Part shown: piece by piece, positions 1-64,000 of the stretch | Numbering within the stretch: the first letter of the stretch is position 1 | How the letters are laid out: each line of letters starts with the position of its first letter | NCBI GenBank assembly: GCA_025558095.1 | Contig: JAIVFI010000026.1 | Span: 372,001-436,000, forward strand | Length of the DNA stretch: 64,000 bases | Reading direction: 5' to 3' | Origin: Hyaloraphidium curvatum SAG 235-1 | Lineage: Eukaryota > Fungi > Monoblepharomycota | Notes under the pieces: generated by a model | Database searches by the model: none | Seen by the model: the letters and a program-made list of their open reading frames with translations, nothing else | What the model was told of the DNA's origin: nothing | Program-made: the position numbers and the translations under genes

Positions 1-403
1 CCTTGATGCTAAGAGCCCAGAGCCAGGTCTCCATGTTCCACTCGCGGCCTACTGCTTCCAATCTAGTCTGCAGCTTCTGGCGCCGCTCCGCATTTGCTGA
101 ACAGTGAAACAGAAAGTGTTGTTCGTCTCCAATGTGCTCAGGGTCATGCTTGCACGTTCTCTGCTGCACCTCAAGTCCTTGGTGCCTGCCTGTCTCCACC
201 TCCAGGTCGTGGGTAGAGCACAGCAACTTTTGGACATCCCTCCGGTGCTTCTCCACCTGGATCAGGGATGGTCCGATGTGGCCAAAGGTCATGTCACACA
301 TCCTCCAAAAGTGCAGTTTGTCGTTGTCCTTGAGCCTCTGGGCATTGATCTCCCTGAACTTGCCCTTCACAAGATTCTCCACAGTCTCCTTGGGCCATGA
401 GAA
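1..403 (-). mobile_element. Non-LTR retrotransposon (LINE) relic, RT C-terminal Zn-finger region
   Basis: Minus strand reads HDLEVETGRHQG...RTCKHDPEHIGDEQHFLFHC, a typical LINE ORF2 C-terminus. A close direct copy lies at ~48042-48390. The segment is CpG-poor and is cut at 403 by an LTR-like sequence. Confidence 0.75.
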
Positions 404-627
404 TGTTGGAATGGATTGTTGCTACGATTCTGTATCAATAGGGAGTCTATTGGCGTGTGGGGATACTTGGGTACGACCGGAGGGGTCATCTAGGGACTTG
501 TCATCGCAAGGGAATGGACAACGGGTCAACGTGAAACTGTCCCTCTCCCCATCCCGTCCATCTGAGTTCAGACCCGGTTCAGACCACTGGGGCTACGTCT
601 TCCCCATGCCCCATAGCCACTCCAACA
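404..627. mobile_element. LTR-like sequence (TGTTGG...CCAACA)
   Basis: Starts TGTTGGAATGGAT and ends AGCCACTCCAACA (11/13 inverted match). It interrupts the LINE relic exactly at 404 and is followed by TTTGG (possible PBS start). No TSD seen. Confidence 0.55.
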
Positions 628-637
628 TTTGGAGCAT

Positions 638-738
638 TCCGCGCGAAGAAGACGAATGTTGCGCGCATAGTAAAATTTGGTGCATAGTTTTTGGGATGAG
701 TCGCGCATAGTATTGGGATGATGTGCGCACAGTTTTTG
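638..738 (+). repeat. Left (sub)terminal inverted repeat, GCGCATAGT array
   Basis: GGTGCATAGTTTTTGGGATGAGTCGCGCATAGT...GCGCACAGTTTT versus the right-end reverse complement GGCGCATAGTTTTAGGATGAGGCGCGCATAGT...GCGCACAGTTTT. Confidence 0.75.
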
Positions 739-964
739 CGTTGCGCTTTTTCACCTTCCAGATCGGTCCTCCTTACCTCTCTGTGGGAAAAGGCCAAGAT
801 TAACGCACTCAGACGCGACCAGAATGATCAAATCTAGCTAGGTAGGTGCCGCACTGGGTGTGTTGTTCATTGAAACGCAGTACGCGTCTCGCTGATCGGA
901 AGGCCTTCGACGACTTCGCGCAAGAGGTCAATTCCGTCCCCATTCACGGGATATCGGACAGTTG

Positions 965-1492
965 TTAGGCACGGTTGACACGTCTCGCAAGGAAAGCTGA
1001 GCCCATAGTTCCACTATGAAGCAAGTCATTCCCATCTCCCATCTCACACGAGCGAATCGGCAAACAAACCTTCTTGCATCGAACGCATTTCCAATCAGAG
1101 CCTTTGCCTTCGGTGGTGCTTTCGAGGTGCTCTCTCATGTCCGAACAGAAGTCCATGTCGCCAAACGCTTCGGCCGCGCCCGTCGGGCGATTGTCACTTT
1201 CGAGCCTGTTCCACTCCCCAACCGCCGTGGTGAACTGCATCATCCGAAACGTGTTGACGGTGTGTGCTGACAATTTGACGCCCTTCCACTTCGCAAGCTG
1301 CTCTTCCAAGAAGTCGCCCATGTACCCGCTCCTTGGTTTGACAAGTCTATCACCACACTTCGCGCTGGTTGCCGAGTAGTGGTCCGCCTTTCCACACCGA
1401 TGACATTTCGCGTCCATGGCTACCCGCGTTTCGGGCGAATTGGATGTGGAACTTGCCAACTCTGAGATGGCAGTCGGGCACATTCTGCTCAA
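965..1492 (-). CDS. Small Zn-knuckle protein
   Basis: CHRCGKADHYSATSAKC and CVRC motifs; start uncertain. Confidence 0.4.
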   Translation of the reverse strand: MSRMCPTAISELASSTSNSPETRVAMDAKCHRCGKADHYSATSAKCGDRLVKPRSGYMGDFLEEQLAKWKGVKLSAHTVNTFRMMQFTTAVGEWNRLESDNRPTGAAEAFGDMDFCSDMREHLESTTEGKGSDWKCVRCKKVCLPIRSCEMGDGNDLLHSGTMGSAFLARRVNRA

Positions 1493-1568
1493 AACCGCTG
1501 GCAGTGGCCTGCGTCACCCTTCCATACAACAAGAAACCGCCCAACTTCGTTGAACCTCTGCATTCGCA

Positions 1569-2114
1569 TCACGAAACAGAGATCTCCGCTAGACTAATCT
1601 TGCGAATCGGCGCCACCTGCGGCTGCAATTGCCAATGCCGCTCACCGCCGCTCTCCCGCGGCCGCCGACGCCTCTGCCGCCTGCTGCCGCCTTGCGCCAG
1701 TGCGCCCGGGCGCTGACCGACGCATCTGAAGTTGCCGATGTCTCCGGGCCCAGATCGACGCCTCTGCATCGAATGCAAGCGCTCCTCTGCGATCCGGACA
1801 CTGCCGGACGTCACCGCCAGACCTTGGTGCACTCCAATGAGGTAAATGAAAAACGGATGGAGGGGAAGTAATGGAGCAACAAGCACCAAGATGAAGGATA
1901 TCCCGAGCAGGGACCATCCAATGAAGGTGTTTGGCCCCAGGTGCCCGTGTTTGCTTGTATCGCTGAAAGGCAACGCAAAGAAGAACATCAGGAACACCAT
2001 GGGTGCTGCGACAATGAAGCTCACGATTGCTAGTACGACGTACACCGGGATGTTGACCCGCGTCGGGGGCACAACTGTGGCCGACATTGATGAATCCCTC
2101 GTCTGCAAAAGCAC
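1569..2114 (-). CDS. Hypothetical membrane protein
   Basis: Two long hydrophobic segments (IPVYVVLAIVSFIVAAPMVFLMFFFAL; FIGWSLLGISFILVLVAPLLPL). Confidence 0.5.
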   Translation of the reverse strand: MLLQTRDSSMSATVVPPTRVNIPVYVVLAIVSFIVAAPMVFLMFFFALPFSDTSKHGHLGPNTFIGWSLLGISFILVLVAPLLPLHPFFIYLIGVHQGLAVTSGSVRIAEERLHSMQRRRSGPGDIGNFRCVGQRPGALAQGGSRRQRRRRPRESGGERHWQLQPQVAPIRKISLAEISVS

Positions 2115-2135
2115 TCCTCCTACCGTCTGCCCTTC

Positions 2136-3419
2136 TCACTCGGCACCCCGCCAGCGACGTCCGTGCCAGAGCACACCGGGTCTGGAACTCCCCCTCCCCG
2201 TCAGCTCAAACAACAGGGCGTTGATCTCCCCGAGCAGAAAGTAAGACCGCCACTGCAATCGGGCCGGTGCATCACGTGGTTCATTCCAGTCATCGTAGAT
2301 TGCGTGGAAATCAATCTCATCCTGGAAGGAGTCGGCCAACTGCCGTAGCCCTTCGATGAAAGCAAAGTCCGAATCTCGCCACCGCAGTGCCGAAACCAAG
2401 CCTTGCACCATTGCTGGATGCATCCACGGCCGCAAGGCCTGGTCCAGCCTCTCTGGTACCAGCAAGCGCAGATTGACCCCCGTGTCCATGAGTTCAACCC
2501 AATCCACGGCGTCAAAGTCTTGAAAGTGCGACTTTTCGGCCGCAATACGCTCGGCAGCTGCGGCGAGACACTCCAGTGCAGAGGCGTTCCGCCACGGATT
2601 AAGGCCCGCTGCCAGCTCCAACCAGCGTCCACCGGCCTCCAGTGCCTTGCGCACGCGCCGTGCGACACGCCGTGAACCGGCGATCTCGGCAGCGTAGAAC
2701 TGACAAAGCGTGAGCGCTTGTCGATAGCTCGCCTGCGAGAGATCGAAACACTGAATCGACGGTGGTGCGCACAGCTCAAGAACGCTCAATAGCGAAATAT
2801 CCTCTTCGTCGCCGTTGTCCTCCCAGAGACGCAGAGACCGATGGTTGAACGGGCGTCCGACAAGGCGATATGAAGACAGGAAGTCCAATGACAGGTCAGC
2901 CCCGCTCCTCTGCGCCTCAGACGCTGCTTCGAAGAGCTGCGGATCACCAATACCGTAGATGCGGAGGATGTCATTTGTTGCGACGCACTTGACGTTGCCG
3001 CCAATGACGTCCGTGATGAGATGTCCCCAATTGTTGCACCGAAACCGAGTGTCAGAGCTCATCGCATCACTTCTCATCCCGGCACTGGCAATGTCGAGAA
3101 GACAGTTGTCCGCCATGTGTCGGCGAACGTCGTCAGATGAGCAGATGAGAACGGCCATTTCGCGGTTCTCCGGATCCCGGATCCATGACGCGTCGTCCAA
3201 TGAATGAAACAGCAGCGGGGTCTCCGTCATGAGCCAGTACAGCCTTTCGGCGGCGACCCGGGGGCCGTATCGCGCGATAAAGGCCGCCGCGCGGGTGTGC
3301 GAGTCAAACGCTGCGCGGGTCGCTCGACACGTGACGGACAGCCGATACGCCGCTCCCGCCGGGAGATAGGCGGCGATGCGGATCAAAAGCTCAACGGGAA
3401 ATCGTGGAAGGGCGGCCAT
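2136..3419 (-). CDS. F-box-like protein
   Basis: N-terminal LPRFPVELLIRIAAYLP...LSVTCR F-box pattern from the ATG at 3419. Confidence 0.65.
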   Translation of the reverse strand: MAALPRFPVELLIRIAAYLPAGAAYRLSVTCRATRAAFDSHTRAAAFIARYGPRVAAERLYWLMTETPLLFHSLDDASWIRDPENREMAVLICSSDDVRRHMADNCLLDIASAGMRSDAMSSDTRFRCNNWGHLITDVIGGNVKCVATNDILRIYGIGDPQLFEAASEAQRSGADLSLDFLSSYRLVGRPFNHRSLRLWEDNGDEEDISLLSVLELCAPPSIQCFDLSQASYRQALTLCQFYAAEIAGSRRVARRVRKALEAGGRWLELAAGLNPWRNASALECLAAAAERIAAEKSHFQDFDAVDWVELMDTGVNLRLLVPERLDQALRPWMHPAMVQGLVSALRWRDSDFAFIEGLRQLADSFQDEIDFHAIYDDWNEPRDAPARLQWRSYFLLGEINALLFELTGRGSSRPGVLWHGRRWRGAE

Positions 3420-3579
3420 GAGTCGACGGGGCAGGGTTAGTTCAGAATTGCAAGTGGTGTTGGGGCCACAGCTCACAGTTTGCGGCAACTCAACTCGCCC
3501 TCAGCACTCGCACCGGAAGAAATAGATTCCAGATAAGCCTCTTGCCATATGACCACGGGGACGTCTTCCCCTGTCAGCT

Positions 3580-3611
3580 GTGATACGGCAGAGCTGCGTG
3601 TACCGTATCAC
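3580..3611. promoter_or_regulatory. Putative tyrosine-recombinase core site (13-6-13 inverted repeat)
   Basis: GTGATACGGCAGA-GCTGCG-TGTACCGTATCAC, arms 11/13 complementary, ~155 bp upstream of the recombinase. Confidence 0.4.
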
Positions 3612-3765
3612 CAGGAGATCACGGAACAATCGCACTAAGGTACCATAATGATTACGGAGGCGTCATTTTTCTGGCCGGCCGAACGCTTTAATCCATTTTA
3701 TTGCTTCCCGTGGAGCGCATTTTTGTGAGTTCTTTATTCTCATTGCTCGCCTCATCGTGTCCAGG

Positions 3766-5247
3766 ATGACGGAAGCGATTCGTGGAGCAGACATCGATGT
3801 GGACGAGGTCCAGGAGTTTCCGATTAGGCTGGTAAAGCGCCCGTCGCAGCGTGACCGCAAGAACCAGAAGAGCATTCGCTCGAAAGCGAGAGCTTGGGAA
3901 AGGGTCGATGAATTGATTGCAGCCGGAAAGAAGCGCTTTCCCGGTTTTGCGTCCCTGGACGGGCGCTTCCTGGAGTGGTTGAAAGCAAATCCGAAGGCGA
4001 ACGGTTCTGTCCACAGTCCCGTAACGCTTCTGCAGTATCACACCGTATCCGGAATCATTGGTCGTTTGATCGTAGGAAAGAAGCGCGGCATCGCTTACGC
4101 AGAGACCTTCCTTCAACTCCCAGTGGACGATCCTTCCGTGCAAAACTTCCGGGTTTGGTTGAACTACTACACACCCGAACGCATCTGGAGGCTTGTCCAG
4201 AAACACACATCCAATTTCGCTTCCCAGAGCGCATTCGCAGTGGCTCTCCTGAAGATGTTTACCTTTCATCGTGGATCCTCCGACCACGCAGACGTGATGT
4301 TCTTCACTGACAAAATCAAGGAGCTAGGGAAGATGACAGCTGTTGCAAAGCGATTGCAGCTGCCGCAGTTGGGCGCGGGGGACCTTCAAGTCGAATTTCG
4401 CACAATTCGAGACAAGGTACGGAGCTACGCGGAAAACATCCTCACGCGTTTTGAAGCAGCACCACCTGACGTGATTCAGAGAGGACTATCCGAAATACAG
4501 GCAGCTGCCATCACATCGCTTTACGTCCTGCACCCGCCTTCGCGTGCAGACTACGCATACCTTCGATTCACTCCCTCGAAAACCCACAACTACTTTGATG
4601 GTGGGGAGAACAGTCTTGTGTTTGTTAATTTCAAAACGGCCGCTACGTACGGTGTTGTTCGCGTCAAGATTGAGAATCCGATCGTGAGTCGACTTTTGCA
4701 CTTGCTCGCTGACAAGATCCGATCGCAGAATGGGGATCGCTACGTGTTCATGTCGCGACCCGGTAAGGCTTTTTCGACTGAGGCCGGGTTTGGACAACAC
4801 GTCGGCTACTGTTTCCGGCGTGTAACCGGCACGGCGCTTCGTCCTACCGCACTCCGGCGTCTCTATTTGAGCGATCACGCGAACGGCACCGTTGATCAGA
4901 ACGGGGAACACCGAGTGCCTTCCATGGAGGAAAACACGTCGCTTGCACGCAACATGATGCACAGCGTGGGCATGCAGGCATCCTACCGTCGGATGCCAAC
5001 GCTAGATCACATTCGGTCTACGATTCCTACCAACGACCCTGCGGTGCCCCGTGACGTTGCTTCGGCTGCAATCGAAGCTGTTGGTCGGATGCAGGCCGTG
5101 CAAGCTGACGGGTCAAGGGAGCAGCGCCTGGCGTGGGAAAAGGCCAAGCGCGACCTGGTGCGAAAAGCGGTGGAGATCGACGAGGCGCGTGAAGCAGCCG
5201 CTAAACGGCATCGTGAGAGACTCCACCAGAGGCGGTTGTCACAGTAG
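3766..5247 (+). CDS. Tyrosine recombinase/integrase (PLV/virophage/NCLDV-type)
   Basis: HPPSRADY (R), NFKTAATYG (K), RPTALRRLYLS (second R; H of HxLR absent), LARNMMHS...QASY (H, Y nucleophile). Intronless. Confidence 0.85.
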   Translation: MTEAIRGADIDVDEVQEFPIRLVKRPSQRDRKNQKSIRSKARAWERVDELIAAGKKRFPGFASLDGRFLEWLKANPKANGSVHSPVTLLQYHTVSGIIGRLIVGKKRGIAYAETFLQLPVDDPSVQNFRVWLNYYTPERIWRLVQKHTSNFASQSAFAVALLKMFTFHRGSSDHADVMFFTDKIKELGKMTAVAKRLQLPQLGAGDLQVEFRTIRDKVRSYAENILTRFEAAPPDVIQRGLSEIQAAAITSLYVLHPPSRADYAYLRFTPSKTHNYFDGGENSLVFVNFKTAATYGVVRVKIENPIVSRLLHLLADKIRSQNGDRYVFMSRPGKAFSTEAGFGQHVGYCFRRVTGTALRPTALRRLYLSDHANGTVDQNGEHRVPSMEENTSLARNMMHSVGMQASYRRMPTLDHIRSTIPTNDPAVPRDVASAAIEAVGRMQAVQADGSREQRLAWEKAKRDLVRKAVEIDEAREAAAKRHRERLHQRRLSQ

Positions 5248-5763
5248 TCGCTCCGCCGAATAGATCTCCGTGAGTTCAGGATCTTCCATCATGTCGCGGG
5301 CAACCAGTCTTAGCACGGTGAGAAGCCCGCGCCGCCAACTCAGTGTCCATTTGTTGGCTGGCGACGTGAGAATGTGCAAGACGGTTTCGTGATCCTTGAT
5401 CCAATCAAATGTGCGAGGAATCTCCGTCCACTGCAATGTGGAAGCCACCCGCATCAGTCGCTTCCACGTCTTGCGGTCGGCAAGGTCCCCAGTGACGTCG
5501 CGCGACGCACGGTGGAGCCGACAGAGCAGCATCAACCTCCGACGGTAAGTCAGTTCCGTTGAGTTCGACCAGACAAACTCTTTCGCTCCCGCCGCGGCAA
5601 GCAAAGTGATCGGATGGCTTGCAATCGCCGCCTTGTCATCAGCCGTTTGTGCGGGACGGCCGAATCGTGTCGCTTGCGGTTCGACGGCTGCCATGGATTG
5701 TGCTGCGATCTTGACGTCCATCGGAGGATGTATTTCTGGCCCCGTAGACGGCATCGGGGCCAT
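5239..5763 (-). CDS. Small helical protein, paralog 1 of 4 (recombinase core-binding-like)
   Basis: WSNSTELTYRRRL...EIPRTFDWIKD...WRRGLLTVLRL, pattern shared with 6193-6630 and 6678-7160. Confidence 0.7.
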   Translation of the reverse strand: MAPMPSTGPEIHPPMDVKIAAQSMAAVEPQATRFGRPAQTADDKAAIASHPITLLAAAGAKEFVWSNSTELTYRRRLMLLCRLHRASRDVTGDLADRKTWKRLMRVASTLQWTEIPRTFDWIKDHETVLHILTSPANKWTLSWRRGLLTVLRLVARDMMEDPELTEIYSAERLL

Positions 5764-6220
5764 GGGTTACACCAAAGACGATGCGCTATCGCGTGCCATC
5801 GCTAAGGCAGCAGAACAGGCCGGTTGGAGCCCTTCGTCGACCGATCTCAATCGAAAGGCCATTCTCCGTGTTGCAGCGCTCTACACCGCAACTCGCACCC
5901 TGAGACAGGAAGGCAAGCGGGACCCAGATTGGATTCTCATCGATCGCAAGGCCCGCCGGCTACGCGGCCCGTTCTCGACGTCGGTGCTCAGAAAACCTCG
6001 CTTCTTCAAATGGCTGTCGAAGCGAGCACCGTGGACCGCTCCACGTATCAGAAACGTAAGATGGGCGTTGATGGCAGCCGCCTACGCCGCCTTTGGCGTG
6101 GGTGCAGACGAGGTGTTTTCCCGGCGGGTGGCGGCGATCCGAAGGATTGAAAAGGTGGTCTTGACGAGTGGGAGGCGCGGGTTGACGATGGTTCAACAGG
6201 GGGAAGAAGAGGAGGTCTGA
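5762..6220 (+). CDS. Small helical protein, paralog 2 of 4
   Basis: MGYTKDDALSRAIAKAAEQAGWSPSSTDLNRKAILRVAALY matches IAKSIGKAAKAAQWTKAS...LRRIAALF and ALDRAARELRWSAAT...ILRLAKLY. Confidence 0.65.
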   Translation: MGYTKDDALSRAIAKAAEQAGWSPSSTDLNRKAILRVAALYTATRTLRQEGKRDPDWILIDRKARRLRGPFSTSVLRKPRFFKWLSKRAPWTAPRIRNVRWALMAAAYAAFGVGADEVFSRRVAAIRRIEKVVLTSGRRGLTMVQQGEEEEV

Positions 6221-6630
6221 GGCGTTGACTGGCGCCTTTGGCGGTACGCTGATTCGTTGTACTGCAGGGCCAGATGCGGATCGTCCAAAAAGACATCAGA
6301 AATGAGGCGAAGAACCTGGAAGAGGTTGGCTCTCCACCGGATTCTGTGCGGATCGTCGTCAGCACTCAGAATGTGGTCCAGAACATGCACGTCACGGATC
6401 CATCGGAAGCTGGCCGGGAGCTCATTCGCGGGGATCATGCGGGCAAGGGCGTCGATGTCGTCAAACATCGGAGTTGATGCGTTGCGTTGTCGGAGTGCCT
6501 GGAAGGCCGCGTACAGCTTGGCGAGACGGAGGATATGGTTCTTTGTGTTGCGGTGCGTGGCCGCACTCCAGCGCAGCTCACGGGCTGCACGATCAAGCGC
6601 AGTGTTGTAGAAGTGCGTCGCCGCAGTCAT
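6193..6630 (-). CDS. Small helical protein, paralog 3 of 4
   Basis: RAARELRWSAATH...ELPASFRWIRD...WRANLFQVLRL...DPHLALQY. Confidence 0.7.
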   Translation of the reverse strand: MTAATHFYNTALDRAARELRWSAATHRNTKNHILRLAKLYAAFQALRQRNASTPMFDDIDALARMIPANELPASFRWIRDVHVLDHILSADDDPHRIRWRANLFQVLRLISDVFLDDPHLALQYNESAYRQRRQSTPQTSSSSPC

Positions 6631-6677
6631 CGATGAGGGTTGAACGGCAAAAACGTCTTCCTACATCTGCCGATTCG

Positions 6678-7160
6678 TCAACCGAGGGCGTCCGGTTGGT
6701 CTGCGTAGTCACCAATTGCAATCTGCGAAGTCTTTGCCGGAAGTGCCTGCTCTTGCTTGAGGTTCCGGGCGCTGTACTTGGATGCGAGGATCCGGTCGCC
6801 GAGGAAGAGTTCCGCAGCCATCTTCAGGGCAGAGATCGACCCGCGTTTGTACGACGGCGATCCCCCAAGCCGAGCCACGATGCCTTGAACGACTCTCCGA
6901 TCCCTCAGCCACGCAAAACTCTTTGGCAATTCGCTTCTGGGCAGCCTTCGTGAGATGTCGTCAATCAACTCCCACGATTCGTCGTCAAGTTTGTCGGGTT
7001 CAACACTGTCCAAGCGATTCCGCAGCTTGCGAAGAGCGCAGAACAGGGCTGCGATTCTCCTCAGCCTGTGCGAATAGGAGTCGGCCGACGCTTTGGTCCA
7101 TTGCGCCGCTTTGGCGGCTTTGCCAATGCTCTTGGCGATGAGATCCGGTTCCTTCGGCAT
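6678..7160 (-). CDS. Small helical protein, paralog 4 of 4
   Basis: KAAKAAQWTKASADSY...ELPKSFAWLRD...YKRGSISALKM...DRILASKY. Confidence 0.7.
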   Translation of the reverse strand: MPKEPDLIAKSIGKAAKAAQWTKASADSYSHRLRRIAALFCALRKLRNRLDSVEPDKLDDESWELIDDISRRLPRSELPKSFAWLRDRRVVQGIVARLGGSPSYKRGSISALKMAAELFLGDRILASKYSARNLKQEQALPAKTSQIAIGDYADQPDALG

Positions 7161-7199
7161 TTTGGCTTGGCCCCGGTGACAGCGAACGTGCGAAAAAGA

Positions 7200-7931
7200 T
7201 CAACCCCACCAAAACTTCCAGAGGCATCCTCGCTTGCGGCGGACGACATGCATTGACTCGTCGGTCGGTTCCGAATCCAGCGCCTCTAGCCGTTGTAGCT
7301 GCCGATCGATGTCTGCAAGCATTCGCGTCGTCTCCCTGTCCAAATCCTCGGCCAGTCGCATCTTGCGTCTTGCCGCATCCTCCAGCACGCGTGCGCGTTC
7401 TATGCGGAGCTCTTCGACTTCGGCGGCGGGGTTTGCGAACTCCGATGGGGGCTCAATGTTGAAGCACGATCGGAACGACGCCAGCACCGCCTCGTCGATT
7501 GGAGTCGGGGAGATCAAGCGGGTTGCCGTTCTGCGATTGTCGTCGACCACGCGTCGGTAGATGCAGATGGGCTGGAATTCGCGGAACAGTGCTGCCATGC
7601 GTCTGGCGAGATCTTCCGTGTCGTTGGGTGCTGCGCCGAGGAACTGTGCCAGCTTGGTCCGTTTCACCCCCTCCCGCGGGTACGGCGCGGCGGAAGACAG
7701 CAGCCCATGGAGCTTTGCCCAGCCCAACAAGACTCTCTCTGCCTCCAGAGCCTGTGCGCGATCGACAAAGGCTGCTCTGACAATGTGCTTCATCTGACGT
7801 TGAGCGTAATCCCGGGTCGGATCGGTGGAATACCCCACCTTGGCGAGGTTTGGGTTCGTTGCGTGCACTGCCAAATACACGTAGCAGAGGCTGTCGATCC
7901 GGAAACAGGCGCCCGCGGGGATGTCGGACAT
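7200..7931 (-). CDS. GIY-YIG/T5orf172-like protein with C-terminal coiled coil
   Basis: YVYLAVHATNPNLAKVGYSTDP...ALEAERVLL pattern. Confidence 0.65.
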   Translation of the reverse strand: MSDIPAGACFRIDSLCYVYLAVHATNPNLAKVGYSTDPTRDYAQRQMKHIVRAAFVDRAQALEAERVLLGWAKLHGLLSSAAPYPREGVKRTKLAQFLGAAPNDTEDLARRMAALFREFQPICIYRRVVDDNRRTATRLISPTPIDEAVLASFRSCFNIEPPSEFANPAAEVEELRIERARVLEDAARRKMRLAEDLDRETTRMLADIDRQLQRLEALDSEPTDESMHVVRRKRGCLWKFWWG

Positions 7932-8051
7932 GATTCGGCCGTTTTTCGCTGTTTGGGCTTAAGGTGCTCAGGTGGCTTCCCGGGTCCTCGAAACGTCTTC
8001 CCGCCGCTGCCAAAAAACTCCGGAAAAGGGGAGACCCAGTAGAACGACGGC

Positions 8052-8834
8052 ATGCTGCAGCTTCCGGAGCTTGACACGGCAGGGATCGCGGCGATTGCCA
8101 AAGAGATCCCGTACGGCGTGTGGTTCATCTGCGGCAAACGCGGATCGGGCAAATCGGTCCTCGCCAAGTGGATCATGAGCGCAGTTGCCGAGCGCTTCGG
8201 GCTCTTTGTTGCCGTTTCGTCCACGGAGGGGTTCAATCGCCACTATTCGAGCTTTCTGCCCAAGGCCTTCTGCCATCACGCATACAGCCCCGAAGCGCTT
8301 GCACGGATCGTCGATGCCCAGAGCCGCCGCGTGAAAGAGTTGGGCGTCTCCAAGGAAACCAGCCTTCTTCTAGTGCTTGACGACGTGTTGCATGACGGTC
8401 AAGAGCTCTTCAAAGACAAGAATCTGAAGCACATCTTCATGAACGGCCGACACATTGGAATCTGTCTTCTCCTGCTTGTGCAATACATTGTCGCCGTGCC
8501 GTTGGCTCTCCGCAGCAACGTCGACATCACAATCAGCTTCGCAGACGACACATACGACGTAAGACAGCGTCTTTGGAAACTGGCCGGTGGAAGTCTGAAG
8601 TACCCTCAATTCTGCGAGTTCTTCAACCGCGCTACGGAAGGTAGAAGGGCGCTCGTCATTGTCGCGCGTGCAACAAAACAGGGAAAGATGTTTTGGGTGC
8701 TTGCCAAAGACGCCCCAAGTCTGCGCCTTGGCAGTGACTTGATGTGGTCCTTTCAGCGCCGCTGGGGCATTGACCGTCTGCCCAGGGCGGAGCAGGCTCT
8801 GTACCGCTCCAGATTCGTCGCAGTGAGCAAGTAG
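8052..8834 (+). CDS. A32-like virion DNA packaging ATPase (FtsK-HerA family)
   Basis: Walker A GKRGSGKS, Walker B LLLVLDD, arginine finger MNGRH, and LLVQY; 260 aa. Confidence 0.9.
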   Translation: MLQLPELDTAGIAAIAKEIPYGVWFICGKRGSGKSVLAKWIMSAVAERFGLFVAVSSTEGFNRHYSSFLPKAFCHHAYSPEALARIVDAQSRRVKELGVSKETSLLLVLDDVLHDGQELFKDKNLKHIFMNGRHIGICLLLLVQYIVAVPLALRSNVDITISFADDTYDVRQRLWKLAGGSLKYPQFCEFFNRATEGRRALVIVARATKQGKMFWVLAKDAPSLRLGSDLMWSFQRRWGIDRLPRAEQALYRSRFVAVSK

Positions 8835-8945
8835 AGGATCCACGTCGCCGGTTCACCATCCTGCTCATTCGGTCCGTCCACGCTCCGCAGGCACCGATGA
8901 CGGGCGCTTCATTCGGCCTTGCCTTTTTTCCACGGCGGTCGCAGC

Positions 8946-9836
8946 ATGACGACGTCCCTTGCAGAGCAGGCCGCGCTTTCCGCGGCTTTGTTTAGCCGGC
9001 GCGACGAGGAAATCGTCGCGCTGGAGCTCTCTGCGATCCGCACGGCGGTCTCCTTCATGTCGCGATTCGGCCACTCGCACACCCTGCACCAGATCGCGAC
9101 ATTCACGCCCGGTCATTCGACGTACAGCATCCACAGCGTGACTCAAAAGGTCCTTGACGCTCTCAACGCCGAGGGATTCGCCGCCGTGCCCCTACCATCC
9201 CACAGGCCCGGCGCCATCGTCGTCGCCTGGGGCGACGCCGGCGATCGTCTGTCAGCGGCTCAAATGGCCATGCGGCGCGCGGAAAGGCGAGCGGAACGGC
9301 ATGCAAAGGCACGGGCAGACGCAGGCAAGGCGCTGAGGGCCGAGTCGCCGCAGCTGGCCGAGTCGCGGCGAGAGACGGCAAATGGGAAGCGACGGGAGGG
9401 GTCGCGAAGCTCAGGTCGGAAGCGAAAGCGGGACCGGGCGGACTGCGGGAGAAGCGACAGCGAGGCGACAGCCGTTGCGTCGACGGTCGGCAGCAGGAGC
9501 AGCTTGGCGTCGGCGGCTACAGCGGCCACAGTAGCAGCAGGGGCGGTAGCTCCGGCGGTGCCGACGGTGGCGCCGGCAGCGGTCGGTGTCCGCCGGCGTC
9601 TCTACGTGCCCGGAGAGAGCGTTGCTGAGAGCGCCAGCAGCCGCGCTCCGCAGCGGACCGCCGCCCCCGCCCGGGATCCCGTCGCGACGCTGATTACGCG
9701 GCCGTCAGCCGTCGTTCCGCGGCAGCGGGAGGAGCCGAGGATCCTTCTTCCGACCCCGACGCCCCAGGAGCTGGCGTTGTTTTCCTTTTGCGACCATGCA
9801 CAGGTCACACTCCCGCCCGGAATTCCGACCACCTAG
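8946..9836 (+). CDS. Protein resembling a conserved NCLDV family of unknown function, with low-complexity tail
   Basis: HQIATFTPGHSTYSIHSVTQKVLDALNAEGFAAV...AIVVAW fits the remembered pattern VP.F..G.P.Y...L...GF.V...L.ISW (possibly DUF5759, from memory). Confidence 0.55.
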   Translation: MTTSLAEQAALSAALFSRRDEEIVALELSAIRTAVSFMSRFGHSHTLHQIATFTPGHSTYSIHSVTQKVLDALNAEGFAAVPLPSHRPGAIVVAWGDAGDRLSAAQMAMRRAERRAERHAKARADAGKALRAESPQLAESRRETANGKRREGSRSSGRKRKRDRADCGRSDSEATAVASTVGSRSSLASAATAATVAAGAVAPAVPTVAPAAVGVRRRLYVPGESVAESASSRAPQRTAAPARDPVATLITRPSAVVPRQREEPRILLPTPTPQELALFSFCDHAQVTLPPGIPTT

Positions 9837-9841
9837 TGCGA

Positions 9842-10429
9842 ATGACCGCCGCTTGTGCCGCCTCCAAGGCCAGTTCCGACGCACTGGGCATGTTTGGAGG
9901 CGTGGACAACGCCGACGAGCTCACGGACGACGTTCTGCGGCACCTGCTTGTCGCGTGGCGCGCAAGCGGGCAGGGCGGTCACGATGTCTACTGGGATCTC
10001 GCCATCGGAGCGCTGTGTCTGGCCGACGGACGGGGAGACGCGCATGCTGCGGCGTTTTGGACGCAGATCGGCGCCATGGCCGCTCCCGGCGGCATTGGGA
10101 AGGGGGAGACGGCGGAGGCGGCGTTGGACCGCGGAGTGGGGAGCGTACAACTGCTCCAAGCGGTCGCTGCCGGGGACTTGGTGCGGCTCCGGCAGTGGCT
10201 CTCTGCCGGCTGGAAGCCGAGCTTTGTGGGATGTGCGGCCGGGTCGATCCGTGGTCGGGACGCGATGGACGTCGTGGAGCTCCTGCGCGCGCTTCGCACG
10301 CACGGGGTGCGGTTGCCGCCCGCTGACAAGTTGGACTGGGACAGCCTCCAAGCTGGAGACAAGGGCGAGGCGATTTTGGTGGCCAGCATGTATCGGGAAG
10401 ATGCGATTGCACTACAGGGTCTGCTGTGA
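9842..10429 (+). CDS. Hypothetical helical protein, paralog of 26559-27242
   Basis: FW...PGGIGKGETAEAALDRGVGSVQL...GWKPSFVG versus FW...PGGIRDRESPQRAMERGIGSTQL...GFRPGFAG. Confidence 0.65.
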   Translation: MTAACAASKASSDALGMFGGVDNADELTDDVLRHLLVAWRASGQGGHDVYWDLAIGALCLADGRGDAHAAAFWTQIGAMAAPGGIGKGETAEAALDRGVGSVQLLQAVAAGDLVRLRQWLSAGWKPSFVGCAAGSIRGRDAMDVVELLRALRTHGVRLPPADKLDWDSLQAGDKGEAILVASMYREDAIALQGLL

Positions 10430-10437
10430 ACGTGAGG

Positions 10438-11301
10438 CTAGAAGCCGCCGAACGCGTCCTTGAACCTGAGCCTCGCAGCGGCGTTGTCCGGCAGGGCGAT
10501 GAAGCGGGCCCAGACGCGCGCAGGGGTGTCTTTCATGGAGAGGCGCACGGCTGCGTTGCGCTGGAAGGCGGCCGTAGCCGAGGTGTAGCGGAAGTCTTCG
10601 CCAGAGACGATCGCAGAGATGGTGAGCTTGAGGTAGCGCGCTTCCGGCGGTAGGTTGGAACGGTGCTCGAACGCCGAATTGAGGAGCTCCAGGAAGGCTT
10701 GATCCAGGTCCTCGTACACGCCGAGTGCAGCGCCGACCGGGGGAGATTGCTTGACATCCGTTGCGACGAGCACGTAGGCGATGGTGGGCTTGACGGAGGC
10801 TTCCGTCGGCGCCTCCGATCCGGCCGTGTCGTCCTCCTCGTCAAACACGACGCTGGCCTCGTCGTCGGCAAACACGCGGTCCTGAATGCTGACCCTGGGT
10901 GTCAGCGACTGGATCTTTTGGGTCGGGACGATGCGGGGGAACGGGCTGTTGCGGCCGCGCGTCGAAGACTTGGGCGGGGTTGCGCGCGGAGTCGACGGCT
11001 GAGGAGCTTCCGGCGCTTCTTCCTCCTCAACAGAGCCGTCCTCCGATTCGTCCTCCGCATCGTCGGCCGTCGTGACTGTTTGGGAGAGCGGCGACGGGCC
11101 TTTGACGGGAGCCCTGCGTTTGATCGAAACGCGCACCTGGTCGGAGGCGGAGGTAGAGGCCGACGAGGCTGCCGAAGCAGTGGAAGCAGTGGAAGCCGTG
11201 GTTGCGGACGACATCGAAGAGACCACGCTGGAGGTGTCGTCGTCGTCGTCCTCAACCTGCTTGCGCTTGTTGTTCACACGGGGGTTGGTGCGGGGCGGCA
11301 T
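10438..11301 (-). CDS. Hypothetical protein, acidic/Ser-rich N-terminus and globular C-terminus
   Basis: ATG start, NLS-like KRK, upstream T-tract, ordered C-terminal ~100 aa. Confidence 0.6.
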   Translation of the reverse strand: MPPRTNPRVNNKRKQVEDDDDDTSSVVSSMSSATTASTASTASAASSASTSASDQVRVSIKRRAPVKGPSPLSQTVTTADDAEDESEDGSVEEEEAPEAPQPSTPRATPPKSSTRGRNSPFPRIVPTQKIQSLTPRVSIQDRVFADDEASVVFDEEDDTAGSEAPTEASVKPTIAYVLVATDVKQSPPVGAALGVYEDLDQAFLELLNSAFEHRSNLPPEARYLKLTISAIVSGEDFRYTSATAAFQRNAAVRLSMKDTPARVWARFIALPDNAAARLRFKDAFGGF

Positions 11302-11331
11302 GTCGGTCTGTCTGGATCAACTTGGATCAGG

Positions 11332-11769
11332 TTAGCGCCAGTCTGGAGAAAAAAAGCACCGGCCATTCGTCGATCTTGCGTCATTGCCCTCTGGTGAACG
11401 GAGCCCACAATGGCGGCGCCAACTGGCGGGGCGGGAGCTTGACGGAGGCACGTCCAAGCCCAGGGGCAGCGGTGGCGTTGTGAAGAGCGGGAGGACATCT
11501 CTTGCGCGGGCGTCGCCGTTGGAGGCGTCCGTTTGGCAGCCGCAGCGAGTCCGACACGGGCAATCGCCGCAGCAGCCTCGTCCTTCGCGACCTCCCGCAG
11601 CAGGACGCTGCTCCGCGTCGTCGGAGTTTTGGATGATGTAAACTTGCGAGTCAGGACGGGAGCGCAGAAACTGCTGCTCACGTTGGAAGCGCAGAGACGT
11701 CAGCAGCATCAGAGCGACCATGGTCAGCAAACCCAGGACAAGAGCCCTCTGTTGATCCATGTCGATCAT
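11332..11769 (-). CDS. Small membrane-anchored protein (possibly frameshifted)
   Basis: N-terminal TM ALVLGLLTMVALMLLTSL; plausible coding signal shifts between frames downstream. Confidence 0.4.
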   Translation of the reverse strand: MIDMDQQRALVLGLLTMVALMLLTSLRFQREQQFLRSRPDSQVYIIQNSDDAEQRPAAGGREGRGCCGDCPCRTRCGCQTDASNGDARARDVLPLFTTPPLPLGLDVPPSSSRPASWRRHCGLRSPEGNDARSTNGRCFFSPDWR

Positions 11770-11835
11770 GCCGGCGATCCTCAGAAAAAGCACTCTTCAA
11801 GCCGACCCGGGCCGCTCCATGAGTCGGCTTTTGGC

Positions 11836-13442
11836 TCACGCCCGCGGGCGCTTCGGCGCCGTCTTTGCTGCTGCGGCTTTGGTCGCTTTGGCCGCTTTTC
11901 TCTGTTTCGCGGGTTGCGGCGACGCACTGCGTTTCCGCTTGGCCCCTGCAAGGGTGATCGCTTCGGCAGTCCGGCCGCGCTTCACCCGTCCCGCAGTTGC
12001 CTCCGTCGGAGACCCGCCGCGCTTCCTCTTGCCGAGGGCCTCTTGCACGGCCTCCCGGGAGCGCTTCGAACGACGTGCGGCGGGGCCGGGGCTGGCGGAG
12101 CGCCGGCGCTTGCCAGTGACCTCTTCGTTTCGGGGGCCGTGCGGGGGCGCTTCGCCTTGGCCTCGGCGGGAGGCGGTGTGCGGGATCGTCCGCGCTTCGG
12201 GATGGTGCGGCGGGGCAGGGCGGTGCCGGAATCTTCGACCATGTCCATCGCGTCGTCGTTGGAGGGGTCGTCGGGCCATGCTCCCGGCGATTCGATGGGG
12301 GAGGTGCGCTTCGTCCGGCGTGGGAGTGCGCTGCCTTCGTCCTCAATGAATTCGACAAAGGAAGCTTCGTCGTCGGAGTCCGTGGCGGCATCGGGCGCGG
12401 GCGCAGCGGCGGTGGCAGGCGTCGGATGGGCGGCAGCGGGGCCGGTGGGCGTCGGGGAGTCCTGTGCCTCAGCTGCTTCGGCCTCGTCAGCCGCGTCCTG
12501 CGCGCCGGGCTCAGCTGGGCCGTCGGCGGCGTCCCAGCCCGCGGGCAGATCCCAATGATCCTCTGCTTCGGCCGGAGCTTCCCAGAACCGTGCCTCTTCG
12601 TCTCCGCCGGCGACGCTACCGGTGCGGGCGTCGGGCTCTTCGCGCTCTTCGCGGTTTGCGAGAGCCGCAGAGAGGCGGGCGACTTCTTGGCGGCATTCTG
12701 CGAGCGCGGCGCTGAGCTTGGTGTTCTGCGCGTCGGACCGGGAGCGGTGGGTCTCGCACAGTGCCAAGCGATGCCTCAGCTCCTGCATGTCCCGGGTCCC
12801 CTCTGCCATCACATCGCGCAATTCTCCAATCGCCTCTTCCTTCTCGGCAACAAGAGCCTCGCAACGTCCCAGCCTATGGCGGAGGGCATCCCGGTCCGCG
12901 GCGGAGGCCTGGGCGTGCCTCAGCGCGTCGCGGAGAGCGGCTGCATCCGCTTGGTGCGCTACTTTCTCGGCGATCATCGTATTGAGCTCGTCCTCCAGCT
13001 CTCCCATGGCCCGTTGGGCATCGGCCAGCTCTCTCTTGCAAGCGGAGGCGTCGCCGGCTTCGATTTGAAGCGCACGGATCGTCTGCTGGTATTCCGACAG
13101 CCGGTGACGCAGTGCTTTCGCCGACGTGTGCGACGTGTGTGGCATCGATGCGATCTGCTTCTGCAGCTTGCGGATCTGCTGCTGGAGTGCGCGGACGGAG
13201 GCTTTCGTAGGCTCGGCAGGTGGGGCGGCGCCGGGCGCGGCGGCGGCTGGCTCCTGGCGCGGCGGGTCTTGTGCTGCCACCGGGGTTGCCGGCGGCGGTG
13301 GTGCACGCGGGGTCCGCGGGACCGTGCGGTTTTCGCAGTGGACATGTTGGTAGCAGTACCTTGAGCCGTCTTGGGCGTTGCGGCTGCAACGGTTGCGATC
13401 GCCCGATGATTTGATACAGGCGCATTGGACTGGTTCGGACAT
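11836..13442 (-). CDS. Cys/His-motif coiled-coil protein with basic tail (probable frameshift near 12130)
   Basis: N-terminal CACIKSSGDRNRCSRNAQDGSRYCYQH (a motif common in large DNA virus proteins), then a long coiled coil. A K/R-rich tail (KRRRSASP...KAAKATKAAAAK) continues in another frame (ORF 11836-12279). Confidence 0.6.
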
Positions 13443-14025
13443 CGTCGTTGGCCGTGTGGATCGGGAATAATTCCATCTGCGTGGTCGCGGTGGGGCGGGG
13501 AAAGGGGCGGTGTGACACTTTTAGGTCCGTGACACATGGAACTGGGTCGCCACGCGGCGACCAGCTAGCTAGTGCAATGAGCCTCACGACCACGGCACGC
13601 CGCCGACTCCGTCTCCGTCTCCAGCCGACCGGTGACGGCCGCAACGGCGCTTCGTGCGTCTCCGACGTTTGTCCGCCGCCTCGCACGGGACCGGGGTCCA
13701 CAGAGCATCCGTCTTCGTCTTTGCGTGCGTGCCAGGTAGCGGCGATCGGGTGTGGGTGGCGGCCATCGGCGCGGGTGGTGCAGATCGGTGCTGGTGGCGG
13801 CGATCTGCGCGGTTGAGCGGCTTTGGCGGCGTCTGCGTCTGCGGGAGGCTCGTCGTGCCTTTGCGCCATGCGTCGCCTCTGCACTTCCGTCAGACCACGC
13901 GGCCACGGGAAGCGCAGCCCGTGCCATTGACCGCACTGGCTGCTCCGGACAGCTTCGTACACCCCTCTGGATCACGGTGGCGTTCATTTCGGGCTTTTTT
14001 GTGGCAACCGGGTGCTCATCGGGCG

Positions 14026-14223
14026 ATTCGGGGCATTCGGGGTATTCGGGGCATTTTTTAGGGCCCCGGGCCTAGGCCGAAGGGCAGATTCAAGGATGGT
14101 ATATACGGAAAAATCTTTTAATTTGTATCCATTATAAAAAAATACCCCTGATCTCCGCGAACCCCCAAAGCCACCTGGCGCCGACCCCCCAAAAAATGCC
14201 CCGAATGCCCCGAATACCCCGAT
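14026..14223. promoter_or_regulatory. Origin-like block 1: inverted 9-bp iteron arrays flanking an AT-rich core
   Basis: (ATTCGGGGY)x3+ATTTTTT at 14026-14059, inverted copy at 14191-14223, AT-rich core ~14096-14145. Lies downstream of primase-helicase 1. Confidence 0.6.
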
Positions 14224-14546
14224 GGCCAGAGGAGCGGCCCAAAACCGCCGCCCGAAGCACAGCAAGTAGCCACGAAGCCCCCAGCATGAAAGCGGGCTGA
14301 AAAATGCGCCCCGGACGGGTACGATCTGGGCGCCCGGACGTCCGAATTTTGGCGGGTCAACGGCCCACCCCACAAAATGCCCCGACGCGCACCCCCGGCG
14401 TGCCCTGCTCCAAAGCAGCTGTGCAATCAATGAAAAAGACACCAATGCACCTTTCTGTGAGTTTGAGGCGGGTTCGGAAGCGTCATGCGGCCGAAAGGCG
14501 CCCCTTCGTCAGCTGGTCGCTGGATGGTGAGTCATCAATCCGTTTC

Positions 14547-17500
14547 TCACTGGGCTGCAATGATGCGCCTACAGAGCCCCGTGTACTCGGCAGTTTTGTT
14601 CGCATCTTTCCTTTCTGTGCGCTCGACACGGCCTCCATCGACTTCAAACGCCTTGCGCGCAATCAGCTTTGTCATGTGCCTACCAAAAGCGTTCATCTTC
14701 ATCCGCTCCTCAATCGGATAGAAGTGTTCTTCGTAGTCGGCAAAGAGCTCCCTCGCTGAGACGGATTCCCGTGCAATCCGAGCGGCATCGATGGAAACTT
14801 CGTAGTTCGTAAGTATCCACCGCAGCACAGCATCGTTATCGTTCAAGTGTTCATCCGTAGTCTTCTTTATACTGGGAGGCGGTGTGAGGCCAGTCCCGTC
14901 TCCCGGTCGCTCCAGGGACGACTGGATGAAAGCATCCTTCCACTTACGGTATCCTTCAATGAGCCATTTCATCATCGCCATGCGCATCTCGGGTTTCTTT
15001 AATTCTCGCCCGAGTCCAGAGTCCTTCATCTTCCAGTATTCCTCACCAGCAGCTGCGGCCGGGTCGTCGACGAACTTTGTGCGGTACGGCACATTCCGTG
15101 CCCTACGAGTGATCGCGTCGCTTGTTGCATCAAACTTTGGAATATCGTTGATGAAAACCCACATCTTTGCGATTAGCGAAAACTGAACGGTGTTGCCGTT
15201 GAGAAAACGCCCAGAGGTTCGATTGCCTGATGTGTAGACGTTGAAGCGCTCCACATTCAACTTGCGCACCGGTCCAGATTCACTGATGATAACACAGCGC
15301 TTTCCGCGGAGAGCCATCAATTCTGGAGTCGCCCGCTCGACATCCCCCACATGGTCACAGAGGATGCCGATCTTGGTTGAACCGGCGTAATCTCCCAGTG
15401 CGTATTCCATGGCCTTGCCTTTGACGCCCTTGCCGTTGGATGCGCTTCCGAGGCAAAAGTGCATCACCTGTTCGAAGCATTCCCCGGTGATACTGTATCC
15501 CGATGCTCGGTGGGCGTATTCGTACTCTTCTTCGACGGGGTAGATGTCCTTCATGATTTGCACAATGCGCTCGTAGTCCACGTTTGGAACTTCATCCAAA
15601 GGAACAAAGTCGTATCCGGTGGTGTAGCTCAGCATCCATTCGCGACGTCCACCTGGGTAGAAGAGCCCCGTTTCCAGATCGTACGTCCCGTTGTTGAACT
15701 GAACTGCGTATGGCTTCGTATCAAGCAATTCGTCGAACTGGCTTGCATCGACGCCCATCTCTGCAGCCAGTTGGTTCACAACATGCCCCTGAAACGTGTC
15801 CGACTCAAGGTCCATCAGCACTTTCCGTATCTTCGCGACCTTTGCTGCCAGTAGGTCTTTTGCCTCATCTGTCGCACCATTCTCACTAGCGTCGCGAAGC
15901 AGGCGTTCATAGACGCGAAGAGCAAGAACAAAAGGCGAATAAGCCTCCTCCTGTCGAATGTATCTGAGCACAGCATGGCTCCCGTCCTTCTTCTTGGTAG
16001 GATCGTAGCGCCAGCGTGACCCCGACCAGTGCCCCCATGCACCGGAGGCTTCCGAATAAATGAAGGGACATCCTTCTTTCGATTCGAGAGGGTTGTTGAT
16101 GGCCAAGAACTTGGAGATCGATGAGTGTCCGCCGCTCAATGCTTTCAGAAGAGACCTGTTCCATTCGGGCCCCCGATCGGGATCAACCGTGACGCCGTCT
16201 GCTTCAAATTCGTGCCAAGCCCCCCCTTCATCGACCGCGCCGTAATTGTGGTTGTGCACGACGGTCGTGTTTTGGTTGATGACCATGAGCAAAGAGCAGT
16301 GCAAAGCAGCCCGATCCCGTGGTATCGGCATGGGCTCTTTGAACAAGTTGCGATTGCACTGTGGGCAAGACAACTGGACCCCCAATCCAGTCACCGAACA
16401 GTTGCGCGGCGTCTTTTTGCGGCAGAATCCGCACTTCTTTGTTCCCTGTACGCGCGCAACGGTCCCTTCAAAACCGGTCATGGTGCTGTGGTTGCGCAGA
16501 AACACCTCCTTTGGCTCGCAGTTGGCGATCGACGAGGTGAGTTCGATGGCCTCCTGGTGCGCAGAAGACGAAAATTCGATGGGCTCCATATTCCAATTCG
16601 CGCCCCAAATTGCGGCGGCGTCAGCGGCCTTCATTTTCGCCTTCTTGCTCTCTCCGGAGTCCCATGTAACGACCACGTCTTTTCCCTTCGCAATTTCGAC
16701 GAAAAAGCCCTCCCCAACAACGCGGTAGGTCAAAACACCATCAAGCATCGTTTTCGAGACCGTCTTCCGTGCAGACAACACGTGTGGTCTCTTGTCGAAC
16801 TTGCATAGAGCACCCACTGCCGACTGAAGGACCGCCACCTGCTCGGCATCTTCCATTCTGAACATGGGAACCGAAACCGACTCTGACGATACGCTGGCGC
16901 AGTCTTGCTCCGCAAGGCCACTCGCTTCAACCATCACGCAATCACCGTCAGTGTCGTTCGCACCTGCAACCACTACAGCAGGTTGCGAGGCCTCGTCCGA
17001 TTCCATGGCAGGTTCAGCCTCCATGTCATTGGTGGTCTCCACATCGCCGGCAGCGACTTCTATCGCCACCCTCGACGCCCGCACGGCCGCGGACGGACTG
17101 TACGCGATCGGATCGGCCGCTTCTTCTTGGTTCCGCACCTTGCGTTTCAGGCCGAGAAAGAGCACCCGAACGCGAAGGCATGTCTCAGTCTGTCCCAGGA
17201 TCTCCTTTCCTTTCTTCAATGTCATGTTCTTTTCGCCGATGGTGACTCGCAGTCCATCGCTCAACGGGACCAAGATGTATGGGAAGTCGCCTGTGCAGAA
17301 GCGGATTGCAGTGTAGTCGACGCCCCCGACCCTCCGTGTGCCAAACAATGCCCGTTCGACCGCATGTGCAACAATCCGCTGCTGCTCCGTGCTCATGCTC
17401 TGATTCTCCGGAAAGATCCGCGTCAAGAGAGCTGTCGGGACGGTGAGTTCGAGCACCTTTCCCGCCTCCTTGCACTCTGTCGCCTCGCAGATATAGACAG

Positions 17501-19478
17501 CACTGCCGCGCTCGTAAGTTTTGATCAGGCGGCGCGCAGTTTCTTTGTCGACATCGTCGCCGTGGAGCCAGCCAGATGCCTCTCCCTTGTGCGCACATTG
17601 GCGGTCTCTCAGCCTCACCCACACGCAACGGCTCCCGACCTCCCCTGTGGTACCGCAATCCTTCATTTGAAGCGGGAACCAAGCCAGAGGATTGTCCTCC
17701 ATCTCGCCCGCCCCACGCCCGCAACGGTAGTAGTCAAGGAGATCCTCGCACGCGCGCGCCTGATCCTCCGTGAGCTTCCCATACGCGCCGGATGCGTTCC
17801 ACTTCGGAATGTATCCAATTTCGACGCCCCTGCTGTGCATCCGCTCAGCGCGTTCCGCGCCGTAGTCCGATTCCAGCTCCTCCTGCGTCGGACGAATCAT
17901 CAACGCCATGATCCGGTCCACCGTCGCTTCCAGTGCCTCACCGGTCTCCAGCGACATGGGAAGGTAAAACGTCCCACTGCGCTTCCTCGACAGCGGCAGC
18001 CGCTTGTTCGCGAAATCGACGCGGAACACGCCCGTGTCGATGGAAGCAAAGCGTCCCATCTCGTCGTCGGCGAGCAACTTCTTGGCACGCTCCGCAATCT
18101 CGTGCATCGCCCTCAGACTCGCAATTCCATTCGGCGCGACGATGTGCAACTTCCCGGGCTCCACGGCGTTGAACTCCGCGGCAAGCCCGGCGGTGAACCC
18201 GTTCGCAATCTCGCTGCCCTCCGCTTCGCCCAGAACGGCAACGCAGAAATCTCTGCACGCCTGTTTGAGCACTCGAACCACGGCACTGGCGAGCTTCAAG
18301 CGCCCCGGCGCATCCGCAAAAGCACTGTAATCGCCCCCGTCGTCGCGCCTGTCCACCTCTGCAAAGACGCGCGCGTACTTGAGCCCGCGCGTCAGTTCGG
18401 AGAAGCACAGGACCTTGGAGTCCGGGTGGTTGCGATGTTCGTCGATCATAGCCTGTGCAAACGTCCGCAGGGCCGCGCGGTCGTTCGGCACCCTGATCTT
18501 GCCGGGGATGCCGGCACCGGGGCCTGCGAGAAGCAGAGTGTGCGTGCTCTGAGCGCTGTCCTTGACGGCATGCTGCCAGACGAACTGGGCGAGCGCGCTT
18601 CGCTGCCTCCCAAACGGGACAAGCACGTCGCGGCTGCCGCTGCCGCTCCCGGCGCCGGCACCACCGCCCGCGGCGGTCGCGCGCTGTCCCTTGCCGGATT
18701 TGGAGACCTTCTTTTGCACGGCGGGGTGTCGCCCGAGGATGACGTCCACGAGTGCATCGGGCATGCGCGCTGGAAGGCGGTCAAAGAGCGACGCACCGGG
18801 ATCGAACCGGTAGTGGGCAACGGTGCCGTCCGGGAGACGGTAGCTCGTCGGCGGCGCGTAGATGATGCCCCCTGAGCCGCGCGTGTCGATGTCTAGCACC
18901 TTGCCGTCGATGCTGAATGCTTTTGCCGTAAGCGTCTCTCCTGCAAGCCTGTCGTCGTTTGCAAAATAAAGATGGCGCCCTTTTCGCGTCGTCACCGTCA
19001 CGGTGGCGATGCTCTCGACGCTGGGGATGCCGACGGTGTGGAGGAGCAAGTCCAGATCAGCCAGATTGTCTCCGTCGATGACGAAAATCCCACCCGGCTC
19101 CCCCGTGACGAGGCATAGCCCGTTGTGGTGTTGTTTGACCTCGCAAACCGTGCGATACCGCTGCTCATCCGACGGGTTGTCGCATTTCTTGACGATTTGG
19201 CCCTTCGCGTCGGTGTAAGACGTCATGTGGAGTGGAACGACCCGGATCCCCATGGCCCGAAACGCGGATGCCGCCGAAGCCACTGTGAGCTCTCCGGATG
19301 GGCGTGGTACAAGCACCAGGGAGGAGGCGCATGTCGTGTCCGTTTCGTCCCGCTGCGGAGTGGTTTCGATTTCCTCCTCGGCAGCCACTGACTGGGCCTT
19401 CCCCGGTGGCGAAGGTGTGAGCGACGCCGCGAAGGACGGGGCATCCGATTCGTCGTCGCTAGCGTTTGTCCAATCCAT
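14547..19478 (-). CDS. Prim-Pol + AEP primase + D5-like SF3 helicase fusion
   Basis: Prim-Pol IFVIDGD/GRHLYF/IDTRG..GIIYAPPT; AEP RVFAEVD/KLHIV/IDTGVF; CxxC pairs; D5 FNNGTYDL; Walker A GSASNGKG, Walker B VIISE, motif C VFIND, AITRR. Confidence 0.9.
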   Translation of the reverse strand: MDWTNASDDESDAPSFAASLTPSPPGKAQSVAAEEEIETTPQRDETDTTCASSLVLVPRPSGELTVASAASAFRAMGIRVVPLHMTSYTDAKGQIVKKCDNPSDEQRYRTVCEVKQHHNGLCLVTGEPGGIFVIDGDNLADLDLLLHTVGIPSVESIATVTVTTRKGRHLYFANDDRLAGETLTAKAFSIDGKVLDIDTRGSGGIIYAPPTSYRLPDGTVAHYRFDPGASLFDRLPARMPDALVDVILGRHPAVQKKVSKSGKGQRATAAGGGAGAGSGSGSRDVLVPFGRQRSALAQFVWQHAVKDSAQSTHTLLLAGPGAGIPGKIRVPNDRAALRTFAQAMIDEHRNHPDSKVLCFSELTRGLKYARVFAEVDRRDDGGDYSAFADAPGRLKLASAVVRVLKQACRDFCVAVLGEAEGSEIANGFTAGLAAEFNAVEPGKLHIVAPNGIASLRAMHEIAERAKKLLADDEMGRFASIDTGVFRVDFANKRLPLSRKRSGTFYLPMSLETGEALEATVDRIMALMIRPTQEELESDYGAERAERMHSRGVEIGYIPKWNASGAYGKLTEDQARACEDLLDYYRCGRGAGEMEDNPLAWFPLQMKDCGTTGEVGSRCVWVRLRDRQCAHKGEASGWLHGDDVDKETARRLIKTYERGSAVYICEATECKEAGKVLELTVPTALLTRIFPENQSMSTEQQRIVAHAVERALFGTRRVGGVDYTAIRFCTGDFPYILVPLSDGLRVTIGEKNMTLKKGKEILGQTETCLRVRVLFLGLKRKVRNQEEAADPIAYSPSAAVRASRVAIEVAAGDVETTNDMEAEPAMESDEASQPAVVVAGANDTDGDCVMVEASGLAEQDCASVSSESVSVPMFRMEDAEQVAVLQSAVGALCKFDKRPHVLSARKTVSKTMLDGVLTYRVVGEGFFVEIAKGKDVVVTWDSGESKKAKMKAADAAAIWGANWNMEPIEFSSSAHQEAIELTSSIANCEPKEVFLRNHSTMTGFEGTVARVQGTKKCGFCRKKTPRNCSVTGLGVQLSCPQCNRNLFKEPMPIPRDRAALHCSLLMVINQNTTVVHNHNYGAVDEGGAWHEFEADGVTVDPDRGPEWNRSLLKALSGGHSSISKFLAINNPLESKEGCPFIYSEASGAWGHWSGSRWRYDPTKKKDGSHAVLRYIRQEEAYSPFVLALRVYERLLRDASENGATDEAKDLLAAKVAKIRKVLMDLESDTFQGHVVNQLAAEMGVDASQFDELLDTKPYAVQFNNGTYDLETGLFYPGGRREWMLSYTTGYDFVPLDEVPNVDYERIVQIMKDIYPVEEEYEYAHRASGYSITGECFEQVMHFCLGSASNGKGVKGKAMEYALGDYAGSTKIGILCDHVGDVERATPELMALRGKRCVIISESGPVRKLNVERFNVYTSGNRTSGRFLNGNTVQFSLIAKMWVFINDIPKFDATSDAITRRARNVPYRTKFVDDPAAAAGEEYWKMKDSGLGRELKKPEMRMAMMKWLIEGYRKWKDAFIQSSLERPGDGTGLTPPPSIKKTTDEHLNDNDAVLRWILTNYEVSIDAARIARESVSARELFADYEEHFYPIEERMKMNAFGRHMTKLIARKAFEVDGGRVERTERKDANKTAEYTGLCRRIIAAQ

Positions 19479-19578
19479 TTTGGATCCTATGGTGAGTGTG
19501 CAAAAACGGGACCGATTTCGCGTGTGTGGAACAGTGGAGGTTTAAAATTCCGTTCACTGGCCGCTGGACCAAACGTGG

Positions 19579-19989
19579 GTGTCCGGCACTGTTTATTTTC
19601 TTTGGTCCCATCAGAAGCAACTGTTCCCGGCATACAAAAAGCAGATCGCGAACATGCTGAGCACTCAACTCCCCCGTCGCGCCGCCGATTTCAAATCCGC
19701 AAAGGGCCGAAGCGCCGCGGCGCTTTTCGACGAAATCGTGAAGCGACTGGACATCAGCCCGGACGCAGCGACGTTCATCCACCCGGAAGAGGTGCAAACG
19801 CAGCTGCGTTGCCTCATTCCATGGGATGCGGACCGGTACATTAGGAGCCAGAAGCTCATGATGCAAGTCATGTGGGCCATAGATCGTCGATACGGCGACA
19901 CTCACACAGTAACTACCGTGTTCATGCGAGGAGCGACCGGCCCTGCTGTCGTCACTGCGCCCATCAGCCCTCCGCCGGAGGCTGCCTGA
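19579..19989 (+). CDS. Hypothetical protein
   Basis: 136-aa ORF divergent from primase-helicase 1; start uncertain. Confidence 0.45.
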   Translation: MSGTVYFLWSHQKQLFPAYKKQIANMLSTQLPRRAADFKSAKGRSAAALFDEIVKRLDISPDAATFIHPEEVQTQLRCLIPWDADRYIRSQKLMMQVMWAIDRRYGDTHTVTTVFMRGATGPAVVTAPISPPPEAA

Positions 19990-20170
19990 GACTCTCAATG
20001 GAGTTTGGAACGCTGTTGTAACCTGCTGTCAGGAATCGACGCTTTTTTTGCAACAATGCATGCCTGTCGCCGTCTGTGCCGCCCATTATGCTCTCTGCGG
20101 TCGTCACGGTAATCAGGTGCGGAAGGAGTGGACGTGATCGATGTCGTGAGACTCGTGAGCGCTTCTGCGA

Positions 20171-20760
20171 TCAAAACCTGCGCACACCCGTCCTTCCACC
20201 GGCCAGCGCAACAACCAACCCATCCGGCATCCTGGTCGGTACCCTATCAAATGGGCTTGCCCCGTCGCTCCACGTCCACGCCACCTCCTCCCCGCCCGGC
20301 CCGATGTACCCCGCAGGAGGCACCACCACCCAACCGCCAGCATTCCTCCACTGCACCTCCACCACTTCGCCATCCACCTTGTACCTTCTCGCCGAAGCCT
20401 GCATCCGCGCCAAGCGCTGATCGTACCGAAACACCACCACACGACCATGCGGCCCGATCGCAGACACCGAATCCAAACCCGGCAACACCCCCATCCCGCA
20501 CTTGCCCAGCAACGCCTCCAGTCCGTCCTTGTCGTCGCACTCCAACGCCACGACGCCTCCAACGGCGCCCGTCGCAAGTCCCACGGCGTTGTGTTGCGGC
20601 AGCACCCGGTGCTCCACGTTCTTGTGCCAATTCAACGGGAGAGACACACGCTCCGATCCCGTGCGCGCATTCCAGCCGATGCACACGGGGAAGGCGACGT
20701 AGCCCAGCTCCTTGTACGCGCGAACGGCGTCGGCCACCGTCAATTCCGCTTCCGGCTTGG
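20171..20760 (-). pseudogene. Stand-alone, catalytically degenerate Prim-Pol domain
   Basis: HNAVGLATGAVGGVVALECD...GASPFDRVPTRMPDGLV aligns with the N-terminal Prim-Pol of 14547-19478 (HNGLCLVTGEPGGIFVIDGD...GASLFDRLPARMPDALV). Catalytic residues are replaced and there is no nearby in-frame ATG. Confidence 0.7.
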
Positions 20761-21056
20761 TACCGAGTGCAAAGCGCCTCGGCACCGGGGCAACACCTTG
20801 ACGGGCGTCTGCTGGCCATCGACGACAGTGTCCGACACGGGCCGAGATCCTTCGGGGGATGCCATCAACGATTTGAAGGCTCTGCGAGGATTCAAAAATC
20901 CGTCCGTGCGCGCCGCCGAGGCCGAAGCGAGCGCGTGATTGCAACCACCGTCCCACTTGCCCCTCTGTTTCCGCTTTCGCTGGTGACAATGCCTCGTCGC
21001 GGTCAGGGGCCCCATCATTCTCGAGCGGCGTTGGATCAGCCTGGATTGACTGAAGG

Positions 21057-21728
21057 ATGGGTGCTGCGGTGTCCACCCAAATTGCCGACACGACCAGTGA
21101 AATCTTAATCGATGTCATGATCTCCAACAGCGCCGAGTGCAGTGCCTTGTCGGAACAGCGCGGGAGCATCAATCTCACGGCAAAGGGTCCAATTGTGCTC
21201 CGGGATGGTGCCCGAATCAACCAAAATTCGAACGTCAGTCTTTCCTGTATTTTGGAAAGCACGAACGACACCAAACTCCGCTCAGATCTTCGTTCGCAAC
21301 TTTCGCAGGCGGTCAAGCAGGAGCTAGAGGGCCTGAATCTCCTGCAGACCGCGGTCAACGCCAACATCACGCGGCAGGTAGCGAAAGTGGCCCAAACGAT
21401 CGACATCCAGGACATCAAACGGCAGATCGGTTCGATCATTCAGCAGGGCGATATCACTTTGCGTTCGACCGATGACCGCATTGAACTCAAAGAAGCCGTG
21501 ATCGACCAGGACGCCACGGTACTGGTGAAGGCAGTATCCCAGACGGTCAACCGAAACGAAGCCGTGGCGGAGCTCCAAAACATGGTGACGCAGGAAAACA
21601 CACAAAAACTGGTCGGAATCATGACCGCGGGCGGTCTCGTCGTCATCGTTGTCGTTGTCGCGATCGCGTACTTTTGGCTCAACCACAGGAGCGACAGCAA
21701 AGGCCGAAACTCGGACGACGACGACTGA
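21057..21728 (+). CDS. Myristoylated virion membrane protein (poxvirus L1-like/NCLDV lipid membrane protein)
   Basis: MGAAVS myristoylation start, Q/N/S/T-rich ectodomain with Cys, single C-terminal TM helix (GGLVVIVVVVAIAYFWL). Confidence 0.8.
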   Translation: MGAAVSTQIADTTSEILIDVMISNSAECSALSEQRGSINLTAKGPIVLRDGARINQNSNVSLSCILESTNDTKLRSDLRSQLSQAVKQELEGLNLLQTAVNANITRQVAKVAQTIDIQDIKRQIGSIIQQGDITLRSTDDRIELKEAVIDQDATVLVKAVSQTVNRNEAVAELQNMVTQENTQKLVGIMTAGGLVVIVVVVAIAYFWLNHRSDSKGRNSDDDD

Positions 21729-21911
21729 AGGCGCCCCGTGCCGTCACAGGGGTCCACCTCGGCTCCTCGTCGCTCTCGCCGATGACTGCGCCCCCCGCCG
21801 TCTTTCGTTGCTCATCCATGATTCGAAGTGATGAATCCGCTCAACGCCCTGCTGGTCACGCTCCTGGTCGTGCTCCTTGGCATCCAGATTTAAATGGTCC
21901 TGGTCGCGCGA

Positions 21912-23828
21912 TCACGTGCACCGCAACCATTCGCGCAGTGCCGCCACCTCCCCCGTCCTCAAGCCCCCGTCTCCAGCCGCTTCCCCCAACCCCACACTCA
22001 TGAGAACGCCCGACACCAGCACCTTGGCCCTCGCTAGTACCGTATCCCCACCGTCTGTGGGCAGCAGCGACGCGCACGCGGCAAGCTGCCGCAGCACCGT
22101 CGCGTGCACATCCGGCGGCCCGCCGCGGACGAGCACCCGCTGGTGCAAAGATACGTGCAAGAGGGAGATGCAGAGCAGCGCGGGGCCATGCAGCGGGCCG
22201 GGGAGACGGCGGGTAGCAATCGATCGCGCACTGAGGGCGGCAATCGCTTCGAGGATCTGCGTGCGGGTCTGCCGTCAGCACGCCGGTGCACAACGCACGC
22301 CCGTCATGCAGGAGATACAAACCTCGCCCAGCATCATTCCGCCGCCCTCCGCGGACGCAACCTCGTCTGCCAGCCCCTCGATGAACCCGGCGTGCACCCT
22401 CCCTCGCATAAACACCTCCCCGCACGCTGTTTCGAGCTCCATCCAAGCGCCGGCCAGAACCGCACGGGCGCATTCCTCCGCCTCATTGGCGAGCAGAGCG
22501 TGGAGCGACCGCACGGAGACGAGCAGCCCGCGGCGGCGCCGTTCAACGTCGCAGGTGGAGGACGCGCTGCTGTACATCTCCGCACCTGAGGTGGATTCGT
22601 TGCAGTCGTCGAGATCGGGGTAGGGTAAGAAGGAGGCGACAGCGGCGGCGGCGGCGTGCAGAGCGTCGAGGAGGAGGCGGGTGCGCGCGAGAAGCAGGAA
22701 GGCGACGTCCGGGGTGGAGAGCTGTGCGGGGAGGGACGGGCGCGGAGGAGCAACGCCGATCCAGGCGATGAGGGGAGCAACGTGAGAGGGTCTATGATCC
22801 GCGAACCTGGGGTCGAACGCGTCCTGAAAGGAGAGGCGCCACGTGCCGTCCGGAGGCATGGTGTGGAGGTGCCCCACCAGAAAATCGAGTCCGGTAAGGT
22901 CGCCGCGCTTCATGGACAGGAAGTCGCGGGCCGCAGCCTCGGCTTCTATGCGGGCGAGGGCAAAGAGGCACCCCTGGAATTCGTGGTACGCCGTCCACGC
23001 GTCCCGCAGCATTGCAACCCCATGGGGCGCCAGCGGCGCTGCCCGCACCTCGTCGACGCTCCGGACCCGCAGAGCCGAACACATGACGGTTTCCCACGAC
23101 GGCGCGGAGCCGCTGGCCATGGCCACTCCGGCGGCGTAGGTGCACACACCTTCCAACTTCTCGGCAAGGTCGAACAGCCCCCTCCGCTCGGCCCACCCGT
23201 GCATGATCAGGGGCGCCGCAAGGAATTCGCTGGCGTCCAACGGAGTTCTTTCCGCGGGGTCTGCCAACAGCCACGCTTCGATCTCACCCGCGGCCTCTGC
23301 AAAGAGCCGAATTTCGAGTCTCTCGGGGTCCAGCACGTGCGCCTGCAGGGCCGGTCCCGGGTCGCCCCGGGCCATGGACTGCGCCAGGCTGCCCGCGGCG
23401 TCCAGGAGGAGACACGAGAGCGCGGCCTGCCGCGGGGGGAAGTCGCGGCAGACGCGGCGAGCGTGGAGCAGGCGCAGGCGCGGGTGTGCGCGGAAGAAGT
23501 GGCGCACGAGGCCGACGACGGCGGCGATGGGGATCGAAACATGCACGTACACCCCAGGTGAGGGGGAGAACGGCTCCTCGGGGCCGGTGTCCGGGGGTGC
23601 GTCGCCGGGCGAGTGGTTGAAACGCGGTGCGGCCAGAGTCTCGGGCGTCGTTGGCCACGGGGCCAGGACGATCATCGGCTCGGGTCCCAAAGCGTCCTCA
23701 TCCTCGAACAGCCCGATGTCCGCGTTGCCGACACCGTCGGCCGCAGCTACTGAGAACAGCAGCGTCCCGTCCCACGCGGCCCACGTCGGCGCCGAAGCCT
23801 CCGCGCCCAAGCTAGCCCCGTCGAGCAT
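21912..23828 (-). CDS. Hypothetical helical protein, two exons (intron 22269-22322)
   Basis: The ORF stop lies inside a 54-nt GTTTGT...CTGAC..CAG intron; splicing joins it in frame to the 21912-22268 reading frame. Confidence 0.55.
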
Positions 23829-24396
23829 CTGGAAATCGCCGCGAAACGCCGTTCCGATGCGCCTGGCCGTCCCAGTCTGTTCTGTTTGTCGGGCCGTCCG
23901 GTCTGACCCACTCCCTCGTTGCCGGGGCGGGCCGCGCTGGGTTCGTTTCGGTCCGATGTAGCGGGCGAAGGTTCGAGGGCGCGCACAGTGTACACGGTTG
24001 GCTGCTCTGATACTTCCCGCGACGTTTGCCCGGTTGGGCACTCGCGGAATCCGTTGGAAGGTCAGTTCTGACTCGACTAGGCGGCACGATGGGCCAAACA
24101 CCATGCGACTCGAAATCAGGTGCGGGCTTGCCACCTCCTCCGTTGAGCAGTCCTTGGTGCGGAAGGTGGTTTCGTCCAACAGGGCAATTGATTGTGCCGC
24201 AGCATGCAACGGCCTGTGCTTGGAACAGCATTGGGCCATGAGGCCATGGAAAGCCCCCTTCGCCTTGCGCGGCTTGCTACTCGGCTGCGGATGACTCCCT
24301 TGGGATGACTCCCCCCGAGCCCCTCGGAAGACTCCCCCGACGATCCATCCGAGTTCAGAAGCGATCCGATCCGGTGTCAGAGTGTCTCCTCCGGGG

Positions 24397-25170
24397 TCAA
24401 GTGCGGAACGGGTGCACTGTCCCGGCGGCTCCGTGCTGTTTGGCGGTTCCCGCCTGGGGCCCCAAAGGGCCGAGCGGGCCCGCGCCAGGCCCGCAACCGA
24501 GCGGCGAGTCATAGGAGAGGAGGAAGGCGAGCGACATGCGGTCGGGGAGGTCGGAAGGGCCCGGTGGTGCCGTGCACGGCCCGGGCATGTGGGGCGGCAG
24601 CGAGGAGGTGGCCGGGGAGGCACGGGTGTTCGGCCCCGGCGCAGCAGAGCCAGAACCTGGTTCTACAGGAGAACTATTGGGGGAAGGCCGATGTTTCATG
24701 GAGTGCGGATCCGCACAGAATGAATGTCTTTGAAAATCATGTGCGAGGACGGAGACTTTTGGCACGTCATCCGGAGCGAGCAGCGAGAAGGGGCTCGGGG
24801 GGACGGGCAACGCCTGCCCAGTAAAGGGGAGAGAGTAAATTGTAGGGGGGCTCGTCCCGAAAAGGAGCGGGGGGGGCCACGCAGCAGTTGAGGTGTGATC
24901 TCTGGAGGAAGAGGGTCCCCCATTTCCCAAAGGGCAGCAGGCGAGGAGGCCGACGGCTGGGGAAAGCGTCTGTAGGTCTCTGAGAGCTGGCTGTGATCCG
25001 TTGGCGGACGGCAGCTGGGGGTGGCCGCCCGGCTGCGGTGCGGAGTCGCTTGGGTAGACGCAATGGTCCCCCCGGAAAGCGCAGCGCCCGCAGGCTCCGG
25101 GTGCCCTGTCGCACTTGAGGTGCACCTTGGCGCACGCAAAGCACGATACGCGGCGACTGGGGGACGACAT
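24397..25170 (-). CDS. Fungal Zn(II)2Cys6 transcription-factor-like protein
   Basis: SCFACAKVHLKCDRAPGACGRCAFRGDHCVYP, followed by a Pro/Ser-rich tail with RMSLAFLL. Confidence 0.75.
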   Translation of the reverse strand: MSSPSRRVSCFACAKVHLKCDRAPGACGRCAFRGDHCVYPSDSAPQPGGHPQLPSANGSQPALRDLQTLSPAVGLLACCPLGNGGPSSSRDHTSTAAWPPPLLFGTSPPTIYSLPFTGQALPVPPSPFSLLAPDDVPKVSVLAHDFQRHSFCADPHSMKHRPSPNSSPVEPGSGSAAPGPNTRASPATSSLPPHMPGPCTAPPGPSDLPDRMSLAFLLSYDSPLGCGPGAGPLGPLGPQAGTAKQHGAAGTVHPFRT

Positions 25171-25949
25171 GCCCTGCGAAGCAAGGGGGTTTGGAAAGAA
25201 GGGTGCAAGTGGATGAGGCACGACCACGGGCCAAGGCCAAGCATCTTCCTGCAAGCATGCGCTCATGCATTTTCCTACATGCTTCTGGTGCGGAATGTGC
25301 CAATTCCAACACGGCGACGCTGTCGGCCAGCCGGGAGTGCACGTGGCGGCGCTCCCAACGCAGCTGCTTGGGCTCCACCCCGATCGCCCCACGACTCGGC
25401 AGACGCGCCAACTTGCATCCTCACCTAGCGAGCGCGGATTCGGGTCTCTATGGGTGTGCAGAAGATTGACTGCTCGAATTGAATCGGATCGCTGTGTCGT
25501 GGCAGGATCCCTCCGCGGTGACCACCCCAGTGTTTGCTTTCGGTCCGCAGTCATGGCTAGAAAACGCGGGGCCAGTCCGCGGTGCGTCCACTGCGTCAAA
25601 GGCAAATAGAGCACAAACTGGCGTTACGCCTTATGGTCTTGACGAGTCCATGAGCGCCCTGTCCAATCCGTTGGAGCGTGACGTCCTGATCCCCGCACGA
25701 CTGCGTCGACCCCGATCGACGAAAAACGCAACCCTTCCTTCGATTGTCTGTGCAGAAATCTTCTTCTCTTCCGAAACAAAGCGCATGGCAACGCCGCGCA
25801 TCCCACGCATCCCCACCTGATCTGGGCCCAGGGCGAGCACCACATGCGCGCCCACCGCCGCCAGGAACCCGCCAACCTGGACTTGTGGCGGGCAATGAAC
25901 CCGGACTTTGGCGTCCGACTCGCCTGCGACGCCGACCTCCGCGCTACGG

Positions 25950-26528
25950 CGTACGGGACGTCAAGAGCTTGAACATCCTCGTCTTTCCGGACGGTGTCGT
26001 CAAGTACGCGGATTTCGGCGCGGCGCGCGTGGCGCCGAACCCCTTCTTCCACCAGCCATTGGAGACCAACGTCGTCACGCTTCCGTACCGCGCACCGGAA
26101 CTGCTGCTAGGCGCCCGGGAGTACCGCTACGGCATCGATGCGTGGGCCCTCGGCTGCGTGCTGGGCGAGCTGATCTGGCACCGCCTGTTTTCCCGCGTTC
26201 GGCCTGTGGATGCTTGCTGGAGTCGATCGCCGCCCTGCTTGGGCCGGTGCCCGCCAGCTGCTCCCTCCGTCGCTTCCCGCGCTACGGAGACTACGCCGCG
26301 CGCATCGACGCGGCCGCTGCGGGTGCTGCCGATGCTTTTGCCGAGCCACCGGCGTTTTCGGTCGCCGAGGGCGAGCGCGCGGGGTTGGCCAACCTTCTCC
26401 AGCTCTTGAGTGCGCTGCTGACGTGGGAGCCCGTCGAGCGCGCGGATGTGGGCCGTGTGCGCATGTGGAGCGACTCGCCTGCGGTGGCGGAGGTGCCGGT
26501 GGTGGACGAGCCCGTGCAACGGATGTAG
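25950..26528 (+). pseudogene. CDK-like Ser/Thr kinase fragment
   Basis: RDVKSLNIL, ADFG, VVTLPYRAPELLLGAREY...IDAWALGC. N-lobe is absent and there is a frameshift near 26180. Confidence 0.8.
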
Positions 26529-26558
26529 CGGAGACAGATGATGGAACCTCACAACAAA

Positions 26559-27242
26559 TCATCTTCGGGCGCCCTCCAACAACATGCCCCAAATCTCCTC
26601 CGCCGCCGCTGCCTCTCCCTCGTCCGCTTCCGCGCGCAGCTTGCCAAAATCGACGTGCTGTCGCACGGGCATCGCAGCGCCGCGCGATGCGAGCAACTTC
26701 AGCGACGCCAGTAGCGCGCGCGCTCCGCTCGTCTCGCCCAGTTGAGCTTCGTACACGCCCGCGAATCCCGGTCGGAAGCCTGTGTCGACGAGATCGGCGA
26801 GCTCAGGCACCCTCCCCCCGTTGAGCAATGCCGTCAGCTGGGTGCTCCCGATGCCGCGCTCCATCGCGCGCTGCGGGGATTCCCGGTCCCGAATGCCGCC
26901 TGGGACGACGCCGGCGGCCGCCTTGCGCCAGAAGTCCACGGCGTCCGGCGTTTCCGCACGCGCAAGGGCCGCCGTGGCCACGTCGAACGCCGTGTTGTGC
27001 CCGGCATCGTCGCTTCTCTGCCAGATGCCAAAGATGACCTGAATCATTGAGTCGGTGAGGAAGTGGTGGGCGTTCCCTGCCGCAAAGAGCATGTTTTCCG
27101 CGGTTCCGCGGCTGCTGCCGTGGCCGAGGCCGGTGTGCTCCGGTGGAGGCGGATCGTCGTTGGCGGGGCCGGGTGCGCTCTGGATGGCGCCAGCGCTCCC
27201 GCCGATGCGTGGACGGTGGGCTCTGCGGTGTTCTCTCGCCAT
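26559..27242 (-). CDS. Hypothetical protein, paralog of 9842-10429
   Basis: Same shared motifs as 9842-10429; start may be 27092. Confidence 0.65.
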   Translation of the reverse strand: MAREHRRAHRPRIGGSAGAIQSAPGPANDDPPPPEHTGLGHGSSRGTAENMLFAAGNAHHFLTDSMIQVIFGIWQRSDDAGHNTAFDVATAALARAETPDAVDFWRKAAAGVVPGGIRDRESPQRAMERGIGSTQLTALLNGGRVPELADLVDTGFRPGFAGVYEAQLGETSGARALLASLKLLASRGAAMPVRQHVDFGKLRAEADEGEAAAAEEIWGMLLEGARR

Positions 27243-27320
27243 TGGACTTGCCCCAGCGAAGATTTGTGGGCGAGTTGGCCCGCAAAGGTCTTAAGGTGAA
27301 AGTGCGAAAATGACGCTGTT

Positions 27321-28532
27321 TCACAGGTACATCGCATGCGAAGTTCGCGCTCGTCCTTGTGCGTAGCGCACCCTCGCCCGTCGAAGGATGCGTTCCCACG
27401 TGGCAGGATTCCCAAAGTCGGCCCCTCGCACCTCGGCTGCGCATCCGTCCCCTCCTCCCAATCGGTCCGACACCGCACGGCCGATTCGGTCGACGATAAA
27501 AGGCTCAAACACCCGCCTCGCCGCCGCCTCTGCGGACCCGTCTTCTTCGTGCCAGTGTAGAAACCGACCCAATTTCGGCAGATCTGCAGGGCACGCTGCG
27601 AGCCAAGCCCGCTCCCAGGAGTCCAAGAGTCGATTGGCCTCCCGCGCAAACCGCGTGCCCGGGTACGGATGGCCCGGTGGCAGGTCCCAGCGGCGAGCCC
27701 GGCCCGAAACCAGACGCTGCCGCTCAAAGCCGCCATCGATGTTCGGTGCCCACATGCGATCCGGCCAGCGCCCCCGGAGCATCGCCGCAATCGTCTCCCG
27801 AACCTCGTCTCCGTGGCCGTGCATCCTGGCTGCCTTTTCCAAACCCAGCGCAATCTCCGCCACCGACTCGGGGCCTGGCCTGTGCGCGATCGACGAGAGC
27901 CCGGCTTTGATGACCTTGAGGGTTGGCCGCTTGCCCGCGACGAACCAGCGCTGTTCTGTCGACAACAGGTAAGCCCTCTCCTGGTGAGACAGCGCCGACA
28001 CGGTCTCTGCGTCCATCATCGACAGCTTGAGCCCGCACGCTTCTACCAAGAACCCGGCACCCAGGGCGTCGCGTGTCATGCGCAGCAGGGCGGAAGTCAT
28101 CCTGACATGCGCGCCGACGCGACCGCTGACGAGGGCTCCGGCGCGCACAAAGAACGATACGGTGGACGTGTCGATGAGCAACGCCGTGTGCAGGTCCAGT
28201 CCACCGACCAAGGCGCCGACGACGGACTCTTCGGCCGATGTGGGTGCCAACTGTGTCGCACGCAGGAGCTGGAGCGCGGCAATGGAGTCGGGAAACGGCG
28301 GCAGGCTTGCGATATAGCCCCCAAGTTCCACACACGCCGAGATGTCGGGCAGAGCCGAGCCGAGCGTCTTGAGACGGCGAACGATGTGAGCCGCGGTCGC
28401 CGAGCGAAACCGGCGGTTGAAGAGCATGACCTTGCCCCGCACATCGCCGAGGGGGAGGTAGTCCAGAATAGCGTCCAGCGTCTCTGGTGCCAGGCGCTGG
28501 AAGGCGTCGTCGGGCGCGTCGGCGGCGGCCAT
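27321..28532 (-). CDS. F-box-like protein
   Basis: FQRLAPETLDAILDYLPLGDVRGKVMLFNRRFR. Confidence 0.7.
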   Translation of the reverse strand: MAAADAPDDAFQRLAPETLDAILDYLPLGDVRGKVMLFNRRFRSATAAHIVRRLKTLGSALPDISACVELGGYIASLPPFPDSIAALQLLRATQLAPTSAEESVVGALVGGLDLHTALLIDTSTVSFFVRAGALVSGRVGAHVRMTSALLRMTRDALGAGFLVEACGLKLSMMDAETVSALSHQERAYLLSTEQRWFVAGKRPTLKVIKAGLSSIAHRPGPESVAEIALGLEKAARMHGHGDEVRETIAAMLRGRWPDRMWAPNIDGGFERQRLVSGRARRWDLPPGHPYPGTRFAREANRLLDSWERAWLAACPADLPKLGRFLHWHEEDGSAEAAARRVFEPFIVDRIGRAVSDRLGGGDGCAAEVRGADFGNPATWERILRRARVRYAQGRARTSHAMYL

Positions 28533-29578
28533 ATCGTCCCGGATGCGCGGATCATCAGCGCATGCGCACGGTGCGCATGCGCGCATGAGCGCGCATTTTT
28601 TCGGCGATCACAAGAGTCGAAGGGTCTTTTTTCGGGTCTGGATCCTTCTTGTGCGCGCATAGTGCGAATGAGCGCGCGCGCACTGTTCTGAGAATCTTTG
28701 CGCTCTGTCGCGGGCTGGTGCCAGAAACCCCCCGGTCAACAGCGGCATCCTTCTCTAGGCCACGCAACCACCTCTTGCCCTCCCTTCCGCCGCCCCTATG
28801 CTCGGCTCGCCGGCCTCCCAGCGCTCCGTCGCGTCGTCGGACCGCGGGAGCTTCAACCCGTCGCGGACGCCGTCTCCCCGCACCAACCAAGGGGACGCCG
28901 ATCCCGGAACCCTCTCTCTCGGCAGCAAGCAGACCGCCATACCTTACTGGGAGTCCCCCATCGTGGGTCCGCCCGTTTCGCCGCGTGAAGGCGAGCGCTG
29001 ACGCCGACCGGCCTCACCAGCCGCTCTCGGACTATCCGTCCCTTTCAACCAAACACCCCATCGCTCCGGAGGTGGCCGCCGCCCTCCTCCGTCGCCGCGC
29101 GGCGTCTGACCCTCCTCCGCCGCAGGAGATACCCGACGAGAACGACAAGCGCCGGAGGATCTACCAGCCCCCCGGCAGCTCGCCGAATCCGGTGCGGTAC
29201 GCGCCCCTCGGCGCTGCCCGCGCTCGACAGGATGCGCCGACCTCGGCCACCACGCTGAAGCGGCCGGTGCGGGTGCCTCCGCCGCTCCTCGTGGAGGACG
29301 AGGAGAGCGACGAAGACCCTGGCCACCACGAATGCCACGACGACGAGGACAAGGACGACGAGGGGACGAACGATGCCGAAATCGGGGAACGGAACCGCCA
29401 GAAGTTTGCAGCTAGGTACCCGGTGAGCAGCCCGGTTTGCCGCTGCGCCCACTGCGATTGACGCGAACGACAGCGCCAGCCGACCGCACAAGCCGCGCTA
29501 CCGGAACCTCCCGCCGAGCGCGCAGGCGACCCCGCCGATGACGGTCATGTCGGCGGCAGCGAGGGGGGGGAAGCGTCG

Positions 29579-32500
29579 ATGGCCGTCGACGAGCAAGGGC
29601 GGGCGCCGGAGCCGGAGCCGGAGCCCGAGCCGGAGCGGGAGCGGGAGCGGGAGCCGGAGCACATCTGGGCAGAGAACGTCCGTCGTGCCGCTGCCGAGCT
29701 GAACGACGGGACCGCGCCTCGGCCGACGGAGCTGCTGACGCTGCTGCAAAAGTATGCTTTGATCAAGCCCACGACATTCACCATGTTCGGCCCGCCTGGC
29801 CACACCGGCGCATTTGGCATTGCCGCGGACGACCGCATGGACCTCGCAACGTCGTACTACGTTGCTCGCTACCAGCGCTACCCGCCTCCTCGGCTGTACC
29901 TCAACGAAACGCTTCCCCGCGGCACGCCGATGAGACTCTACTTTGATGTGGACTTTCCCTCCGAGGCGACCCTCGACGCGTTCTTGACGGTGTCTGGACT
30001 CCCCGACGAAGCAGCCTTCCTGACCGCGCTTCTGGAAGCCACGGACAAGTGCATTGAGACCGGTGCCTTCTTCCCGCGCGACGAAGCCGAGGAGACGCGC
30101 ATGTTCTTTCGCCTCGTCTCCAAACGCCGCGGAAAGCGTGGAAAATACCACATTCACTACCCGCACGCGATCGTCGACGCTCCGTACGCCAAGTACTTGG
30201 CCCAGGACGCCGGGCGGCGGTTCATGGCGTCGCTGCCGGGGGGTGGGGCTGCGTACATGGGCCTCCCCGCGCCGGAGCCTACCGGGTCGCACGCTGGCGC
30301 CGAGGCGGAATCCCCGGCCGCTCCTGCGACGTGGGATGCGACGGCCAAACTGTTCGACACCGGAGTCTACACCAGCGGACTGCGCGTCCTGGGCAGCTGC
30401 AAGAGGGATGTGACGGACCAAGGATACGCGCTGCTTTCTGAGGACTTCCAAGAGATCGACCTGCCGTCGTTTGCCCAGTTCGAGGCCACGCTCGTCAGCG
30501 TCAACCGCGGCGACCCGTTGCAGGCACGCGTCGCCGAGGCTCTTGAAGCCGATTCGGGCGGCGTGGCCCCGGGTGGGGACAACTACGGTGAAGACACTTT
30601 CATCCAATACGACGGCACGGCCATCCGCCTGCGGAACACGGATGATTCGCGGGCGGAGCTGGCCTTGCGCGCGATCGACTATCTCCGACGCGAAAAGCGC
30701 AAGCCGGAGCATGCCTTTCACGCGCACGAAGGTGATTTCGTGCCGAGGCGCATCACAACCAAAAGCGCGGACGAGAAGAAGGTCGGCAAGAAAAGCCCGC
30801 CGCTCAAATCGGTAATCGTCGATCTGCACGATGTGTACTGCATCTACAAGGGCGGGAACCACAAGCGGGCACGCGAAGGTCGGGCGTGCGTCTACATCTG
30901 TTTCAGCGGCAGGAAGTGCAGCATCCGGTGCCTGGACGAGAGCTGCAAGACGAAAGCAGGCAGCAAATGGATCAGTGTGGCTGTCTGCGGGGTCAACATC
31001 TGGGACTTGGTGGGGCCTGCGACGCCCCCGCTCCCGGCCCCCATCGCCCCCCGACCTGCCCCCTCCGCGCGTCTCCTGATGGAAGAGAGCGACGCCGACA
31101 ATGAGGCCGACGAGGAGGCCGACGAGGATCACGCTGCTGGTGCGGGCGACGACGACGATCCCGTGCTGCCCCCCGCGGTCGATTTTGGTACTCCTGCGCC
31201 GGCGACGCCTCCAGCGGCTCCGGCCCGTGCCCGCGCGGGACCCGCCGCGCGCCCGCACTCTGCACCGCCCCCGCCTCCGGGGAACGCCGCCGAGGAGGGT
31301 GCGGGAGCGCTGCTGGTGATCGACAGCGCGGAAGGGACCGCTGTGGTGGACGCCGCGCGCTACGTCGTCCGGAAGGCGCTCTCGGACGCGGCCAGGAAGG
31401 CCAAAGCCAACGCCACCAAGCAGGCCCTCAACGACGCCGTCGCCCTGGTGACCCAGTCGGCGTTCTACGTCAAGAAGACCAAGGTCAACGGGAACGTCCT
31501 GTACACCATCCAGGACCAGCACGGCGCATGCGTGGAGATGCGCCAGCGGACGCAAACCCACGCGGTCGTGCGGCACACAAGGATCGCCGAGGTGGAGGTC
31601 GCACTGCGGTCGGCGGACGCCAGGGCCATCTGGGGAGGCGATTGGTCTGACGAGGTGCTGCTTCTTTCTACACGGGCCCAGCAGGAGGCCCTGCAGATGG
31701 TTTCGGACTACGCCAACTGCTCGCCCACCAAGGTGACCGTGGAACGGATGGATCTGGAGCCCGGATTCAAGGGGACCGTCGCCAAAGTCCACAACAAGGA
31801 GCAGTGTCCGTTTTGCGAAACGGAAACGCGGCGGGACTGGACTTCGACGGCCCCGGGGCTGCAGATGACATGCCCCGACTGCGGGAAAAGCATGTTCCGC
31901 AAGGCGATCCCGATCCCGGACACGTACCCTGCGCTCCGCATGTCGCTCACGCAGATCAACATCTCCAACCTCACGGTCATCAACCAGACCGTGGAGAGCG
32001 GACGGGCGCAAAGCGCCGAACAGATCGTGGGGCAATTCCTGGGAGACGGCATCACGATCGACCCGTCCAGGGGCGCAGAGTGGAACACACGTCTCCTGAA
32101 GGCCTGTGGCGGCACGCACGCAAGCGTCGCTGCGTTTTACGCCTGCAACAACGACCTGGAGAGCCCCGCCGGCTGCCCCTATGTCTACTCCATCGGAACC
32201 CAGAGATGGGCCAAGTTCAGCACGCGCTGGTACTACCGCACCGGCGTCAAGACGACCCCGTTCGCGTTGATCCGAGGACGGGATGCGCTGGAGCCGTTCT
32301 ACAAAGCCCTCGCCGCATACGACTCGGCAGACCCGGAAACCCGTAAGGCGCGCCAGGAGCAGATCAGGAGGGTGATGACCGACATGGAGGACGACCGGTT
32401 CCAAAAGGCGGTCGTTTCTCAGCTGGAGAAGGAGCTGGAGGTCACCCCGGAGGCGTTCGACGACTTACTGGACACAAACCCCGACATTCTGCAGTTTGAC

Positions 32501-33712
32501 GACGGCAGTTACGACCTGCGTACGGACACGTTCTTTCCTGGCGGTCGTCGGGAATGGTTCCAATCGAAATCTGTGGGATACGACTATGCCGAGGTCACTC
32601 GGGTGACGCCCGAGCAGGACAAGGAGGTCGAACGTATCGCCGCGGAGATTGTCCCCGACGACGAGCAGCGCCGGTACACGCAGAAGGCTCTCGGACTGTG
32701 CGTGTCCGGCCATCTCAACCACCGTGCACACTTTTGCATCGGATCGGGTGGTAACGGGAAAAGCATTCTTTTTGGTGGCACTGGGTCTGCTCTCGGGGAA
32801 TATGCGATCGTCATCGACGCTGCCATATTCACCGATCAACTCGCCAACTTGGAAGCGCCCTCCCCACAGCTCATGCGTATCAAGGGCACTCGTCTGGTCC
32901 TCATCACGGAATGGAACAAGAAAACATTGGAAGTGGCCCGCTTCAAGAACTACGTCGGCGGCGAGAAGATATCCGGCAGAAACCTCAACGGGAACCCGGT
33001 GGTCTTCAAGGTCATGGCAAAGTTCTTCGTCGCCTGCAACAACGAGATCCAATTCGAAGGGTCGGATGGCGGCGTCGTGCGCCGGTTTTGTCAGCTGAAC
33101 TTCCCCGTGCGTTTCGTGGACGAACTGGACCCGGTGGAGGAGGCGGCGGCGGTGAAGGGCGGGAAGAAGTACTTGCGACAGAGGGACCTCACCCTGGAGC
33201 GCCGATTTGAAGAGGAACTCCGGCCTGCCATGATGAAATGGCTCCTGGCGGGGTACCGCCTGTACAAGGCCGAGGGGTTGAACCCCCCCAAAGCCGTTGT
33301 GGAAGCTACGGCTCAGGGTTTGGATGCAAACAACTCCGTCTTGCGTTTCCTGGAGGGTACCTGCGAGATTGGCGTGGGCGGCTTCGTGGAGGGGGCAACG
33401 CTGCATGGTCTGTATGTGGCGAGGAGACGGGACAAGATGTCGCCTGTTGAGTTCGGCAGGCAGATGGGAGCACTCCGCAAGGAAGGACGTGCTTTGTATG
33501 GCAAGGTGACGTCGGAGAAGAAGGGGGGCAAGACGGTGTACGTCGGCCTTCGCTTGAAAGGACCGGAGGCGCGCCTGCAGGACGAGACGACTACCTCCAC
33601 GGGCGCCCGGCCCGCCGAGGCGGAGCGGGACGAAGCAGCCGCCCCTACCGGAACGGGCACTCAGGAAGTGGATGTTGCCAATGCAGTGGAGATGGAGGTA
33701 GACGCATTGTGA
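29579..33712 (+). CDS. AEP primase + D5-like SF3 helicase
   Basis: LYFDVDF, KYHIHYP, FDTGVY..GLRVLGSCK, Zn-binding Cys; LQFDDGSYDL; Walker A GSGGNGKS, LVLITE, VACNN, GVVRRF. Confidence 0.9.
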   Translation: MAVDEQGRAPEPEPEPEPEREREREPEHIWAENVRRAAAELNDGTAPRPTELLTLLQKYALIKPTTFTMFGPPGHTGAFGIAADDRMDLATSYYVARYQRYPPPRLYLNETLPRGTPMRLYFDVDFPSEATLDAFLTVSGLPDEAAFLTALLEATDKCIETGAFFPRDEAEETRMFFRLVSKRRGKRGKYHIHYPHAIVDAPYAKYLAQDAGRRFMASLPGGGAAYMGLPAPEPTGSHAGAEAESPAAPATWDATAKLFDTGVYTSGLRVLGSCKRDVTDQGYALLSEDFQEIDLPSFAQFEATLVSVNRGDPLQARVAEALEADSGGVAPGGDNYGEDTFIQYDGTAIRLRNTDDSRAELALRAIDYLRREKRKPEHAFHAHEGDFVPRRITTKSADEKKVGKKSPPLKSVIVDLHDVYCIYKGGNHKRAREGRACVYICFSGRKCSIRCLDESCKTKAGSKWISVAVCGVNIWDLVGPATPPLPAPIAPRPAPSARLLMEESDADNEADEEADEDHAAGAGDDDDPVLPPAVDFGTPAPATPPAAPARARAGPAARPHSAPPPPPGNAAEEGAGALLVIDSAEGTAVVDAARYVVRKALSDAARKAKANATKQALNDAVALVTQSAFYVKKTKVNGNVLYTIQDQHGACVEMRQRTQTHAVVRHTRIAEVEVALRSADARAIWGGDWSDEVLLLSTRAQQEALQMVSDYANCSPTKVTVERMDLEPGFKGTVAKVHNKEQCPFCETETRRDWTSTAPGLQMTCPDCGKSMFRKAIPIPDTYPALRMSLTQINISNLTVINQTVESGRAQSAEQIVGQFLGDGITIDPSRGAEWNTRLLKACGGTHASVAAFYACNNDLESPAGCPYVYSIGTQRWAKFSTRWYYRTGVKTTPFALIRGRDALEPFYKALAAYDSADPETRKARQEQIRRVMTDMEDDRFQKAVVSQLEKELEVTPEAFDDLLDTNPDILQFDDGSYDLRTDTFFPGGRREWFQSKSVGYDYAEVTRVTPEQDKEVERIAAEIVPDDEQRRYTQKALGLCVSGHLNHRAHFCIGSGGNGKSILFGGTGSALGEYAIVIDAAIFTDQLANLEAPSPQLMRIKGTRLVLITEWNKKTLEVARFKNYVGGEKISGRNLNGNPVVFKVMAKFFVACNNEIQFEGSDGGVVRRFCQLNFPVRFVDELDPVEEAAAVKGGKKYLRQRDLTLERRFEEELRPAMMKWLLAGYRLYKAEGLNPPKAVVEATAQGLDANNSVLRFLEGTCEIGVGGFVEGATLHGLYVARRRDKMSPVEFGRQMGALRKEGRALYGKVTSEKKGGKTVYVGLRLKGPEARLQDETTTSTGARPAEAERDEAAAPTGTGTQEVDVANAVEMEVDAL

Positions 33713-33762
33713 ACATTCAATACAGCACACCTGCGACACGTCATTGCAACCACTCTTGGTGG

Positions 33763-34512
33763 TCGCTCCACCGCCGCTCCGACCCCCTGGAAGATGCATA
33801 GCACCCCCGTGTGCATCTCTGGGCGGCGCACAGGCCCGATGGGAGGGCTGCCGGGCGAGCCACGGGCGGTTTTTCATCTTCCGGCATCTTCCAGCATCTC
33901 CCAACATCTCCCAGGCCTTCCACCCGCCTGCCCGACGCCCGCGCGGCCACCCAAACGCTTGCCCAGACTCGGGACCATCGTTTGGAGCAGCCGGGACGGG
34001 GCAGGGGCGTTTTGGCGCGTCGGGGCAGTGTCGGCGGAGCGCTGGAAGATGGATCCTGGAAGATGGCCCCGGCCCCCCCTCCCCGAACCCTCCTGCTCCG
34101 GCTAAACAATACTGTAGTCTGTTTTTGTGTAATGAGGAGCTTGCATGCAATTCTCAGTATAGAAAATTTACTAGATAGTGGTAGTGAGTCACGTGACCGG
34201 GCCATGGCCAGTGGGCTCCCTGTACAGCCGACCTGGGCCAAAAACATCTTCCATCTTCCCTGAAACCCTCCCACGCGCACATGCTCGCCCCACCGCCGCT
34301 CCGACCCCCTGGAAGATGCATAGCACGCCCGTGCGCATCTCTGGGCGGCGCGCTGGCCCGCTGGAAGCCCTGCCGGGCGAGCCACGGGCGGTTTTTCATC
34401 TTCCGGCATCTTCCAGCATCTCCCAACATCTCCCAGGCCTTCCACCCGCCTGCCCGACGCCCGCCCGGCCGCCAAAACGCTTGCCCAGACTCGGGACCAT
34501 CGTTTGGAGCAG
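33763..34512. repeat. Origin-like block 2: ~228-bp direct repeats with 10-bp iterons around an AT-rich core
   Basis: 33763-33990 is nearly identical to 34285-34512; each holds four CATCTYCCRR units. Inverted CTGGAAGATG copies at 33787, 34042, 34056 and 34309. AT-rich core ~34102-34175. Confidence 0.75.
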
Positions 34513-34572
34513 GGGCAGCGCCCGTGGAGTTCGATGATCTTCTCAGCTCGGGGCGCGGGTCGGCGTACATCT

Positions 34573-34830
34573 TCACCAGATGGGTTCCCAGTCGCACTCG
34601 TCGCAGTCGACCCCAGTCTTTGCAAGCCACTTTCGGGCACCGTCGTCAATGTTTGAAAGGGCATTAGCCTGACAGTCCGTGGGACCCCTGCCGCGTCCTT
34701 CAATCGTCGAGATGATGCCTTCTGCGGTTTGCAGAGCACCTTCTGCGAAGGTGTACGCTTTCTTGGGCAGCCTGAATTGCCAGTAGAGTTTGATGATCTT
34801 CTTCAGCTTGGGGCGTGGGTCGGTGTACAT
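34573..34830 (-). CDS. Small hypothetical protein (85 aa, CDEC)
   Basis: MYTDPRPKLKK...; its first ~50 nt are duplicated at ~34527-34575. Confidence 0.4.
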   Translation of the reverse strand: MYTDPRPKLKKIIKLYWQFRLPKKAYTFAEGALQTAEGIISTIEGRGRGPTDCQANALSNIDDGARKWLAKTGVDCDECDWEPIW

Positions 34831-34851
34831 CTTCGCCCGATGTTCGGCTAA

Positions 34852-35168
34852 GCGGGAGTGGTTGAGCGGCGAACGGCGGCGCCGAGTCGGTGGCGGCAGT
34901 GGCGACAACAGGCGCGGCGGCGGTGGCGGTGACGACAGCTTCAGTAAGGCGCTTCCGAGGCGACGGAGACCGGTCGACGTCCTTCGGCGCGGGCGAAACG
35001 CGCGTTCGCGCGGGAGGGGTTGAGCGGCGAACGGCGGCGCCGAGTCGGTGGCGGCAGTGGCGACAACAGGCGCGGCGGCGGTGGCGGTGACGACAGCTTC
35101 AGTAAGGCGCTTCCGAGGCGACGGAGACCGGTCGACGTCCTTCGGCGCGGGCGAAACGCGCGTTCGCG
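34852..35168. repeat. 158-bp tandem duplication
   Basis: Two near-identical consecutive copies starting at 34852 and 35010. Confidence 0.9.
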
Positions 35169-35418
35169 CATGCGCGAACGCGCGCTCCATCGGGGGGTGG
35201 CTGAAAATCCCCCGGTCGACCGGGGCCTGGGTCGCGCTATGCGCACCAAGTGCGCGCACCGCTATACGCACCAAGTGCGCGCACCTCAAGTTTCGCCCCG
35301 GCGCGCGCCTTCCCGGGCGGTTGTGAAGCGAGCATTGTCCGTGCGAGTCCAACTTCCGCTCCTCGCCCGCTCCGCTGCCGTGCGCTAATAGACTGGCCCG
35401 TCGCCCAACAGCGAAACG

Positions 35419-35886
35419 ATGTCGACGACCCAGATCTCGGAAAGACTGGCCCTCGACCTCATGGGTATCATAGCGCGGGGTCAGGTTCCCGTCCTCGTCT
35501 TCGTGGGCCCACCGCCGCTGTCAGAGCCGACGGACATTGCCGTGCTACCTGCCGCCGACTATGCCGCCGCTGCGGCGCTGAAGGACGCGACGCCGTTCGC
35601 GGAGATGGTCATCGACACTTTCCAACTCAAGAAGACCACCACCAAGGCGACTTGCGAGAAGGCCGGCTGCAAGAAGAAAGGCGTTCGCAAGCTGGTCTGG
35701 CTGACGAGCCTGCAACCACGCACCCACCAGTTCGACACCAACCTGCCTTTCATCATCGTCTCCCCCTTCCACGCCTGCTGGAAGCACATGACGGAGCTGA
35801 ACGACGTGGCGGTGATGGGCATGAAGTCGGCATTGGGAGGGGATCCGGACAAGCACACCTTCACGACGGTGGCATACCACGGATGA
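35419..35886 (+). CDS. Hypothetical protein
   Basis: ATG ORF with strong GC3 bias and a CEKAGC...CWKH possible Zn site. Confidence 0.6.
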   Translation: MSTTQISERLALDLMGIIARGQVPVLVFVGPPPLSEPTDIAVLPAADYAAAAALKDATPFAEMVIDTFQLKKTTTKATCEKAGCKKKGVRKLVWLTSLQPRTHQFDTNLPFIIVSPFHACWKHMTELNDVAVMGMKSALGGDPDKHTFTTVAYHG

Positions 35887-36154
35887 ATGTGTACACCTGA
35901 CGGCGAAATTCATTCGCATCCGCGACTTCACCGTCAAACGGATGTGAGAACTCGGGGGCTGCAGCGACGGCAGGCGAGAACGGGGCGCCGAACCGCTTCA
36001 TCCACAAACGCCCGACAGACCGCAGCCACTCTTTTCGCTTGCGCCTCACATGCGCGCGTCACACCAGTGCGCCCCCTGCCCCCCCCCCTGCTCCACACAC
36101 CTCCGCAACCCCCGCACATCGCGTGACGACCGCTTGGGCACTTTGCCCCTCGCC

Positions 36155-36267
36155 TCCTGCGCCGTTATGCGCGCGCCTGCGCCTTGCCTCGCATCCTGCG
36201 CCGTTATGCGCGCGCCTGCGCCTTGCCTCGCATCCTGCGCCGTTATGCGCGCGCCTGCGCCTTGCCC
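36155..36267. repeat. 39-bp minisatellite, ~3 copies
   Basis: CCTGCGCCGTTATGCGCGCGCCTGCGCCTTGCCTCGCAT repeated. Confidence 0.85.
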
Positions 36268-36646
36268 CGACACGGCGCCGTTGTACGCCTCCAGCTCTTT
36301 GCCCGCCACCTGCACCTTGCCCGCCACCCGCTCCCCACCCCGCCTGCAGCGCCCGCAAGCGCCCGTCCTTGCGTCACCCGCCCGGCGCCGGGCGTGGGTC
36401 GCCCCGATCGACCGCAACTCCCGCAAAACCGGCGTCGGCCGCCCTCCCGGCCGCATTTGCCCGCTCCACCGGACGGGATCAGGACCGGGTAGCGCAGACG
36501 GCACCCAGGTCGCTTCGGGGAGGTCCCAGAGTGCGCGGTCGGCGGTGGGGCTGCGAAGCAGGGGGGCCGCTGGGAGTGCTGCTGCTGCGTGCGACCCCAG
36601 CCGTCCGTTCCGTTTTTCTCTAGAGTCATTGACAAAGGATTCTCCG

Positions 36647-36838
36647 ATGCCATACCACAAGAAGACTGCTACGGAGTGCTTTGTTGCGATCGAAGCGGAT
36701 CATATGCCCACTTCGACGTCGTTCACACTCCCCGTTTCGGCTGCCGCGCCCGCAAACCCCGTGGCGGGACAGGTCTATTGGAACACCACGATGGGGCGGT
36801 TGTGCATCTGGAATGGCAGCACGTGGACCGCACTCTGA
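36647..36838 (+). CDS. Small protein with a virion-fibre-like motif
   Basis: APANPVAGQVYWNTTMGRLCIWNGSTW, a motif typical of phage/virus tail-fibre and decoration proteins. Confidence 0.55.
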   Translation: MPYHKKTATECFVAIEADHMPTSTSFTLPVSAAAPANPVAGQVYWNTTMGRLCIWNGSTWTAL

Positions 36839-36929
36839 TCTGAATTCATGCTTCGAATTCGTGTGTTTGGAAGCAGTTTGCAATCGAAAACTCTCTGCAG
36901 TCGCCGTCCCCGCTCCGCTCCTCGGCCAG

Positions 36930-37535
36930 TCACCCGACAGTGACCTGGGTCACGCGCCCTGCTCCGTCCACCCACGCCGTAGCGCGGTCATCACGACTCT
37001 CCATCGTCATCGGCTGCCCGTCAGCAATGCGGACCCACATCCCCAGCTCGGCAAACTTTGCCTTCACTTCGTCAACATGCAGTTTTCGCCTCTCGACGTC
37101 GCTTGCGAGGAGCGTCGCTTGCGCGTGCCGGCGCTGGAGGAACTCCGCGGACGGACCCGGCGGTAACGGAGGCGAGTCCCCGAGGTCCATGGGAGCCCCG
37201 ACCGCCACCAAGTTTGGGTCGTCTTCGTCGGTGGGGAACGGACCTTCAAAGTTTGGTGGCGCCCAGCGAGCCGGAACCCCCGGGGTCAAGCTCCATTCAG
37301 CAGTCCCGAAAACAAAGGAGGTCGGGAGTACGGGATCTCCGATGGGCGCCTGCCGGGACACAGAAGCCGAGAAGGCGGAATTTGCCGTCATCTGGTACAG
37401 AGGGGGAGTCGCCGGACGAGGTCGCTCCTCTGTCTTAGCGTTGTGGCGCGGGGCAAACACCACAACCAGCACGATCATCGCCGCGACCAGGAGCGCGCCC
37501 CCGACGATGACGAAGAGCGGAATCCGGCTTGCCAT
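36930..37535 (-). CDS. Membrane-anchored protein with C-terminal peptidase inhibitor I78-like domain
   Basis: N-terminal TM helix; C-terminal VRIADGQPMTMESRDDRATAWVDGAGRVTQVTVG. Confidence 0.65.
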   Translation of the reverse strand: MASRIPLFVIVGGALLVAAMIVLVVVFAPRHNAKTEERPRPATPPLYQMTANSAFSASVSRQAPIGDPVLPTSFVFGTAEWSLTPGVPARWAPPNFEGPFPTDEDDPNLVAVGAPMDLGDSPPLPPGPSAEFLQRRHAQATLLASDVERRKLHVDEVKAKFAELGMWVRIADGQPMTMESRDDRATAWVDGAGRVTQVTVG

Positions 37536-38075
37536 CGTGGGTGCGTGCGAGCGTTGCAAGAAAACAACGCCCATCCGACGAGCATCACGACCCCGGCCAC
37601 TCCGACTCCGTCGGCACCCCGGCCCACCGGTGACGACCCCGGTCTCCGGAAGCGGCGCCTTGCTCCCTGTCCCCACTTTCGCGGCGTCCTGCGTGGACCC
37701 CGCCTTTCGCGCCTGCAGCGCCCCCGGCGCCTCCGCCGCCTGTCGCGCTCAACCCCGGGCCCGCCACACACGCCAAACTGGGACGACGGCCTTGCACGCG
37801 GGCTCACGGTCGCGCGGAGAGGTTGCATGTGTCTCAAGCGCCCGACACCGCAGCGGCGCGGCGCTGGGCGACTGGTGGCGGCCAGGACGCTGTCGGGGAG
37901 GTCACCGGAAGTGCGGGGGCGGCGGGGGTTTGCGGAGCAGGGAGTGCTGGGGTCGCACGGAGGTGACGCCTCCCGTGGGTGCACGCCGCGCGGCGATCGG
38001 CGCCCGCCGCCAGGGTGCGCCGCCGCGGGCCTCTACCGATGAGTTGACCAAACATTTTCGCGTGCCCCTCCCAGC

Positions 38076-39290
38076 ATGACGGCTCCGCTCCAGCTGCTAC
38101 CAAGAGAAATCGTCGCGGCGATCGCCGCCAGATCCGTTGACAGCTGCCTCGAATGCATGCGAACCCAGGTGGAGGACCCGCCGTCCCGCGGACGGGACGG
38201 ACCGGCAAAGATCAAGCAAGTTTGCGCTGAAATGACCAATCAGCGAAAGGTGAGCACGCTTTTCAAGGACACGATCGACAAACGCTGGAAGACACTAATG
38301 GCACTCCGCGATCTGGAAGGCACGTTTGTGTCCATTCTGCAAGATGAACGTCTCTTCCAGGACGCAATCCATTCGTGGTTTTTCTGGAATCTGTGGTTGC
38401 AAGTGCACCCGCAGCGCCCTGTCTTTTCGATCGGCAGGCTTTTTGCACGCCTCAGACACGCCCCGATCGCCCAGGTGGAAGCCGTGCTCACGGACCTCGT
38501 CACCCATGACGTGCGTGCGTTCCTACCCCGGAAGCCGGATCCCACCGTCGGGCCGCTGGTCGCTCGCCTTCTGTCGGATCCTCCGGCGCCCGACGTCCTG
38601 CGCCGCTTTCTCGGCTGGCTCTCGGACGCCCCTGTATTGCGCGGCCAAGTCCCCTTCACCAACCCCTCGGCCGTGCGCACCGCCGCCGACATCGTAGCCA
38701 TTTTGGAGTACCGCATCTTTGCCCCCAAGCAAGTGCTTGCCGCGGCCATGCGTGTGCCCACGCAGCTGGAGACGGGCACGCTGTCCCAGCTCTACAACGC
38801 CTTCTCCGGCGGCATTGATCTGCGGGGACTGCACCTGCCTGCCGAACACCTGATCGATCTTCTCGTCAACAGCCCGGGCTTTGTGCGCGACTTTCGTGGC
38901 AGCGCGCAGCTGCTCACGTGGTTGATCCTGGAGTTTGTCTTTGCCGACAATGGCGGCGAACATGAGACGGTGGCCGAGCTGCTGGAGGCGTTTCCGACGA
39001 CGGATTACCTGGACGCCGCACGAGTTCGCCCCGAAAAGGCCGCGGAGACCGTCCTGAGTGCCGTGTGGACCGCTGTTGACGAGCAGGAATTCTACGACTG
39101 GACGGCGCTTGAACGCCTTCCGCTGCTACGACGGCTGGCGGACGCCCTGCCGCCGACGCTCCTCGTCCCGGACGGATTGCTCTGGAAGCCGGGAAGACCG
39201 GACGTTTCCAGCGTCCTCACGCGCGTGTTTTTCGGCAACGCTTCAAAGCAGGTCCGATTGCAGAAGAAGTGGGCTGAAAGGGACCTCTGA
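38076..39290 (+). CDS. F-box-like helical protein, paralog A
   Basis: LQLLPREIVAAIA; colinear full-length similarity to 40142-41356. Confidence 0.75.
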   Translation: MTAPLQLLPREIVAAIAARSVDSCLECMRTQVEDPPSRGRDGPAKIKQVCAEMTNQRKVSTLFKDTIDKRWKTLMALRDLEGTFVSILQDERLFQDAIHSWFFWNLWLQVHPQRPVFSIGRLFARLRHAPIAQVEAVLTDLVTHDVRAFLPRKPDPTVGPLVARLLSDPPAPDVLRRFLGWLSDAPVLRGQVPFTNPSAVRTAADIVAILEYRIFAPKQVLAAAMRVPTQLETGTLSQLYNAFSGGIDLRGLHLPAEHLIDLLVNSPGFVRDFRGSAQLLTWLILEFVFADNGGEHETVAELLEAFPTTDYLDAARVRPEKAAETVLSAVWTAVDEQEFYDWTALERLPLLRRLADALPPTLLVPDGLLWKPGRPDVSSVLTRVFFGNASKQVRLQKKWAERDL

Positions 39291-39502
39291 TGCTCCCGAG
39301 GGTCTTAAGGCAAGGAGGCCAAACGCAAGCGTTTCCCTGAATGAGTGAGGACGCTGTCGGGGAGGTCACCGGGAGTGCGCGGTCGGCCGTGGGGGCTGCG
39401 AAGCAGGGGCACGCTGGGGTGGCACTGGGGTGACGCCTCCTGTGGTGCGCCGCGCGACTGGTGCTCCGTCAGCCGCCAAAGTGAGCGCACGGATCCGTGC
39501 AT

Positions 39503-40012
39503 TCAACGCTCACGTGTACACTTCTTTGCATGTGTCGCGCAGAAACGGCCCCCAGGGCGCGCGGCCTTGCTGCACCAACGGTGAGCGGTAGTCGCCCAGC
39601 ATGCGCATTTTGGCTGCGAAGGCGGACGGCGCACGGGCACCGGCGAGGGCGGGCGGCGCACGGGCGAGGGAGAACGGCGCACGGGCGAGGGAGAACGGTG
39701 CACCGGCGAGGGAGAACGGACCAGGCGGGCAGGGCCGCTTGCCCGTGCCTTGATCACCTTGCCCTCGCCCGCCAGCACCTGCGCGGCATCCATGTCGGCG
39801 CGGATGCCAACAAACGTGGGAAAGCGCGGGACGCCCTTTTCGCTGAGCTCCTGGTAGCGGAACGTCACGACGGTCTCGCCTTTCTTGAGTCGGTGGCCGT
39901 TGATGAGCGCCATAGGCACCTTGAGCCCCACCGTCGTGCCGTTGGCCAGCTGCAGAGTCACGGCTTGCTTCCCGAACTTGGTGCCGACGTACACTCCTTC
40001 CGCGTTCCGCAT
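39503..40012 (-). CDS. DNA-ligase OB-fold fragment + RSPSPV repeats + Cys/His motif
   Basis: GETVVTFRYQELSEKGVPRFPTFVGIRAD (ATP-dependent ligase C-terminus), four RSPSPV-type units, CACWATTAHRWCSKAARPGGRFCATH. No adenylation domain. Confidence 0.7.
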   Translation of the reverse strand: MRNAEGVYVGTKFGKQAVTLQLANGTTVGLKVPMALINGHRLKKGETVVTFRYQELSEKGVPRFPTFVGIRADMDAAQVLAGEGKVIKARASGPARLVRSPSPVHRSPSPVRRSPSPVRRPPSPVPVRRPPSQPKCACWATTAHRWCSKAARPGGRFCATHAKKCTRER

Positions 40013-40141
40013 CAGCACAATCCACGCCGGGGGCGGGGTCTTAAAGCGAGGAGGCCAAACGCAACCGTTTTCTGCATGAGTGAGCCCAGTGCAATGGCGG
40101 ATGTGTGGGTCGCATTTTCGCACACTATCGCCAGCACTGTC

Positions 40142-41356
40142 ATGCCTCCATCAATTCGCCTTCCAACCGAACTTGTTGAGACAATTGCCTCGGAATCGGT
40201 CAATGATTGTTTCACATGCATGAAAACACATGCCGGCCCCCGCGGCCGCAGAGCCGGAGCGGCCGTCATCAAACGCGCGTGTGCGGACATGGCGAATCAA
40301 CGCAAAGTGAATTCGCTGTTCAAGGACGCCATCGATCGACGATGGAAACAGCTGATGCGGAATCGTGACACGGAGGGCACGTTTCTGAAGATCTTGCACA
40401 ATGAACACCTCTGGGAAAACGCAATCAATTCGTTCTACTACATGGCCGATCTCTGGCAGCAAGTTCATCCACAGAGAAGCATCATGGACGTTGGTCATCT
40501 GTTTGCGCAGCTCACGACAGCGCCGCTCCCCCAAGCGATCGACGTGCTGAAGGGCGTCGTGACACATGATGTTCGAGCGTTTTTGCCCAGCACAAATCTC
40601 CCCGAGGTCCAGCCGCTCGTCGACCGTTTGCTGTCGGAGCCCGAACTGCCATCGGACGTCTTGCGGGCTTTCCTCGGTTGGTTGAGCGACGCCCCTGCTC
40701 TCCACGATCGAATTCTCTTCACGAATATTGCGGCATTGCGCACGGCGGACGACGTCAAGTCGATCTTGGAATACAGGCTCTTCAAGCGGGAGCAGATCTT
40801 ATCTGAAATCGCAGAAGTGACCGAACACTTCGAAACAGGCGCCCTTTCGACGCTCTACAACGAACTCCCCGAATTTGAGCTCTGGGGAGCCAACTTGTCT
40901 GCGCGCCATCTCCTTGACCTCCTAGAAAACAGTCCGCGTTTTGTGCAAGACTTCCTGACGAGCTACCAACTCAAGGAATGGTTCATCACTGGCTTTCTCC
41001 AGAGCTTCAATGGTGGTGACTTGGCCGCTGAGCTTGTCAACGTGTTCCCGACGGACCGCTGGCTCGCCGCCCAAGGCACAAATCCCGAGGAGGCCGCTCG
41101 CTCGCTGCTCTATGCCATTTGGTGTGTCGTGCGCGACCACCCCGAGATCACCCACTGGTCACCTCTCGAACGGATTCCACTGATCCACGACGTTGCAGCC
41201 CTGCTCCCACCGACGTTCATGATTGATGACGATCTTCTTTGGAGGCCGGACGCCAACCAGGTTGTTTCCAGGATCCTGATGCGCGTGTTCCACAAAAATG
41301 CATCTGAGCATGTACGGCAGTTGGAAGATGCCTTTGCAAGCGGCCAGGTGCTCTGA
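40142..41356 (+). CDS. F-box-like helical protein, paralog B
   Basis: IRLPTELVETIA; shares NQRKV..LFKD.ID.RWK, VTHDVRAFLP and FLGWLSDAP with paralog A. Confidence 0.75.
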   Translation: MPPSIRLPTELVETIASESVNDCFTCMKTHAGPRGRRAGAAVIKRACADMANQRKVNSLFKDAIDRRWKQLMRNRDTEGTFLKILHNEHLWENAINSFYYMADLWQQVHPQRSIMDVGHLFAQLTTAPLPQAIDVLKGVVTHDVRAFLPSTNLPEVQPLVDRLLSEPELPSDVLRAFLGWLSDAPALHDRILFTNIAALRTADDVKSILEYRLFKREQILSEIAEVTEHFETGALSTLYNELPEFELWGANLSARHLLDLLENSPRFVQDFLTSYQLKEWFITGFLQSFNGGDLAAELVNVFPTDRWLAAQGTNPEEAARSLLYAIWCVVRDHPEITHWSPLERIPLIHDVAALLPPTFMIDDDLLWRPDANQVVSRILMRVFHKNASEHVRQLEDAFASGQVL

Positions 41357-42417
41357 CGAGTCGCTTGCGACGCATCCGCCGTCCGGCGAAGCGCTCCGGG
41401 GCCCGGTGTTGAGCCACGTCACGGATCGCAGGCACGGGTGGCGCGCCGATCGGCAGTCGGTGCTTCTCCACAGGTTTTCTTCGCAAATAGAAACCACATG
41501 GAGCGCTTTCTGGTAGAGGGCATCGCTCTTGGTGTTTTCCGGATCCATCCAGCGCTTTCCGGTGATGTCGTGCTGATTGAGGACGGCTGCGCCGGGCGAG
41601 TCGTGGCCCGGGCGCACCCTGCAGGCTACGTGACTGCGCCGTGGGGGCGATTGCGCCTCAGCAAGCTGGGGCAGCGCCTTGCGCGCCGTCTAGGAGTTCC
41701 CGGAAGGAGGTCCGCCAAGCACATTTTGGACGACGGCCGTTGGCTTACGCCGTACGCCGGCCGTTGACCGCGGGGTGCGCAAGCTCGCTCACCGGCGCCC
41801 CCTGATCCATTCACGGGACGCGGCCAAGTTGGAGAGGGCAATACAAGCAATGCGGGCAGCCTTGAACAGGACATAGTCGTGTATCGGGGCTAGTTGGTAC
41901 ATTCCCCCGTCTAGAGATCCGCATTCAAGGTCCTGGCGTCGCACATGGAGGCAAGCATCGCAACTATCGTCTACCAGCGACGTAGATGCTGTTTTGTGCC
42001 ACCTGCTTCGCAATCACATGTCCGGTTCGCACTGCGTTGGCGCGACCCGACCGGGGGTACCCGGTCCCGACCGGGGGTACGACCGGGGGCCCGGTCCGGG
42101 GTGTAGCCATATAAACGCAAGCGCCAGACCATCTCGCAACACGACCCTTCTCTTCCGACGCCTAGTAGCGGGCCGCTTGGGTATCTGACGCGTCTCAATC
42201 GAAGTTGTTTGTGGGTCCAGCGGCGCGCGCGGCGCAGCGCTGAGCACTCAGTATCTGACAATTCCCGGCACCGCACCTCCGCGTCTGCCCGTGCCACCGC
42301 ATCAAATCGCAGAGCTCCAAGCAAACGGCGGGCGCCTTGTGACACCCTCCGCCGCTTGGCGGCGACGAGCGACCCCGTCCCGACCGGCACCCTCTCGGCC
42401 CGACTCCTGCCGACGCA

Positions 42418-45400
42418 ATGACCTCAAACGCCGTCCTCACCCGGACTCTCCCCTTCGGCCGCCCATCGGCGAGCCGTTCATCAACCCCCGGTGGCGCCGC
42501 GAAAGGTCGGCGCGTACAGAGCGCTGTCGCTCCAAGCACAGACGGGAGCGATGGGTCAAGACGGGACCGCCGTTCGTGGCAGTCTGAAGAGCCAGATGAA
42601 GAACCCAAGACGTTTCTCCAGGCCGCACGGGAGTCGTGGGCGTCGTCCAAGCCGCGTGCAACGGTGACAGTGCGCGCCGGTGGGAGGAGCGACGAGTCTG
42701 GCGACGAAGAGAGCAACATCCCCAAGCCCTTCGACACCCGCCTGACCCGCGTCTCCCTCCGCGGGCTGCCGCAGTATCTACACGATCTCGACCAAGACTT
42801 CCGCCCTGTTCGCGGCGTCCAGCTCATGTCCGCAAAAGTGCACCAGTTCCTTGTCACATCAGACGGCGGGCCCGCAGGGAAGTTGGATCCACGCGCCGTC
42901 ATCCTCAACGTGGAGCAGAACCCGGCAGCGACTCGCAAGAGCGTGGAGCGGGCGATCCGGAAGCAACGCCCCGTCTACCGCTACATCATGGAATGTGTCG
43001 GGACATCGGCCTGTCCGGCACCCGGCGTCAAGTGTCCTATGCTCCTGGGGTGAGCCCGAGCGTGCCAAGTGCTCAATCTCTACTGACACGGACCCGAAAG
43101 CGTCTTCATCTTTGCGCACGACATCCAGCACGCTGTTGTGTTTACAAGGAACTTCCACGACCCGCCCAATGAAGAACGCCGCCGAACCGCTTCAATGCTC
43201 CGTACCCTGGCGTTCGACTACTTCTTGCGGTCTGGATCGACGCCCGCACAGTTCATCCTGGACGAAGGAGGCAACTTGAGCAAACTGGGCGGCATTCCGG
43301 AAGGCACGCTCAAGAGCATTGCGCGACAGGCGCGGAAGGCCAAGTTCGGTCCCGTGAGCCTCAACGTCCTTCGCAAACTGGCCAGGGATCGGCCCACGAA
43401 CGTCCAACTTCTCGGCCTCGCCGATGATGGCGAGGATATTGGGTGCGACTTTTCGTACGCCTTCACCGACACAGTTGGACTTGTCTTTGCCATTCTGTAC
43501 TCCATTGTCGTCGGCATTGACACCAGTTGGCGGCGCAAGAACGCCCAGGGGTTCCCTTTGACCGGACTCGTCGCGTTCGATCTCTTTGGGCGCCGTGCAA
43601 GGCCTCTCGCCTTCCTCTTCTCCACCAACATCAAGCGGCCTACGCTCAAACGCTTCCTCAAGTGGTTTGTCGCCCGGGTGCAGTCCTTCTGCCGGGACCT
43701 CCTTGCCTCCCCGGACGAGAGCGGATGGCCAGCCGAATTGCGGGGCTACCGGGAACTGGTCCAGCGGACGGCGACTACGGGGTGGAGGCCGAGGTGCATG
43801 ACGCTGGACAAATCGTACGCCGAGCTGGGGGCTCTCCAGGACGTTTTCGGCATCGGACTTGGAACGGTTTACCGTCTATGTTACTACCACATCAAGGAAG
43901 CCTTCATGCGCCGTGCTGGGAAGAGCAAGGATGGAAAGCGGGGGAGGAGGGATGGCGAGGCCGGAGAGGAAGACGCGATCCCCGATTCAGTGATTCCCAG
44001 AGGGGTCAGGACTGCGAGCTTTTTCGCTTTCAGGGACCTTTGCGCGAAAGCTCACAACGATGAGCAGTGGGAAAACGGCAAGAAGGAGCTACTGGAGAAG
44101 ACGATCCCCGATCTCCTCGAACGAAACGCAACCGACCATACCGCCGAGATGTGTCGGCAGATATCGCAGTGCCAGACGGCGTACGTCCAAAAGGACTGGC
44201 TCAACGACACCTGGACGCCTCTGGTGGCCGACTACCTGCTCCCGAGCGATCTCGACGTGGGCGACTGTTTCACGAACAACCACACCGAGGTCATCTGGAA
44301 GGTCATCGACAACGTCATCCTCTGCGGGAACTTCCATATTGCGACTGCCATCGTGAAGCTGGACCGTATCTGGCTCTACAGCAAGCTTACGGACGATCGC
44401 GGACACATGCACCCCAAGGTCGCCGAGGCTCTTGAACTGGGGACGGAGCTCTGGGTGAAGGGACACGTCAGGCTGTCGGAGGGCGAGATCTATGGGGTCC
44501 GTTGCGGTGATGGCAGCCGCGCCAGAGTCGACCTGTCGGCGCCGCGTCGATGGTGTGACGTCCCCGCGTGTCGCGTGGGCTCCAACCCGCATCGGTGCAA
44601 GCACTGGTTCGCCGCCGATCTCATGCGCCACAACGGCACCTTTGCCGAGTGGGAGGAGGAGAGCCGCAGAGATTTCGATTTCGAACTCTCTATCGTGCAG
44701 ATCGATGAAGAGGTTGCGGGGGTGGAGGTGGAGCAGCAGGACGAACCGATGGATCTGCAAGAGCCGCAGGCCGGCATTGGGGAGGAGCAAATGGAACCGG
44801 AGGCACCGGAGGCACCGGAGCAATGGAGAGACAACCCCAGCCTGGGCGATCATGACTTGGACGGTGCAGATGGCGTCGACGACCAGGCCTCCATCGATCT
44901 CCCGCCGCCCATCGATTTTGGCAACCGATCAACCTCGCCTCCGCCACCAAAGGCAGCACTACCGACGCCGTCACCTGCACCGGAAGAGGACGTCGACGAT
45001 GACGATGGCAATCTGACAGTGCAATCGAACACATCGCGCCAGCCCCGGGGTAGACCCCCGAAGAAAGCACCCCCGCTTCGGCCAAACCGGCGCAATTATG
45101 GGATTGTGGACTCTTCGGACGACGACGCCCCCCTTGGCGAAGAGCGTCCTCCGGCAAGGAGAACGGTCAAAATCACTCACCTTCCAGGAACGCAGAGGGC
45201 CAAACAACTGGGTGTTGAGAAGTCTAGGACAAAGCAGGCGACAACTACATCGAATTCGAATTCCAAGAAGAGGAAACGGGAGTTAGCCCAACAACCCGCA
45301 CGACCACCGCCGACGCCTCCCACGCTCCTCGCTTCGCCCGTCAAGCACAAGCGCACCGCCTACAGTGCGGAACCGTCTCTGACCTCATCAACCAACCAAT

Positions 45401-46218
45401 GGGCCGACGCCTTTGCTGTACTGCTACCTGCGCTGTACCGGGTACTACGGCGTTCGGAGAAGCGGGGTGTGATCCCTCCCCGCCTACTCTCCATCGTCGA
45501 ACGCGACGCGGGCACGAAGAGTTCCTTCGACGACTACGCGGACCACGGCTACGTTTTCCCCCCGGAGCACGATCTGAACTTTGTGCGGGATTGGGTCGCT
45601 ACCGAGACCTTGCGCAAGATCGGGGCCAGTGCGAGCACTGGGGGTGCCGTGGAGCTGATACTGGAGTTCCTCGGCAGCAGTTTCTCCGCAGGGGCCAAGT
45701 GCGAATGCGAGCCATCGACACCATCCAGGCTGACGTTCAGAGACCTCCCGATGATCAGGATAACAACCACGGGGTTTGCGGCGACGGGGAGTGCGGCTGC
45801 GAAGGAGCAACTGTGGCAGTCTGCGCTCCACACAGCCTGGCAAGGTCTTGCATCTCGGCGAGGCAGCTGCCGCGGCAACTGTGGGAGCGCCACCTTCCAT
45901 CTCACGGGAGACGTCATGCCCCCCCTTCAGGTCTTTTCCCTGGAACCCGGTGACTACCAGATTGACCTCCCTGCTGACATCACCATCGGTAAGAGCAACT
46001 TCCACTGGATTGGGACAATCTATGGTGGGGGCAAGCGTTTGTCGACACGGTGGGAGGGATCGGACGGTTTGGTCTGGCAATGGAGCAACGGACGCATCTT
46101 TCCGTTCAGTGCTCCAGATACAAACGACACGGTGGCATGGGAGGAATTGAGCGCGGGGGAACGCTTTGGGTTGAAGGGCGGAGCCAAGGCAGAACTTGTA
46201 TTCTACGCTCTTGCTTGA
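42418..46218 (+). CDS. Mutator-like (MULE) DDE transposase with SWIM finger; intron 43050-43100
   Basis: GIDTS (D), MTLDK (D), LCYYH (CxxH), TNNHTE (E), SWIM-like CDVPAC...CKHWFA. A 51-nt GTGAGC...CTGAC...AAG intron joins ORF 42418 in frame and restores a C..C...H motif. Confidence 0.85.
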
Positions 46219-46264
46219 ATGAATCATCTCATTTGGTAGTTTCGCGGCGCAGCGCCTGAAGAAG

Positions 46265-46393
46265 AACTATGCGTGGCTAGCCCAAAACTGTGCGCCAAGC
46301 AACCACAAACTATGCGCGCCTCATCCTAAAACTATGCGCCGAAAATCCCAACCAATTGAGACTATGCGCAAAACATCTTTTGCTATGCGCGGA
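46265..46393 (-). repeat. Right (sub)terminal inverted repeat, ACTATGCGC array
   Basis: About six ACTATGCG/ACTGTGCG copies; reverse complement of the 638-738 array. Confidence 0.75.
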
Positions 46394-46410
46394 TCAACTT
46401 TTCCGAGAGC

Positions 46411-46610
46411 GGAGAAAGGAGATGGCCTGCACGGGAGCACGGGCAGAGCGAAAGAGGAGAGATGGCCTGCACGGGAGCACCGGCAGAGCAGAGAAAGAGA
46501 GATCACCTGCACGGGAGCACCGGCAGAGCAGAGAAGGAGAGATCGCCTGCACGGGAGCACCGGCAGAGCAGAGAACGAGAAAAGGCCCGCACGGGAGCAC
46601 CGGCGGGGTG
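46411..46610. repeat. 40-bp minisatellite, 5 copies
   Basis: ACGGGAGCAC recurs at 46431, 46471, 46511, 46551 and 46591. Confidence 0.9.
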
Positions 46611-47195
46611 AGAAAGAAAAGACCATGCATGGGAGAACCACAATGGCCTGCATGGGAGTACCAGCGGAACGACCAGGGGTGGGAGTACCACCATGGCCTG
46701 TCGGTCGCTTGACAGATGGCATTGCGATGTGGTTGAAATCCAAGTGGATGAGGGCCTCATCATAAAATGATTGGGCTGCTAAGTATTTGCTCATACTGAG
46801 ACCAGCTCACTAATGTTTCCTACACTTTTCCTCGCAGCACAAACTCGAGTCTGGGTTAATGATCTAGAGCTTTGGGGGGGGGGGAGCTGCCCCAAAGGAC
46901 AATCTCTGGGGAACACAGGAGTTGCTTTTGGGAAATGCAACAACATGCCCCAAACGGACATTCTCTGAACACTGAGAGACTACCACAGTCTCTGAAACAA
47001 TTCCTTGAACAAAGTGGACTTCTCCAGCAGCTTGTGAGCTGCTCAGTCAACCAAACGCACCACAGAGTGCTGTGCCCGATGCGCAAATCTGCGGCACTCT
47101 GGACAGTTTCTGCTGAGGTGAATTTGGTCGGGTTTGCCACGCTGCTACGGTGCTACAACCTCTAGGAGGTTGGGGGGAGGAGTTGGTCCCGCTTC

Positions 47196-47347
47196 AGGGG
47201 GAGTGTTGTGACGGGGCTGCTTTAGCCAGCAGCTCGTAGGGAAGCGGTCCCAACTCCAATCAAAACGTGACGGAATTCCCCACACCAGGGCCACGGCATC
47301 CTCACGTCCAGTCCAGCTAGAGGCCGGACCAGCCGTCCGTCACAACA
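47196..47347 (+). mobile_element. PPT plus 3' LTR of an LTR retrotransposon
   Basis: AGGGGGAG followed by TGTTGTGACGG...CCGTCACAACA (11-bp perfect inverted termini); abuts a LINE relic that is uninterrupted at 48723. Confidence 0.75.
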
Positions 47348-49360
47348 CGCACCTCTTTGAAGCGGTTGCTCACCAGCACCCACGTGCTCAACGTGGAAAC
47401 ACGGGGCCAACAAGGCATCAGATACTGTGAGCGAACCTGCCCTTACCACTTGGATCAGATCGAGGACGAGATGCACCTTCTGTTTCTTGTATCAGTGCTC
47501 TGCATAAGATGACAAACCGGAGATTCTCCGGATCCGGACCAGAGATCTAGAGCATGGACGACCCGACGCTTGAACCTGGAGATGGTCATCTGGATGCATG
47601 TTGAGGAACGACAAAGAGGTGAAATTCTACGAGGAGAAGGAAACTTTCTGGTGGAGAAGACGGGTCTTGGAGGCCGCCGGCACATTGATCTATAGGGCAT
47701 TCAGGGCAAGACGTGCAACACCTGCTTCTAGATAGGGGGACGGAAGCTCAAGATTGAGGCACTGAAGGGGTGCTGGAACTGGGCTGCCTTCCTGAGGGAG
47801 CTACTTGTATACTATGGTGGAGAGGAGGGGAGGAACAGAATAGTATTGGTGACCTGGACCTGCCCCTGGCTTGGCCGCTGTTACACCATCAGTTTGCTGC
47901 TAATTTGAAGTTTGTCGTCGTGCATCTTTTTCATTTTCCCTGTTTTCTGTCCTTCATGGACTTTGAGATGAAGCTGGCAATGGAGTTGAGGGCCTTCTCC
48001 TTTTGCCGCCTCACTTTGATCGTGGTTTAGTGGGCTCGAACTCCTTGATGCTGAGAGTCCAGAGCCAGGTCTCCATGTTCCACTCGTGGCCCAGTGCTTC
48101 CAGTCTGGTCTGCAGCTTCTGGTGCCGCTCTGCATTTGCTGAACAGTGGAACAGAAAGTGTTGTTCGTCTCCAATGTGCTCAGGGTCATGTTTGCACATC
48201 CTCTGCGGCACCTCAAGTCCTTGGTGCCTGCCTGTTTCCACCTCCAGGTCGTGGGTAGAGCAGAGCAGCTTCTGGACGTCCCTCCGGTGCTTCTCCAATC
48301 AGCTTGTCGTTGTCCTTGAGCGTCTGGGCGTTGATCTCCCTGAACTTGCCCTTCACAAGATTCTCCACAGCCTCCTTGGCCCATGAAAAAGTGTCCTTCT
48401 CCCACATCTCCCTTCCCTCCTCTCCACCATAGTATACAAGTAGCTCCCTCAGGAAGGCAGCCCAGTTCCAGCACCCCTTCAGTGCCTCGATCTTGAGCTC
48501 CTTGTAGAGCAGTTACAATGCAGGGTCAGCTGTTTTGATACGCATGAGGAACTTGAGAGCCGACTCATGGTCATGAACTGCAAGAGGGTACTGGCCAGTG
48601 ATCGCATACAGACAAGCCAGGGAGGTAGACTTGGGCTGATGAGTGACAGCACGAAGGGCCATGCATGTCACTTTGTCCCTGGTGCTTTCCCCGGCAAGGT
48701 ACTCCTGGATTGCATCGACGTGCGCACCTCTTTGAAGCGGTTGCTCACCAGCACCCACGTGCTCAACGTGGAAACACGGGGCCAACAAGGCATCAGATAC
48801 TGTGAGCGAACCTGCCCTTACCACTTGGATCAGATCGAGGACGAGATGCACCTTCTGTTTCTTGTATCAGTGCTCTGCATAAGATGACAAACCGGAGATT
48901 CTCCGGATCCGGACCAGAGATCTAGAGCATGGACGACCCGACGCTTGAACCTGGAGATGGTCATCTGGATGCATGTTGAGGAACGACAAAGAGGTGAAAT
49001 TCTACGAGGAGAAGGAAACTTTCTGGTGGAGAAGACGGGTCTTGGAGGCCGCCGGCACATTGATCTATAGGGCATTCAGGGCAAGACGTGCAACACCTGC
49101 TTCTAGATAGGGGGACGGAAGCTCAAGATTGAGGCACTGAAGGGGTGCTGGAACTGGGCTGCCTTCCTGAGGGAGCTACTTGTATACTATGGTGGAGAGG
49201 AGGGAAGGGAGATGTGGGAGAAGGACACTTTTTCATGGGCCAAGGAGGCTGTGGAGAATCTTGTGAAGGGCAAGTTCAGGGAGATCAACGCCCAGACGCT
49301 CAAGGACAACGACAAGCTGCACTTCTGGAGGATGTGTGACATGACCTTTGGTCACATTGC
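47348..49360. mobile_element. Nested, duplicated LINE relics
   Basis: 47348-47828 is a direct copy of 48723-49203; 48300-48498 is an inverted copy of 49120-49319. Motif HVLNVETRGQQG...CERTCPYH...IEDEMHLLF. Confidence 0.75.
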
Positions 49361-49428
49361 ACCGTGGAACTCCTCAATGCCACGCACTCGTTCAACCTCG
49401 CATACAGCTGCCAACCATGCACTAGAAA

Positions 49429-52400
49429 TCAAAAAACGCCCGTGAAAAAGGCCCCAGATGCCTTGTGTCTGTTTACAAGACTCTCAATCTCCTGTGCCCG
49501 TTGAAGATGAGACTTCCGTGGGCCAGAAGCAGCCGTTGCGCCCGATCTTTTGGTGACTGCAGCATGGTGTGCTGCAATGGCAGTAGATCGGACCAGCTTG
49601 GCCAACGCGCTCCTGGAAACAATGGTGCCATCACCAAGAGGCCCAACAAGCTGTAGCATCGTGGGTCCATAGTGAGCGGGAGCTGTTCTGTTCCAGCCTT
49701 GTTGGACTCACCAAAGGATCATCAGCAGACGAAGTGGCCGAACGAGAGGCTGCCGGGCCGCCCGAATGCAGAGATGTTCCAATGCTCACAGAATGGAGCC
49801 GGATGACGTAGAGCCCCGGCGAACCAGGAAGGGGTTGCACAAAGATGAAGAAGTGGCCGCGACCAAGATGCTTCGGAATGTTCAGATACCCATTGATGTC
49901 CTCGATCCAAACGATGTAGACCAAGTCTTCCTGCCCAAGATGGTGGAACAAGGATCGCATGACTGACCGCCGGGAGGACTCCGGCTTGCCGGCTGTCGAT
50001 GACTGAACTCCGGGCACGTCGGGGGCGGGCGGCTGCTTCAACGTGTACGGAACATGGAAAACTGCCTCAACCGTCCGCGTCGCATAGTAAAGGGCAGTTT
50101 TGCAGGTCCGCGCGTCGAGCGATGCCAGGTACCCTGGATGCGAGTCCGGATCCACTGCCCAGCCCAAACCGTGGAGGAAATCAACAAATTCTTCCGAAAC
50201 CGACTGGTTGTTGAGCATTTCGTCAACGCCGTCCAGCCCGTTGCGCGCAAAAAGGACCGCGGCCCTAACGCATTCGCGCTCCGGCATCCTGTCCAGTTTC
50301 TCCAGGTCTTTGCACAGCGACTCGGAAACCACTAGGGGTACAACGCGCTGCCGACGTTGGTTGGCGATGGAGAGGAAACCAAGGTGCGTTAGAACCAATC
50401 GGGCAGCCTGCGGGCTAAGCAAAAGCGTTCACTCAAGCGTGAGCCACGGCAAACGGCAGAAAGTCCCCTACATTTCAGCGTCCTGGGCGCCTTTGCCTTG
50501 GGTTGGAACCGAAGCGGGCACGGCAGCGTTGCGACTCGATATGTTGTCCATCGAGCGAGGTGCAAAGCGAACATCTTGCGACGTGATAGCGCTCATTGAC
50601 GTCAGTGCAAGATCTACTTGCTGCGCGTCCTCGCCTCCCATCGTAGCCAGATCGTTCAGAGACGGAATCGCGAGCTCATTGACGGCGGCTAAGCTCAAAG
50701 GCAATCCTGACCGTGACGCGTTGCTGTTTGGATCAAGATCGCCGGGAACGGGCTCAAGAGTCGGCATGATAATGGCAGCGCCGTCCACGGTCTCCTCGAA
50801 CAGGTCATTCGCCTCATTGCCCTGCTCCTGGTCTTCCGCGGGCCCTCCGCGAACCCCCGCTGGTCCATAGTTCAGGAAGACGGTCCACGAGTTCTTCACG
50901 CCGGCATCACGTAGAATCAAGGTCGCCGACGTTCCGGTCCGGAAGCTCTCATCAATGGGAGGTTCGTCGATCACCGACACAAGGACGCGGTTGTCAACGG
51001 CATAAACGCGCAGGTGCTTCCTTAGAGAGTCCATGATGATATCCGACTCCGTACCGCTGTTCCGGTCCATCGAGTGTCGGCCGCCGTTCGAGGGCAAGAT
51101 TCCGGCCTGGCGACGCAGGGCTTGCCGCTCATCCCAGAGGCTGCCCAGACACGACACGCCGGTGGCTTCTCCGTACGGAGGAAACGATCCACAAAAGTCT
51201 ATGAACTGATGGAGAGCAATTTCGGCGCTGATCTTTATCAAGAGCATGGCCTGCTGAATTGCAAAGGAGGGCATGCCCACACCTCCGTCCTGAGTCGAGG
51301 AGCTTACTCCAGCGGTCAGGATCGAACCAGGATTTAAGCCCAGAGCTCCCTGAACTCCTGATTGGGTGGGGAGCTGCACCAATCCCGACGGAACTCTCGG
51401 CCTCGCAGGCCCGTCAGCTTTGCTCTTGCTGTGCTTCCGCCCCACGGCACCTAGATCAACCACCGACTGAACCAGGCCGCCAGTAACGTTCACGATGCGC
51501 TCTCCGAACCCGCTCTGAAGAGCTGCCGGTGCGAGCAAGCTTTGGCTGGCATCTCTCATGTCTGTCGCGACGCTTGCATTTGCTAAAGCCTGACTCGTTC
51601 CGGACGGCGGCGAGGATTGCCCCGCGGCAGCGTTGAGCGAGCCCCACGGATTCGGAATCGATGCATCCGAGACGGCATCCACGGCTCCGAAGTCGTCCTC
51701 TGGATTCAGGATTCCCATTGCACGGCAATACGTGGCAATCAAGGCCCCGGAGCAGTCCCTGTCGAAAAGAATCCACTGGCCCAGCAAAGCGCATTTCGTT
51801 GCGCAGTCGATGGATCGTATGATGACCTGACGATGCGGCTGCGTCCCTCAACAACGTCAGTGTGAAGACGAGAAAAAGCCCACGAAACTCACGACAAGAT
51901 TCTCGTTCTCCAGCAAACGCTCCACAAGAATGGCAAGAGTGTGGATGATCTCCCGCCCCAGGGCTTGCGCGTAGTCCGCAGCCGTTTTCGCAAGCACGGT
52001 GAACCTCGAAAGCAGATCCAAGGCAGCGCAGGTTACATCATCCGGCCATCTGAGGATTGCAATCTTCTCCAGAACCGTCCTTCCAACCACGAGGAGGATC
52101 TCAGGGGTCTGCCGAAACTCTTCGAAGACCAGCGAGTCGATGATGTTCAACAAGTAACGGCACCCGACCGGACTCTGCTCGTTCACCAAAGATTGAAGCG
52201 CCATGCTCAGCAAAAGTGGTTTGAGCTGCCGACCAACAGGTGAGTTCAAGCCACGAGGACGGAGACATCGACACCCACGAGACCCATCGTTGCGGGGAGG
52301 TCATGGAATCCTTTTGTAAGATCCAGGTTGAGCTCTACCATCCGCGCTCTAGCGTACGCGCCCTTCACAACGCCTGTTAGTCCTCGCTGCTGGGTTTCGT

Positions 52401-54943
52401 ACCACTGGCGAAGAAAGGCAGCTGCTTCGCGTGGCTTGCTGAAGGACTCTGAGGAAGTTTGGGGAGACAATAGCCGAGGCCTAATTCCACCGACAGCTGC
52501 CTCTCGTTCCCACTGGCGGGGCGGCAAAGGCGGGGGGCTCTGACCAGCGGCGTCCAAAGGCCGCTCCAAGAGCACGGAGCTGAACTCGTTCACCATGGCA
52601 TAGGTGCTCCCGAGAATCTGAAAGCACGCACGTCGCAGCTCGTCCACGGGGATAGTAGGTGGCTTGGTGAACGTCGGTTGCAACTGTGATAGTGCGTCAG
52701 AACTCGAAGAGGCAACATCGCCATCACTAACATCGGGAAGAATGCGACCCAGGGCCAAGACGAGCTCGGGAATTACGAATCGAGCGCCATCCCCCCCTTT
52801 GAAGACTGCTCCCAAACCCCGAGTGGCGAGGTTCACCATTATGCTGGTCACAACGCCAACATCTCCCTTTGTCAAACCGTCAACGAGAGCAACGTAGAAA
52901 CGTTCCAGGTACGCCTCCTTGATTGGCTCCCGGTGCTGAGGCGCCGCAATGATCCGAATCATGGTCGCATGCGACAGCGACCGCCCTTCCTCGAACTCCC
53001 AGCCACCGGGTCGGGCGATGGAGGTCCATATCCAGCTCCCGAACATGGCGATCAGCGTGTTGGAATCGGGCCGCGAACTCCACCGGCCGTCAGAGACCGC
53101 CAAGTCCTTCGAGGCGGACGTGTGGAGCAGAAGGTCAACGAGCTTGGACACGCCAAGACAATGCAGTGTAAACTGATCGGCAGGGAGGTACGCCGGATTG
53201 TCGACGAGATCTGGAGCAGTGCCGGTGAGCCGAGAGCGCCCTCGCATCGTTCATCGCCACCCACTGAGAACTCGCCACCAGGCATCCTGCAGAGTCTGCG
53301 CGACCGAGGTCTTGCCCAGCCAGCGATCAATCGTACATGCAGTACCATCGCCGTACTTGATGACGATGGCTCGGCCGCCTGCGCCCGAATCCAGACCCGA
53401 CAAGATGCGGCTCGTCAAGCCGACTGAAGCTGCAGTCCAGTGCTGGAGCGGTTCAGTACGGTTGAGCGCCCATGTTGGAAAACGGCCCTTGCGGCGGCCC
53501 TCGGTCGTAAGGAGCAATATCTTGGCACGCAATCAGGGACCTTCCTCCTACCTTGAGCTCTGCCCACAGATCGGTGCTGACCTCTGCTCCTGCCCGCAAC
53601 CAAATTTCCAGGAGAGTCCGAAGAAGATCCTGGGCAAGAAGGTCGCCCAGGTCTCCCTCCACGTTATCCTGCTTCGCGCCACCTCGCAGCGGGGAAGATG
53701 TTGACATGAGGACGTCCGCGGCCGCAAAGAGGCACTTCAGGAGAGTCGTCCACGTTCTGCAGACACTCCACTGAGCAACATTCGCAACCAGGAACCCAAG
53801 CGGCGCAAGCTTACGCGTCGGTCAAGGCATTGCCAGTGTCATTCAATTCCGCATAGGCACGCACACAGCGCCCAAGGACCGCGAGAAGTGTTTTGCACAA
53901 ATCCGCGTGCCTCGCCATGTCAGTGCCTGGCCCGAAAAGTGGTCCCGGGGTACCTCCGAGCGGAGAACCAGACGAGGCTTCACGGAGCGAAGAATCACCG
54001 GACCCCAATGGTGCTGGCTCCACGCTTGCTCCAGCAACCTCCCCTTCGCCTTCCTTTGAAGCAGCTAGCGCGCCTACCGGGTGCGCATCTGAACTCTCTT
54101 CCGCCCCCGTCCCCACAGGGGCCGGGCCGGGAAGAACGGATGCCTCCTCAATGGCCGAAACCATCTCCGGAGGCAAGGGCGCTTGGCTGAATACCATGTC
54201 AGAGCAGCCGACATGATGGGAGGGATCAAGGGCAAGCTCACGCGTATCCGAAAGCCGGCGTTCGCGGTTGGAAAAGCTGACTCAAGTGCTTGAAGCAGGT
54301 CTCGAGGAACCATTGCGTCACGGGCACCAGGGTTGAGGAAACCAATCCAGGGGGTTGGAATGCGGCCAGGGGATTCTCGGCACGCGCGCCCCACGGCCTG
54401 CACGACGTGAGGGCCCGCGAAAGCTTGGCCGCGCCCAGCGCTCCGAGACCGTCGTCGCGACCCCCGTCCCTGAAGCTGATCGGCTCCTCGCCCAGAGCAA
54501 GATTGCCCAAAATCCAACCAGAGTAGACGGCCAGGCATTTCTCGACGACGTCTCGGTGGAACTCGTCCACGGGCAGCGCGAACCCCTGACCGACCACCTC
54601 CATCGCCCACCATACATGAGCAGGTGCAGTAAGCCAGCTTGATGATGCCTGTAGTCCCGCCCATTGCTGTGGAGTCAGAAAGGCGGCGCCAAGGGGGCCT
54701 TCGGATGCTGGGACCGGGGACCCGATCGGCAACGGCCCATGTGAGAGAAGGGAGGACGCGACGGAATCTATGAGGGCGCGCCGGAGAGGAAGGGGAAAGC
54801 GTCCAAGCACGTTCGACTCTGCCAACGCGTCGCGCAGTGCGGCGAGTGCCATGGTGAGACTCTACGGTCGCGGTGGGTGCTCGAAAAGGCTCACGGGGAT
54901 CATGCTGCAGAAGGCCCAGCGTGGTCGCCCAATCGAGAAACAT
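49429..54943 (-). CDS. Ral GTPase-activating protein beta subunit-like (Rap/RanGAP domain), multi-exon host gene
   Basis: MFLDW start, WAMEVVGQGFALP..VEKCLAVY, KHLSQLFQPR, and C-terminal FVDFLHGLGWAVD...YYATRTVEAVFHV. Exon limits approximate. Confidence 0.75.
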
Positions 54944-55086
54944 GCGCGTAGCATCAAAGATGCTGAGGGACCCCGCCGCGCGTATGAGGTTGCAGCCCGG
55001 CGGCCGAGTTCCAGTGCTGGTCGAGCGAATGTCAACAAGTCATCACCACCGCACGGCCCGATCAACACCTGCAGGCCGTCGAAACA

Positions 55087-56130
55087 ATGAAGCCGGTGGC
55101 GTCCATTGTGCCGTTCCCGGAGAACGCCTATGTCCTGCACATCGCTTCACCGCCGGACGGAGCCCATTTCGCTTGCGCCGGCGCAAGCCAGAACGGGGCA
55201 CCGTTCCTCGGCATCTGCGACACGAGGACCTTGCAGCCGGCGCTGTCCCTCGTCGGGACCCACCGGGGGACGATTACGGACCTGTGCTTCCCCTCCCCTA
55301 CTTCGCTGGTTTCGTCGTCGATGGACGGGACAGTGGTCATGTGGGATTTGAGGACCGGTGCACCAGCAGCCACAGTGTCCCAAGCGGCACCGGAGCCTGA
55401 GGAGCCTCGGAAGCGGAAGAAACCTGTACCGTTGCCGCCCGTGTGCTCCGTGGACGTCTCGCAAAGCCTATTAGCGTACGGCACAAACGTGCCAGATGGT
55501 GGCGACGACAGCATGATTTGCCTCTGGGACCTGCGCAACTGCGCCTCGCCCTTGGCGGTGTTTACGGACTGCCATTCCGAGGACGTGACATGCGTACGTT
55601 TTGCTCCGCACCAGACGGGTCCGGTCAGCGAGCTGGCCAGCGGTGGTGTGGACGGGATCCTGAATCTCTTCGCGCTCAGCCCGGACGTCATCTCGGGCCC
55701 TGCATCCCCAGAGGATAAGGAGAACGAGTCTATCCAAATGACCATCCCGCTGGATTCCATCGCCCAATTCGGCTGGGCGTCCAGGTACATTTGGGGCCTC
55801 ACAACGACGGAACAGATGTTCGTGGTAGATCCGCACGAGGGCGACGTTCTTCTCAAGCTCGAAGACGTTCGCGAAAGAACCTCATCCGAGTACCTCCTCG
55901 GATGCCTTTACGACGAACCCTCCGAGCGCTTGTATCTCTTTGCCGGCGTCGGAGGAGATGTGAACGGCTTCCACGTCAATTTGCAGGGGGTGTCAGCAAG
56001 TCCCGACCGGAATCTCCGGGGAGCCCATACCGATATCGTGCGGGCCTTTGCCAGCATCGGCACGGATGCCATTCTGACCGGCGGAGAGGATGGCCGCGTC
56101 GTGTCGTGGGCATCCGACCCCAGAGCATAG
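55087..56130 (+). CDS. WD40 protein, WDR89-like
   Basis: SMDGTVVMWDLR, HSEDVTCVRF, SGGVDG, AHTDIVR, TGGEDG. Confidence 0.8.
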   Translation: MKPVASIVPFPENAYVLHIASPPDGAHFACAGASQNGAPFLGICDTRTLQPALSLVGTHRGTITDLCFPSPTSLVSSSMDGTVVMWDLRTGAPAATVSQAAPEPEEPRKRKKPVPLPPVCSVDVSQSLLAYGTNVPDGGDDSMICLWDLRNCASPLAVFTDCHSEDVTCVRFAPHQTGPVSELASGGVDGILNLFALSPDVISGPASPEDKENESIQMTIPLDSIAQFGWASRYIWGLTTTEQMFVVDPHEGDVLLKLEDVRERTSSEYLLGCLYDEPSERLYLFAGVGGDVNGFHVNLQGVSASPDRNLRGAHTDIVRAFASIGTDAILTGGEDGRVVSWASDPRA

Positions 56131-56181
56131 AGCTCTGTCTGTCCGCGCTTGGTTGCTCACTCTCGCCCCGCATCGGAGCCG

Positions 56182-57613
56182 TCAGAGGGACACGTCGTGT
56201 AGCGCGCAGCACACCACAGCTTTCTGGTGGCCGTTGTAGTTTCGAATGGTATCGCCAGAGCTGAGATCCCACAGGCGTGCGGTGTTGTCCGAAGAAGCTG
56301 GCGGAGTCCGGCTGTCAATACAGGGTGGCTCCAGAACTTGCACGTCGTCGGCCCACCCGTGACCATGTATGCCGAATCCGCGCTGAAGCTCGCATCCCAG
56401 ACCCATCGGGTATGCCCTGTCAGGGTCTTTTCGAGGGCGAAGTAGGTTTCCCCGTCGGCACCATCTCCGCTGCCCCATTCCTCCGCATCCCCATTCTCGT
56501 CGGCTTGCGCAGGGTATGCCGACGATCCGTTGCGCCACAGCTTGACCGTGTGGTCGGCCGAGCACGTGGCAAGGAGGCTGGCCAGGCATGAGCATGGTGG
56601 ATCGAGAACTCACGGCGAAACATACTTCGTATCGGGGCTCAGCAACGCCTTCGTTATGTACTTTGAGTGCGCAGGAATCTTTTGCAAAGCCTCCAAATCC
56701 GTGACGTCGCCGCGCGACTTGACCTTCCACACGTACACGTTGCCCTGGAGCCAAAGGTGAGGAACGAGGCCGCCGAACTGGATGATTGGGACATGCCTTG
56801 TTGTTTGCGGCCACCAAAACGCCCCCATCACCTGCCATGCTGACGCTCTTGACCGCCACGTCCTCCTCGGGCACGAGTTCGTGCGTGCAGGCATTCTCCC
56901 CCAGGTCCCATATCCTCACCACTCCCGACTGATCGGACGAAATAATCTCTCCCTGATTCGGGTGGATGATGACGTCGGTGACGGGCGTTTTGAGATCGTA
57001 ATCCCGTTGGACGCCCGGCGCCCTTCGAGGCGATCGGTCACTCTTGCGGGTACGTCCAGATGCGCTCCAAGGCACGTACCTCACGTCCCAAATCTTGATA
57101 GTGCCGTCCTCGGATCCAGTCACTATCCATCGGCCAGCAGATTGGTAGGAAACGGACGTGACATTCCCCGAATGCCCGTCATACGACGTGATCTAGCGTT
57201 CGCGGGCGTGTGGGTAAACGCGTTCGATAATCTCGGGAGGCTACCTACAGGGTTCGGGTGGTTCGTCTGGACCTCGTATATTCGAATGTGAGGGTTCCCT
57301 GTGGGAGGCGATCGCGTCAAGGTCTTTCGCGCCGGAAGCGCGCGAAACGGACCTGCCGCGGCCAGATACCGCTTGTCCGGCGAAATGGCCATACGATTCA
57401 CTTGCTGAAAGCCGGAAATGTCCCACGCGAGAGCCGTAAGCGCGGGAAATCAGGTCCGTTCTCGGTCCGACCCACAGAATCGGGATGCTGTATCGTTCTG
57501 AGGCATAGTCCGCTCAGAGCCTCCCAGAACCGGATCGTATGGTCATAAGATGCCGTCGCGAGGACGACTTCGGTCACTCCCGACGGCGATGGCGGGTGTG
57601 GGCTAGACGTCAT
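56182..57613 (-). CDS. LST8: TOR complex subunit LST8, multi-exon
   Basis: [30 protein letters not shown]; [10 protein letters not shown]; [11 protein letters not shown]; [18 protein letters not shown]. Confidence 0.92.
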
Positions 57614-57715
57614 ATCTCATTGTTTGTGTCCGCGCAACACCCGCGCGCGCGCCCCAGCGCGAGGCCCCCGAATCCTGCCTCTGTTTGCCGCAGTCTCCCA
57701 ACACACCGAGACAGG

Positions 57716-58726
57716 ATGAAGCGCGTTTCTGCTCTCGGGGCCCCTGTGGCGGCTGCCGCACTGTTGGCGCTGGCCTTTGCCCCCGTCGCCGATGCCCAGG
57801 CGTCTGCGAACTCGACCTTCCCGCTCGTTCTCGACTCGGGCTTCAGCATGCGCAATGATGCCAACAACAGTTTCTGGTGCGTCTCCCGGCCATCGCAGTG
57901 CGCTCTGCTTCGTCGCAACGGTGCCCTGATGAGCGCAACCCCCGCCTGCGTTGCTTTCTCATTCCCGCTGCCGCGCATGTGGCCAAACATGATGCGCACG
58001 CACGCAGCCAGTCCTACTACGTCCGCGTCCCTGCGCGCACGTACTTCGACTTCAGGTGGTGCCAAGGCAACGGCAATGGCCTCGGCATCGTCTACACCGA
58101 CGCCGACACTATCGCCGCCACCGACACCCCGCCCGTCCCGAGGTTCTGCCGCAAGGTCGACGACCTGAGGGCCTTTGCCCTCGACTACCAGATGCTGGCC
58201 AACGACATGCCTCGGGAAACCCCAGGCTGGAACACCAACAACACCTTTTGCGCGCAGGCCAAGCGCTTCCCGACCATATGCTACAACACGGACGTCACGA
58301 TCTACCTCTCCTTCAGCAACTACTGGAGGTGGTCTCCGGCTCTCTGGCCCATCGTGTGGAAAGCTTACCCTTTCGTTCTACAGCGGCCAGTTCGACAACG
58401 GCACGCTCTGGCCCTCGTCGTGGTACGGCACCAGCAGGCCTCGCGACCTCAACGTCACCATGACCAAGATCGAGCCCTCTGCCGATCTCCCCGCCTGCCG
58501 CGACGTGGGAAGCTTCACGACCAAGACCAGGGTGCCTGGCGCTTCCACCACTTCGCGTCGCCTCCCCACCCCCAAGATCGAGGGCGCGGAGTTCACCGGG
58601 ACCCTGACCAACCCCACCGCGACCGCCGGCGCTCCCAAGAGCGGTGCCACCACGGGCGTGCAGGTTGCATTTACCACGATGGTGGCGCTGGCCGCCTTGG
58701 TCGCTGGCGTGCTGGCGGCGATGTGA
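57716..58726 (+). CDS. Secreted or GPI-anchored protein, multi-exon
   Basis: Signal peptide MKRVSALGAPVAAAALLALAFAPVADA, Thr-rich stalk, hydrophobic C-terminus. Confidence 0.6.
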
Positions 58727-58954
58727 AGATCGCACATCACCGAGAAGGGAGGACTTTGTTTGGCTGCACAGGGGTCGGGAGGACGGCGCTAGTGCCAGTG
58801 CGTAACCATATGTTTTGTATCGCAATACATTGCAAAGACGTCGTAAAAGTGAGCCTGGATCCTCCGCTCCCGTGCAGGAGTGTACACCCGCGCGGCGAGA
58901 GTCAGAGGCTCTGCCTAAGGTCCACCCCGACCAGAAGCCCCTCGGAATCGTCGA

Positions 58955-59514
58955 TCATAGCTTGGATCCCTCCGAAGCAACCTCAGCCTGAACCTCGACC
59001 AGGTACTCTTCCGACACGAGGCCAGTAGTGCCAACCTAAGAGAGGCAGTCTTTAGAGGTCGCCCGACCGTCGGTCGGGCCAACGAACCGTGGTGTTTGCC
59101 GGCGGCGGCGAGATGCCCTTGAACGCGTCTGAGTAGGCTTTGGCTACCTTCCTAAAGTTCTTCCCCATGTCCACGACGAAGATCGTGAGCCGTGTGACGT
59201 CCTTGAGGCCAAGACCGTAGTGCTTCAGGCTGTCCTCGATGTTCGACAGCGCCTGCCGCATCTGCTTGTACGCATCGCCCTTCCCGACGCACGCTCCGGT
59301 TGCCGGGTCGCTGGCAACGTGTCTGCATCGGACCAAACATGAGCAAGGAGGGGAAGAAAACTCCGCGGGAGACACACCCCGAGAGCAGGATGACGGGCCC
59401 GCGGCGGTAGGCAAGGGCGAAGCCTGTCCCAATCGTCAACGGATGAAAAGGACGGAGTTTATGCCGAGCTAAAGTACCTCCGCTTCGGTCGACGACGACG
59501 TCTTTGGTGGACAT
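58955..59514 (-). CDS. RidA/YjgF family protein, multi-exon
   Basis: GDAYKQMRQALSNIEDSL...DVTRLTIFVVD...PPANT.VG...LVEVQAE. Confidence 0.8.
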
Positions 59515-59716
59515 CGTGGGTGCGAAGATCGCGAAGGATTCGCTGGGCCGATTCACGCGGCCGTTTCCGTCGTCCGGTGATTTCGGTTTTCCCACGGAGT
59601 GGGAGGCAGTGATCGAGCGCGCGCTCTAGCCGGCTGCAAAAGCTGCTGCGCCCGGCGCACCGTCGGTTGCGGTCACCCCGCGCGACGCGTTCGCACCCGT
59701 CCGCGACGCGTAGGAG

Positions 59717-60649
59717 ATGGAAGACCTGGAGTACGTCAACGAGGACGGCATCCTCGACGACCTCAAGTGCGCGATATGCCACAGGCCGTTCGTGGACGCG
59801 GTCGAGGACACGTGCCAGCCGATGCCGCACTCATTCTGCTCCACCTGCATATTCGGCTGGATCCGGACGAACCGCCACGGGAAGGACGCGCCGTGCCCGC
59901 AGTCGCGGCAGCCGCTGGTCGAGAGCGAGCTCAAGCCGGTCGGCCTGGCGCGACGGCTCACGAACCAGCTGATTGTTCACTGCACGAAGCGCAACGAGGG
60001 CTGCAAGTGGACCGGCAGGCGTGACAACCTCGCGGACCACCTCAAGACCAGCTGCCGCTTCGAGCTCGTTCCCTGCCCCGGTGCGGACCTCTCGCTCGGA
60101 CCTGCGGTCCCGGGTTGCACCTTCAGCGCGAACCGGGCGGACCTTCAACGTCACGTTGCCTCGTGCCCGTTCGTGGCGATGGGTCCCGTGTTCACCGCGG
60201 TGGGAAAGCAGCTTTCGTTCCTGTCGGCGAGGTGCAAAAGGCTCCAGAGTCGCGTCGCGGATCTGGAGGACCAGCTCAAAGACGAGCCTCGCAAAAGACC
60301 GAGGCCCGGCTCGCAATCGGGATCCTCGCGGGATGTTCTGAAGCTCGACGGCGCGCGCGAGGCCGAGAAGAAGACGGTCGTGCACATCAACGCGAAGCTG
60401 GTCGGGGATCCGACGCAGAAAGACGTTGTGCTCTCCTTCGCGCTGGCAAAGACGACGCGTCTCGGCAAGCTCATGCAGAGCTTTGTCGAGAAGGTTCACA
60501 GCTTTGCGGGCCAACCGCTGACGCATCTGGACTTTGCGACCGCCGAGTACTGGTACGGCCTGCACAAAATCGACCCAGATGACACGCCGGAAGATCTGGA
60601 GATGGGGATGGACAGTTCGGTCGCGGTGCTCGTCAGACCGTTTGAGTGA
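59717..60649 (+). CDS. RING + TRAF-type Zn finger protein with SUMO-like C-terminal domain
   Basis: CAIC...HSFCSTC...CP; C...GCKWTG..HL...C; TRLGKLMQSF...IDPDDTPEDLEM. Confidence 0.8.
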   Translation: MEDLEYVNEDGILDDLKCAICHRPFVDAVEDTCQPMPHSFCSTCIFGWIRTNRHGKDAPCPQSRQPLVESELKPVGLARRLTNQLIVHCTKRNEGCKWTGRRDNLADHLKTSCRFELVPCPGADLSLGPAVPGCTFSANRADLQRHVASCPFVAMGPVFTAVGKQLSFLSARCKRLQSRVADLEDQLKDEPRKRPRPGSQSGSSRDVLKLDGAREAEKKTVVHINAKLVGDPTQKDVVLSFALAKTTRLGKLMQSFVEKVHSFAGQPLTHLDFATAEYWYGLHKIDPDDTPEDLEMGMDSSVAVLVRPFE

Positions 60650-60764
60650 CGCAGCTCGGACTGTCCCGGGTCTGCTAGACTATAGCATGCTACGATCGAG
60701 GAAGGATAAAGCGACGACGACTCGCTGGTTCGTTTCCTTCGGACACGGTGTTCTCCTCCGACAA

Positions 60765-61295
60765 TCAGTTCGCCGTTGCCTCTGTGCCCAACTCGTCCGG
60801 CAGCGGCTCTTCTGTATACCGCGGCGCCCAGGAATCCGTCGTTTCGAACCACGGAAGCTTGGCGGATTGCCAAAGATGCTCCGCCGGTACCAGCTTCCGG
60901 ATCCACGGTTCGTCCAACGAGGCATGTGTCACGTCAATCCAATCCGCCCCATTCACCTGGAAGAAAATCGGTGTCCCGCAATTCGAACAACAAGCCCGCC
61001 GTGCTCGACTGCTGGAGGCAAAGGTCCGCACAGCTGTCGCGGCCCCGTTCATGACGTCTGGCAGTGACAAGCTCTGTCCCGCCGCAGCCACCTCGACACA
61101 AGAGTTCTTGAGCCCGAACCAGGCGACGATTGGCGCCGCATGAAGACGCTGGCAGGTTCTACAACAGCAGAATCCGCAGCGCAGTTCGGAGCCGGCAGCG
61201 ACGGTGTAGGAAACCGCTCCGCAGAAGCAGCGCCCGCTCATTTGCTCCTCAGCAACCGACGTGACCGGAAAGGGGACTTCCGCACAGTCGTCCAT
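60765..61295 (-). CDS. GFA/CENP-V (Mss4-like) family protein
   Basis: GRCFCGAVSY, CCCRTCQR, ACCSNCGTPIF, HLWQSAKLPW. Confidence 0.8.
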   Translation of the reverse strand: MDDCAEVPFPVTSVAEEQMSGRCFCGAVSYTVAAGSELRCGFCCCRTCQRLHAAPIVAWFGLKNSCVEVAAAGQSLSLPDVMNGAATAVRTFASSSRARRACCSNCGTPIFFQVNGADWIDVTHASLDEPWIRKLVPAEHLWQSAKLPWFETTDSWAPRYTEEPLPDELGTEATAN

Positions 61296-61432
61296 CAACT
61301 GAGCAGGCCAACCCAGGTGCTGGCCTCGCCCAACCCAGGGTGCTGGCGTCGCCAACGTGCGCCGGGTGCGCCGCCGGAAGTTTTGGCAGATGAGAGGTCT
61401 CAACCAGGAAGCGACACGGCGGCGGTTCTGCG

Positions 61433-63236
61433 ATGGGCAAAGGGCGGAAGGATGGCGGCGCAGCGGCCGACAAGGGCCCCCGCTCCAAAGGCACGCCACC
61501 AGGCATGGTGGGACGAATCTTGAATGAGGCGGAGGAGACGTGCACGTACTTTTGCGAGAACGGTAAGGTCCGTCCTCTGCTCCAGAGCACCCTCACCCAT
61601 CGAAATCAGGTCTGCGAAAGGTGCAACCCTACGACTATACCTTTCAGAGCTATGCAAAAGAGCGATGGCTTGGCAAGAGCCTGATAGAAGTCATGAGGCG
61701 CGAGTTCCACGACCAGTCGGAACCTTACTATGTACGTGGGCTTCTGCGTCGCCTTGCGGAGACCGACGACGCCGTGCCCTAGAGGGAGGCAATCAAGACT
61801 GGGCGCTTGATGATCAACAGCCGTACGGTGGATCCGGACTACGTCTTCAAGAATGGCGACCTCATGCAGCATCGGTAAGGTGTCAGCGAGGCCGGATTCG
61901 GTTCGGCTAACAGCCGAGAAACTGCTCAAGGGTCCATCGACATGAGCCTCCAGTCACCGAAACCGCACCCGAACTCGTGGATGTGTCGTTGGCGCGGAAC
62001 TCTGGCGGCGAGGCTGTTGCAACCAACGGATTCATCATCAAAGGAACCGGTATCCCGGACCAGCTTGTGATGGTGAACAAACCAAGCAGCATCCCCGTAA
62101 GGAGAGGGGGAGACCAGCAAGCTTTCACGTTGACACACCGGCCCGCAGGTGCATCCTTCGGGACGGTACCACCACAACTCCGTGACCCGCATCCTCCACA
62201 CCCTTCACCCGGAGCTGTTTCCCCACAAGAATGGCGAGATAACGAAGGTCTTTCCTTGCAACCGCCTCGACAGGCTGACGTCCGGATTGCTTGTGATGGC
62301 TCTCAGCCCCGATCGGGCACGAGAGTTTGAAAGCTATTTTGCCGGCCGTAAGGTTGGCAAGTGGTACGTCTGCCGGGTCAAGGGCGACTTTCCGAGGTAC
62401 GTCAGAGTCCGACAGAGCCTCTTTCTTGAGGTAGTGACAAGTTTGCCTCAGTGGAACGATCACCGTGGATGCGCCCCTAATGGTCTACGAGCACAAACTG
62501 GGCGTGAACTGCGTTTCTCCGAACGGCAAGCCAGCAACTACGATTTTCGAGAAGCTGAGCTACAATGGTCATACGAGTGTTGTCCAATGTCTGTTCGTTG
62601 TACCGTCGGCATTCAGCATCCTCTGAGCACTTCTCTACCACAGGTCAACCACTGACGGGCAGGACCCACCAGATTCGTGTTCACCTCCGCTACTTGGGAC
62701 ATCCGATCGCCAACGATCCCCTTTATGCGCATCGATTTTGGGACGAGGAAGCCGCGCATGTGCAGCTAGAGAGTTTCCCAGATCGACCCGAACTGGTGAA
62801 CGAGGAGCCGCTGGCGCGCCGGGTGTCCCATCGGTTTCATGATGCAGCGGGTGACAACCGGTTGGGCGGGTGGCGGTTTGAAGACGGGGAGGGAGCGCCA
62901 GGGAGCGATCCGCACGATGTGATCCCTCAGGCCGAGACTTTGATTTCCGAGGTCGGGCCCGACCCTGCCGAAGACGCACCTCTCGCGCATTTCTGTGCAG
63001 ATTGCAGGACTCAGCGGCCCGATCCTTTGCCGGATCAGCTTGGAATCTGGCTGCACGCCGTGCAGTACGAGTTTCCGCCATCGGGGCCGAGCAACGGCGA
63101 GAATGAGGGAAGGACCTGGTCCATCAGATCCCCACTTCCTGCATGGGCCGTGGAAACTTTCGCGGACGACAGACGGATAGTGAAGCAGCTCCAGGAGATT
63201 TGGGAGAGTCAATTGTGCGCTGTACAAGCAGATTGA
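61433..63236 (+). CDS. RluA-family pseudouridine synthase (RIB2/PUS9-like), multi-exon
   Basis: NKPSSIP.HPSGRY, PCNRLDRLTSGL, PLTGRTHQIRVHL.YLGHPIANDPLY. Confidence 0.88.
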
Positions 63237-63311
63237 CGCTGCCACTGCCTCGCTCGCAAGCATTCCACGCCCATCAAGAAATCGCTCCCTTCCCCACGCT
63301 ACTCCCTCCCC

Positions 63312-64000
63312 TCACTCCAAAAACTGTCCCCCGCGGAGAACTAATGGTGGCGGCGGTTCCTGCGGAGTGGATGTGCCCGATCTCGCACCCAGCGCGGTTC
63401 TCAGGGCGTCCACAGCCGTGCGCTTCCGTGCCGTCCATGCGAACACGTCCTCGCCAAGTGCATCATCCAACGCTCTGCGAACCAGAATCCCGAGACCTCC
63501 GTCCGGGAGCCCAACGACGGACACCTCCATGTTGACCATCGCAACCGCTGCCAGGGATGCCGAGCTCCCTCCGGAAGGCGACTTGGCTCCGCGGGAAAGT
63601 AGCCGCCCGAAGAACCCGGGCTTGCGCGCAACGGGCGGTGACCCGCGTGCGACACTGGGCGCCGCGGATCCGGCGAACCGGCTTTGGCAAGTCCAGCTCG
63701 CCGCGCCCCCCGAACCCCAGCCCCTCCATTCCGCACCGTCCATGCCACGCATCGCGGCTTCCACCGCCATGCGCACCTCCGATGCGTCTGCCGGCTCGAC
63801 AATCAAGTCGGGACCGCGGTGCAACCGTGGATCGTGAGGCGGAGGTTCCGGAACAGGGCCCGCGGAGTCGTCGTCGAAGCTCAGCTGGACATCGGCAACC
63901 GCAGCGTCCCGCTCCTCAATGCCCTCGTCGCCGTCCACCTCGACGGGTGCGCGTGAGGCGTTGCGGTCTCCGTAGAGGCCGCTGAATCCGAAGCTGGGGC
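63312..64000 (-). CDS. 3' part of a hypothetical host gene running off the window
   Basis: Open frame 63312-63938 with acidic/Pro segments; start lies outside the window. Confidence 0.4.
   Translation of the reverse strand, partial: PSFGFSGLYGDRNASRAPVEVDGDEGIEERDAAVADVQLSFDDDSAGPVPEPPPHDPRLHRGPDLIVEPADASEVRMAVEAAMRGMDGAEWRGWGSGGAASWTCQSRFAGSAAPSVARGSPPVARKPGFFGRLLSRGAKSPSGGSSASLAAVAMVNMEVSVVGLPDGGLGILVRRALDDALGEDVFAWTARKRTAVDALRTALGARSGTSTPQEPPPPLVLRGGQFLE

Follow-up and report, generated by a model that had tools for sequence, protein, structure and literature searches.

Among the described systems, the following come closest to the locus analyzed in this work. Teratorn, a fusion of piggyBac with a herpesvirus in teleosts, spans 41-182 kb and keeps the polymerase, capsid and terminase in multiple TIR-bounded copies (PMC6431247). 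The Polinton-like and small NCLDV-like viruses that encode a tyrosine recombinase (YR), namely, Mriyaviruses, VC134 and Zoraviruses, possess an A32 ATPase and a primase-SF3 helicase that replaces PolB, along with an inverted repeat beside the primase-helicase and a T5orf172-like gene, on a scale of 20-45 kb (10.64898/2026.06.19.733378; PMC11296320). Mycodnaviridae, the giant viruses integrated in zoosporic fungi, carry D5 and A32 genes as well as MCP, PolB, VLTF3 and, in some cases, Polinton-type integrases, in genomes of up to ~350 kb (PMC13533422). Among transposons proper, the Muta1 MULEs (~3 kb) and the Pack-MULEs feature an intron-bearing DDE + CxxH transposase, TIRs of more than 100 bp that consist of short repeats, and internal host fragments (PMC5225508, PMC6446971).

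Here we describe a 46-kb unit of Hyaloraphidium curvatum, a free-living, chytrid-like Monoblepharidomycete fungus, in which inverted Mutator-type arrays at both ends enclose a spliced MULE-type transposase, a YR, an A32 ATPase, an L1R/F9L-like protein, two D5 primase-helicases, a palindrome and host-gene fragments. The window analyzed is a stretch of 64,000 nucleotides (Table 1). An earlier sequence-only reading had claimed a fungal host, MULE-type ends and transposase, and an NCLDV-like gene set between the arrays, and all of this was borne out, as was the presence there of the packaging ATPase, the L1-like protein, both D5 proteins and the YR (Pfam and Atlas, the L1-like match being of low recognition). 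As in Teratorn, a DDE transposase and viral genes lie inside a single TIR pair, and the size falls within the Teratorn range; in contrast to Teratorn, the transposase is of the MULE type, the viral genes are NCLDV-like, an extra YR is present, neither polymerase nor capsid was detected, and its movement as a unit is hypothetical. The YR and the primase-SF3 helicase, together with the A32 ATPase, the inverted repeat, the T5orf172-like gene and the overall scale, are shared with the Polinton-like and Mriyavirus group, whereas the L1R/F9L-like protein, the two large D5 genes and the MULE ends outside set the locus apart, and no gene for a major or minor capsid protein, VLTF2/3 or HUH was detected in it. 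An A32 ATPase and a D5 primase-helicase are also present in Nucleocytoviricota, including Mycodnaviridae, which similarly represent NCLDV-type genes integrated in fungi of zoosporic lineages, but the MCP, PolB, VLTF3 and Polinton-type integrases of the latter were not detected here. Unlike these MULEs, the unit has no TSD, its arms are only 80% alike, and its 46 kb, compared with ~3 kb in Muta1, hold a full replication module.

Table 1. Features of the Hyaloraphidium curvatum locus, in coordinates of the window
Feature	Position	Strand	Basis or remark
Solo LTR, outside the element, abutting its left end	404-627	+	TG..CA ends; flanks not duplicated
Left TIR-like array	631-738 (start ~628-631)	+	~21-bp units with GCGCA(T/C)AG
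12-bp direct repeat, left copy; candidate left attachment core	940-951	+	Weak lead
Small predicted membrane protein	1569-2087	-	Variant copies in sequencing contigs
F-box-like protein	2136-3419	-	Pfam F-box E 7e-4
Tyrosine recombinase (YR), intact	3766-5247	+	Atlas 0.96; codon changes
Four paralogous ORFs, 145-175 aa, beside YR	5239-7160		27-36% identity
T5orf172/GIY-YIG-like ORF, weak	7200-7931	-	Pfam E 0.18
A32-like packaging ATPase	8052-8834	+	E 3e-11
ORFs without assigned family	8946-13442		Includes 10438-11301 and 9842-10429
Internal palindrome	13992-14249		9-bp triplet arms, AT-rich core, just downstream of D5a
D5a: Prim-Pol + D5_N + SF3 helicase, 1643 aa, intact	14547-19478	-	Pfam
Stand-alone Prim-Pol domain, paralogue of D5a N-terminus	20171-20764	-	Pfam, similarity
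L1R/F9L-like membrane protein	21057-21728	+	MG start, C-terminal hydrophobic helix; Atlas
Zn2Cys6 transcription-factor-like gene or fragments, host-type	22275-25200	-	Pfam Zn_clus E 2e-5
Protein-kinase fragment, 77 aa	25954-26184	+	Pfam Pkinase E 1e-15
Paralogue of 9842-10429 and second helical ORF, F-box-like start (by eye)	26559-28532	-	Similarity
D5b primase-helicase, 1377 aa, intact	29579-33712	+	35% identity to D5a over 675 aa
Cargo ORFs	35419-41356		Tandem paralogue pair and ligase fragment inside
DNA-ligase OB fragment	39800-39883	-	Within cargo ORF region
12-bp direct repeat, second copy, upstream of transposase	41807-41818	+	Pairs with 940-951
MULE-type transposase	42418-46218	+	1249 aa; coding intron ~43049-43099
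Right TIR-like array	46261-46404	-	Six motif copies

The arrays match the long TIRs, in many cases with subterminal tandem repeats, that characterize the MULE superfamily (PMC5225508). The motif GCGCA(T/C)AG of the GCGCATAG arrays occurs on the forward strand at 663, 680, 703 and 725, and on the reverse strand at 46267, 46288, 46310, 46332, 46362 and 46383; the sole further cluster of at least three motifs in the window, with one mismatch allowed, is a 39-bp tandem at 36165-36243, and all four matches of a paired-motif pattern fall inside the two arrays (0.00 expected from 100 shuffles). The arms are 80% identical over 61 nt (blastn E 3e-7), with a local score of 63 compared with at most 24 in 701 windows not overlapping the right array, and units D and E of both arrays align in register and share the same GCGCACAG variant. 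Thus, the inverted arrays that had been claimed for both ends are real, in register and of one family, although their bounds shift, the right one to ~46261-46404 and the left one, probably, to a start at ~628-631. A weak inverted pair around D5b, considered as nested TIRs, was set aside, its score being 34 compared with 63 for the arrays. Scans for the motif, the pattern and inverted matches also confirmed that there is no array directly upstream of the transposase, and no leftover inner end was detected near 42 kb or ~1 kb. By contrast with the 8-11-bp TSD of MULEs, no exact direct repeat of 7-11 bp flanks the arrays (596-670 against 46366-46445), so the search for a 9-11-bp TSD suggested by the earlier reading came out negative. 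The flanks of the solo LTR differ as well (GAGAA and TTTGG), and the absence of a TSD around it implies a rearrangement at the left end; many repeat contigs cover this LTR and exit the window after 627 into one shared sequence, which we take to be the copia primer-binding site. Replacement of the left flank via the LTR rearrangement would account for the missing TSD. Conceivably, members of one MULE family inserted twice, independently, and local hopping or LTR-mediated rearrangement then placed the two arrays around an endogenous virus, with the left end of the transposase copy lost. The modest similarity of the arms, the rearrangement at the left end, the repeat nest that holds the window and the at least three family members recorded in the genome would fit such a history, but the in-register match of units D and E with their common variant and the lack of an inner-end remnant do not, and we consider it improbable.

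The transposase had been described as a spliced MULE DDE/SWIM protein that ends close to the right array, and this holds: its stop lies 49 bp short of the first right-array motif copy, and the single GT-AG coding intron is removed in the RNA contigs, with a further intron located upstream of the coding region (42211-42312). Two sequencing runs are on record, neither recorded as RNA; one of them, X1, is treated here as RNA on the grounds that GT-AG introns are missing from its contigs, and sequencing contigs were compared with the window over 420-20400 and 30000-47340. The DDE + CxxH signature of the MULE superfamily (D, D, CxxH, E) and a SWIM-like Cx4C..CKH motif are kept in both the window transposase and a paralogue that is 67% identical over the core, whereas the Pfam MULE matches are weak, falling short of the cut-off (E 0.0012 for the paralogue and 0.032 for the window protein). 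A search for the family yielded three proteins, on contigs of 615,044, 855,321 and 816,567 bp; structure predictions (pLDDT 32 for the transposase and 47 for a second protein) were too poor for a structure search.

An intact, spliced transposase covered by RNA contigs, within one in-register TIR pair around everything and with no inner TIR, raises the possibility that the 46-kb unit moved whole as a MULE-mobilized composite, a fungal analogue of Teratorn, in which case the second copy discussed below would be a non-autonomous or partial derivative. The composition of the unit is in keeping with this, because the CpG O/E is ~1.0-1.2 throughout 640-46400, in the MULE parts as well as in the rest, as expected for arrival as one unit, and ~0.5 in both repeat flanks, with the shift at the arrays. 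Furthermore, distant paralogues tie the left arm to the right half (D5a and D5b, 35% identity; 9842-10429 and 26559-27242, 30%), and the TIRs enclose fragments of host genes, as is seen in Pack-MULEs. Against movement as a whole stand the lack of a TSD and the reported size of Pack-MULEs, at most ~7 kb, with transposition dropping as the cargo grows (PMC6431247), so that, taken together with the evidence on the YR and the second contig, this scenario appears somewhat unlikely.

The giant-virus-like genes between the arrays are intact and transcribed, as judged by the RNA contigs, with frames of 1643, 1377, 493, 260 and 223 aa. They are open frames, and RNA joints mostly break them (1643 aa of D5a is reduced to 524 or 135 aa), whereas the transposase needs its intron, which implies two different origins. 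The D5_N domain was identified in both D5 proteins (E 9e-15 and 9e-8) and Prim-Pol in the first (E 3e-9); an AEP domain in D5b is suggested by motifs recognized by eye, and a profile of 13 NCLDV AEP sequences did not confirm it (E 9). The L1-like protein has an Atlas score of 0.93 with 216 shared features but low recognition (1595), and the Nucleocytoviricota clusters that it matches carry L1R_F9L on 11-13% of their members. That the replicon is capsid-less, as the sequence-only reading had it, agrees with our searches: a profile of 87 NCLDV capsid proteins matched none of the 1164 window frames (best E 6.4) and 125 frames in the NCLDV loci fetched, and no Pfam match to a capsid, a family B DNA polymerase, an HUH endonuclease, VLTF2 or VLTF3 was obtained in the window frames scanned. 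Very divergent capsids can escape detection (PMC11296320). Of the morphogenetic module of Polinton-like viruses (MCP, minor capsid protein and ATPase), the ATPase alone was found, the capsid being sought by the NCLDV profile and Pfam. That genes for packaging and entry are kept although no capsid was detected points to the life of a satellite or of an element that depends on a helper. Zoosporic fungi commonly harbour remnants of giant viruses (PMC13533422), and the undetected capsid and polymerase, together with the frame-breaking joints in D5a, could indicate a decaying, passively duplicated piece of a larger giant-virus insertion without mobility of its own. We regard this as quite improbable given the intact frames, the absence of CpG decay inside the unit and the codon changes in the YR.

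The YR is identified by its Atlas match (Phage_integrase on 15% of the cluster members) and has no match in Pfam, up to E 1, or NCBIfam. When the YR of the window is compared with that of a variant RNA contig, which we assume to derive from a second copy on a contig of 551,499 bp, 20 synonymous and 3 non-synonymous codon changes are seen. Because 20 of the 23 changed codons are synonymous compared with an expected proportion of 0.25 (P 5e-10), the YR was under purifying selection and, by implication, was needed while the copies diverged, whereas passive cargo would need no YR; this is at odds with movement of the whole unit by the MULE, although a role of the YR in resolving dimers, or a former phase as a free virus, could explain the selection instead. 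A 12-bp direct repeat might mark the attachment site. A repeat of this length between 740-1570 and 41356-42110 has P ~0.04 in a region picked after the match was seen, and excision of 952-41818 would leave a MULE of ordinary size. Starships carry a DUF3435 captain YR as the first gene. The locus was rejected as a Starship given that its YR, for which DUF3435 would be expected, is the third ORF rather than the first and matches none of the Pfam families, even with E values of up to 1 allowed.

The viral arm recurs on the 551,499-bp contig, where the ATPase is 98% identical and the next gene is adjacent: the annotated partner of 10438-11301, also 98% identical, lies beside the second ATPase under a consecutive accession, at the locus of KAI9006337-KAI9006338, and its 6-nt deletion recurs in RNA contigs at 11142. 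At the 9 places listed, which span 1494 to 18729, variant contigs diverge by 0.4-5.6%, so the array arms, which differ by ~20%, differ more than the viral copies do from each other. From 30 to 46 kb, there are short variant pieces only (35468-35591, 38855-38957 and near 43792), which we do not take as absence of a second right half because contigs drop variants. Whereas the fused unit of Teratorn recurs at independent loci, a recurrence is seen here for the viral arm, and none of the three recorded transposase-family proteins is among the annotated proteins of the 551,499-bp contig; this speaks against movement of the whole unit. However, D5a and the T5orf172-like protein form single-member clusters although variant contigs cover both, so the annotation of the second copy is incomplete and the missing transposase record is weak evidence. 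The 551,499-bp contig is unlikely to be an allele of the window. Monoblepharidomycota include diploids (PMC9457484), but an allelic haplotig was rejected as the source of the second copy since all three flanking host genes tested are single-member clusters. A loose contig end at 1535, which matches nothing in 628-1540 above shuffles, hints that a variant copy differs to the left of ~1494; it is a single contig, which does not fix the boundary.

Given these observations, we give about an even chance to the reading that the locus is a YR-integrating, D5-replicating virus-derived element inserted within a MULE, which had been offered as the alternative in the sequence-only reading. It is favoured by the second viral locus, the selection on the YR, the lack of a TSD, the ~20% divergence of the arms and the lack of a transposase record on the 551,499-bp contig. 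What the earlier reading put first, a Mutator-mobilized virus-derived element, stands with respect to the ends, the transposase and the NCLDV-like genes, but mobilization itself is called into question by the absence of a TSD and of that record and by the purifying selection on the YR. Its fullest form, with the Mutator transposase as the vehicle of a capsid-less NCLDV-like replicon that integrates by MULE ends, replicates from an internal D5-driven origin, resolves circles by the YR and borrows capsids in trans, as a fungal, Mutator-based counterpart of Teratorn, seems to us rather unlikely. For its replication and integration, the viral element likely relies on enzymes that it encodes, and it likely spreads by means of its recombinase, having probably landed in the MULE rather than being carried by it. 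Under this nested arrangement, it would function in the manner of a Polinton-like replicon with a YR or of a small NCLDV-like one: host polymerases would assist the D5 primase-helicase at the palindrome (13992-14249), and a circular form would be integrated or resolved by the YR. A ~4.9-kb autonomous MULE may have received a single integration that separated its left TIR from its promoter, possibly at the 12-bp repeat at 940/41807, with cargo, host fragments and the second D5 added later; perhaps, the transposase still moves all 46 kb, and the capsid is supplied in trans. The uniform CpG content, the intact palindrome, which fits integration by something other than recombination there, the explanation of the missing TSD by the LTR rearrangement, and the occurrence of truncated or unequal termini in MULEs with subterminal repeats (PMC5225508) all count against the nested arrangement.

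The nearest relatives of the ATPase share ~30% identity with it. In a tree limited to 11 rows because few loci passed the motif filter, in which nothing is placed firmly, its branch has a length of 2.6 changes per column; NCLDV capsid genes were present in 5 of the 7 scanned loci with the nearest ATPases, and the 80 NCLDV loci retrieved through the ATPase gave no match to any of 23 other window proteins. No relatives were found among viral contigs (queries: ATPase, D5 alignment, L1-like protein and YR) or metagenome contigs (transposase and D5 alignments). The N-terminal 774 aa of D5b retrieved the two D5 proteins of the window only from 1.84 billion representatives, the D5a C-terminus retrieved itself only among the best 7991 candidates scored, PDB sequence searches gave no significant match, and exact look-ups found 14 of 30 proteins. 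In the literature searched, there is no account of this element or of any MULE-virus fusion; the searched text of 10.1101/2025.04.19.649669 and PMC12166617 holds nothing specific to the element, and Hyaloraphidium is absent from the readable Mycodnaviridae supplements, a mention elsewhere in these or in the tables of 10.1101/2025.04.19.649669 being possible. Even on a cautious reading, this Monoblepharidomycete fungus contains virus-derived mobile DNA of an apparently undescribed lineage, which is multi-copy, transcribed, under selection in its YR and without a close relative in the collections searched. A virus nested in a MULE, with an intact transposase and both ends, would represent the first step needed for a Teratorn-type fusion. 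If the whole unit jumps, it would be a new kind of virus-carrying transposon. Fusions of transposon and virus would then extend to Mutator elements and to fungi, and the natural cargo of MULEs would rise from a few kb to more than 40 kb.

Several of the remaining features merit mention. No Rfam match was obtained. The palindrome folds with a z of -3.73, with none of 200 shuffles equally stable; judging from its sequence, it is a candidate replication origin or the joined genome ends. The product of 22275-25200 is 27% identical to a host factor (E 1e-4), and the members of the tandem paralogue pair among the cargo ORFs, 38076-39290 and 40142-41356, are 50% identical to each other.

The structure examined here is real, unusual and testable; it is best read as endogenous mobile DNA of viral descent that lies inside a Mutator element, and the openly accessible literature searched lists no account of it or of any other fusion between a MULE and a virus. 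The features on which the sequence-only reading was built, that is, the terminal arrays, the transposase, the viral genes and the lack of an inner array, are all borne out by the sequence.

Principal features of the element and its flanks (window positions)
Feature	Positions	Strand	Remarks
Flank repeat family, left copies	1-406		80-93% identical
Solo LTR	404-627		Touches left array; high-copy retrotransposon, inserted in another repeat; lacks TSD, own flanks unlike
Left array	631-738		GCGCA(T/C)AG cluster, 663-725 (+)
Tyrosine recombinase (YR)	3766..5247	+	
Short helical paralogous ORFs (four)	5239-7160		Beside YR
A32 ATPase	8052..8834	+	E 3e-11
Palindrome	13992-14249		AT-rich core; z -3.7; directly behind D5a
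Primase-helicase D5a	14547..19478	-	RNA joints within frame: 14519-14573, 17881-17941, 19020-19094
L1R/F9L-like protein	21057..21728	+	
Primase-helicase D5b	29579..33712	+	
Recent internal duplications	33760-35169, 37884-39456		231 bp, 94%; 158-bp tandem, 99%; 112 bp, 82%
MULE-type transposase	42418-46218		1249 aa; one GT-AG intron visible in contigs of run X1
Right array	46261-46404		GCGCA(T/C)AG cluster, 46267-46383 (-)
40-bp tandem repeat, x5	46406-46604		Begins directly after right array
Flank repeat family, right copies	47348-49363		99-100% identical; direct 486 bp, inverted 200 bp

A motif scan of the window located the clusters on opposite strands, and all four matches to the paired-motif pattern fell inside the two arrays, with none in 100 shuffles. 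The left and right arms are 80% identical over 61 nt (E 3e-7), with the inner units in register, and a motif and inverted-repeat scan of the window revealed no array upstream of the transposase. In Aedes, MULEs typically have TIRs made up of short subterminal repeats (PMC5225508). That two stray MULE ends surround a virus was ranked as less likely and appears improbable. The transposase shares the D, D, CxxH, E and SWIM-like motifs with a paralogue on another contig (core 67% identical), and matches to Pfam MULE are weak (E 0.0012 for the paralogue, 0.032 for the window protein). The protein models of the transposase and of the ATPase both belong to the 615,044-bp contig of Hyaloraphidium curvatum, and a single 8867-nt contig with four introns covers 37014-46183, which demonstrates transcription but not a single transcript.

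The 9-11-bp TSD that the sequence-only reading proposed to look for did not turn up, there being no exact 7-11 bp direct repeat around the array pair; however, the left end adjoins a solo LTR with unlike flanks, which marks a rearrangement of the left junction, so that this test is not decisive. The flanking repeat nests, which include tangled, CpG-depleted copies of one family, show CpG O/E of 0.46 (1-627) and 0.53 (46.4-49.4 kb), against 1.06-1.16 within 740-46240, which resembles host genes; ordinary host genes (Rap-GAP, WD40, RING/TRAF, GFA) follow from 49.6 kb onward. The tandem repeat next to the right array could be part of either the target or the element.

Besides the ATPase, the viral complement includes a pair of D5 primase-helicases that share 35% identity, a stand-alone Prim-Pol, and the YR and L1R/F9L-like protein, supported solely by Atlas, with very high and slightly lower scores, respectively. 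The palindrome is a candidate origin or YR substrate; in entomopoxvirus-associated PLVs, repeats adjoining the primase-helicase have been proposed for both roles (PMC11296320). No capsid was detected by Pfam or by a profile of 87 NCLDV capsid sequences over 1164 frames (best E 6.4), nor was PolB or VLTF3 detected in the frames scanned with Pfam; PMC11296320 also warns that divergent capsids can escape profiles. The nearest ATPases are ~30% identical, and NCLDV capsids are present in five of seven of their loci scanned. The 22-42 kb region combines host-type pieces (Zn2Cys6, kinase, DNA-ligase OB fragments) with paralogues of left-arm genes, and the internal duplications show that the cargo is still being rearranged. 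By eye, the four ORFs beside the YR resemble recombinase core-binding domains and might steer the direction of recombination. Of the D5a joints, two would shorten the protein and the third exchanges its final residues, a likely outcome of cryptic splicing of a viral gene; these mostly frame-breaking joints, in contrast to the intron-dependent transposase, fit a viral origin of D5a and a nuclear history of the transposase.

A further copy of the viral arm resides on a 551,499-bp contig that encodes, under consecutive accessions, a 98% identical ATPase and a 98% identical partner of ORF 10438-11301. Variant contigs diverge from the window by 0.4-5.6% at nine listed places (1494-18729), and one shares the 6-nt deletion of that annotated partner. 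An allelic haplotig is argued against by the flanking host genes, three of three tested being single-member clusters. Codon counts rest on 40 listed differences of 375; among these, 20 of the 23 changed YR codons are silent (expected fraction 0.25, P 5e-10), as are 7 of 8 changes in the neighbouring ORF and one of four in ORF 1569-2087. Thus, the YR was kept by selection during divergence of the copies; that the viral genes are a passive relic was also ranked low and seems more improbable still than stray ends. The variant contig over the YR (4444-5874) has CT..AC-type joints and so is spliced antisense to it, making antisense control possible. None of the three transposase family members found among annotated proteins of 553-1763 aa lies on the 551,499-bp contig, an absence limited by incomplete annotation of the second copy.

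A virus located between the left TIR and the transposase must first have entered the MULE, so nesting is step one of every model, after which the composite would move or not. Subsequent spread by the element's own YR, for which we consider the chances about even, is favoured by four observations: the YR has been under selection, no transposase is on record at the second locus, the arms have diverged by 20%, and a TSD is missing. Movement of the whole 46-kb unit by the MULE is more doubtful; in its favour, one TIR pair encloses everything, the transposase is intact and transcribed, composition shifts at the arrays and the internal palindrome is unbroken. The bolder proposition of a viral replicon mobilised by a MULE is slightly more doubtful. 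The enclosure of viral genes and an intact transposase by one TIR pair is borne out, and the evidence leans away from the Mutator mobilisation originally proposed and towards its stated alternative, a YR-integrating virus nested in a MULE. Under YR-mediated spread, the 12 bp that recur in direct orientation at 940 and 41807 (P ~0.04, post hoc) are a lead only: excision there would remove 40.9 kb, leaving a 4.9-kb MULE.

The element probably works like the Polinton-like or small NCLDV-like viruses with a YR and primase-helicase (10.64898/2026.06.19.733378), but no capsid was detected, so it is placed neither with these nor with Mycodnaviridae (PMC13533422). Its ends and enzyme resemble those of a MULE, except for the TSD (PMC6446971), and its layout that of Teratorn (PMC6431247), although what recurs at a second locus here is the viral arm.

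Several minor observations concern related sequences. A contig of run X2 passes at 43102-43134 into another, apparently unannotated paralogue of the transposase N-terminus. On an 816,567-bp contig, the gene model P0003 joins a same-family transposase fragment with a Zn2Cys6 factor that has weak similarity to the one within the element (27%, E 1e-4). Finally, CTATGCGC-like motifs recur in a weak inverted pair around D5b (28650-28685 / 35215-35290) and in a 39-bp triple tandem (36148-36266).

Follow-up and report, generated by a model that had tools for sequence, protein, structure and literature searches.

Next to a predicted, highly divergent tyrosine recombinase gene (YR) in a virus-like element of the fungus Hyaloraphidium curvatum lie four small genes, P1 to P4, which are paralogs of one another and look like constrained coding genes. 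The P3 protein is predicted from its structural model to have the core-binding (SAM-like) fold, and by homology the same fold is predicted for P1, P2 and P4. The tentative reading of this arrangement, given somewhat less than an even chance, is that P1-P4 are stand-alone core-binding-fold proteins that may bind DNA sites of the element and tune the recombinase.

The Host Element

The module lies in a virus-like element of about 45.7 kb on a chytrid-type fungal chromosome. Within the window, which is the whole stretch of 64,000 nucleotides that was analyzed, two inverted iteron arrays (Table 1) delimit the element that contains the module. For the exact 8-mer CTATGCGC, 8 occurrences were counted where 1.27 were expected, and none of 100 shuffles reached 8. 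The gene for an A32-type packaging ATPase marks the element as virus-like, and the gene set as a whole is of the polinton-like or virophage type, with a packaging ATPase, a primase-helicase, an integrase (the YR candidate) and terminal inverted repeats. The YR candidate is the sole recombinase gene in the element. No capsid family emerged from Pfam searches of 39 element ORFs, and comparison of three large unassigned ORFs with PDB sequences gave no match. Unassigned large ORFs of the element lie at 22275-24512, 27321-28586, 38076-39290, 39530-41356 and 43195-46218.

As described by Bellas et al. (2023; PMC10120064), polinton-like viruses and virophages that are endogenous in protists carry a tyrosine recombinase or rve integrase, a primase-helicase or pPolB, a packaging ATPase and terminal inverted repeats. 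The gene set of the present element matches that description. Its length of 45.7 kb exceeds the 15-30 kb reported as typical, and fungi were left out of that survey (PMC10120064).

Among possible regulatory sequences, the half-site GTGATACGG of the palindrome upstream of YR is not enriched, with 9 matches at no more than one mismatch against 9.0 expected. A comparison of the words upstream of 20 element genes returned a single shared 11-mer, common to P3 and the gene at 7200-7931, with 3 matches against 1.07 expected and 9 of 100 shuffles reaching 3. A scan for bacterial-type promoters and terminators gave chance-level results, and such signals are irrelevant to a eukaryote.

Organization of the Locus

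The four paralogs lie in the interval from the YR candidate to the packaging ATPase gene, at 3-6.5 kb from the left end of the element, and all five ORFs were found at the coordinates that an earlier note on this DNA had given. That note had also described the paralogs as packed head-to-head and tail-to-tail. This is accurate for P1 and P2, which are head-to-head, and for P2 and P3, which are tail-to-tail with a 28-nt overlap; P1 is also tail-to-tail with YR, with a 9-nt overlap. P3 and P4, however, are arranged head-to-tail, the sole point on which that description needed amending. The part of P2 that is homologous to the other paralogs begins at the ATG at 5765, while the homology of P1 to the others begins near residue 48. 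The true start of P1 may be an internal Met, because codon 1 reads ATC in a variant copy. The product of the gene at 7200-7931 is also annotated as a protein on a contig of 615,044 nt. A four-paralog profile searched against the 954 six-frame segments that are 40 aa or longer (E ≤ 10) found no fifth paralog in the window, and tblastn concurred.

Table 1. Positions in the window of the module, its neighbors and other features of the host element.
Feature	Position	Strand	Description
Left terminal array	663-733	-	9-mer ACTATGCGC in four copies, exact or with one mismatch, 17-23 nt apart; part of inverted repeat I6
Palindrome	3580-3611		Perfect 9-bp inverted repeat GTGATACGG-N14-CCGTATCAC, located about 150 nt before the start of YR; unique in the window
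Recombinase candidate (YR)	3766-5247	+	493 aa from ATG; alternative start at an upstream GTG, 3757
P1	5239-5763	-	Longest ATG ORF of 174 aa; pI 9.5
P2	5765-6220	+	151 aa from MGYTKDD; in-frame upstream starts at 5693 and 5606; pI 11.3
P3	6193-6630	-	145 aa; all-helical model
P4	6678-7160	-	160 aa
Neighbor gene	7200-7931	-	Co-directional with P4 and P3; weak T5orf172-like N-terminus (Pfam E 0.18, below threshold)
A32-type (FtsK/HerA-class) packaging ATPase	8052-8834	+	Pfam Pox_A32, E 3.3e-11, 43.6 bits against a cut-off of 22.8
D5-type primase-helicase	14547-19478 (ORF)		Prim-Pol and D5_N (Pfam)
Second D5-type primase-helicase	29579-33712 (ORF)		D5_N and DUF5906 (Pfam)
Right terminal array	46266-46390	+	Six copies of the same 9-mer ACTATGCGC in opposite orientation, 21-30 nt apart

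Paralogy and Coding Constraint

The proposal in the earlier note had been made to hinge in advance on the four ORFs being related, and their mutual similarity is significant by both BLASTP and Smith-Waterman Z scores. Five of the six pairs give BLASTP scores of 35-53 bits at 26-36% identity. With 300 shuffles for each pair, the Z scores are 26.1 for P3-P4, 20.5 for P1-P3, 16.1 for P1-P4, 15.0 for P2-P4, 9.4 for P2-P3 and just 3.9 for P1-P2. The motifs quoted in that note are present in the four-paralog alignment, in which the columns A16, W21, L39, A42, P72, F75, W77, L107 and D117 (P3 numbering) are invariant. P1, P3 and P4 keep the LPxxFxW(I/L)xD motif, whereas in P2, the most divergent copy, it is degenerate. 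All four proteins are basic, with pI values of 9.5-11.3.

Base composition and sequence variation both have the character expected of genes. The GC contents at the three codon positions of P1-P4 are 0.58-0.61, 0.47-0.55 and 0.65-0.68 (0.60, 0.50 and 0.65 in P1), much as in the A32 ATPase and D5 primase-helicase genes nearby in the element. Contigs of two other sequencing runs, X2 and X3, cover YR together with the four paralogs at 95-99% identity. Among the 19 differences listed between these contigs and the window inside the paralog ORFs, a list that leaves out nine further ones, 12 are synonymous, compared with about 25-28% expected (binomial p 0.0004-0.0015). In a further run, X1, P2 (from about 5845), P3, P4 and the ATPase form one block with a word depth of 80-276, against 4-8 for positions 2000-3637. 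This step of roughly 30-50-fold near 5845 may reflect transcription or additional DNA copies; none of the listed runs matching the window is on record as RNA. No X1 contig covers positions 3638 to about 5844, an interval that holds YR, P1 and the beginning of P2, and this is a gap rather than evidence of silence or absence.

Most of the paralogs are mis-modeled or omitted in the public annotation. A copy of P4 elsewhere in H. curvatum, on a contig of 551,499 nt, is annotated as P0002 and differs at 6 of 160 residues. The public gene model P0003 splices the N-terminal part of P2 to the antisense frame of P3. Judged by sequence, the P1-P4 family is an orphan: a HMMER search of 1.84 billion representative proteins with the four-paralog profile returned no relatives outside H. 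curvatum, and the matches were P0002, P0003 and P0005. The last of these, a 1,598-aa tandem-repeat protein with six weak matching stretches, was rejected from its sequence as a repeat or composition artefact. A scan of IMG/VR with P4 returned three loci (L001-L003). The match at L002 is antisense to a phage structural gene, and it was therefore regarded as a chance pattern match.

The Recombinase Candidate

Tyrosine recombinases carry out site-specific recombination via a 3'-phosphotyrosine intermediate. Their active-site set, as given in Table 3 of PMC10516654, is R, K, H-x-x-R, H/W and Y. The identification of 3766-5247 as a tyrosine recombinase in the earlier note is supported at the level of fold and motif only and has no counterpart in Pfam, PHROG or PDB sequence matches. 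Specifically, the YR model has the catalytic-domain fold, with helices and a three-stranded sheet that would carry the active site, and residues 412-496 are modeled as a long C-terminal helical hairpin. Candidate active-site residues, assigned by motif and order and numbered from the GTG at 3757, are R263 (PPSRADY), K293 (FKTAAT), R362 (TALRPT), H402 and Y410 (MMHSVGMQASYRR), and all of them are conserved in P0001, another recombinase copy of H. curvatum that is 66% identical and lies on a contig of 589,908 nt. Position 359 is occupied by threonine where the first histidine of H-x-x-R (His II) is expected, and because this second-box histidine is missing the activity of YR is uncertain.

Sequence searches with YR returned no Pfam family at E ≤ 1, including PF00589 (Phage_integrase), no PHROG, and no match among PDB sequences for either the single sequence or a two-sequence profile. 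Foldseek found nothing for the YR model at E ≤ 0.001; its best rows were nonetheless topoisomerase IB and recombinases. In the ESM Atlas, the rank-1 cluster carries PF00589 in 15% of its members. A scan of IMG/VR with YR found no relatives. One metagenome locus (L004) from an alignment scan with YR was rejected as a bacterial helicase-nuclease-like ORF sharing one peptide pattern.

Predicted Fold of the Paralogs

P3 was the paralog modeled, from a four-sequence alignment, and two of five models exceed a pLDDT of 70. The model satisfies the description of a four- or five-helix core-binding fold, and among 48,161 solved chains its best structural matches are the core-binding (SAM-like) domains of tyrosine recombinases. 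Ranks 1-12 include XerA, an archaeal Xer, VchIntI, Ndc10, XerD, the N-domain of a haloarchaeal integrase, Brujita Int, SroF and lambda Int. In these matches about 86-97 residues of a domain of some 100 residues are aligned, and the matched domain is always the N-terminal one of its chain, while from rank 13 onward the families are mixed. The Z scores are below 8 throughout, a level common for helical models, and Foldseek searches of PDB and BFVD with the P3 model gave no match at E ≤ 0.001.

The resemblance to the integrase core-binding domain that the earlier note had proposed is thus found at the fold level in the P3 model but not in sequence, where P1-P4 have no Phage_int_SAM match in Pfam at E ≤ 1. 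The paralog profile (A1) retrieved no integrase from the PDB sequences, only designed helical proteins at E ≥ 0.98, and a word-index homology search with P3 gave nothing at E ≤ 0.01. A fold unrelated to core-binding domains, which that note had accepted beforehand as counting against it, is not what the P3 model indicates. In the ESM Atlas, where P4 has a recognition score of 2245, under the reliability line of 2300, the three nearest clusters consist of small Preplasmiviricota virus proteins; the 30 nearest clusters include one at rank 20 with Phage_int_SAM_1 (12% of members) and one at rank 30 with Phage_int_SAM_2 (100%). The further suggestion that the paralogs derive from the adjacent integrase was not borne out, as they have no sequence or profile similarity to the N-terminal 210 residues of YR. 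The corresponding part of the YR model, with a pLDDT of about 35, is too poor for comparison with the paralogs.

Comparison with Known Systems

In XerA (5hxy), XerD (1a0p), VchIntI (2a3v), lambda Int (2oxo/1z1b) and Cre (1kbu), the core-binding domain is the N-terminal domain of a tyrosine recombinase. P1-P4, in contrast, stand alone without a catalytic domain, occur as four divergent copies in a row and belong to a eukaryotic (fungal) virus-like element. Xis-type recombination directionality factors are small DNA-bending proteins that bind arm sites and are needed for excision. A recombinase-fold protein that has become a pure DNA-binding regulator of a temperate virus is described, in the part of PMC10516654 concerned with it, for MrpR of SPbeta. 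MrpR and SroF of phi3T are recombinase-fold prophage master repressors. In MrpR, a single chain of about 320 aa holds both a core-binding domain and a catalytic domain that is dead, whereas P1-P4 correspond to the core-binding-like part only, in four copies beside an apparently intact recombinase.

P1-P4 also resemble small bacterial and phage proteins that stand alone and consist of the integrase N-terminal domain (Phage_int_SAM) only; the Phage_int_SAM_2 cluster near P4 in the ESM Atlas has 52 members and a 112-aa representative. Those proteins, however, are encoded by single prokaryotic genes and are recognizable by Pfam, unlike the four-gene paralog array in a eukaryotic virus-like element. 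The DNA-binding domain of Ndc10, from the yeast CBF3 kinetochore complex, is among the best structural matches of P3, but Ndc10 as a whole is a large component of the cellular kinetochore, outside mobile elements and without sequence relation to P1-P4. In the open-access literature searched, no description of such an arrangement of paralogs and recombinase in eukaryotic viruses was found. The same searches found no paper on a tyrosine recombinase of H. curvatum, on a stand-alone core-binding domain of a tyrosine recombinase, or on paralogous N-terminal-domain DNA-binding proteins beside a polinton-like tyrosine recombinase.

Possible Functions of the Paralogs

The roles put forward in the earlier note, those of decoy, directionality factor or regulator, are conjectural. 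If P1-P4 act on the recombinase, each paralog would recognize its own DNA sequence. Candidate sites are the terminal 9-mer iterons, the core sites of the recombinase and the palindrome upstream of YR. By occupying or bridging such sites without cutting, the paralogs might help to assemble, direct or block integration and excision. Bacterial counterparts of such a role are arm-binding domains, Xis-type factors and catalytically dead recombinase-like repressors. The element ends, with their repeated short sites, are suited to a site-specific binder, and the basic character of P1-P4 lends indirect support to DNA binding. A bolder version of this idea, which is decidedly improbable, is that the element detached the site-recognizing half of a tyrosine recombinase and expanded it into four 'address' proteins, each with its own site, that would jointly program one recombinase, setting where it integrates, when it excises and whether it is silent.

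The evidence from fold, charge and coding constraint fits equally well with P1-P4 being core-binding-fold regulators of transcription or latency, or genome-end or packaging factors, with no role in recombination and only incidentally adjacent to YR. MrpR and SroF are precedents for repressors with a recombinase fold, P4 and P3 run in the same direction as the closely spaced gene at 7200-7931 and lie near the packaging ATPase, and in run X1, RNA or DNA, P2 (from about 5845), P3 and P4 fall in the high-depth block of the ATPase. This explanation is nevertheless somewhat less probable than the main reading. No operator-like motif is common to the element promoters, the sole shared 11-mer not being significant, and it seems unlikely to be a coincidence that four recombinase-type domains abut the only recombinase gene of the element. 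The location beside that gene also argues against the improbable explanation that the resemblance is one of generic helical bundles and that P1-P4 are lineage-specific small viral proteins, for example protein-protein adaptors or components of the virion or core, with no relation to recombinases. The Z scores below 8 for P3, the empty Foldseek result at E ≤ 0.001, the lack of Pfam or PDB sequence matches, the P4 ESM score of 2245 (below 2300) and the orphan status among 1.84 billion representatives would all be in keeping with such proteins. Generic bundles, however, would yield mixed families, as are seen from rank 13, and the uniformity of the best 12 rows of 48,161 chains, all 12 of which are one domain type in the N-terminal position, counts against a generic resemblance.

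That P1-P4 are functionless pseudogenes, the decaying N-terminal fragments of duplicated recombinase genes, might be suggested by the predicted fold, by the position beside a recombinase and by a public annotation that mis-models or omits most of them. It is very improbable, given that 12 of the 19 listed differences are synonymous and that the ORFs are intact with coding-type composition. The duplications are old, at 26-36% identity, and yet four frames are open. In addition, the spacers are only 0-47 nt or are replaced by overlaps, and because six-frame searches show only four domains, there is no room for remnants of a catalytic domain and no trace of them was seen.

Significance

To our knowledge, the control of integration and excision in polinton-like and other integrating eukaryotic DNA viruses is essentially undescribed, and no accessory or directionality factors for their tyrosine recombinases were found in the open-access literature searched. 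The module described here is a concrete candidate, with four constrained, basic proteins of predicted core-binding fold beside a predicted recombinase in an element whose ends carry clear repeated sites. The module also illustrates that searches on the scale of Pfam, PHROG and HMMER can miss a recombinase together with its satellite genes, which are then recovered by structure only. This matters for the annotation of endogenous viruses in fungi, which by its own description of scope lie outside the protist survey (PMC10120064). If the paralogs set site choice in trans, they may provide parts for programmable recombinases. Should the 'address protein' reading prove true, the module would be a modular trans-acting specificity system and the first set of accessory factors described for viral integration in fungi.

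Organization of the Cluster

The cluster described in the earlier note, a tyrosine recombinase followed by four small paralogs, is confirmed as an arrangement of genes. An ORF check found all five genes where they had been placed, the recombinase candidate YR and the paralogs P1-P4, and the packing from YR to P4 is extreme (see table). The sequence motifs attributed to the paralogs are visible in their alignment, where nine columns are invariant, not counting the starting Met; roughly half of these hold hydrophobic residues (W21, L39, F75, W77, and L107). The mutual similarity of the four is well above chance, with BLASTP scores of 35-53 bits and 26-36% identity in five of the six pairs. Local-alignment Z values against 300 shuffles were 26.1, 20.5, 16.1, 15.0, and 9.4 in five pairs and 3.9 for P1-P2. 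Exactly four copies are present in the 64-kb window.

Features of the cluster and of the surrounding element
Feature	Positions	Strand	Remarks
Left iteron array	663-733	-	9-mer ACTATGCGC and one-mismatch variants; four sites
F-box ORF	2136-3488		neighbor of cluster
YR	3766-5247	+	recombinase candidate
P1	5239-5763	-	tail-to-tail with YR, 9-nt overlap
P2	5765-6220	+	start abuts P1 start
P3	6193-6630	-	tail-to-tail with P2, 28-nt overlap
P4	6678-7160	-	in tandem with P3, 47 nt between
ORF, 243-aa protein	7200-7931	-	N-terminus weakly T5orf172-like (GIY-YIG-like; E 0.18); same direction as P4 and P3
Pox_A32-type packaging ATPase	8052-8834		Pfam E 3.3e-11
D5-type primase-helicase, 1643 aa	14547-19478	-	very large ORF
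Separate Prim-Pol ORF	20171-21439	-	
D5-type primase-helicase, 1377 aa	29579-33712	+	very large ORF
Right iteron array	46266-46390	+	9-mer ACTATGCGC and one-mismatch variants; six sites

The Recombinase Candidate

The only database relative of YR is P0001, an annotated H. curvatum hypothetical protein with 66% identity. The label of tyrosine recombinase is supported by fold and motif order but not by sequence families: YR matched no Pfam family at E<=1, nothing in PHROGs, and no PDB sequence, a two-sequence profile included. Over its full length, the AlphaFold model of YR has a low pLDDT (51.3), with residues 210-370 mostly at 60-87 apart from two 10-residue blocks at 43-45. No Foldseek row reached E 0.001, the best being topoisomerase IB (E 0.016), XerA, an MRSA integrase, Cre, Brujita Int, and Tn1549 Int. 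The candidate active-site residues R263, K293, R362, H402, and Y410 run in the right order and are all kept in P0001. T359 apparently sits at the first His of H-x-x-R, and the H402-Y410 box presumably resembles box II of lambda Int. YR is thus very probably a highly divergent tyrosine recombinase of putative activity.

The proposal that the paralogs were derived from this adjacent integrase is not supported by the comparison of P1-P4 with the N-terminal 210 residues of YR, where no similarity was detected (hhalign probability 1%; shuffle Z <=0). The same 210 residues are too poorly modeled to compare structurally. Alignments of the YR model reach residue 97 (Cre) and residue 27 (XerA), with high rmsd. 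Judged from this model, YR seems to keep an N-terminal helical domain of its own, so the paralogs would be additions, with no split-off replacement of that domain.

Fold of the Paralogs

No sequence method gave a placement for P1-P4, Pfam at E<=1 and a PDB sequence profile included. Likewise, a HMMER search of 1.84 billion representative proteins with the four-paralog profile found no true relative beyond the species' own P0002, an annotated P4 copy, and P0003, a public gene model over P2 and P3. A further weak match, P0005, was discarded as a repeat-protein artifact.

For P3, an AlphaFold model was computed on the alignment of the four paralogs. It consists of helices only (pLDDT 79.7, pTM 0.74), and the four remaining P3 models range from 71.8 down to 53.4. 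Foldseek found no match to the first model in PDB or BFVD. This model was also searched exhaustively with VIA-align against 48,161 chains, and ranks 1-12 include an archaeal Xer and an integron integrase (7.4 each), the Ndc10 DNA-binding domain (7.2 and 5.4), XerD and a haloarchaeal integrase N-terminal domain (6.5 each), Brujita Int and SroF (6.4 each), and lambda Int three times (5.7-5.9), among them the isolated core-binding domain 2oxo. Every time, the N-terminal core-binding domain was the part aligned, over 86-97 residues. Lower ranks hold IntS (16), Cre (17), MrpR (19), a Bacillus integrase-like domain (23), and IntB (43). For P4, whose ESM recognition score of 2245 is under the tool's reliability line, the 30 nearest ESM Atlas clusters include one in which 12% of members carry Phage_int_SAM_1 and one in which 100% carry Phage_int_SAM_2, and the three nearest are small proteins of Preplasmiviricota viruses. 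The match to the Phage_int_SAM clusters is a weaker, independent hint of a core-binding fold. All four paralogs are basic (pI 9.5-11.3). At the level of fold, the P3 model and its first twelve VIA-align ranks support the earlier reading, and it is likely that P1-P4 adopt the recombinase core-binding fold.

Coding Status and Variant Copies

GC at the three codon positions of P1-P4 is 0.58-0.61, 0.47-0.55, and 0.65-0.68, a pattern shared by the ATPase and D5 genes. Contigs from the public runs X2 and X3 are 95-99% identical to the window and span YR, P1-P4, and the ATPase; the module as a whole is therefore present in a second copy that has diverged slightly. Consistent with this, P0002 lies on a different contig and differs from P4 in 6 of 160 residues, by reading of the alignment. 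Among the differences listed between X2/X3 and the window, synonymous changes make up 12 of 19 in P1-P4 (25-28% would be expected; p 0.0004-0.0015), 7 of 12 in YR, and 3 of 4 in the ATPase gene. This excess suggests a modest but real constraint, graded modest because the counts cover the differences listed, with nine others falling outside the listing, and contig depth is low (2-8). The variant copy has ATC in place of the first ATG of P1, which makes an internal Met the probable start of this protein.

P0003 (190 aa; window 5693-6477) is a gene model that draws on the P2 of this very window. It fuses the N-terminal two-thirds of P2 with an antisense frame of P3 by a splice with donor GTAAGA at 6057 and acceptor near 6268; the form that aligns with the other paralogs is the unspliced P2 ORF. 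The protein collection searched contained no exact ORFs of YR, P1, P3, P4, or the A32 ATPase at this locus.

A third run, X1, which is RNA by the tool's guess only, has contigs that match the window at 100% identity. They give a word depth of 4-8 across 2000-3637 and of 80-276 from ~5845 to 9000, and none covers 3638 to ~5844. This would mean strong transcription of the block from P2 to the ATPase if X1 is RNA, and a 30-50-fold over-representation of this block if it is DNA. One X1 contig omits 3435-3503, a 69-nt segment bordered by GT..AG on the + strand that resembles an intron removed from a + transcript antisense to the F-box ORF.

The Surrounding Element

The ORFs around the cluster are non-bacterial in character, and the 243-aa protein has an exact annotated match on the same contig as P0003. 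Together with P0001, these matches place the window within a chromosome of H. curvatum, a chytrid-type fungus. The exact 11-mer GGAAGACGTTT occurs on the - strand at 6651-6661 and 7991-8001, upstream of P3 and of the 243-aa ORF; it may be a promoter element common to both, at a count that is not significant. Rightward in the window lie WD40, RING, Zn2Cys6, and Rap-GAP genes. The two D5-type ORFs and the separate Prim-Pol ORF may have arisen by duplication, or the element may be composite or nested.

The iteron sites are mostly 21-22 nt apart, their exact 8-mer is present 8 times where 1.27 occurrences are expected, and the arrays belong to a 48-nt inverted repeat, I6. These inverted arrays bound a ~45.7-kb virus-like element enclosing the recombinase, paralogs, ATPase, and primase-helicases, with the host-type Rap-GAP gene at 49631 beyond its right end. 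No capsid gene was recognized in it by Pfam and PDB sequence searches. Inside the element, 9000-14000 has a GC of 63-70%, against 52-60% around the module, and low-complexity Ala/Pro/Arg-rich ORFs. Directly outside the right array, a 40-nt unit is repeated in tandem about five times (46419-46618), and repeat copies 92-93% identical occur on both sides of the element (1-406, 48043-48392, and 49227-49363). By eye, ORF 2-382 (-) looks like the 3' part of a non-LTR retrotransposon ORF, encoding its C-terminus; Pfam gave no match.

Endogenous polinton-like viruses and virophages found in protists are described as having a matching gene set and inverted ends (PMC10120064). Those elements are typically 15-30 kb, whereas this one is larger and without a recognized capsid gene. 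Giant-virus-like and polinton-type integrase sequences are reported from zoosporic fungi in PMC13533422, the main text of which does not mention Hyaloraphidium.

Possible Functions of the Paralogs

Based on the current evidence, the best-supported reading is that P1-P4, as proteins of the recombinase core-binding type, would bind specific DNA sites without catalyzing recombination. Their targets would lie in the element's own DNA, most plausibly the repeated end sites or the recombinase crossover sites, where they could assist, direct, or block the neighboring recombinase. Under the main rival, the paralogs would serve the element as ordinary regulators or as factors binding its ends and would have no link to recombination; MrpR of SPbeta provides a parallel (PMC10516654). 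Two smaller rivals are that the fold resemblance is due to chance and that P1-P4 are decaying fragments, the latter being at odds with the uninterrupted reading frames, the composition, and the synonymous excess.

The open-access literature searched yielded no four-gene paralog array of this kind next to a recombinase in a virus-like element of a fungus. Stand-alone or exapted recombinase domains are known from prokaryotes and from yeast Ndc10. In contrast to those cases, the domains here would form an array of four paralogs, carried by a fungal virus-like element and lying beside a recombinase candidate.

Follow-up and report, generated by a model that had tools for sequence, protein, structure and literature searches.

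A set of virion-type genes in the fungus Hyaloraphidium curvatum forms part of an element of ~45.7 kb, which spans about 660-46400 of a 64-kb window (the whole stretch of DNA analysed, whose positions are used throughout) and is bounded by degenerate terminal inverted repeats. The reading we favour, with roughly even confidence, is that of a virus-derived, capsid-less mosaic that is mobile and carries its virion genes as passengers. Such an element likely spreads as DNA inside the fungal genome, not as a virus, and its packaging and membrane genes are likely carried unused. A literature search found no description of it. The gene inventory of an earlier note on this DNA was incomplete, overlooking the element ends, recombinase, replication genes, palindrome, transposase and sister copy.

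The left terminal inverted repeat (662..744, unstranded) is degenerate, contains GCGCATAG sub-repeats and matches the right repeat (46284..46391, unstranded) in reverse complement at 71-80% identity; the right repeat is followed by five 40-bp tandem repeats at 46406-46604. The inverted-repeat local score was 63, against a background maximum of 24 (n=392 windows), and the two ends pair with each other over the full 45.7 kb. The insertion setting is LINE debris of the fungal genome, from which the element is distinguished by its CpG observed/expected ratio: 1.10-1.18 in the element, which is not CpG-depleted, versus 0.45-0.50 in the LINE flanks, with an increase close to the left repeat (about 0.45 to about 1.1) and a fall to 0.1-0.5 past about 46650. 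Regarding the hallmarks of Mutator-like elements, terminal inverted repeats are present, in degenerate form, and a 9-11-bp target-site duplication is absent; 560-700 and 46330-46900 share no common word of at least 8 bp. The missing duplication, the lack of an att-like repeat of more than 12 bp near the recombinase and the limited similarity of the two repeats count against the mobile-element reading. A second copy of the complete 45.7-kb unit was not seen.

The virion-type genes named in the earlier note were borne out with differing force. The A32-like packaging ATPase (8052..8834, + strand) is intact and transcribed, and scores 43.6 bits with Pfam Pox_A32 (PF04665; cut-off 22.8); an RNA contig at 8130-9070 covers it with 0 differences, and its sister protein, KAI9006337.1, differs in 4 of 260 residues. 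The ATPase is ~30% identical to giant-virus bins, and scans of viral contigs and metagenome contigs found no close relatives. Its phylogeny, which the note had asked for, consists of a quick, non-resolving tree (37 rows, without pox, asfar, irido and pandora references), where the ATPase lies apart from the starred giant-virus sets, its sole neighbour being a very long branch. An annotated ATPase model that includes an internal intron probably represents a mis-annotation of the same locus, because the RNA has no gap there.

The gene at 21057..21728 (+) is predicted to encode a myristoylated inner-membrane anchor of the L1/F9/VP88 family. The protein has an MG-x-x-x-S start, a C-terminal hydrophobic helix and 80 relatives, whose profile matches iridovirus VP88 (8HIF) with E 1.7e-28, and Atlas assigned it to L1R_F9L clusters (0.93). 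The best VIA-align match of its model was 8HIF (Z 8.5, rmsd 3.2, 111 aligned), with which an unrelated chain drew level (Z 8.2), while Foldseek gave no match below E 0.001 and top ranks full of poxvirus L1/M1R/F9 chains. A word-based search with the protein returned nothing; close relatives of this L1 subfamily were absent from metagenome contigs, and one giant-virus-bin locus was found. The neighbour of the ATPase (8946..9836, +), with a low-complexity tail, is tentatively a divergent member of DUF5759, a giant-virus family that had been predicted beforehand: residues 29-101 score 13 bits with our own 5-sequence DUF5759 profile (E 0.0036 across every stop-free frame of the window), hhalign gives a probability of 41%, and Pfam itself gives no DUF5759 match. 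The fibre-repeat-like peptide (36647..36838, +) is only 63 aa long and has 13 PHROG matches (E 1e-7 to 1e-2), one of them a tail fibre at E 1e-3.

The remaining genes around the ATPase are less readily named. A T5orf172/GIY-YIG-like protein with a coiled-coil tail (7200..7931, -) matches PF10544 below cut-off (E 0.1), and a 52-nt intron in RNA disrupts its frame. The genes at 9842..10429 (+) and 10438..11301 (-) have no assigned function; the former is a paralog of 26559-27242 (phmmer E 3e-20), and the latter, with about 170 aa of low complexity, a 115-aa domain and no Pfam match, is not long enough to form a double jelly roll. The protein at 11982..13442 (-) combines Cys/His fingers, with weak zinc-finger matches, and a coiled coil whose Pfam matches are below cut-off. 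Four small, probably helical genes occupy 5239..7160 (5239-5763 -, 5693-6220 +, 6193-6630 - and 6678-7160 -) and are paralogous (mutual phmmer E 1e-6 to 1e-15); a derivation as loose recombinase N-domains found no support, as they do not match the recombinase N-terminus. An F-box-like cargo gene lies at 2136..3419 (-; PF00646, 19.8 bits, just below cut-off).

There is no detectable capsid gene in the 46-kb element. Pfam searches of 49 ORFs and 232 stop-free frames of at least 80 aa in the 64-kb window gave no capsid, PolB, RNA polymerase or VLTF3, and no matches to the Mriyaviricetes HUH endonuclease, VLTF2/3, Mriya48 or capsid. A 25-sequence giant-virus capsid profile reached at best -2.0 bits over the six frames of the 64 kb (X at stops), and Polinton-like-virus capsids gave no Pfam or giant-virus-profile match, with one penton-like control also negative. 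The earlier note was thus right about capsid, PolB and RNA polymerase; its broader phrase, no polymerase, fails on two Prim-Pol domains scoring above the Pfam cut-off. Its proposal of a highly divergent capsid found no support in Pfam, profile or composition. That the element is a complete small virus with an unrecognisable capsid inside is very improbable: the capsid profile was of giant-virus type, not specific to Polinton-like viruses, which leaves some room for this idea, and against it only the recombinase frame, among 43 stop-free frames of at least 250 aa, reaches the composition minima of the 25 control capsids (a crude test). Earlier candidates are short (the 115-aa domain of 10438, 111-147 aa at about 19579, 120 aa at 21912 and 155 aa at 35419). 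Assigned genes tile 3.7-21.7 kb, the sole gap above 300 bp being 13442-14547, which contains the palindrome described below. A concealed divergent capsid within the window is unlikely.

A related possibility is a provirus that is split or dispersed, of which this locus would be one piece and whose capsid and polymerase would act in trans from elsewhere in the genome. The window spans only 64 kb, and two Monoblepharidomycota genomes contain capsid genes according to PMC13533422. We consider this reading unlikely, since the 64 kb hold no capsid, the element is filled by host cargo and a transposase, and no annotated gene lies between the sisters of the ATPase and of 10438. The latter sister is KAI9006338.1, an accession adjoining that of the ATPase sister, and both are on the same 551,499-bp contig.

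The gene at 3766..5247 (+) encodes a tyrosine recombinase of Polinton-like-virus type. It matches a profile of 12 IMG/VR proteins with 50 bits, 3 of 11 members of its alignment match PF00589, and it keeps the R, K, R, H, Y motif positions, which we take to be catalytic. The assignment rests on sequence profiles because the single-sequence fold has a pLDDT of 38. PDB and phage searches were empty, scans of viral contigs found no close relatives, and RNA coverage was by antisense-spliced contigs only, the last being a point against the mobile-element reading. Compared with the sister contig, 20 silent and 3 replacement codons were counted (25% silent expected, p 7e-10; from 40 of 417 matches listed), a bias that suggests purifying selection. 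The element is a mosaic because its virion genes are of Nucleocytoviricota type and its recombinase is of Polinton-like-virus type; the Nucleocytoviricota origin proposed in the earlier note accordingly holds for the virion genes (VP88/L1, DUF5759, A32) and not for the recombinase.

The first of two primases (14547..19478, -; 1643 aa) joins Prim-Pol, primase-like and D5_N/SF3 helicase regions, with PF09250 and PF08706 above cut-off and an intact Walker A; RNA junctions of 73 and 59 nt lead to stops after aa 135 and 524. A search of the protein collection returned only itself and no full-length sister, which also speaks against the mobile-element reading. A stand-alone Prim-Pol domain (20171..20773, -; PF09250, 27.4 bits) is a paralog of its N-terminus (E 2e-27). 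The second primase (28989..33712, +), with AEP-like motifs and a D5_N/SF3 helicase (PF08706, PF19263), shares 35% identity with the first across 746 aa; in-frame 5' introns of 54 and 51 nt lengthen its frame to 1538 aa, and scans of viral contigs found no close relatives. Both D5-type genes carry primase-like motifs, and their alignment to giant-virus D5 is confined to the helicase part. The element combines Nucleocytoviricota features (A32 ATPase, D5-like primase-helicase, myristoylated L1/F9-type membrane protein) with Polinton-like-virus features (tyrosine recombinase, primase-SF3 helicase replication module). The palindrome (13992..14249, unstranded) consists of inverted arms with 9-bp GGGCATTCG repeats, which flank an AT-rich core (73% AT); its DNA fold has a z of -4.0, and none of 200 shuffles reached that stability. 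Within it, at 14167, lies the end of the primase RNA contig, and the palindrome may be an origin-like or a transcript-end signal.

These genes invite comparison with satellites. Phage-inducible islands and the phage satellites P4/PICI carry an integrase, a primase-helicase and an origin (side by side in P4/PICI), a packaging factor and no capsid, a gene set that parallels the one found here; the host in this case is eukaryotic, and any dependence on a helper is hypothetical. A satellite of a fungal giant virus would insert itself through its recombinase and leave the chromosome upon infection. Its own primase-helicase would then replicate it from the palindrome, and ATPase and anchor would bring it into the helper's capsids, in the manner of phage satellites. 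It would be a capsid-less integrating element hijacking Mycodnaviridae capsids, a eukaryotic counterpart of the phage-inducible islands, captured here by a giant Mutator transposon. The ATPase, intact in two copies and transcribed, fits this, as do the infection of zoosporic fungi by giant viruses (PMC13533422) and the monoblepharid capsid genes mentioned above, and VP88 ties capsid to membrane when assembly begins (PMC10090177). No free relative appeared in viral or metagenome contigs (scans insensitive to distant relatives) and splicing breaks the first primase frame, and we regard the satellite, with or without its capture by a transposon, as rather improbable.

A sequencing run was treated as RNA because of its splice junctions, not from its record: spliceosomal ends mark 15 of the 17 junctions, and the DNA runs contain no such junction. 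The host transcribes the element and splices its RNA, which breaks several viral-type frames. Sister copies exist of the left block (3.7-18.7 kb), and the right half looks single-copy: among the listed DNA pieces from one sample, 10 of 15 differed by at least 4 letters in 3.7-18.7 kb versus 0 of 12 in 28-45 kb, the comparison leaving out 20.0-27.5 kb with the L1-like gene.

The right half holds cargo and a transposase. A host-like Zn2Cys6 transcription-factor locus (21912..25554, -; PF00172 above cut-off) has likely exons at 24397-25554, 22275-23858 and 21912-22274, pieces that probably form one gene. It is followed by a frameshifted protein-kinase fragment (25945..26510, +; PF00069, 58 bits) that continues in another frame. 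A Cys/His-containing gene without assigned function (35419..35886, +) has a paralog elsewhere, whose contig differs by 6 silent and 1 replacement changes, and a membrane-anchored protease-inhibitor-like protein (36930..37574, -) matches PF00280 and PF11720 below cut-off (E 0.01-0.02). Two paralogous genes without assigned function (38076-39290 and about 40085-41356, +; mutual E 3e-118) enclose a DNA-ligase OB fragment (39503-40150, -; PF14743 above cut-off). The gene at 42418..46218 (+) likely encodes a Mutator-like (MULE) DDE transposase of 1249 aa after an in-frame 51-nt intron, with the splice junction at 43048-43100 and an open spliced frame; it ends 66 bp inside the right terminal repeat. 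PF10551 scores 15 bits against a cut-off of 27.6, and D, D, CxxH and E occur in the expected order, presumably the MULE DDE pattern.

These data also bear on an eroding endogenous giant-virus relic, in which capsid and polymerase were lost by ordinary deletion, a separate Mutator element and host genes inserted alongside, and the sister copy arose by segmental duplication or represents the other haplotype. The kinase and ligase fragments are broken, introns were acquired, no target-site duplication was found and the repeats are degenerate; capsid-less fungal relics are known, such as the 1.5-Mb Rhizophagus region, which lacks MCP, A32 and D5 (PMC10640383). The silent-site bias of the recombinase speaks against it, as do the pairing of the repeats over 45.7 kb, the mostly in-frame or intergenic indels between copies (among the matches listed) and the absence of a second haplotype of the right half among the listed pieces. 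We consider this account doubtful, if deserving of attention. The reduced relic of the earlier note fits in part; intact frames, transcripts and apparent purifying selection on the recombinase oppose a dead fossil.

Under the favoured mobile-element reading, the left block (recombinase, ATPase, DUF5759, palindrome, primase-helicase and perhaps L1) would derive from an integrated virus that lost capsid and polymerase before the copies diverged. The recombinase would excise and re-insert this block, which its own Prim-Pol/primase-helicase might copy from the palindrome. At the present locus the block would sit inside a 45.7-kb unit with Mutator-like transposon repeats that has gathered host genes, and host splicing at cryptic sites would truncate several viral frames and so damp them. 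Given intact ATPase and L1-like genes and a transcribed ATPase, pure hitchhiking fits only if the capsid loss was recent.

Like fungal giant endogenous viral elements (Mycodnaviridae, PMC13533422; Rhizophagus, PMC10640383), the element has Nucleocytoviricota-type genes mixed with host genes in an early-diverging fungus, and like the Rhizophagus one it has no capsid gene; it is far smaller, with its own recombinase, transposase, terminal repeats and sister copy. It retains A32, D5 and L1 but neither PolB nor RNA polymerase, almost the opposite of the Rhizophagus gene set. It shares a tyrosine recombinase, a primase-SF3 helicase instead of PolB, a giant-virus-like A32 and the 20-45 kb size class with NCLDV-like Polinton-like viruses and Mriyaviruses (VC134, Zoravirus, Zephyrvirus; 10.64898/2026.06.19.733378). 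Major and minor capsid genes define those groups and were not detected here; the Mutator-like transposase and host cargo set our element apart, and 'myristo' does not occur in the preprint's main text. Teratorn (piggyBac plus herpesvirus) is likewise giant, bounded by inverted repeats and equipped with a DDE transposase and virus genes, but keeps polymerase and virion genes, where H. curvatum has a Mutator-like transposase, giant-virus-type genes and no capsid (PMC6431247 and PMC5601938). Reported Pack-MULEs also hold captured genes within Mutator-type repeats, but as gene fragments in elements of at most 7 kb (PMC6431247), against whole viral genes in 45.7 kb.

If the element moves as a unit, it would represent a route from giant-virus genes to a fungal transposon, and would be far larger than the Pack-MULEs covered in PMC6431247. 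Scans for capsid or polymerase markers would overlook such elements. Since the host is culturable, the ideas of capsid theft by a satellite and of taming by cryptic splicing are directly testable.

The region flagged in the earlier note (7200-21728) is enclosed by an element of about 45.7 kb in a eukaryotic window, where LINE-like debris occupies 1-406 and 47.3-49.4 kb and genes of host type (RapGAP, WD40 and RING, by Pfam) follow from 49.6 kb. The terminal inverted repeats pair 662-744 inversely with 46284-46391 and score 63, where none of 392 background windows exceeds 24. CpG observed/expected is 1.10-1.18 within the element, up from 0.45-0.50 on either side. A target duplication was looked for at the element ends and none was found. 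The terminal-repeat motif recurs as another pair inside the element at 35235-35285, and internal tandem or dispersed duplications (231, 158, 39 and 25 bp) occur at 33760-35285, 36148-36266 and 37884-40084, including paralogous genes with upstream motifs in common. Just right of the element, the CpG-depleted stretch 47348-49363 holds near-identical LINE-fragment duplications, both direct (486 bp) and inverted (200 bp).

The virion genes in the element are real. The proposed A32-like ATPase (8052-8834) exceeds the Pfam cut-off; its identity to giant-virus contigs is about 30-36%, and a tree of the ATPase left the donor unplaced. Its neighbour at 8946, described earlier as NCLDV-like, has at its start a divergent DUF5759 domain, which scores 13 bits on a five-sequence profile (no other frame falls below E 7); this family is present in three of the five giant-virus bins searched. 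The assignment of 21057-21728 as a myristoylated L1-like protein was likewise borne out: the gene has 80 relatives, and its 64-row profile matches iridovirus VP88 at E 1.7e-28, with L1R_F9L matched by three of the 64 alignment members. VP88 is also the top structural match of its model (pLDDT 73) at Z 8.5, level with one unrelated chain. In the available portion of the source, VP88 is described as a myristoylated anchor of the inner membrane in contact with the major capsid protein (PMC10090177). The gene at 21057-21728 was missed by annotation and is absent from the protein collection; together with its closest relatives (P0027-P0030 and P0032), it lacks the second cysteine pair of other family members. 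For the fibre-like peptide at 36647, the fibre-like match stood, but the peptide is only 63 aa long.

No capsid, PolB or RNA polymerase family was found within the window, in agreement with the earlier note, by Pfam searches of 49 ORFs and of 232 stop-free frames of at least 80 aa (frames of 60-79 aa, and those falling for the most part on seven genes already assigned, were set aside); five of the 232 frames gave any Pfam match. Across all six frames of the 64 kb, with X at stops, the best score to a profile built on 25 capsid proteins of giant-virus loci was -2.0 bits, and a penton-like control was negative as well. In a giant-virus-bin locus (L081, 5843-8676), an L1-like gene is followed by a probable penton-like gene; the window is without a counterpart. 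The interval 3.7-21.7 kb is tiled by assigned genes with a single gap exceeding 300 bp. In a crude test of 43 frames of at least 250 aa, only the recombinase frame reached the composition minima of control capsids. The suggestion of a highly divergent capsid is not supported by these tests, and a capsid hidden within the element is very improbable indeed; a small doubt persists because the profile was made from giant-virus capsids. We regard it as improbable that the element is a satellite that depends on a fungal giant virus for packaging. Quite improbable, too, is a capsid gene elsewhere in the same genome; in its favour, two monoblepharid genomes carry capsid genes, according to the accessible text of one report (PMC13533422).

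The gene at 3766-5247 (+) encodes a tyrosine recombinase. Against a profile of IMG/VR proteins from 6-18-kb contigs it reaches 50 bits, a value partly by construction as these were retrieved with a query-derived motif; the match reaches well past that motif. PF00589 is matched by three of the 11 alignment members, and one of the carriers, a complete record of 16 kb, has direct terminal repeats. Two primase-SF3-helicases (14547-19478, - strand; 28989-33712, + strand), 35% identical over 746 aa, are accompanied by a separate Prim-Pol gene, and these genes constitute a putative PolB-free replication kit. Such a primase-SF3-helicase kit is reported for Polinton-like viruses in the part of the source available (10.64898/2026.06.19.733378). 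Where the first primase ends lies a palindrome that combines 9-bp repeats with an AT-rich core; it could serve as an origin or signal the end of a transcript.

A sister of the ATPase, 98% identical and named Hyaloraphidium curvatum, lies on another contig (551,499 bp); there, its accession and that of the sister of 10438, a gene with no assigned function, are consecutive. Four or more letters separate the window from 10 of the 15 DNA pieces listed for 3.7-18.7 kb and from 0 of the 12 listed for 28-45 kb, the two DNA runs representing one sample and 20.0-27.5 kb lying outside coverage. Therefore, sister copies exist for the left block (3.7-18.7 kb), and the right half seems to be single-copy. 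The 24 substitutions listed between the recombinase and its sister fall in 23 codons, 20 of them changed silently (25% silent expected; 40 of 417 rows listed); the ATPase differs at four of 260 residues. Spliced contigs antisense to the recombinase (4504-4706) derive from a sister copy. An eroding relic plus duplication or haplotig is a rather unlikely explanation for the element, with a fungal precedent lacking a capsid in the available sections of PMC10640383.

A likely Mutator-like transposase of 1249 aa, with a Pfam score under the cut-off, is encoded at 42418-46218 (+) and ends just within the right repeat. Host-like cargo lying between these parts of the element comprises an F-box-like protein, a Zn2Cys6 factor, a broken kinase, a ligase fragment and an inhibitor-like protein. 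Loose-ended contigs at 35468-35591, 38855-38957, 43102-43134 and 43792 represent paralogs, elsewhere in the genome, of the 35419 gene and 38076 family (both of no assigned function) and of the transposase. In sequencing run X1, taken as RNA by guess, 15 of 17 junctions have GT/GC-AG ends, and none of the 17 occurs in the DNA runs. One exact-match X1 contig spans the ATPase and the start of the DUF5759 gene; a spliced 8.9-kb contig covers 37014-46183, several genes into the transposase, which alone does not prove a single transcript. Introns preserve the frame in the second primase and the transposase and break it in the first primase (73 and 59 nt), the GIY-YIG-like gene 7200 (52 nt) and 38076 (70 nt), as seen in contigs, where levels and unspliced forms are invisible. 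Host-type splicing may damp newly acquired genes, here the long intact viral-style frames at 14547-19478, 7200-7931 and 38076-39290.

The gene kit resembles that of NCLDV-like Polinton-like viruses, and the manner of working would resemble that of Teratorn, a giant cargo transposon of virus parts, as far as the consulted text describes it (PMC6431247); at odds with Nucleocytoviricota, no capsid was found within the window. It is assigned to none of the three. No description of it was found in a literature search, and the host is not mentioned in the part of an endogenous DNA virus survey available (10.1101/2025.04.19.649669). We give about an even chance to an account in which a virus or virus mosaic integrated into the fungal genome and lost its capsid and polymerase; the recombinase block would keep duplicating as DNA and, at this locus, would sit within a Mutator-bounded unit with host cargo, in which the packaging and membrane genes would hitchhike. 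By analogy, the element would work like a giant cargo transposon assembled from virus parts.

Follow-up and report, generated by a model that had tools for sequence, protein, structure and literature searches.

Start-site choice by the D5-type helicases of eukaryotic DNA viruses is, to our knowledge, poorly defined. The layout described below, in which short repeats converge on an AT-rich centre behind a primase-helicase gene, is already known from bacterial and archaeal elements. According to the accessible part of PMC9371898, the SaPI origin lies downstream of the gene and consists of 6 to 12 iterons; an AT-rich region has two or more of them on either side, running in opposite directions. 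The SaPI Reps bind iterons by a C-terminal winged helix, with two hexamers believed to load at the origin (PMC9371898; bioRxiv 10.64898/2026.10.17.759575; both as excerpted); in SaPI5 PriRep, the origin-binding C-terminal domain comprises residues 676 to 790 (PMC9371898). In the alpha protein of phage P4, primase and helicase are fused and a winged helix binds the repeats of the origin, and ORF904 of pRN1 joins a Prim-Pol domain, a helicase of the SF3 type and a winged helix; its origin, just behind the gene, can fold into a long stem capped by a large loop (PMC4234260, as excerpted). For D5 helicases of fungal or giant-virus elements, we found no paper describing iteron origins. In its accessible text, PMC11296320 only hypothesises that inverted repeats beside the helicases of Polinton-like viruses are origins; the word "iteron" is absent from that text, as is "origin of replication" from the accessible text of PMC13533422.

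Here, we analysed a stretch of 64,000 nucleotides from Hyaloraphidium curvatum SAG 235-1 (the window), in which a preliminary description had picked out a repeat array at 14026–14223 (block 1) behind a primase-helicase gene (hel1) and proposed it as the cognate origin of that helicase. Contigs of three runs were compared with the window: X1, which is RNA by the tool's guess, has spliced joints and is uninformative on transcript ends or levels; X2, which is DNA; and X3. The flank at 49.6–64 kb carries Rap-GAP, WD40, RING and GFA genes, and X1 contigs show GT-AG joints; on sequence grounds the window is eukaryotic.

Block 1 lies within a virus-like insert of about 45.7 kb (628–46400, the right limit being approximate), which has imperfect inverted ends with GCGCATAGT units. 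The insert encodes an A32 ATPase, two D5-type helicases (hel1 and hel2), a second Prim-Pol, a ligase fragment, an F-box protein and a Zn2Cys6 protein with a Zn_clus domain, and a MULE-like (MULE/SWIM-like) transposase at 43195–46218 adjoins its right end. No inverted end matching those of the insert was found near 43 kb, nor was a target duplication found at the insert ends; the contigs of all three runs abandon the window sequence at 627. The insert is possibly a giant Mutator element with viral cargo, or a virus-transposon fusion. It also contains a tyrosine-recombinase-like ORF (3757–5247), recognised from motifs by eye and with no match in Pfam or PHROG; one relative, at 66% identity, is a protein that carries the name Hyaloraphidium curvatum, and a related recombinase gene was seen on another long contig. 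This match and two near helicase relatives named from Gonapodya sp. make a zoosporic fungus the likely host. In being integrated, and in its inverted ends, A32 ATPase, tyrosine recombinase and D5-like helicase, the insert resembles the Polinton-like virus and Mycodnaviridae inserts of zoosporic fungi, as partly set out in PMC11296320 and PMC13533422, and the helicase-adjacent repeats proposed as an origin (PMC11296320) add to the likeness. It differs from them in that its arrays are internal, not terminal, and in that no capsid or PolB gene was recognised in Pfam and PHROG scans of its main ORFs.

Several further features of this region were recorded in passing. Spliced minus-strand contigs at 4505–4705 cover the recombinase-like ORF and derive from a variant copy with about 95% identity, which we read as antisense transcription and additional copies of the element. 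Four short ORFs at 5239–7160 alternate in orientation, share similar wording (AIAKAA..W, LR.A.L..A), have no database matches and look like a small paralog family. An ORF in the 21057–21728/20171–21439 region, adjoining the lone Prim-Pol domain, starts with MGAAVS and has a C-terminal hydrophobic stretch; by eye, it is like the myristoylated membrane proteins of large DNA viruses. Past the right end of the insert lies a 40-bp tandem array of five copies (46406–46604).

The gene in front of block 1 is the primase-helicase gene that the preliminary description had taken it for. hel1 (14547–19478, minus strand) encodes 1643 amino acids with a Prim-Pol domain (residues 75–240), a zinc-finger-like segment, D5_N, an SF3 helicase and a C-terminal helical domain, and it is the likely cognate initiator. 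The C-terminal 584 residues were predicted with a pLDDT of 86.9 from an alignment of 111 sequences, against only 34 from the single sequence. The model matched ASFV C962R (Z 31.7) and vaccinia D5 (Z 30.4), and it aligned with SaPI5 PriRep (Z 26.8, rmsd 5.4, 394 residues aligned) as far as residue 747, that is, into the C-terminal DNA-binding domain of PriRep; the alignment with D5 likewise extends into the C-terminal domain of that protein. A winged helix at the C-terminus of hel1 is predicted as likely, and no more firmly, because the model is weak over its last 30 residues (pLDDT below 70). C-terminal profiles of relatives matched residues 1479–1609, a range that includes helicase helices; confidence in the wing is low, and a Pfam search of the C-terminal domain gave no match. 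A second AEP domain, suspected by eye at residues of about 360–520, was dropped as it was unsupported by the profile that detected the AEP domain of hel2.

hel1 retains Walker A, Walker B, motif C and the arginine finger, with K1350, E1400, N1444 and R1459 present. It carries the changes K1413N, G1417S and G1346A at positions where 99%, 97% and 94% of 109 relatives have the consensus Lys, Gly and Gly, respectively, and it differs at other positions too; hel2 keeps the family consensus at the equivalents of these three residues. A quick tree built from 89 helicase domains placed hel1 and hel2 together on a single long branch (support 99), on the side of the eukaryotic viruses (support 93, not starred), with the giant-virus D5 loci nearer to hel1 than the prokaryotic ones at that same support. 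The nearest relatives (P0038–P0048), which combine Prim-Pol or AEP with a zinc finger and D5, occur on 6–8-kb contigs and in Gonapodya records, two near relatives carrying the name Gonapodya sp.; together, these helicases are perhaps a family of small eukaryotic replicons.

The repeats of block 1 were present as had been described, and more of them were found. Three ATTCGGGGY units start at 14026, 14035 and 14044 and are followed by T6 at 14054–14059; with one degenerate unit in front of them, they form the gene-distal arm (14017–14059, plus strand) of TCGGGGYATT units at 9-bp spacing. The mirror array claimed for the other side is also there, as the gene-proximal arm (14191–14222, minus strand) with A6 at 14191–14196 and three exact units ending at 14222, although the outermost of these is one base short of the 9-mer. 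The arms 14028–14076 and 14174–14222 are 82% complementary across a spacer of 97 nt. The 10-mer TCGGGGYATT has seven exact matches in the 64-kb window, all within 14028–14385, against 0.14 expected, and none of 100 shuffles reached seven or more. Three exact units lie left of the centre and four right of it, in addition to three or four degenerate ones. An "extra partial iteron" had been noted at 14374; a unit is indeed there, but it is a full exact 10-mer (14376–14385), isolated within TTTGGAGCA ... GCGCGTCGGGGCA (14376–14414, minus strand). Likewise, the array is real but extends beyond the limits 14026–14223 first assigned to it: two-mismatch units occur at 13989 (within 13986–14000, plus strand, with a T-run on its distal side), at 14019 and at 14141, and a loose unit on the gene side (14297–14313, minus strand) was recognised by eye and in the repeat listing. 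The whole array is situated 162–530 bp downstream of the hel1 stop, and its main arm begins 325 bp past the stop, farther than in most loci of the panel described below.

About 200 bp between inverted arms, in an insert that also encodes a MULE-like transposase, might suggest a MITE inserted behind hel1. We consider this extremely improbable: the units extend past the arms on both sides, the window contains no second copy, the ends on the transposase side carry another repeat, and direct repetition at the arm ends is limited to chance words of 2–4 bp found after trying many registers, so that there is no acceptable target duplication.

All gene-side units of block 1 face one way and all far-side units face the opposite way, and the array therefore converges on 14095–14144. 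This segment corresponds to the AT-rich core of about 50 bp that had been reported within GC-rich DNA: it is the 50-mer of lowest GC content in the window (20%, against 62% for the insert), and by nearest-neighbour energy it is the least stable segment of the window at 30 and 50 nt and the second least stable at 80 nt. We regard it as a predicted unwinding element. It contains TATA-like words at 14100 and 14133 (plus strand) and an ATTAAA on the minus strand, and it adjoins, on the gene side, the degenerate unit CAGGGGTATT with a T7 run (14136–14150, minus strand; two mismatches at 14141). An Rfam search of 13400–14600 gave no matches at E 1. A further tandem array, of 4.5 copies of 19 bp, lies left of block 1 at 13735–13821. 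A GC skew peak near block 1 was discarded as origin evidence, as it follows the low-complexity genes to the left and the skew is flat at the fourfold sites of hel1 and hel2.

The second helicase of the insert has an arrangement of the same kind. hel2 (29579–33712, plus strand; 1377 amino acids) is a paralog of hel1, 35% identical over 746 amino acids, with an AEP-type primase domain, D5_N and an SF3 helicase. Behind it, in block 2 (33760–34512), CTGGAAGATG/CATCTTCCAG units converge on an AT-rich core (about 34102–34181) that is flanked by two 231-bp direct repeats and ranks second in AT-richness among the cores of the window; a single unit of the hel1 type occurs at 34020. P4 has a repeated element, crr, which the two 231-bp repeats recall. 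The core lies 427 bp from the stop of hel1 and 433 bp from the stop of hel2, and the two least stable segments of the window at 30, 50 and 80 nt are these two cores. When 26 insert ORFs were scanned, a 50-mer of at most 32% GC within 600 bp downstream was found behind hel1 (+401) and hel2 (+407) and behind none of the other 24. A scan of the whole window for 7-mers present twice on the left and, inverted, twice on the right gave four clusters, the two AT-rich ones being blocks 1 and 2. Farther on, beyond block 2, there are tandem arrays of two 158-bp copies (34852–35169), two 25-bp copies (35235–35285) and three 39-bp copies (36148–36266).

The main repeats of blocks 1 and 2 differ, with 4 of 10 bases in common, which is within chance. 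Both blocks, however, contain TTTGGAGCA followed by GCGCGTCGGGGCA in the same order and orientation, and this common pair suggests common descent. TTTGGAGCA has four matches in the window against 0.5 expected (628–636, 14406–14414, 33981–33989 and 34503–34511); singly, the two motifs are of modest significance in shuffle tests (1 of 100 for TTTGGAGCA, 9 of 100 for GCGCGTCGGGGCA). Compared by sequence, the two blocks point to common descent in which position, core and convergence were retained while the main repeat changed. The hel1/hel2 pair is one event, not two, and its members are not independent.

The TATA-like words in the core, together with the CGG-N6-CGG-N6-CGG pattern at 14020, 14029 and 14201, could be taken for a promoter or enhancer with factor sites, for example for the Zn2Cys6 protein, that serves the ORF at 11982–13442 or represses hel1. 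CGG-N6-CGG-type spacing suits some Zn2Cys6 proteins, and a Zn_clus domain is encoded in the same insert. However, the triple CGG pattern has seven more matches in the window and is missing from the repeat of block 2, the nearest next ORF start is about 650 bp away, and no other insert ORF has a comparable core close downstream. A scan for sigma-70 sites was blank, as was one for terminators, eukaryotic promoters being outside its reach. Regulation of transcription is, in our judgement, a very unlikely function of the block. The preliminary description had named a MITE or a promoter as what the block might turn out to be, and beyond the TATA-like words nothing was found in favour of either.

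The occurrence of TTTGGAGCA exactly at the left edge of the insert (628), as well as in both origin-like blocks, is an observation in its own right, and it bears on a further reading, in which block 1 serves the tyrosine-recombinase-like protein encoded in the insert as a site of recombination or resolution, or is a relic of a genome end. In the accessible part of PMC11296320, inverted repeats by the primase-helicases of Polinton-like viruses are proposed as recombination substrate and origin alike. The insert ends, however, bear another repeat, the core is not palindromic, and two different repeats for two helicases would be left unexplained. Sites of the lox/dif type are short, and a 97-nt spacer with tandem units is unlike them. 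A recombination site is thus highly unlikely.

The contigs of run X1 bear on the region between hel1 and block 1. A 53-nt GT-AG intron (14520–14572) spans the end of hel1, and its splicing deletes the stop, giving a protein of 1638 amino acids, five residues shorter, with a new stop at 14509–14511. The spliced X1 contig runs out of hel1 over this intron down to 14167 (covering 14167–14519), and the gene-proximal arm therefore belongs to that contig as hel1 3' sequence. The end of the contig at 14167 was set aside as a transcript end, since contigs cannot show ends. No contig covers 14001–14166, and contigs of X2 and X3 are absent from block 1. Two other X1 joints, 17882–17940 and 19021–19093 in the N-terminal region of hel1, break the frame when used and affect both halves; splicing of hel1 is of host type, with a harmless C-terminal intron and two frame-breaking N-terminal joints, and the latter could reflect a primase-less helicase or cryptic splicing. 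To the left of block 1, the contigs of X2 and of X1 (in spliced form) match the window until 13598 and 13564, respectively, and then continue in different sequence, while the X3 contig stays with the window. This suggests that another copy of the neighbouring gene is preceded by different upstream sequence, with a swap point some 400 bp to the left of block 1.

That a spliced contig, RNA by the tool's guess, includes the proximal arm is what one would expect if block 1 marked the 3' end of the helicase mRNA, through a long hairpin or an AT-rich stretch directing cleavage and polyadenylation as in mimivirus, where a hairpin rule applies to mRNA 3' ends (PMC4402537, as excerpted). The core also has ATTAAA and a T7 run on the gene strand, and the minus-strand RNA of block 1 folds at −125 kcal/mol (z −7.6), although any inverted repeat gives a low folding energy. 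Were such a rule in force in the insert, other genes should follow it, but an inverted arm of more than 14 bp within 600 bp downstream was found for 1 of 26 insert ORFs, hel1 itself. The arm behind hel2 is 12 bp, and hel2 has its repeat array and core without a long stem. Moreover, a hairpin needs neither tandem units nor outlying units nor the same layout behind bacterial helicases. We therefore judge a 3'-end signal to be quite improbable as the explanation of block 1, and the two roles, 3' end and origin, may coexist.

To see how general the layout is, we scored helicase loci for arrays in which a 7-mer is repeated two or more times on either side, the two sides being opposite in orientation, between −100 and +700 of the stop. 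These 800-nt spans were adopted after 600-nt spans had missed hel1, because the latter cut off its far arm. The prokaryotic panel comprised 92 P4/D5 loci in 32 clusters, 22–29% identical to hel1. Convergent arrays were found behind the helicase gene in 16 of the 32 clusters (18 of 34 with hel1 and hel2), a figure from a biased sample, as the helicases in the alignment that supplied 80 of the loci were known beforehand to have arrays; among named records picked from tblastn lists blind to arrays, 2 of 6 were positive (L012 and L014). Control spans, the window genes included, were positive in 0 of 34 cases within the gene, in 0 of 33 at a greater distance downstream and in 2 of 28 upstream, and 2 of 680 shuffled sequences scored (600-nt spans). 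The repeats are unlike between clusters and alike within them, and the GC content of the array core was below that of the locus in all 14 prokaryotic rows listed. L008 closely resembles block 1, with three 9-bp TTCGGACAG units and a T-run; L005 has an array behind its stop, and in L006 an array was seen by eye that the strict scan missed. As a separate observation, GC-rich loci (L005, L007, L008, L009, L057, L075 and L092) often have an alternating CACGCGCGCG-like run at the array centre, not strong AT-richness.

The giant-virus panel gave a different result. It comprised 74 D5 loci in 33 clusters (6 of 80 having been dropped for lack of a stop or for a short downstream region), and arrays were found behind the gene in 3 of 33 clusters, against 0 of 33, 1 of 31 and 3 of 33 in the controls, which is background. 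One giant-virus locus, L124, has a perfect inverted repeat of tandem units about 20–175 bp behind the called D5 stop. Because 16 of 32 prokaryotic and 3 of 33 giant-virus clusters were positive, the layout appears, from these sequences, to accompany self-loading replicon modules and not the core D5 genes of giant viruses.

The preliminary description had named the lack of such an array behind homologous helicases as a point against its reading; arrays are present behind hel2 and in 16 of the 32 prokaryotic clusters. It had also looked to co-variation of the iteron with the helicase; the repeat does differ for hel2 and between prokaryotic clusters. A close homolog locus of hel1 and block 1 was not found in five pattern or protein scans, all blank or yielding chance matches, and any co-variation therefore rests on one non-independent paralog pair and on distant relatives. 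The pattern scan of viral contigs, the iteron pattern scan and the genome contigs were blank, and the back-translated helicase motif had no match in viral contigs. Two candidates (L001 and L002) were chance matches in phage portal genes, and two others (L003 and L004), found in metagenomes with that motif, were unrelated; all four were left out of the counts.

In relation to the known systems, block 1 is closest in layout to the partly described SaPI origin: an array of 6–12 repeats behind an SF3 primase-helicase gene, convergent on an AT-rich centre and about 200–400 bp long, which agrees with the earlier statement that iterons flanking an AT-rich element are a known origin layout (PMC9371898). 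The fold match of hel1 to PriRep, a helicase with a C-terminal DNA-binding domain (Z 26.8), extends this likeness. It differs from SaPI in its eukaryotic host, its viral gene neighbours and the presence of two modules in one element; its units are of 9–10 bp, in tight tandem and with T-runs, against 5–6 bp in the SaPI units as excerpted; it begins 160–325 bp past the stop, not immediately downstream, and binding is predicted; and hel1 is about twice as long and spliced. Given the eukaryotic flanks, the spliced contigs and the 9–10-bp units, the element would work like a SaPI or phage-inducible chromosomal island but is not one. From P4 it differs in that the P4 primase is of the Toprim type and the insert helicases are of the Prim-Pol/AEP type. 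With pRN1 ORF904 hel1 shares its domain order, the winged helix of hel1 being predicted; the pRN1 stem-loop origin, as far as the excerpt of PMC4234260 goes, has no iterons, whereas tandem units make up the stem of block 1 and a long stem is missing from block 2. The D5 proteins of poxviruses and giant viruses and ASFV C962R provide the best structural and PDB sequence matches of hel1 and the nearest side of the tree, but hel1 and hel2 have their own long branch (support 99), and 30 of 33 giant-virus clusters have no array behind the gene.

Taken together, what we observe is a set of converging repeats around the least stable core of the window, an SF3 helicase gene in front of them and, behind the paralog, an equivalent layout made of another repeat. 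We conclude that block 1 is probably the replication origin of the D5-type primase-helicase hel1, working in the manner of SaPI and P4 with a self-loading helicase. The proposal that block 1 is the cognate origin of hel1 is thus favoured by the SF3 gene, the paralog with its own array and the arrays in 16 of 32 prokaryotic clusters, and it is weakened by the background level of arrays in giant viruses and by the deviating residues of hel1. By analogy with SaPI Rep and PriRep, the winged-helix-like C-terminal domains of a hel1 hexamer would read the 9-bp repeats, and one hexamer would be loaded on each side of the core. The AT-rich core between the repeats would open after loading, the primase domain (either hel1's Prim-Pol or hel2's AEP) would lay primers, and host polymerases would extend them, probably bidirectionally. 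The insert would carry two helicase-origin modules derived from one ancestor, whose repeats diverged along with the helicases. Whether block 1 and hel1 are active at present is uncertain, because near-invariant residues of hel1 have changed and a contig that is likely RNA crosses one arm; the integrated copy may be a relic. On a reading that we consider rather unlikely, but worth stating, the insert is an active composite of Mutator and giant-virus-like parts and a eukaryotic bi-replicon: it would copy itself in the nucleus of the fungus from two origins of plasmid style, each with a dedicated self-loading D5 helicase that initiates sequence-specifically, and would swap helicase-origin modules between copies.

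The background result for the core D5 loci of giant viruses limits the claim to the mobile helicase module; it would not be a feature of giant viruses generally. Within that limit, two paralogous helicases, each followed by a separate array built of a different repeat, make sequence-specific origin recognition directly testable crosswise. If the origin reading is true, it would extend the self-loading origin of SaPI and P4 to a eukaryotic integrated element and would provide a candidate replicon for early-diverging fungi.

Follow-up and report, generated by a model that had tools for sequence, protein, structure and literature searches.

Does the long ORF of a virus-like block in a fungal contig encode two AEP domains on one D5 helicase, and is such a protein still made? 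This question is raised by the 64,000-nt stretch of Hyaloraphidium curvatum SAG 235-1 DNA analysed here (contig JAIVFI010000026.1, positions 372,001 to 436,000), referred to as the window. In the original prediction, an intact bifunctional Prim-Pol, a second AEP and a D5 helicase followed one another in a single polypeptide.

Domain organization of the fused ORF

The frame of the fused replicase ORF was uninterrupted, and the identical 1643-aa protein was found on an NCBI record, on a contig of 615,044 nt. The order of its parts was Prim-Pol, linker, putative NCLDV/herpes-type AEP, putative Zn finger, middle Zn-ribbon region, D5_N and SF3 helicase (Table 1). This domain layout is real and unusual. 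The domain HMM search proposed for the tandem matched Prim-Pol and D5_N by Pfam and gave no match for the second AEP, which is assigned as likely. The single polypeptide held at the level of the DNA frame, and the X1 contigs described below skip introns within the ORF.

Table 1. Positions of the features in the window.
Feature	Position	Strand	Evidence or remark
Putative left element end, imperfect inverted repeat, two GCGCATAG	662..744	.	Sequence
Likely tyrosine recombinase	3766..5247	+	R, K, R, H, Y order by eye
A32-like packaging ATPase	8052..8834	+	Pfam Pox_A32, E 3.3e-11
53-nt GT..AG segment over annotated stop	14520..14572	-	Skipped in X1
Fused replicase ORF, 1643 aa	14547..19478	-	Uninterrupted frame
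SF3 helicase	14550..15542	-	PDB/profile matches and motifs
D5_N domain, aa 1139-1312	15543..16064	-	Pfam, E 9.3e-15
Middle region with CGFC...CPQC Zn ribbon (C1016, C1019, C1038, C1041)	16254..16760	-	Common to paralog
Putative UL52/PrimPol-like Zn finger (C628, H639, C664, C669)	17379..17801	-	Spacing and alignment to paralog
Second AEP core, likely NCLDV/herpes clade, aa 282-535	17874..18635	-	Atlas, motif register, synonymous excess
59-nt GTGAG..CAG segment	17883..17941	-	Skipped in main X1 contig, depth 902
Lys/Gly/Ser/Ala-rich linker, aa ~252-282, ~30 aa of low complexity	18633..18725	-	Sequence
Prim-Pol domain PF09250, aa 75-240	18759..19256	-	Pfam, Atlas, motifs
73-nt GT..AG segment with DGD motif	19021..19093	-	Depth 624 in skipped X1 contig, 489 in retained contig
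Stand-alone degenerate Prim-Pol copy	20198..20758	-	tblastn E 6.8e-24 against fused domain
Likely L1R-like myristoylated membrane protein, MGAAVS start, C-terminal hydrophobic helix	21057..21728	+	Sequence
Paralog: AEP (FDVD, H, D), Zn finger, same middle region, D5 helicase	29579..33712	+	
Likely MULE-type transposase with SWIM-like Cys/His motif	43195..46218	+	MULE E 0.065, under cut-off; motifs by eye
Putative right element end, four inverted GCGCATAG	46284..46391	.	Sequence

Pfam analysis of the Prim-Pol domain gave an E value of 2.8e-9 (38 bits, cut-off 22.8), and ESM Atlas clusters of this type scored 0.90. All catalytic residues were present (D135 at 19076, D137 at 19070, H169 at 18974, and D198), and the strings FVIDGD, GRHLYF and DIDTRG agreed with motifs I (DxD/E), II (sxH) and III (hD) as given in the available part of PMC4538821. 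The Prim-Pol motifs were thus confirmed as intact. Pfam matched no PriCT or helix-bundle domain after it, and the linker was located there instead; a pRN1-type full primase carries a helix bundle directly behind the catalytic domain. The pRN1 core is described as requiring this bundle to prime (PMC2965215, available part).

The closest Prim-Pol relative found was the stand-alone copy, which lies some 700 nt upstream in the same orientation and is 31% identical to the fused domain; the sole outside match was a phage protein (E 3e-4). The copy was degenerate, with DGD changed to ECD, His to Val and the third Asp to Gln, and no in-frame ATG was found close by.

At the C-terminal end, D5_N was followed by an SF3 helicase with Walker A (GSASNGKG, 15449-15426), Walker B (VIISE), motif C (FIND) and an Arg finger (TRRAR), which is the arrangement of D5-like primase-helicases. 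Walker A ended in GKG, not GK[ST], and GKG also occurred in one of ten database matches of the helicase region. PDB searches matched the helicase part to poxvirus D5/E5 and ASFV C962R chains (E 5e-12 to 8e-7), and the C-terminal part also matched P4-type primase profiles. D5-like primase-helicases have one AEP; the fused ORF has Prim-Pol and a likely second AEP.

Paralog and shared middle region

The second D5 gene of the window had been predicted to contain an AEP and no Prim-Pol, and to share a distinctive middle Zn region with the fused ORF. Both points were borne out: Pfam matched no Prim-Pol in the paralog, YFDVD was present, and alignment with the fused ORF gave 35% identity over 746 columns, starting at aa 907. 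The ANCxP...CxFC...CxxC unit scored z=39 against shuffles. The middle region was also considered as a tandem repeat of the Zn module, and this gained no support (within-protein z at most 1.8). In an unrooted tree of 12 rows, the two window helicases clustered together with support of 100/99; no donor can be named from this tree.

Identity of the likely second AEP

Judged from its sequence, the region aa 282-535 is probably an AEP of the NCLDV/herpes clade, to which AEP_C962R (PF23162), UL52 and PrimPol belong. Its motifs were E374-V-D376, H445, D481 and R493..K499, contained in the strings FAEVD, GKLH, SIDTGVF and RLPLSRK, and the earlier reading of motif I as EVD in place of DVD was correct. 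The motif II His and the motif III Asp were present in order (H445; IDTGVF matching FDTGVY of the paralog). In motif I (VFAEVD), Glu comes first and both positions are acidic, whereas the consensus hhhDhD/E has Asp first; the documented variation concerns motifs II and III in the available part of PMC5862659. The order FAEVD, GKLH, IDTGVF, RLPLSRK corresponded to YFDVD, GKYH, FDTGVY, RVLGSCK in the paralog. In a MAFFT alignment that included the paralog and six AEP_C962R proteins, the columns of D376 and H445 were invariant; the motif register was kept in only 2 of 5 crop choices (mafft --auto).

ESM Atlas analysis of aa 282-700 gave a score of 0.95 to AEP_C962R/Herpes_UL52 clusters, with 185 of 256 features in common; shuffled proteins reached 0.95 in 1 of 100 cases. 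Nine of the ten best family matches fell within one family or clan, and Herpes_UL52 was among the matches. The putative Zn finger (C628/H639/C664/C669) was aligned by MAFFT with CIYK..H...CLDESC of the paralog (z=0.7 against shuffles, not significant).

The alignment-based tests were all negative. Pfam detected no AEP in the second domain, and the canonical AEP of the paralog was missed as well. A comparison of the second AEP with the six AEP_C962R proteins in hhalign gave a probability of 0.1-0.6%, and local alignment with the paralog AEP was no better than chance (z=0.1 against shuffles). A home-made HMM and a PDB profile search gave no match. These results would fit an ordinary Prim-Pol plus D5 helicase with a large unknown insert that is not an AEP, and so would the frequency of Prim-Pol plus D5 proteins (2 of 10 matches) and the Atlas score of 0.95 in one of 100 shuffled proteins. 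However, the HMM tests have little power for the second AEP because the canonical AEP of the paralog fails them too. Also against such an insert, the Atlas families were consistent and the five motifs had the same order and position as in the paralog. The AlphaFold modelling suggested earlier was carried out and gave two unusable models (pLDDT 33 and 35), the second built from an alignment already containing AEPs; even in this poor model, the predicted strands coincided with three motifs. With the low-pLDDT models, Foldseek returned no match at E<=0.001, and RepB' primase appeared only at Z 3.6-3.9, among unrelated rows. The presence of a non-AEP insert is considered improbable.

Selection on the long frame

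In the run X2, a diverged strain or copy was represented by shallow contigs (depth 5-7). Of its 95 differences, 40 were listed; 36 of these were inside the ORF and the four outside were dropped. Among the listed differences in the ORF, 21 of 36 were synonymous (expected fraction 0.27, p 7e-5) and none was a stop. The second AEP core had 13 synonymous changes out of 19 (p 1.6e-4), and Prim-Pol had 7 out of 11 (p 0.011). A more diverged copy in the run X1 had 5 synonymous changes among the 8 listed. Because of this synonymous excess, the sequence data indicate that selection acted on both AEP domains within the long frame, which does not imply catalysis, and the second AEP does not look dead.

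Selection on both domains speaks against simple displacement of the original primase, a possibility that had been raised at the outset and is now disfavoured. In that case the second AEP (EVD) would be catalytically dead and Prim-Pol would have taken over priming. The D-to-E change at the first motif I position and the extreme divergence of the second AEP, with no relative among 1.84 billion representatives, would agree with this, and inactivated AEPs on SF3 helicases are described as common in mriyaviruses (10.1101/2024.02.29.582850, available part). On the other hand, H445, D481 and R..K were retained, Prim-Pol was without the helix bundle for priming, and the listed changes in the second AEP were mostly synonymous, though a structural or DNA-binding role could explain that selection. 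Displacement under way is regarded as quite unlikely.

The protein was a singleton, as would be expected from a chance read-through or an assembly join of two neighbouring genes. However, an X1 contig spanned 17941-19021 with zero differences and an X2 variant contig spanned 18401-18729; independent contigs in both runs thus cross the fusion junction, which speaks against an assembly join as its origin. A Gly/Ser linker lies at the junction, and the synonymous excess was found on both sides in one frame. A read-through or join is highly improbable and already largely refuted.

Probable splicing of the ORF

The X1 data were the assembled contigs of one run; such contigs omit rare forms and give no true expression levels. 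No run containing the sequence is registered as RNA; X1 is likely RNA because its joints were canonical GT-AG. The contigs were identical to the window except that they skipped three segments, each bounded by GT and AG on the coding strand (Table 1). They reached only as far as 19442 and did not include the ATG at 19478; contigs cannot show the transcript start.

When the 73-nt segment is skipped, DGD is lost and translation predicts a 135-aa stub. Skipping of the 59-nt segment alone leads to a predicted stop after 524 aa, past both AEP cores and before the putative Zn finger and helicase, with GGAGIGLRRGTR as the predicted new C-terminus. No X1 contig retaining the 59-nt segment was seen. Its splice site had a strong consensus and was one of two such candidates within the ORF, and an ATG at 17840, 4 nt past the new stop, opened a 1092-aa frame containing the Zn and helicase parts. 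Skipping of the 53-nt segment is predicted to change the C-terminal CRRIIAAQ to STS. A 232-nt 'skip' at 17439-17670 was rejected as an intron; 226 other letters lay between its borders, as in a diverged copy.

The skipped 73-nt and 59-nt segments look like cryptic introns in coding sequence, since neither 73 nor 59 is divisible by three, the frame with homology to the paralog is preserved if they stay in, and three of the four listed X2 differences within the 73-nt segment were synonymous. With this splicing, most of the potential full-length protein is likely not produced. The full-length mRNA may be present as a minor form, because rare forms are omitted from contigs and true levels are not given by them.

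Regulated or domesticated splicing would mean that the 59-nt intron deliberately yields the 524-aa two-AEP enzyme, with the helicase translated either from the 17840 ATG or from transcripts that keep the intron. The main X1 contig without the segment, the strong consensus site, and the position of the stop just past the AEP core with an ATG 4 nt on are consistent with this. However, the same run also skipped the DGD-bearing 73 nt, apparently unproductively, and the 524-aa form would be without the putative Zn finger. X2 had no cover at the splice sites of the 59-nt intron. Splicing of this regulated kind is judged unlikely, and cryptic introns are the preferred reading.

The element carrying the ORF

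The ORF was located in a virus-like block of approximately 45.7 kb (between about 660 and 46,390) within a eukaryotic contig. Genes to the right of about 49 kb were eukaryotic (Rap_GAP, WD40, RING and GFA by Pfam). The ends of the element formed an imperfect inverted repeat (71-81%), and six of the eight window copies of GCGCATAG were found at these ends, facing inward; eight copies were reached in 1 of 100 shuffles. No common word of 7-12 nt was found as a target-site duplication at the flanks examined. Pfam also detected a Zn2Cys6 profile in the window, which would suit a fungal host.

The A32-like packaging ATPase is a gene expected of an integrated PLV or Nucleocytoviricota provirus. The likely tyrosine recombinase ORF had no Pfam or NCBIfam match; its R, K, R, H, Y order is what we take to be the pattern of these enzymes. 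The ORF at 21057..21728 had no match to the L1R family, and its likeness to L1R is presumed. A double jelly-roll major capsid protein is expected of such a provirus too, and three sets of ORFs or segments (42, 23 and 8) gave no capsid match; divergent or spliced genes would escape these scans. PolB and PolA motifs, searched by pattern, were not found in the six frames of the window. The block is likely a virus-like element integrated in the eukaryotic contig; it may no longer replicate, because no capsid gene was found, and it is likely eroding.

Database searches

With aa 55-1120 as the query, only the protein itself was found among 7986 scored candidates, and with aa 282-700 only itself among 1.84 billion representatives. 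The paralog (aa 50-870) gave 0 matches among 7993 candidates. Locus scans in viral contigs, metagenomes and prokaryote genomes found nothing, and GenBank phages had no tblastn match to the second AEP. When the tandem region (aa 55-545) was searched in the Atlas, short Prim-Pol-type clusters were the only matches, which speaks neither for novelty nor for absence. Among the 10 non-self matches of the helicase region, six had AEP_C962R plus D5, two had Prim-Pol plus D5 and none had both. No tandem-AEP protein was found in the literature searched, which comprised available text exclusive of bioRxiv supplementary domain tables. In the databases and literature searched, no further protein carrying both AEPs was identified. 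Further background is given in the available parts of PMC13533422, PMC7017919 and 10.64898/2026.08.29.747986.

Comparison with known systems

The fused ORF shares the order likely AEP, Zn module, D5_N and SF3 with the D5-like primase-helicases of Nucleocytoviricota (vaccinia D5, mpox E5, ASFV C962R). It differs from them in its extra N-terminal Prim-Pol, the ExD form of motif I, a middle region of about 400 aa with a CxxC..CxxC ribbon, the lack of PriCT_2, and the absence of PolB nearby. With pRN1 ORF904, BFK20 gp43-like proteins and the NrS-1 polymerase it shares PF09250 with three motifs, N-terminal to a helicase. In those proteins one AEP is followed by a helix bundle, whereas in the fused ORF a linker and a likely AEP of another clade follow.

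Fusion of primase/polymerase and helicase in elements without PolB is well documented for PLVs and mriyaviruses, as far as the available sources describe them. The PLV AEP-SF3, TVpol-S3H and mriyavirus SF3_hel1 elements in those sources are small and integrated or PolB-less; like them, the present element has an A32 ATPase, a likely tyrosine recombinase and a fusion replicase. The replicases described there have a single polymerase-type domain per protein, whereas the fused ORF likely has two; moreover, this element has an L1R-like gene and a MULE-like transposase, and no capsid or HUH gene was found in it. All-in-one phage replicases (GP55 of phage 1706, PMC12205980, available part; P0003 with Prim-Pol, D5 and PolA) also combine primase, polymerase and helicase in one chain. 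Their polymerase is described as family B or A, whereas that of the fused ORF would be a second AEP.

Viral genes residing in a eukaryote, some transcribed and intron-bearing, with an incomplete core set, are described for Porterinema (PMC11890097) and Amoebidium (PMC11244446), and in the available parts of both papers intron gain marks eroding endogenous viruses. In contrast to those cases, the introns here are cut from a coding frame that is still open, which breaks the protein.

Proposed function and significance

We favour, as the probable reading, an ancestral primase, polymerase and helicase replicase of a virus-like element that is now mostly broken by host splicing. A phage/plasmid-type Prim-Pol would have been acquired once by the element and then duplicated; one copy would have been fused to a paralog-like D5 gene and the other would have decayed. 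By analogy with known enzymes, a division of labour is likely, in which the second AEP with the putative Zn finger would prime, Prim-Pol would extend as the elongating polymerase in an element without PolB, and the D5-type helicase would unwind. The basis for these roles is the lack of a helix bundle behind Prim-Pol, together with the putative Zn finger of the second AEP. According to the available part of PMC4538821, plasmid and phage Prim-Pol AEPs prime and extend DNA, and the UL52-like Zn finger of human PrimPol is required for priming and dispensable for extension. The ExD of the second AEP would still bind metal. The proposal that Prim-Pol supplies polymerase activity in place of the missing PolB fits the sequence, in which the catalytic residues are kept and the window showed neither a PolB nor a PolA motif. 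The introns would be cryptic, and the main predicted products would be the 135-aa stub and the 524-aa two-AEP protein without Zn finger and helicase.

A bolder version is possible and rather doubtful: a self-sufficient AEP-only replicase, with two active primase-polymerases from different clades on a D5 helicase, in a MULE-bounded giant virus-derived transposon. Splicing would then act as a switch between the complete replicase and a double-AEP enzyme that has no helicase.

The fused ORF is a singleton in a likely eroding element, with predicted activities, and its significance is limited to that extent. If both domains were active, the replicase of the probable reading would have its primase and its polymerase from two AEPs of separate clades, a layout found in 0 of 10 database matches and not found in the literature searched. 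It would then provide a natural test of the split between priming and elongation among AEPs, and of ExD replacing DxD. The removal of introns from an open, selected viral frame provides a snapshot of the spliceosome possibly disabling or reshaping an endogenous viral gene.

Diverged copies in X1 and repeats next to the main gene

Further features are listed in the table below. A 367-nt contig of X1 (a sequencing run whose contigs were read as RNA from their GT-AG joints) was a more diverged copy of the main gene, the ORF carrying Prim-Pol and the D5 helicase, corresponding to window 17409–17774, with 18 of 104 letters differing. The organism therefore likely has another paralog. A diverged copy of the 20620–21073 region, at the degenerate stand-alone Prim-Pol, was also present in X1 (depth 222). 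Directly downstream of the main gene, imperfect inverted repeats (13992–14249; arms of 55 and 49 nt) enclosed an AT-rich core, an arrangement that may be origin-like or promoter-like.

Features of the virus-like block
Feature	Position	Strand	Match
Stand-alone Prim-Pol, degenerate	20198–20758	-	
Imperfect inverted ends of the ~45.7-kb block, with repeated GCGCATAG	662–744 and 46284–46391		
MULE-like transposase, right end of the block	43195–46218		
DNA ligase OB domain fragment	39503–40123	-	PF14743, E 3.5e-9

Other ORFs and organization of the element

After the likely tyrosine recombinase came three neighbouring short ORFs of 174, 145, and 160 aa (5239–7160, -), mutually similar by eye, which are perhaps recombinase N-terminal-like domains. 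ORFs 9842–10429 (+) and 26559–27242 (-) also looked paralogous by eye. F-box-like segments stood at the start of several ORFs (2136–3419, 27321–28586, and 38076–39290), with one weak Pfam match.

The remaining two GCGCATAG copies (28655–28662 and 35237–35244) faced inward, with the paralog gene (29579–33712) between them; this pair possibly marks a nested 6.6-kb unit, or arose by chance. Host repeats lay on either side of the element (window 1–406 and 47348–49363) and included a 486-nt segment duplicated almost perfectly in direct orientation, as well as a copy of 200 nt in inverted orientation. The ~45.7-kb block is possibly a giant transposon with viral genes as cargo.
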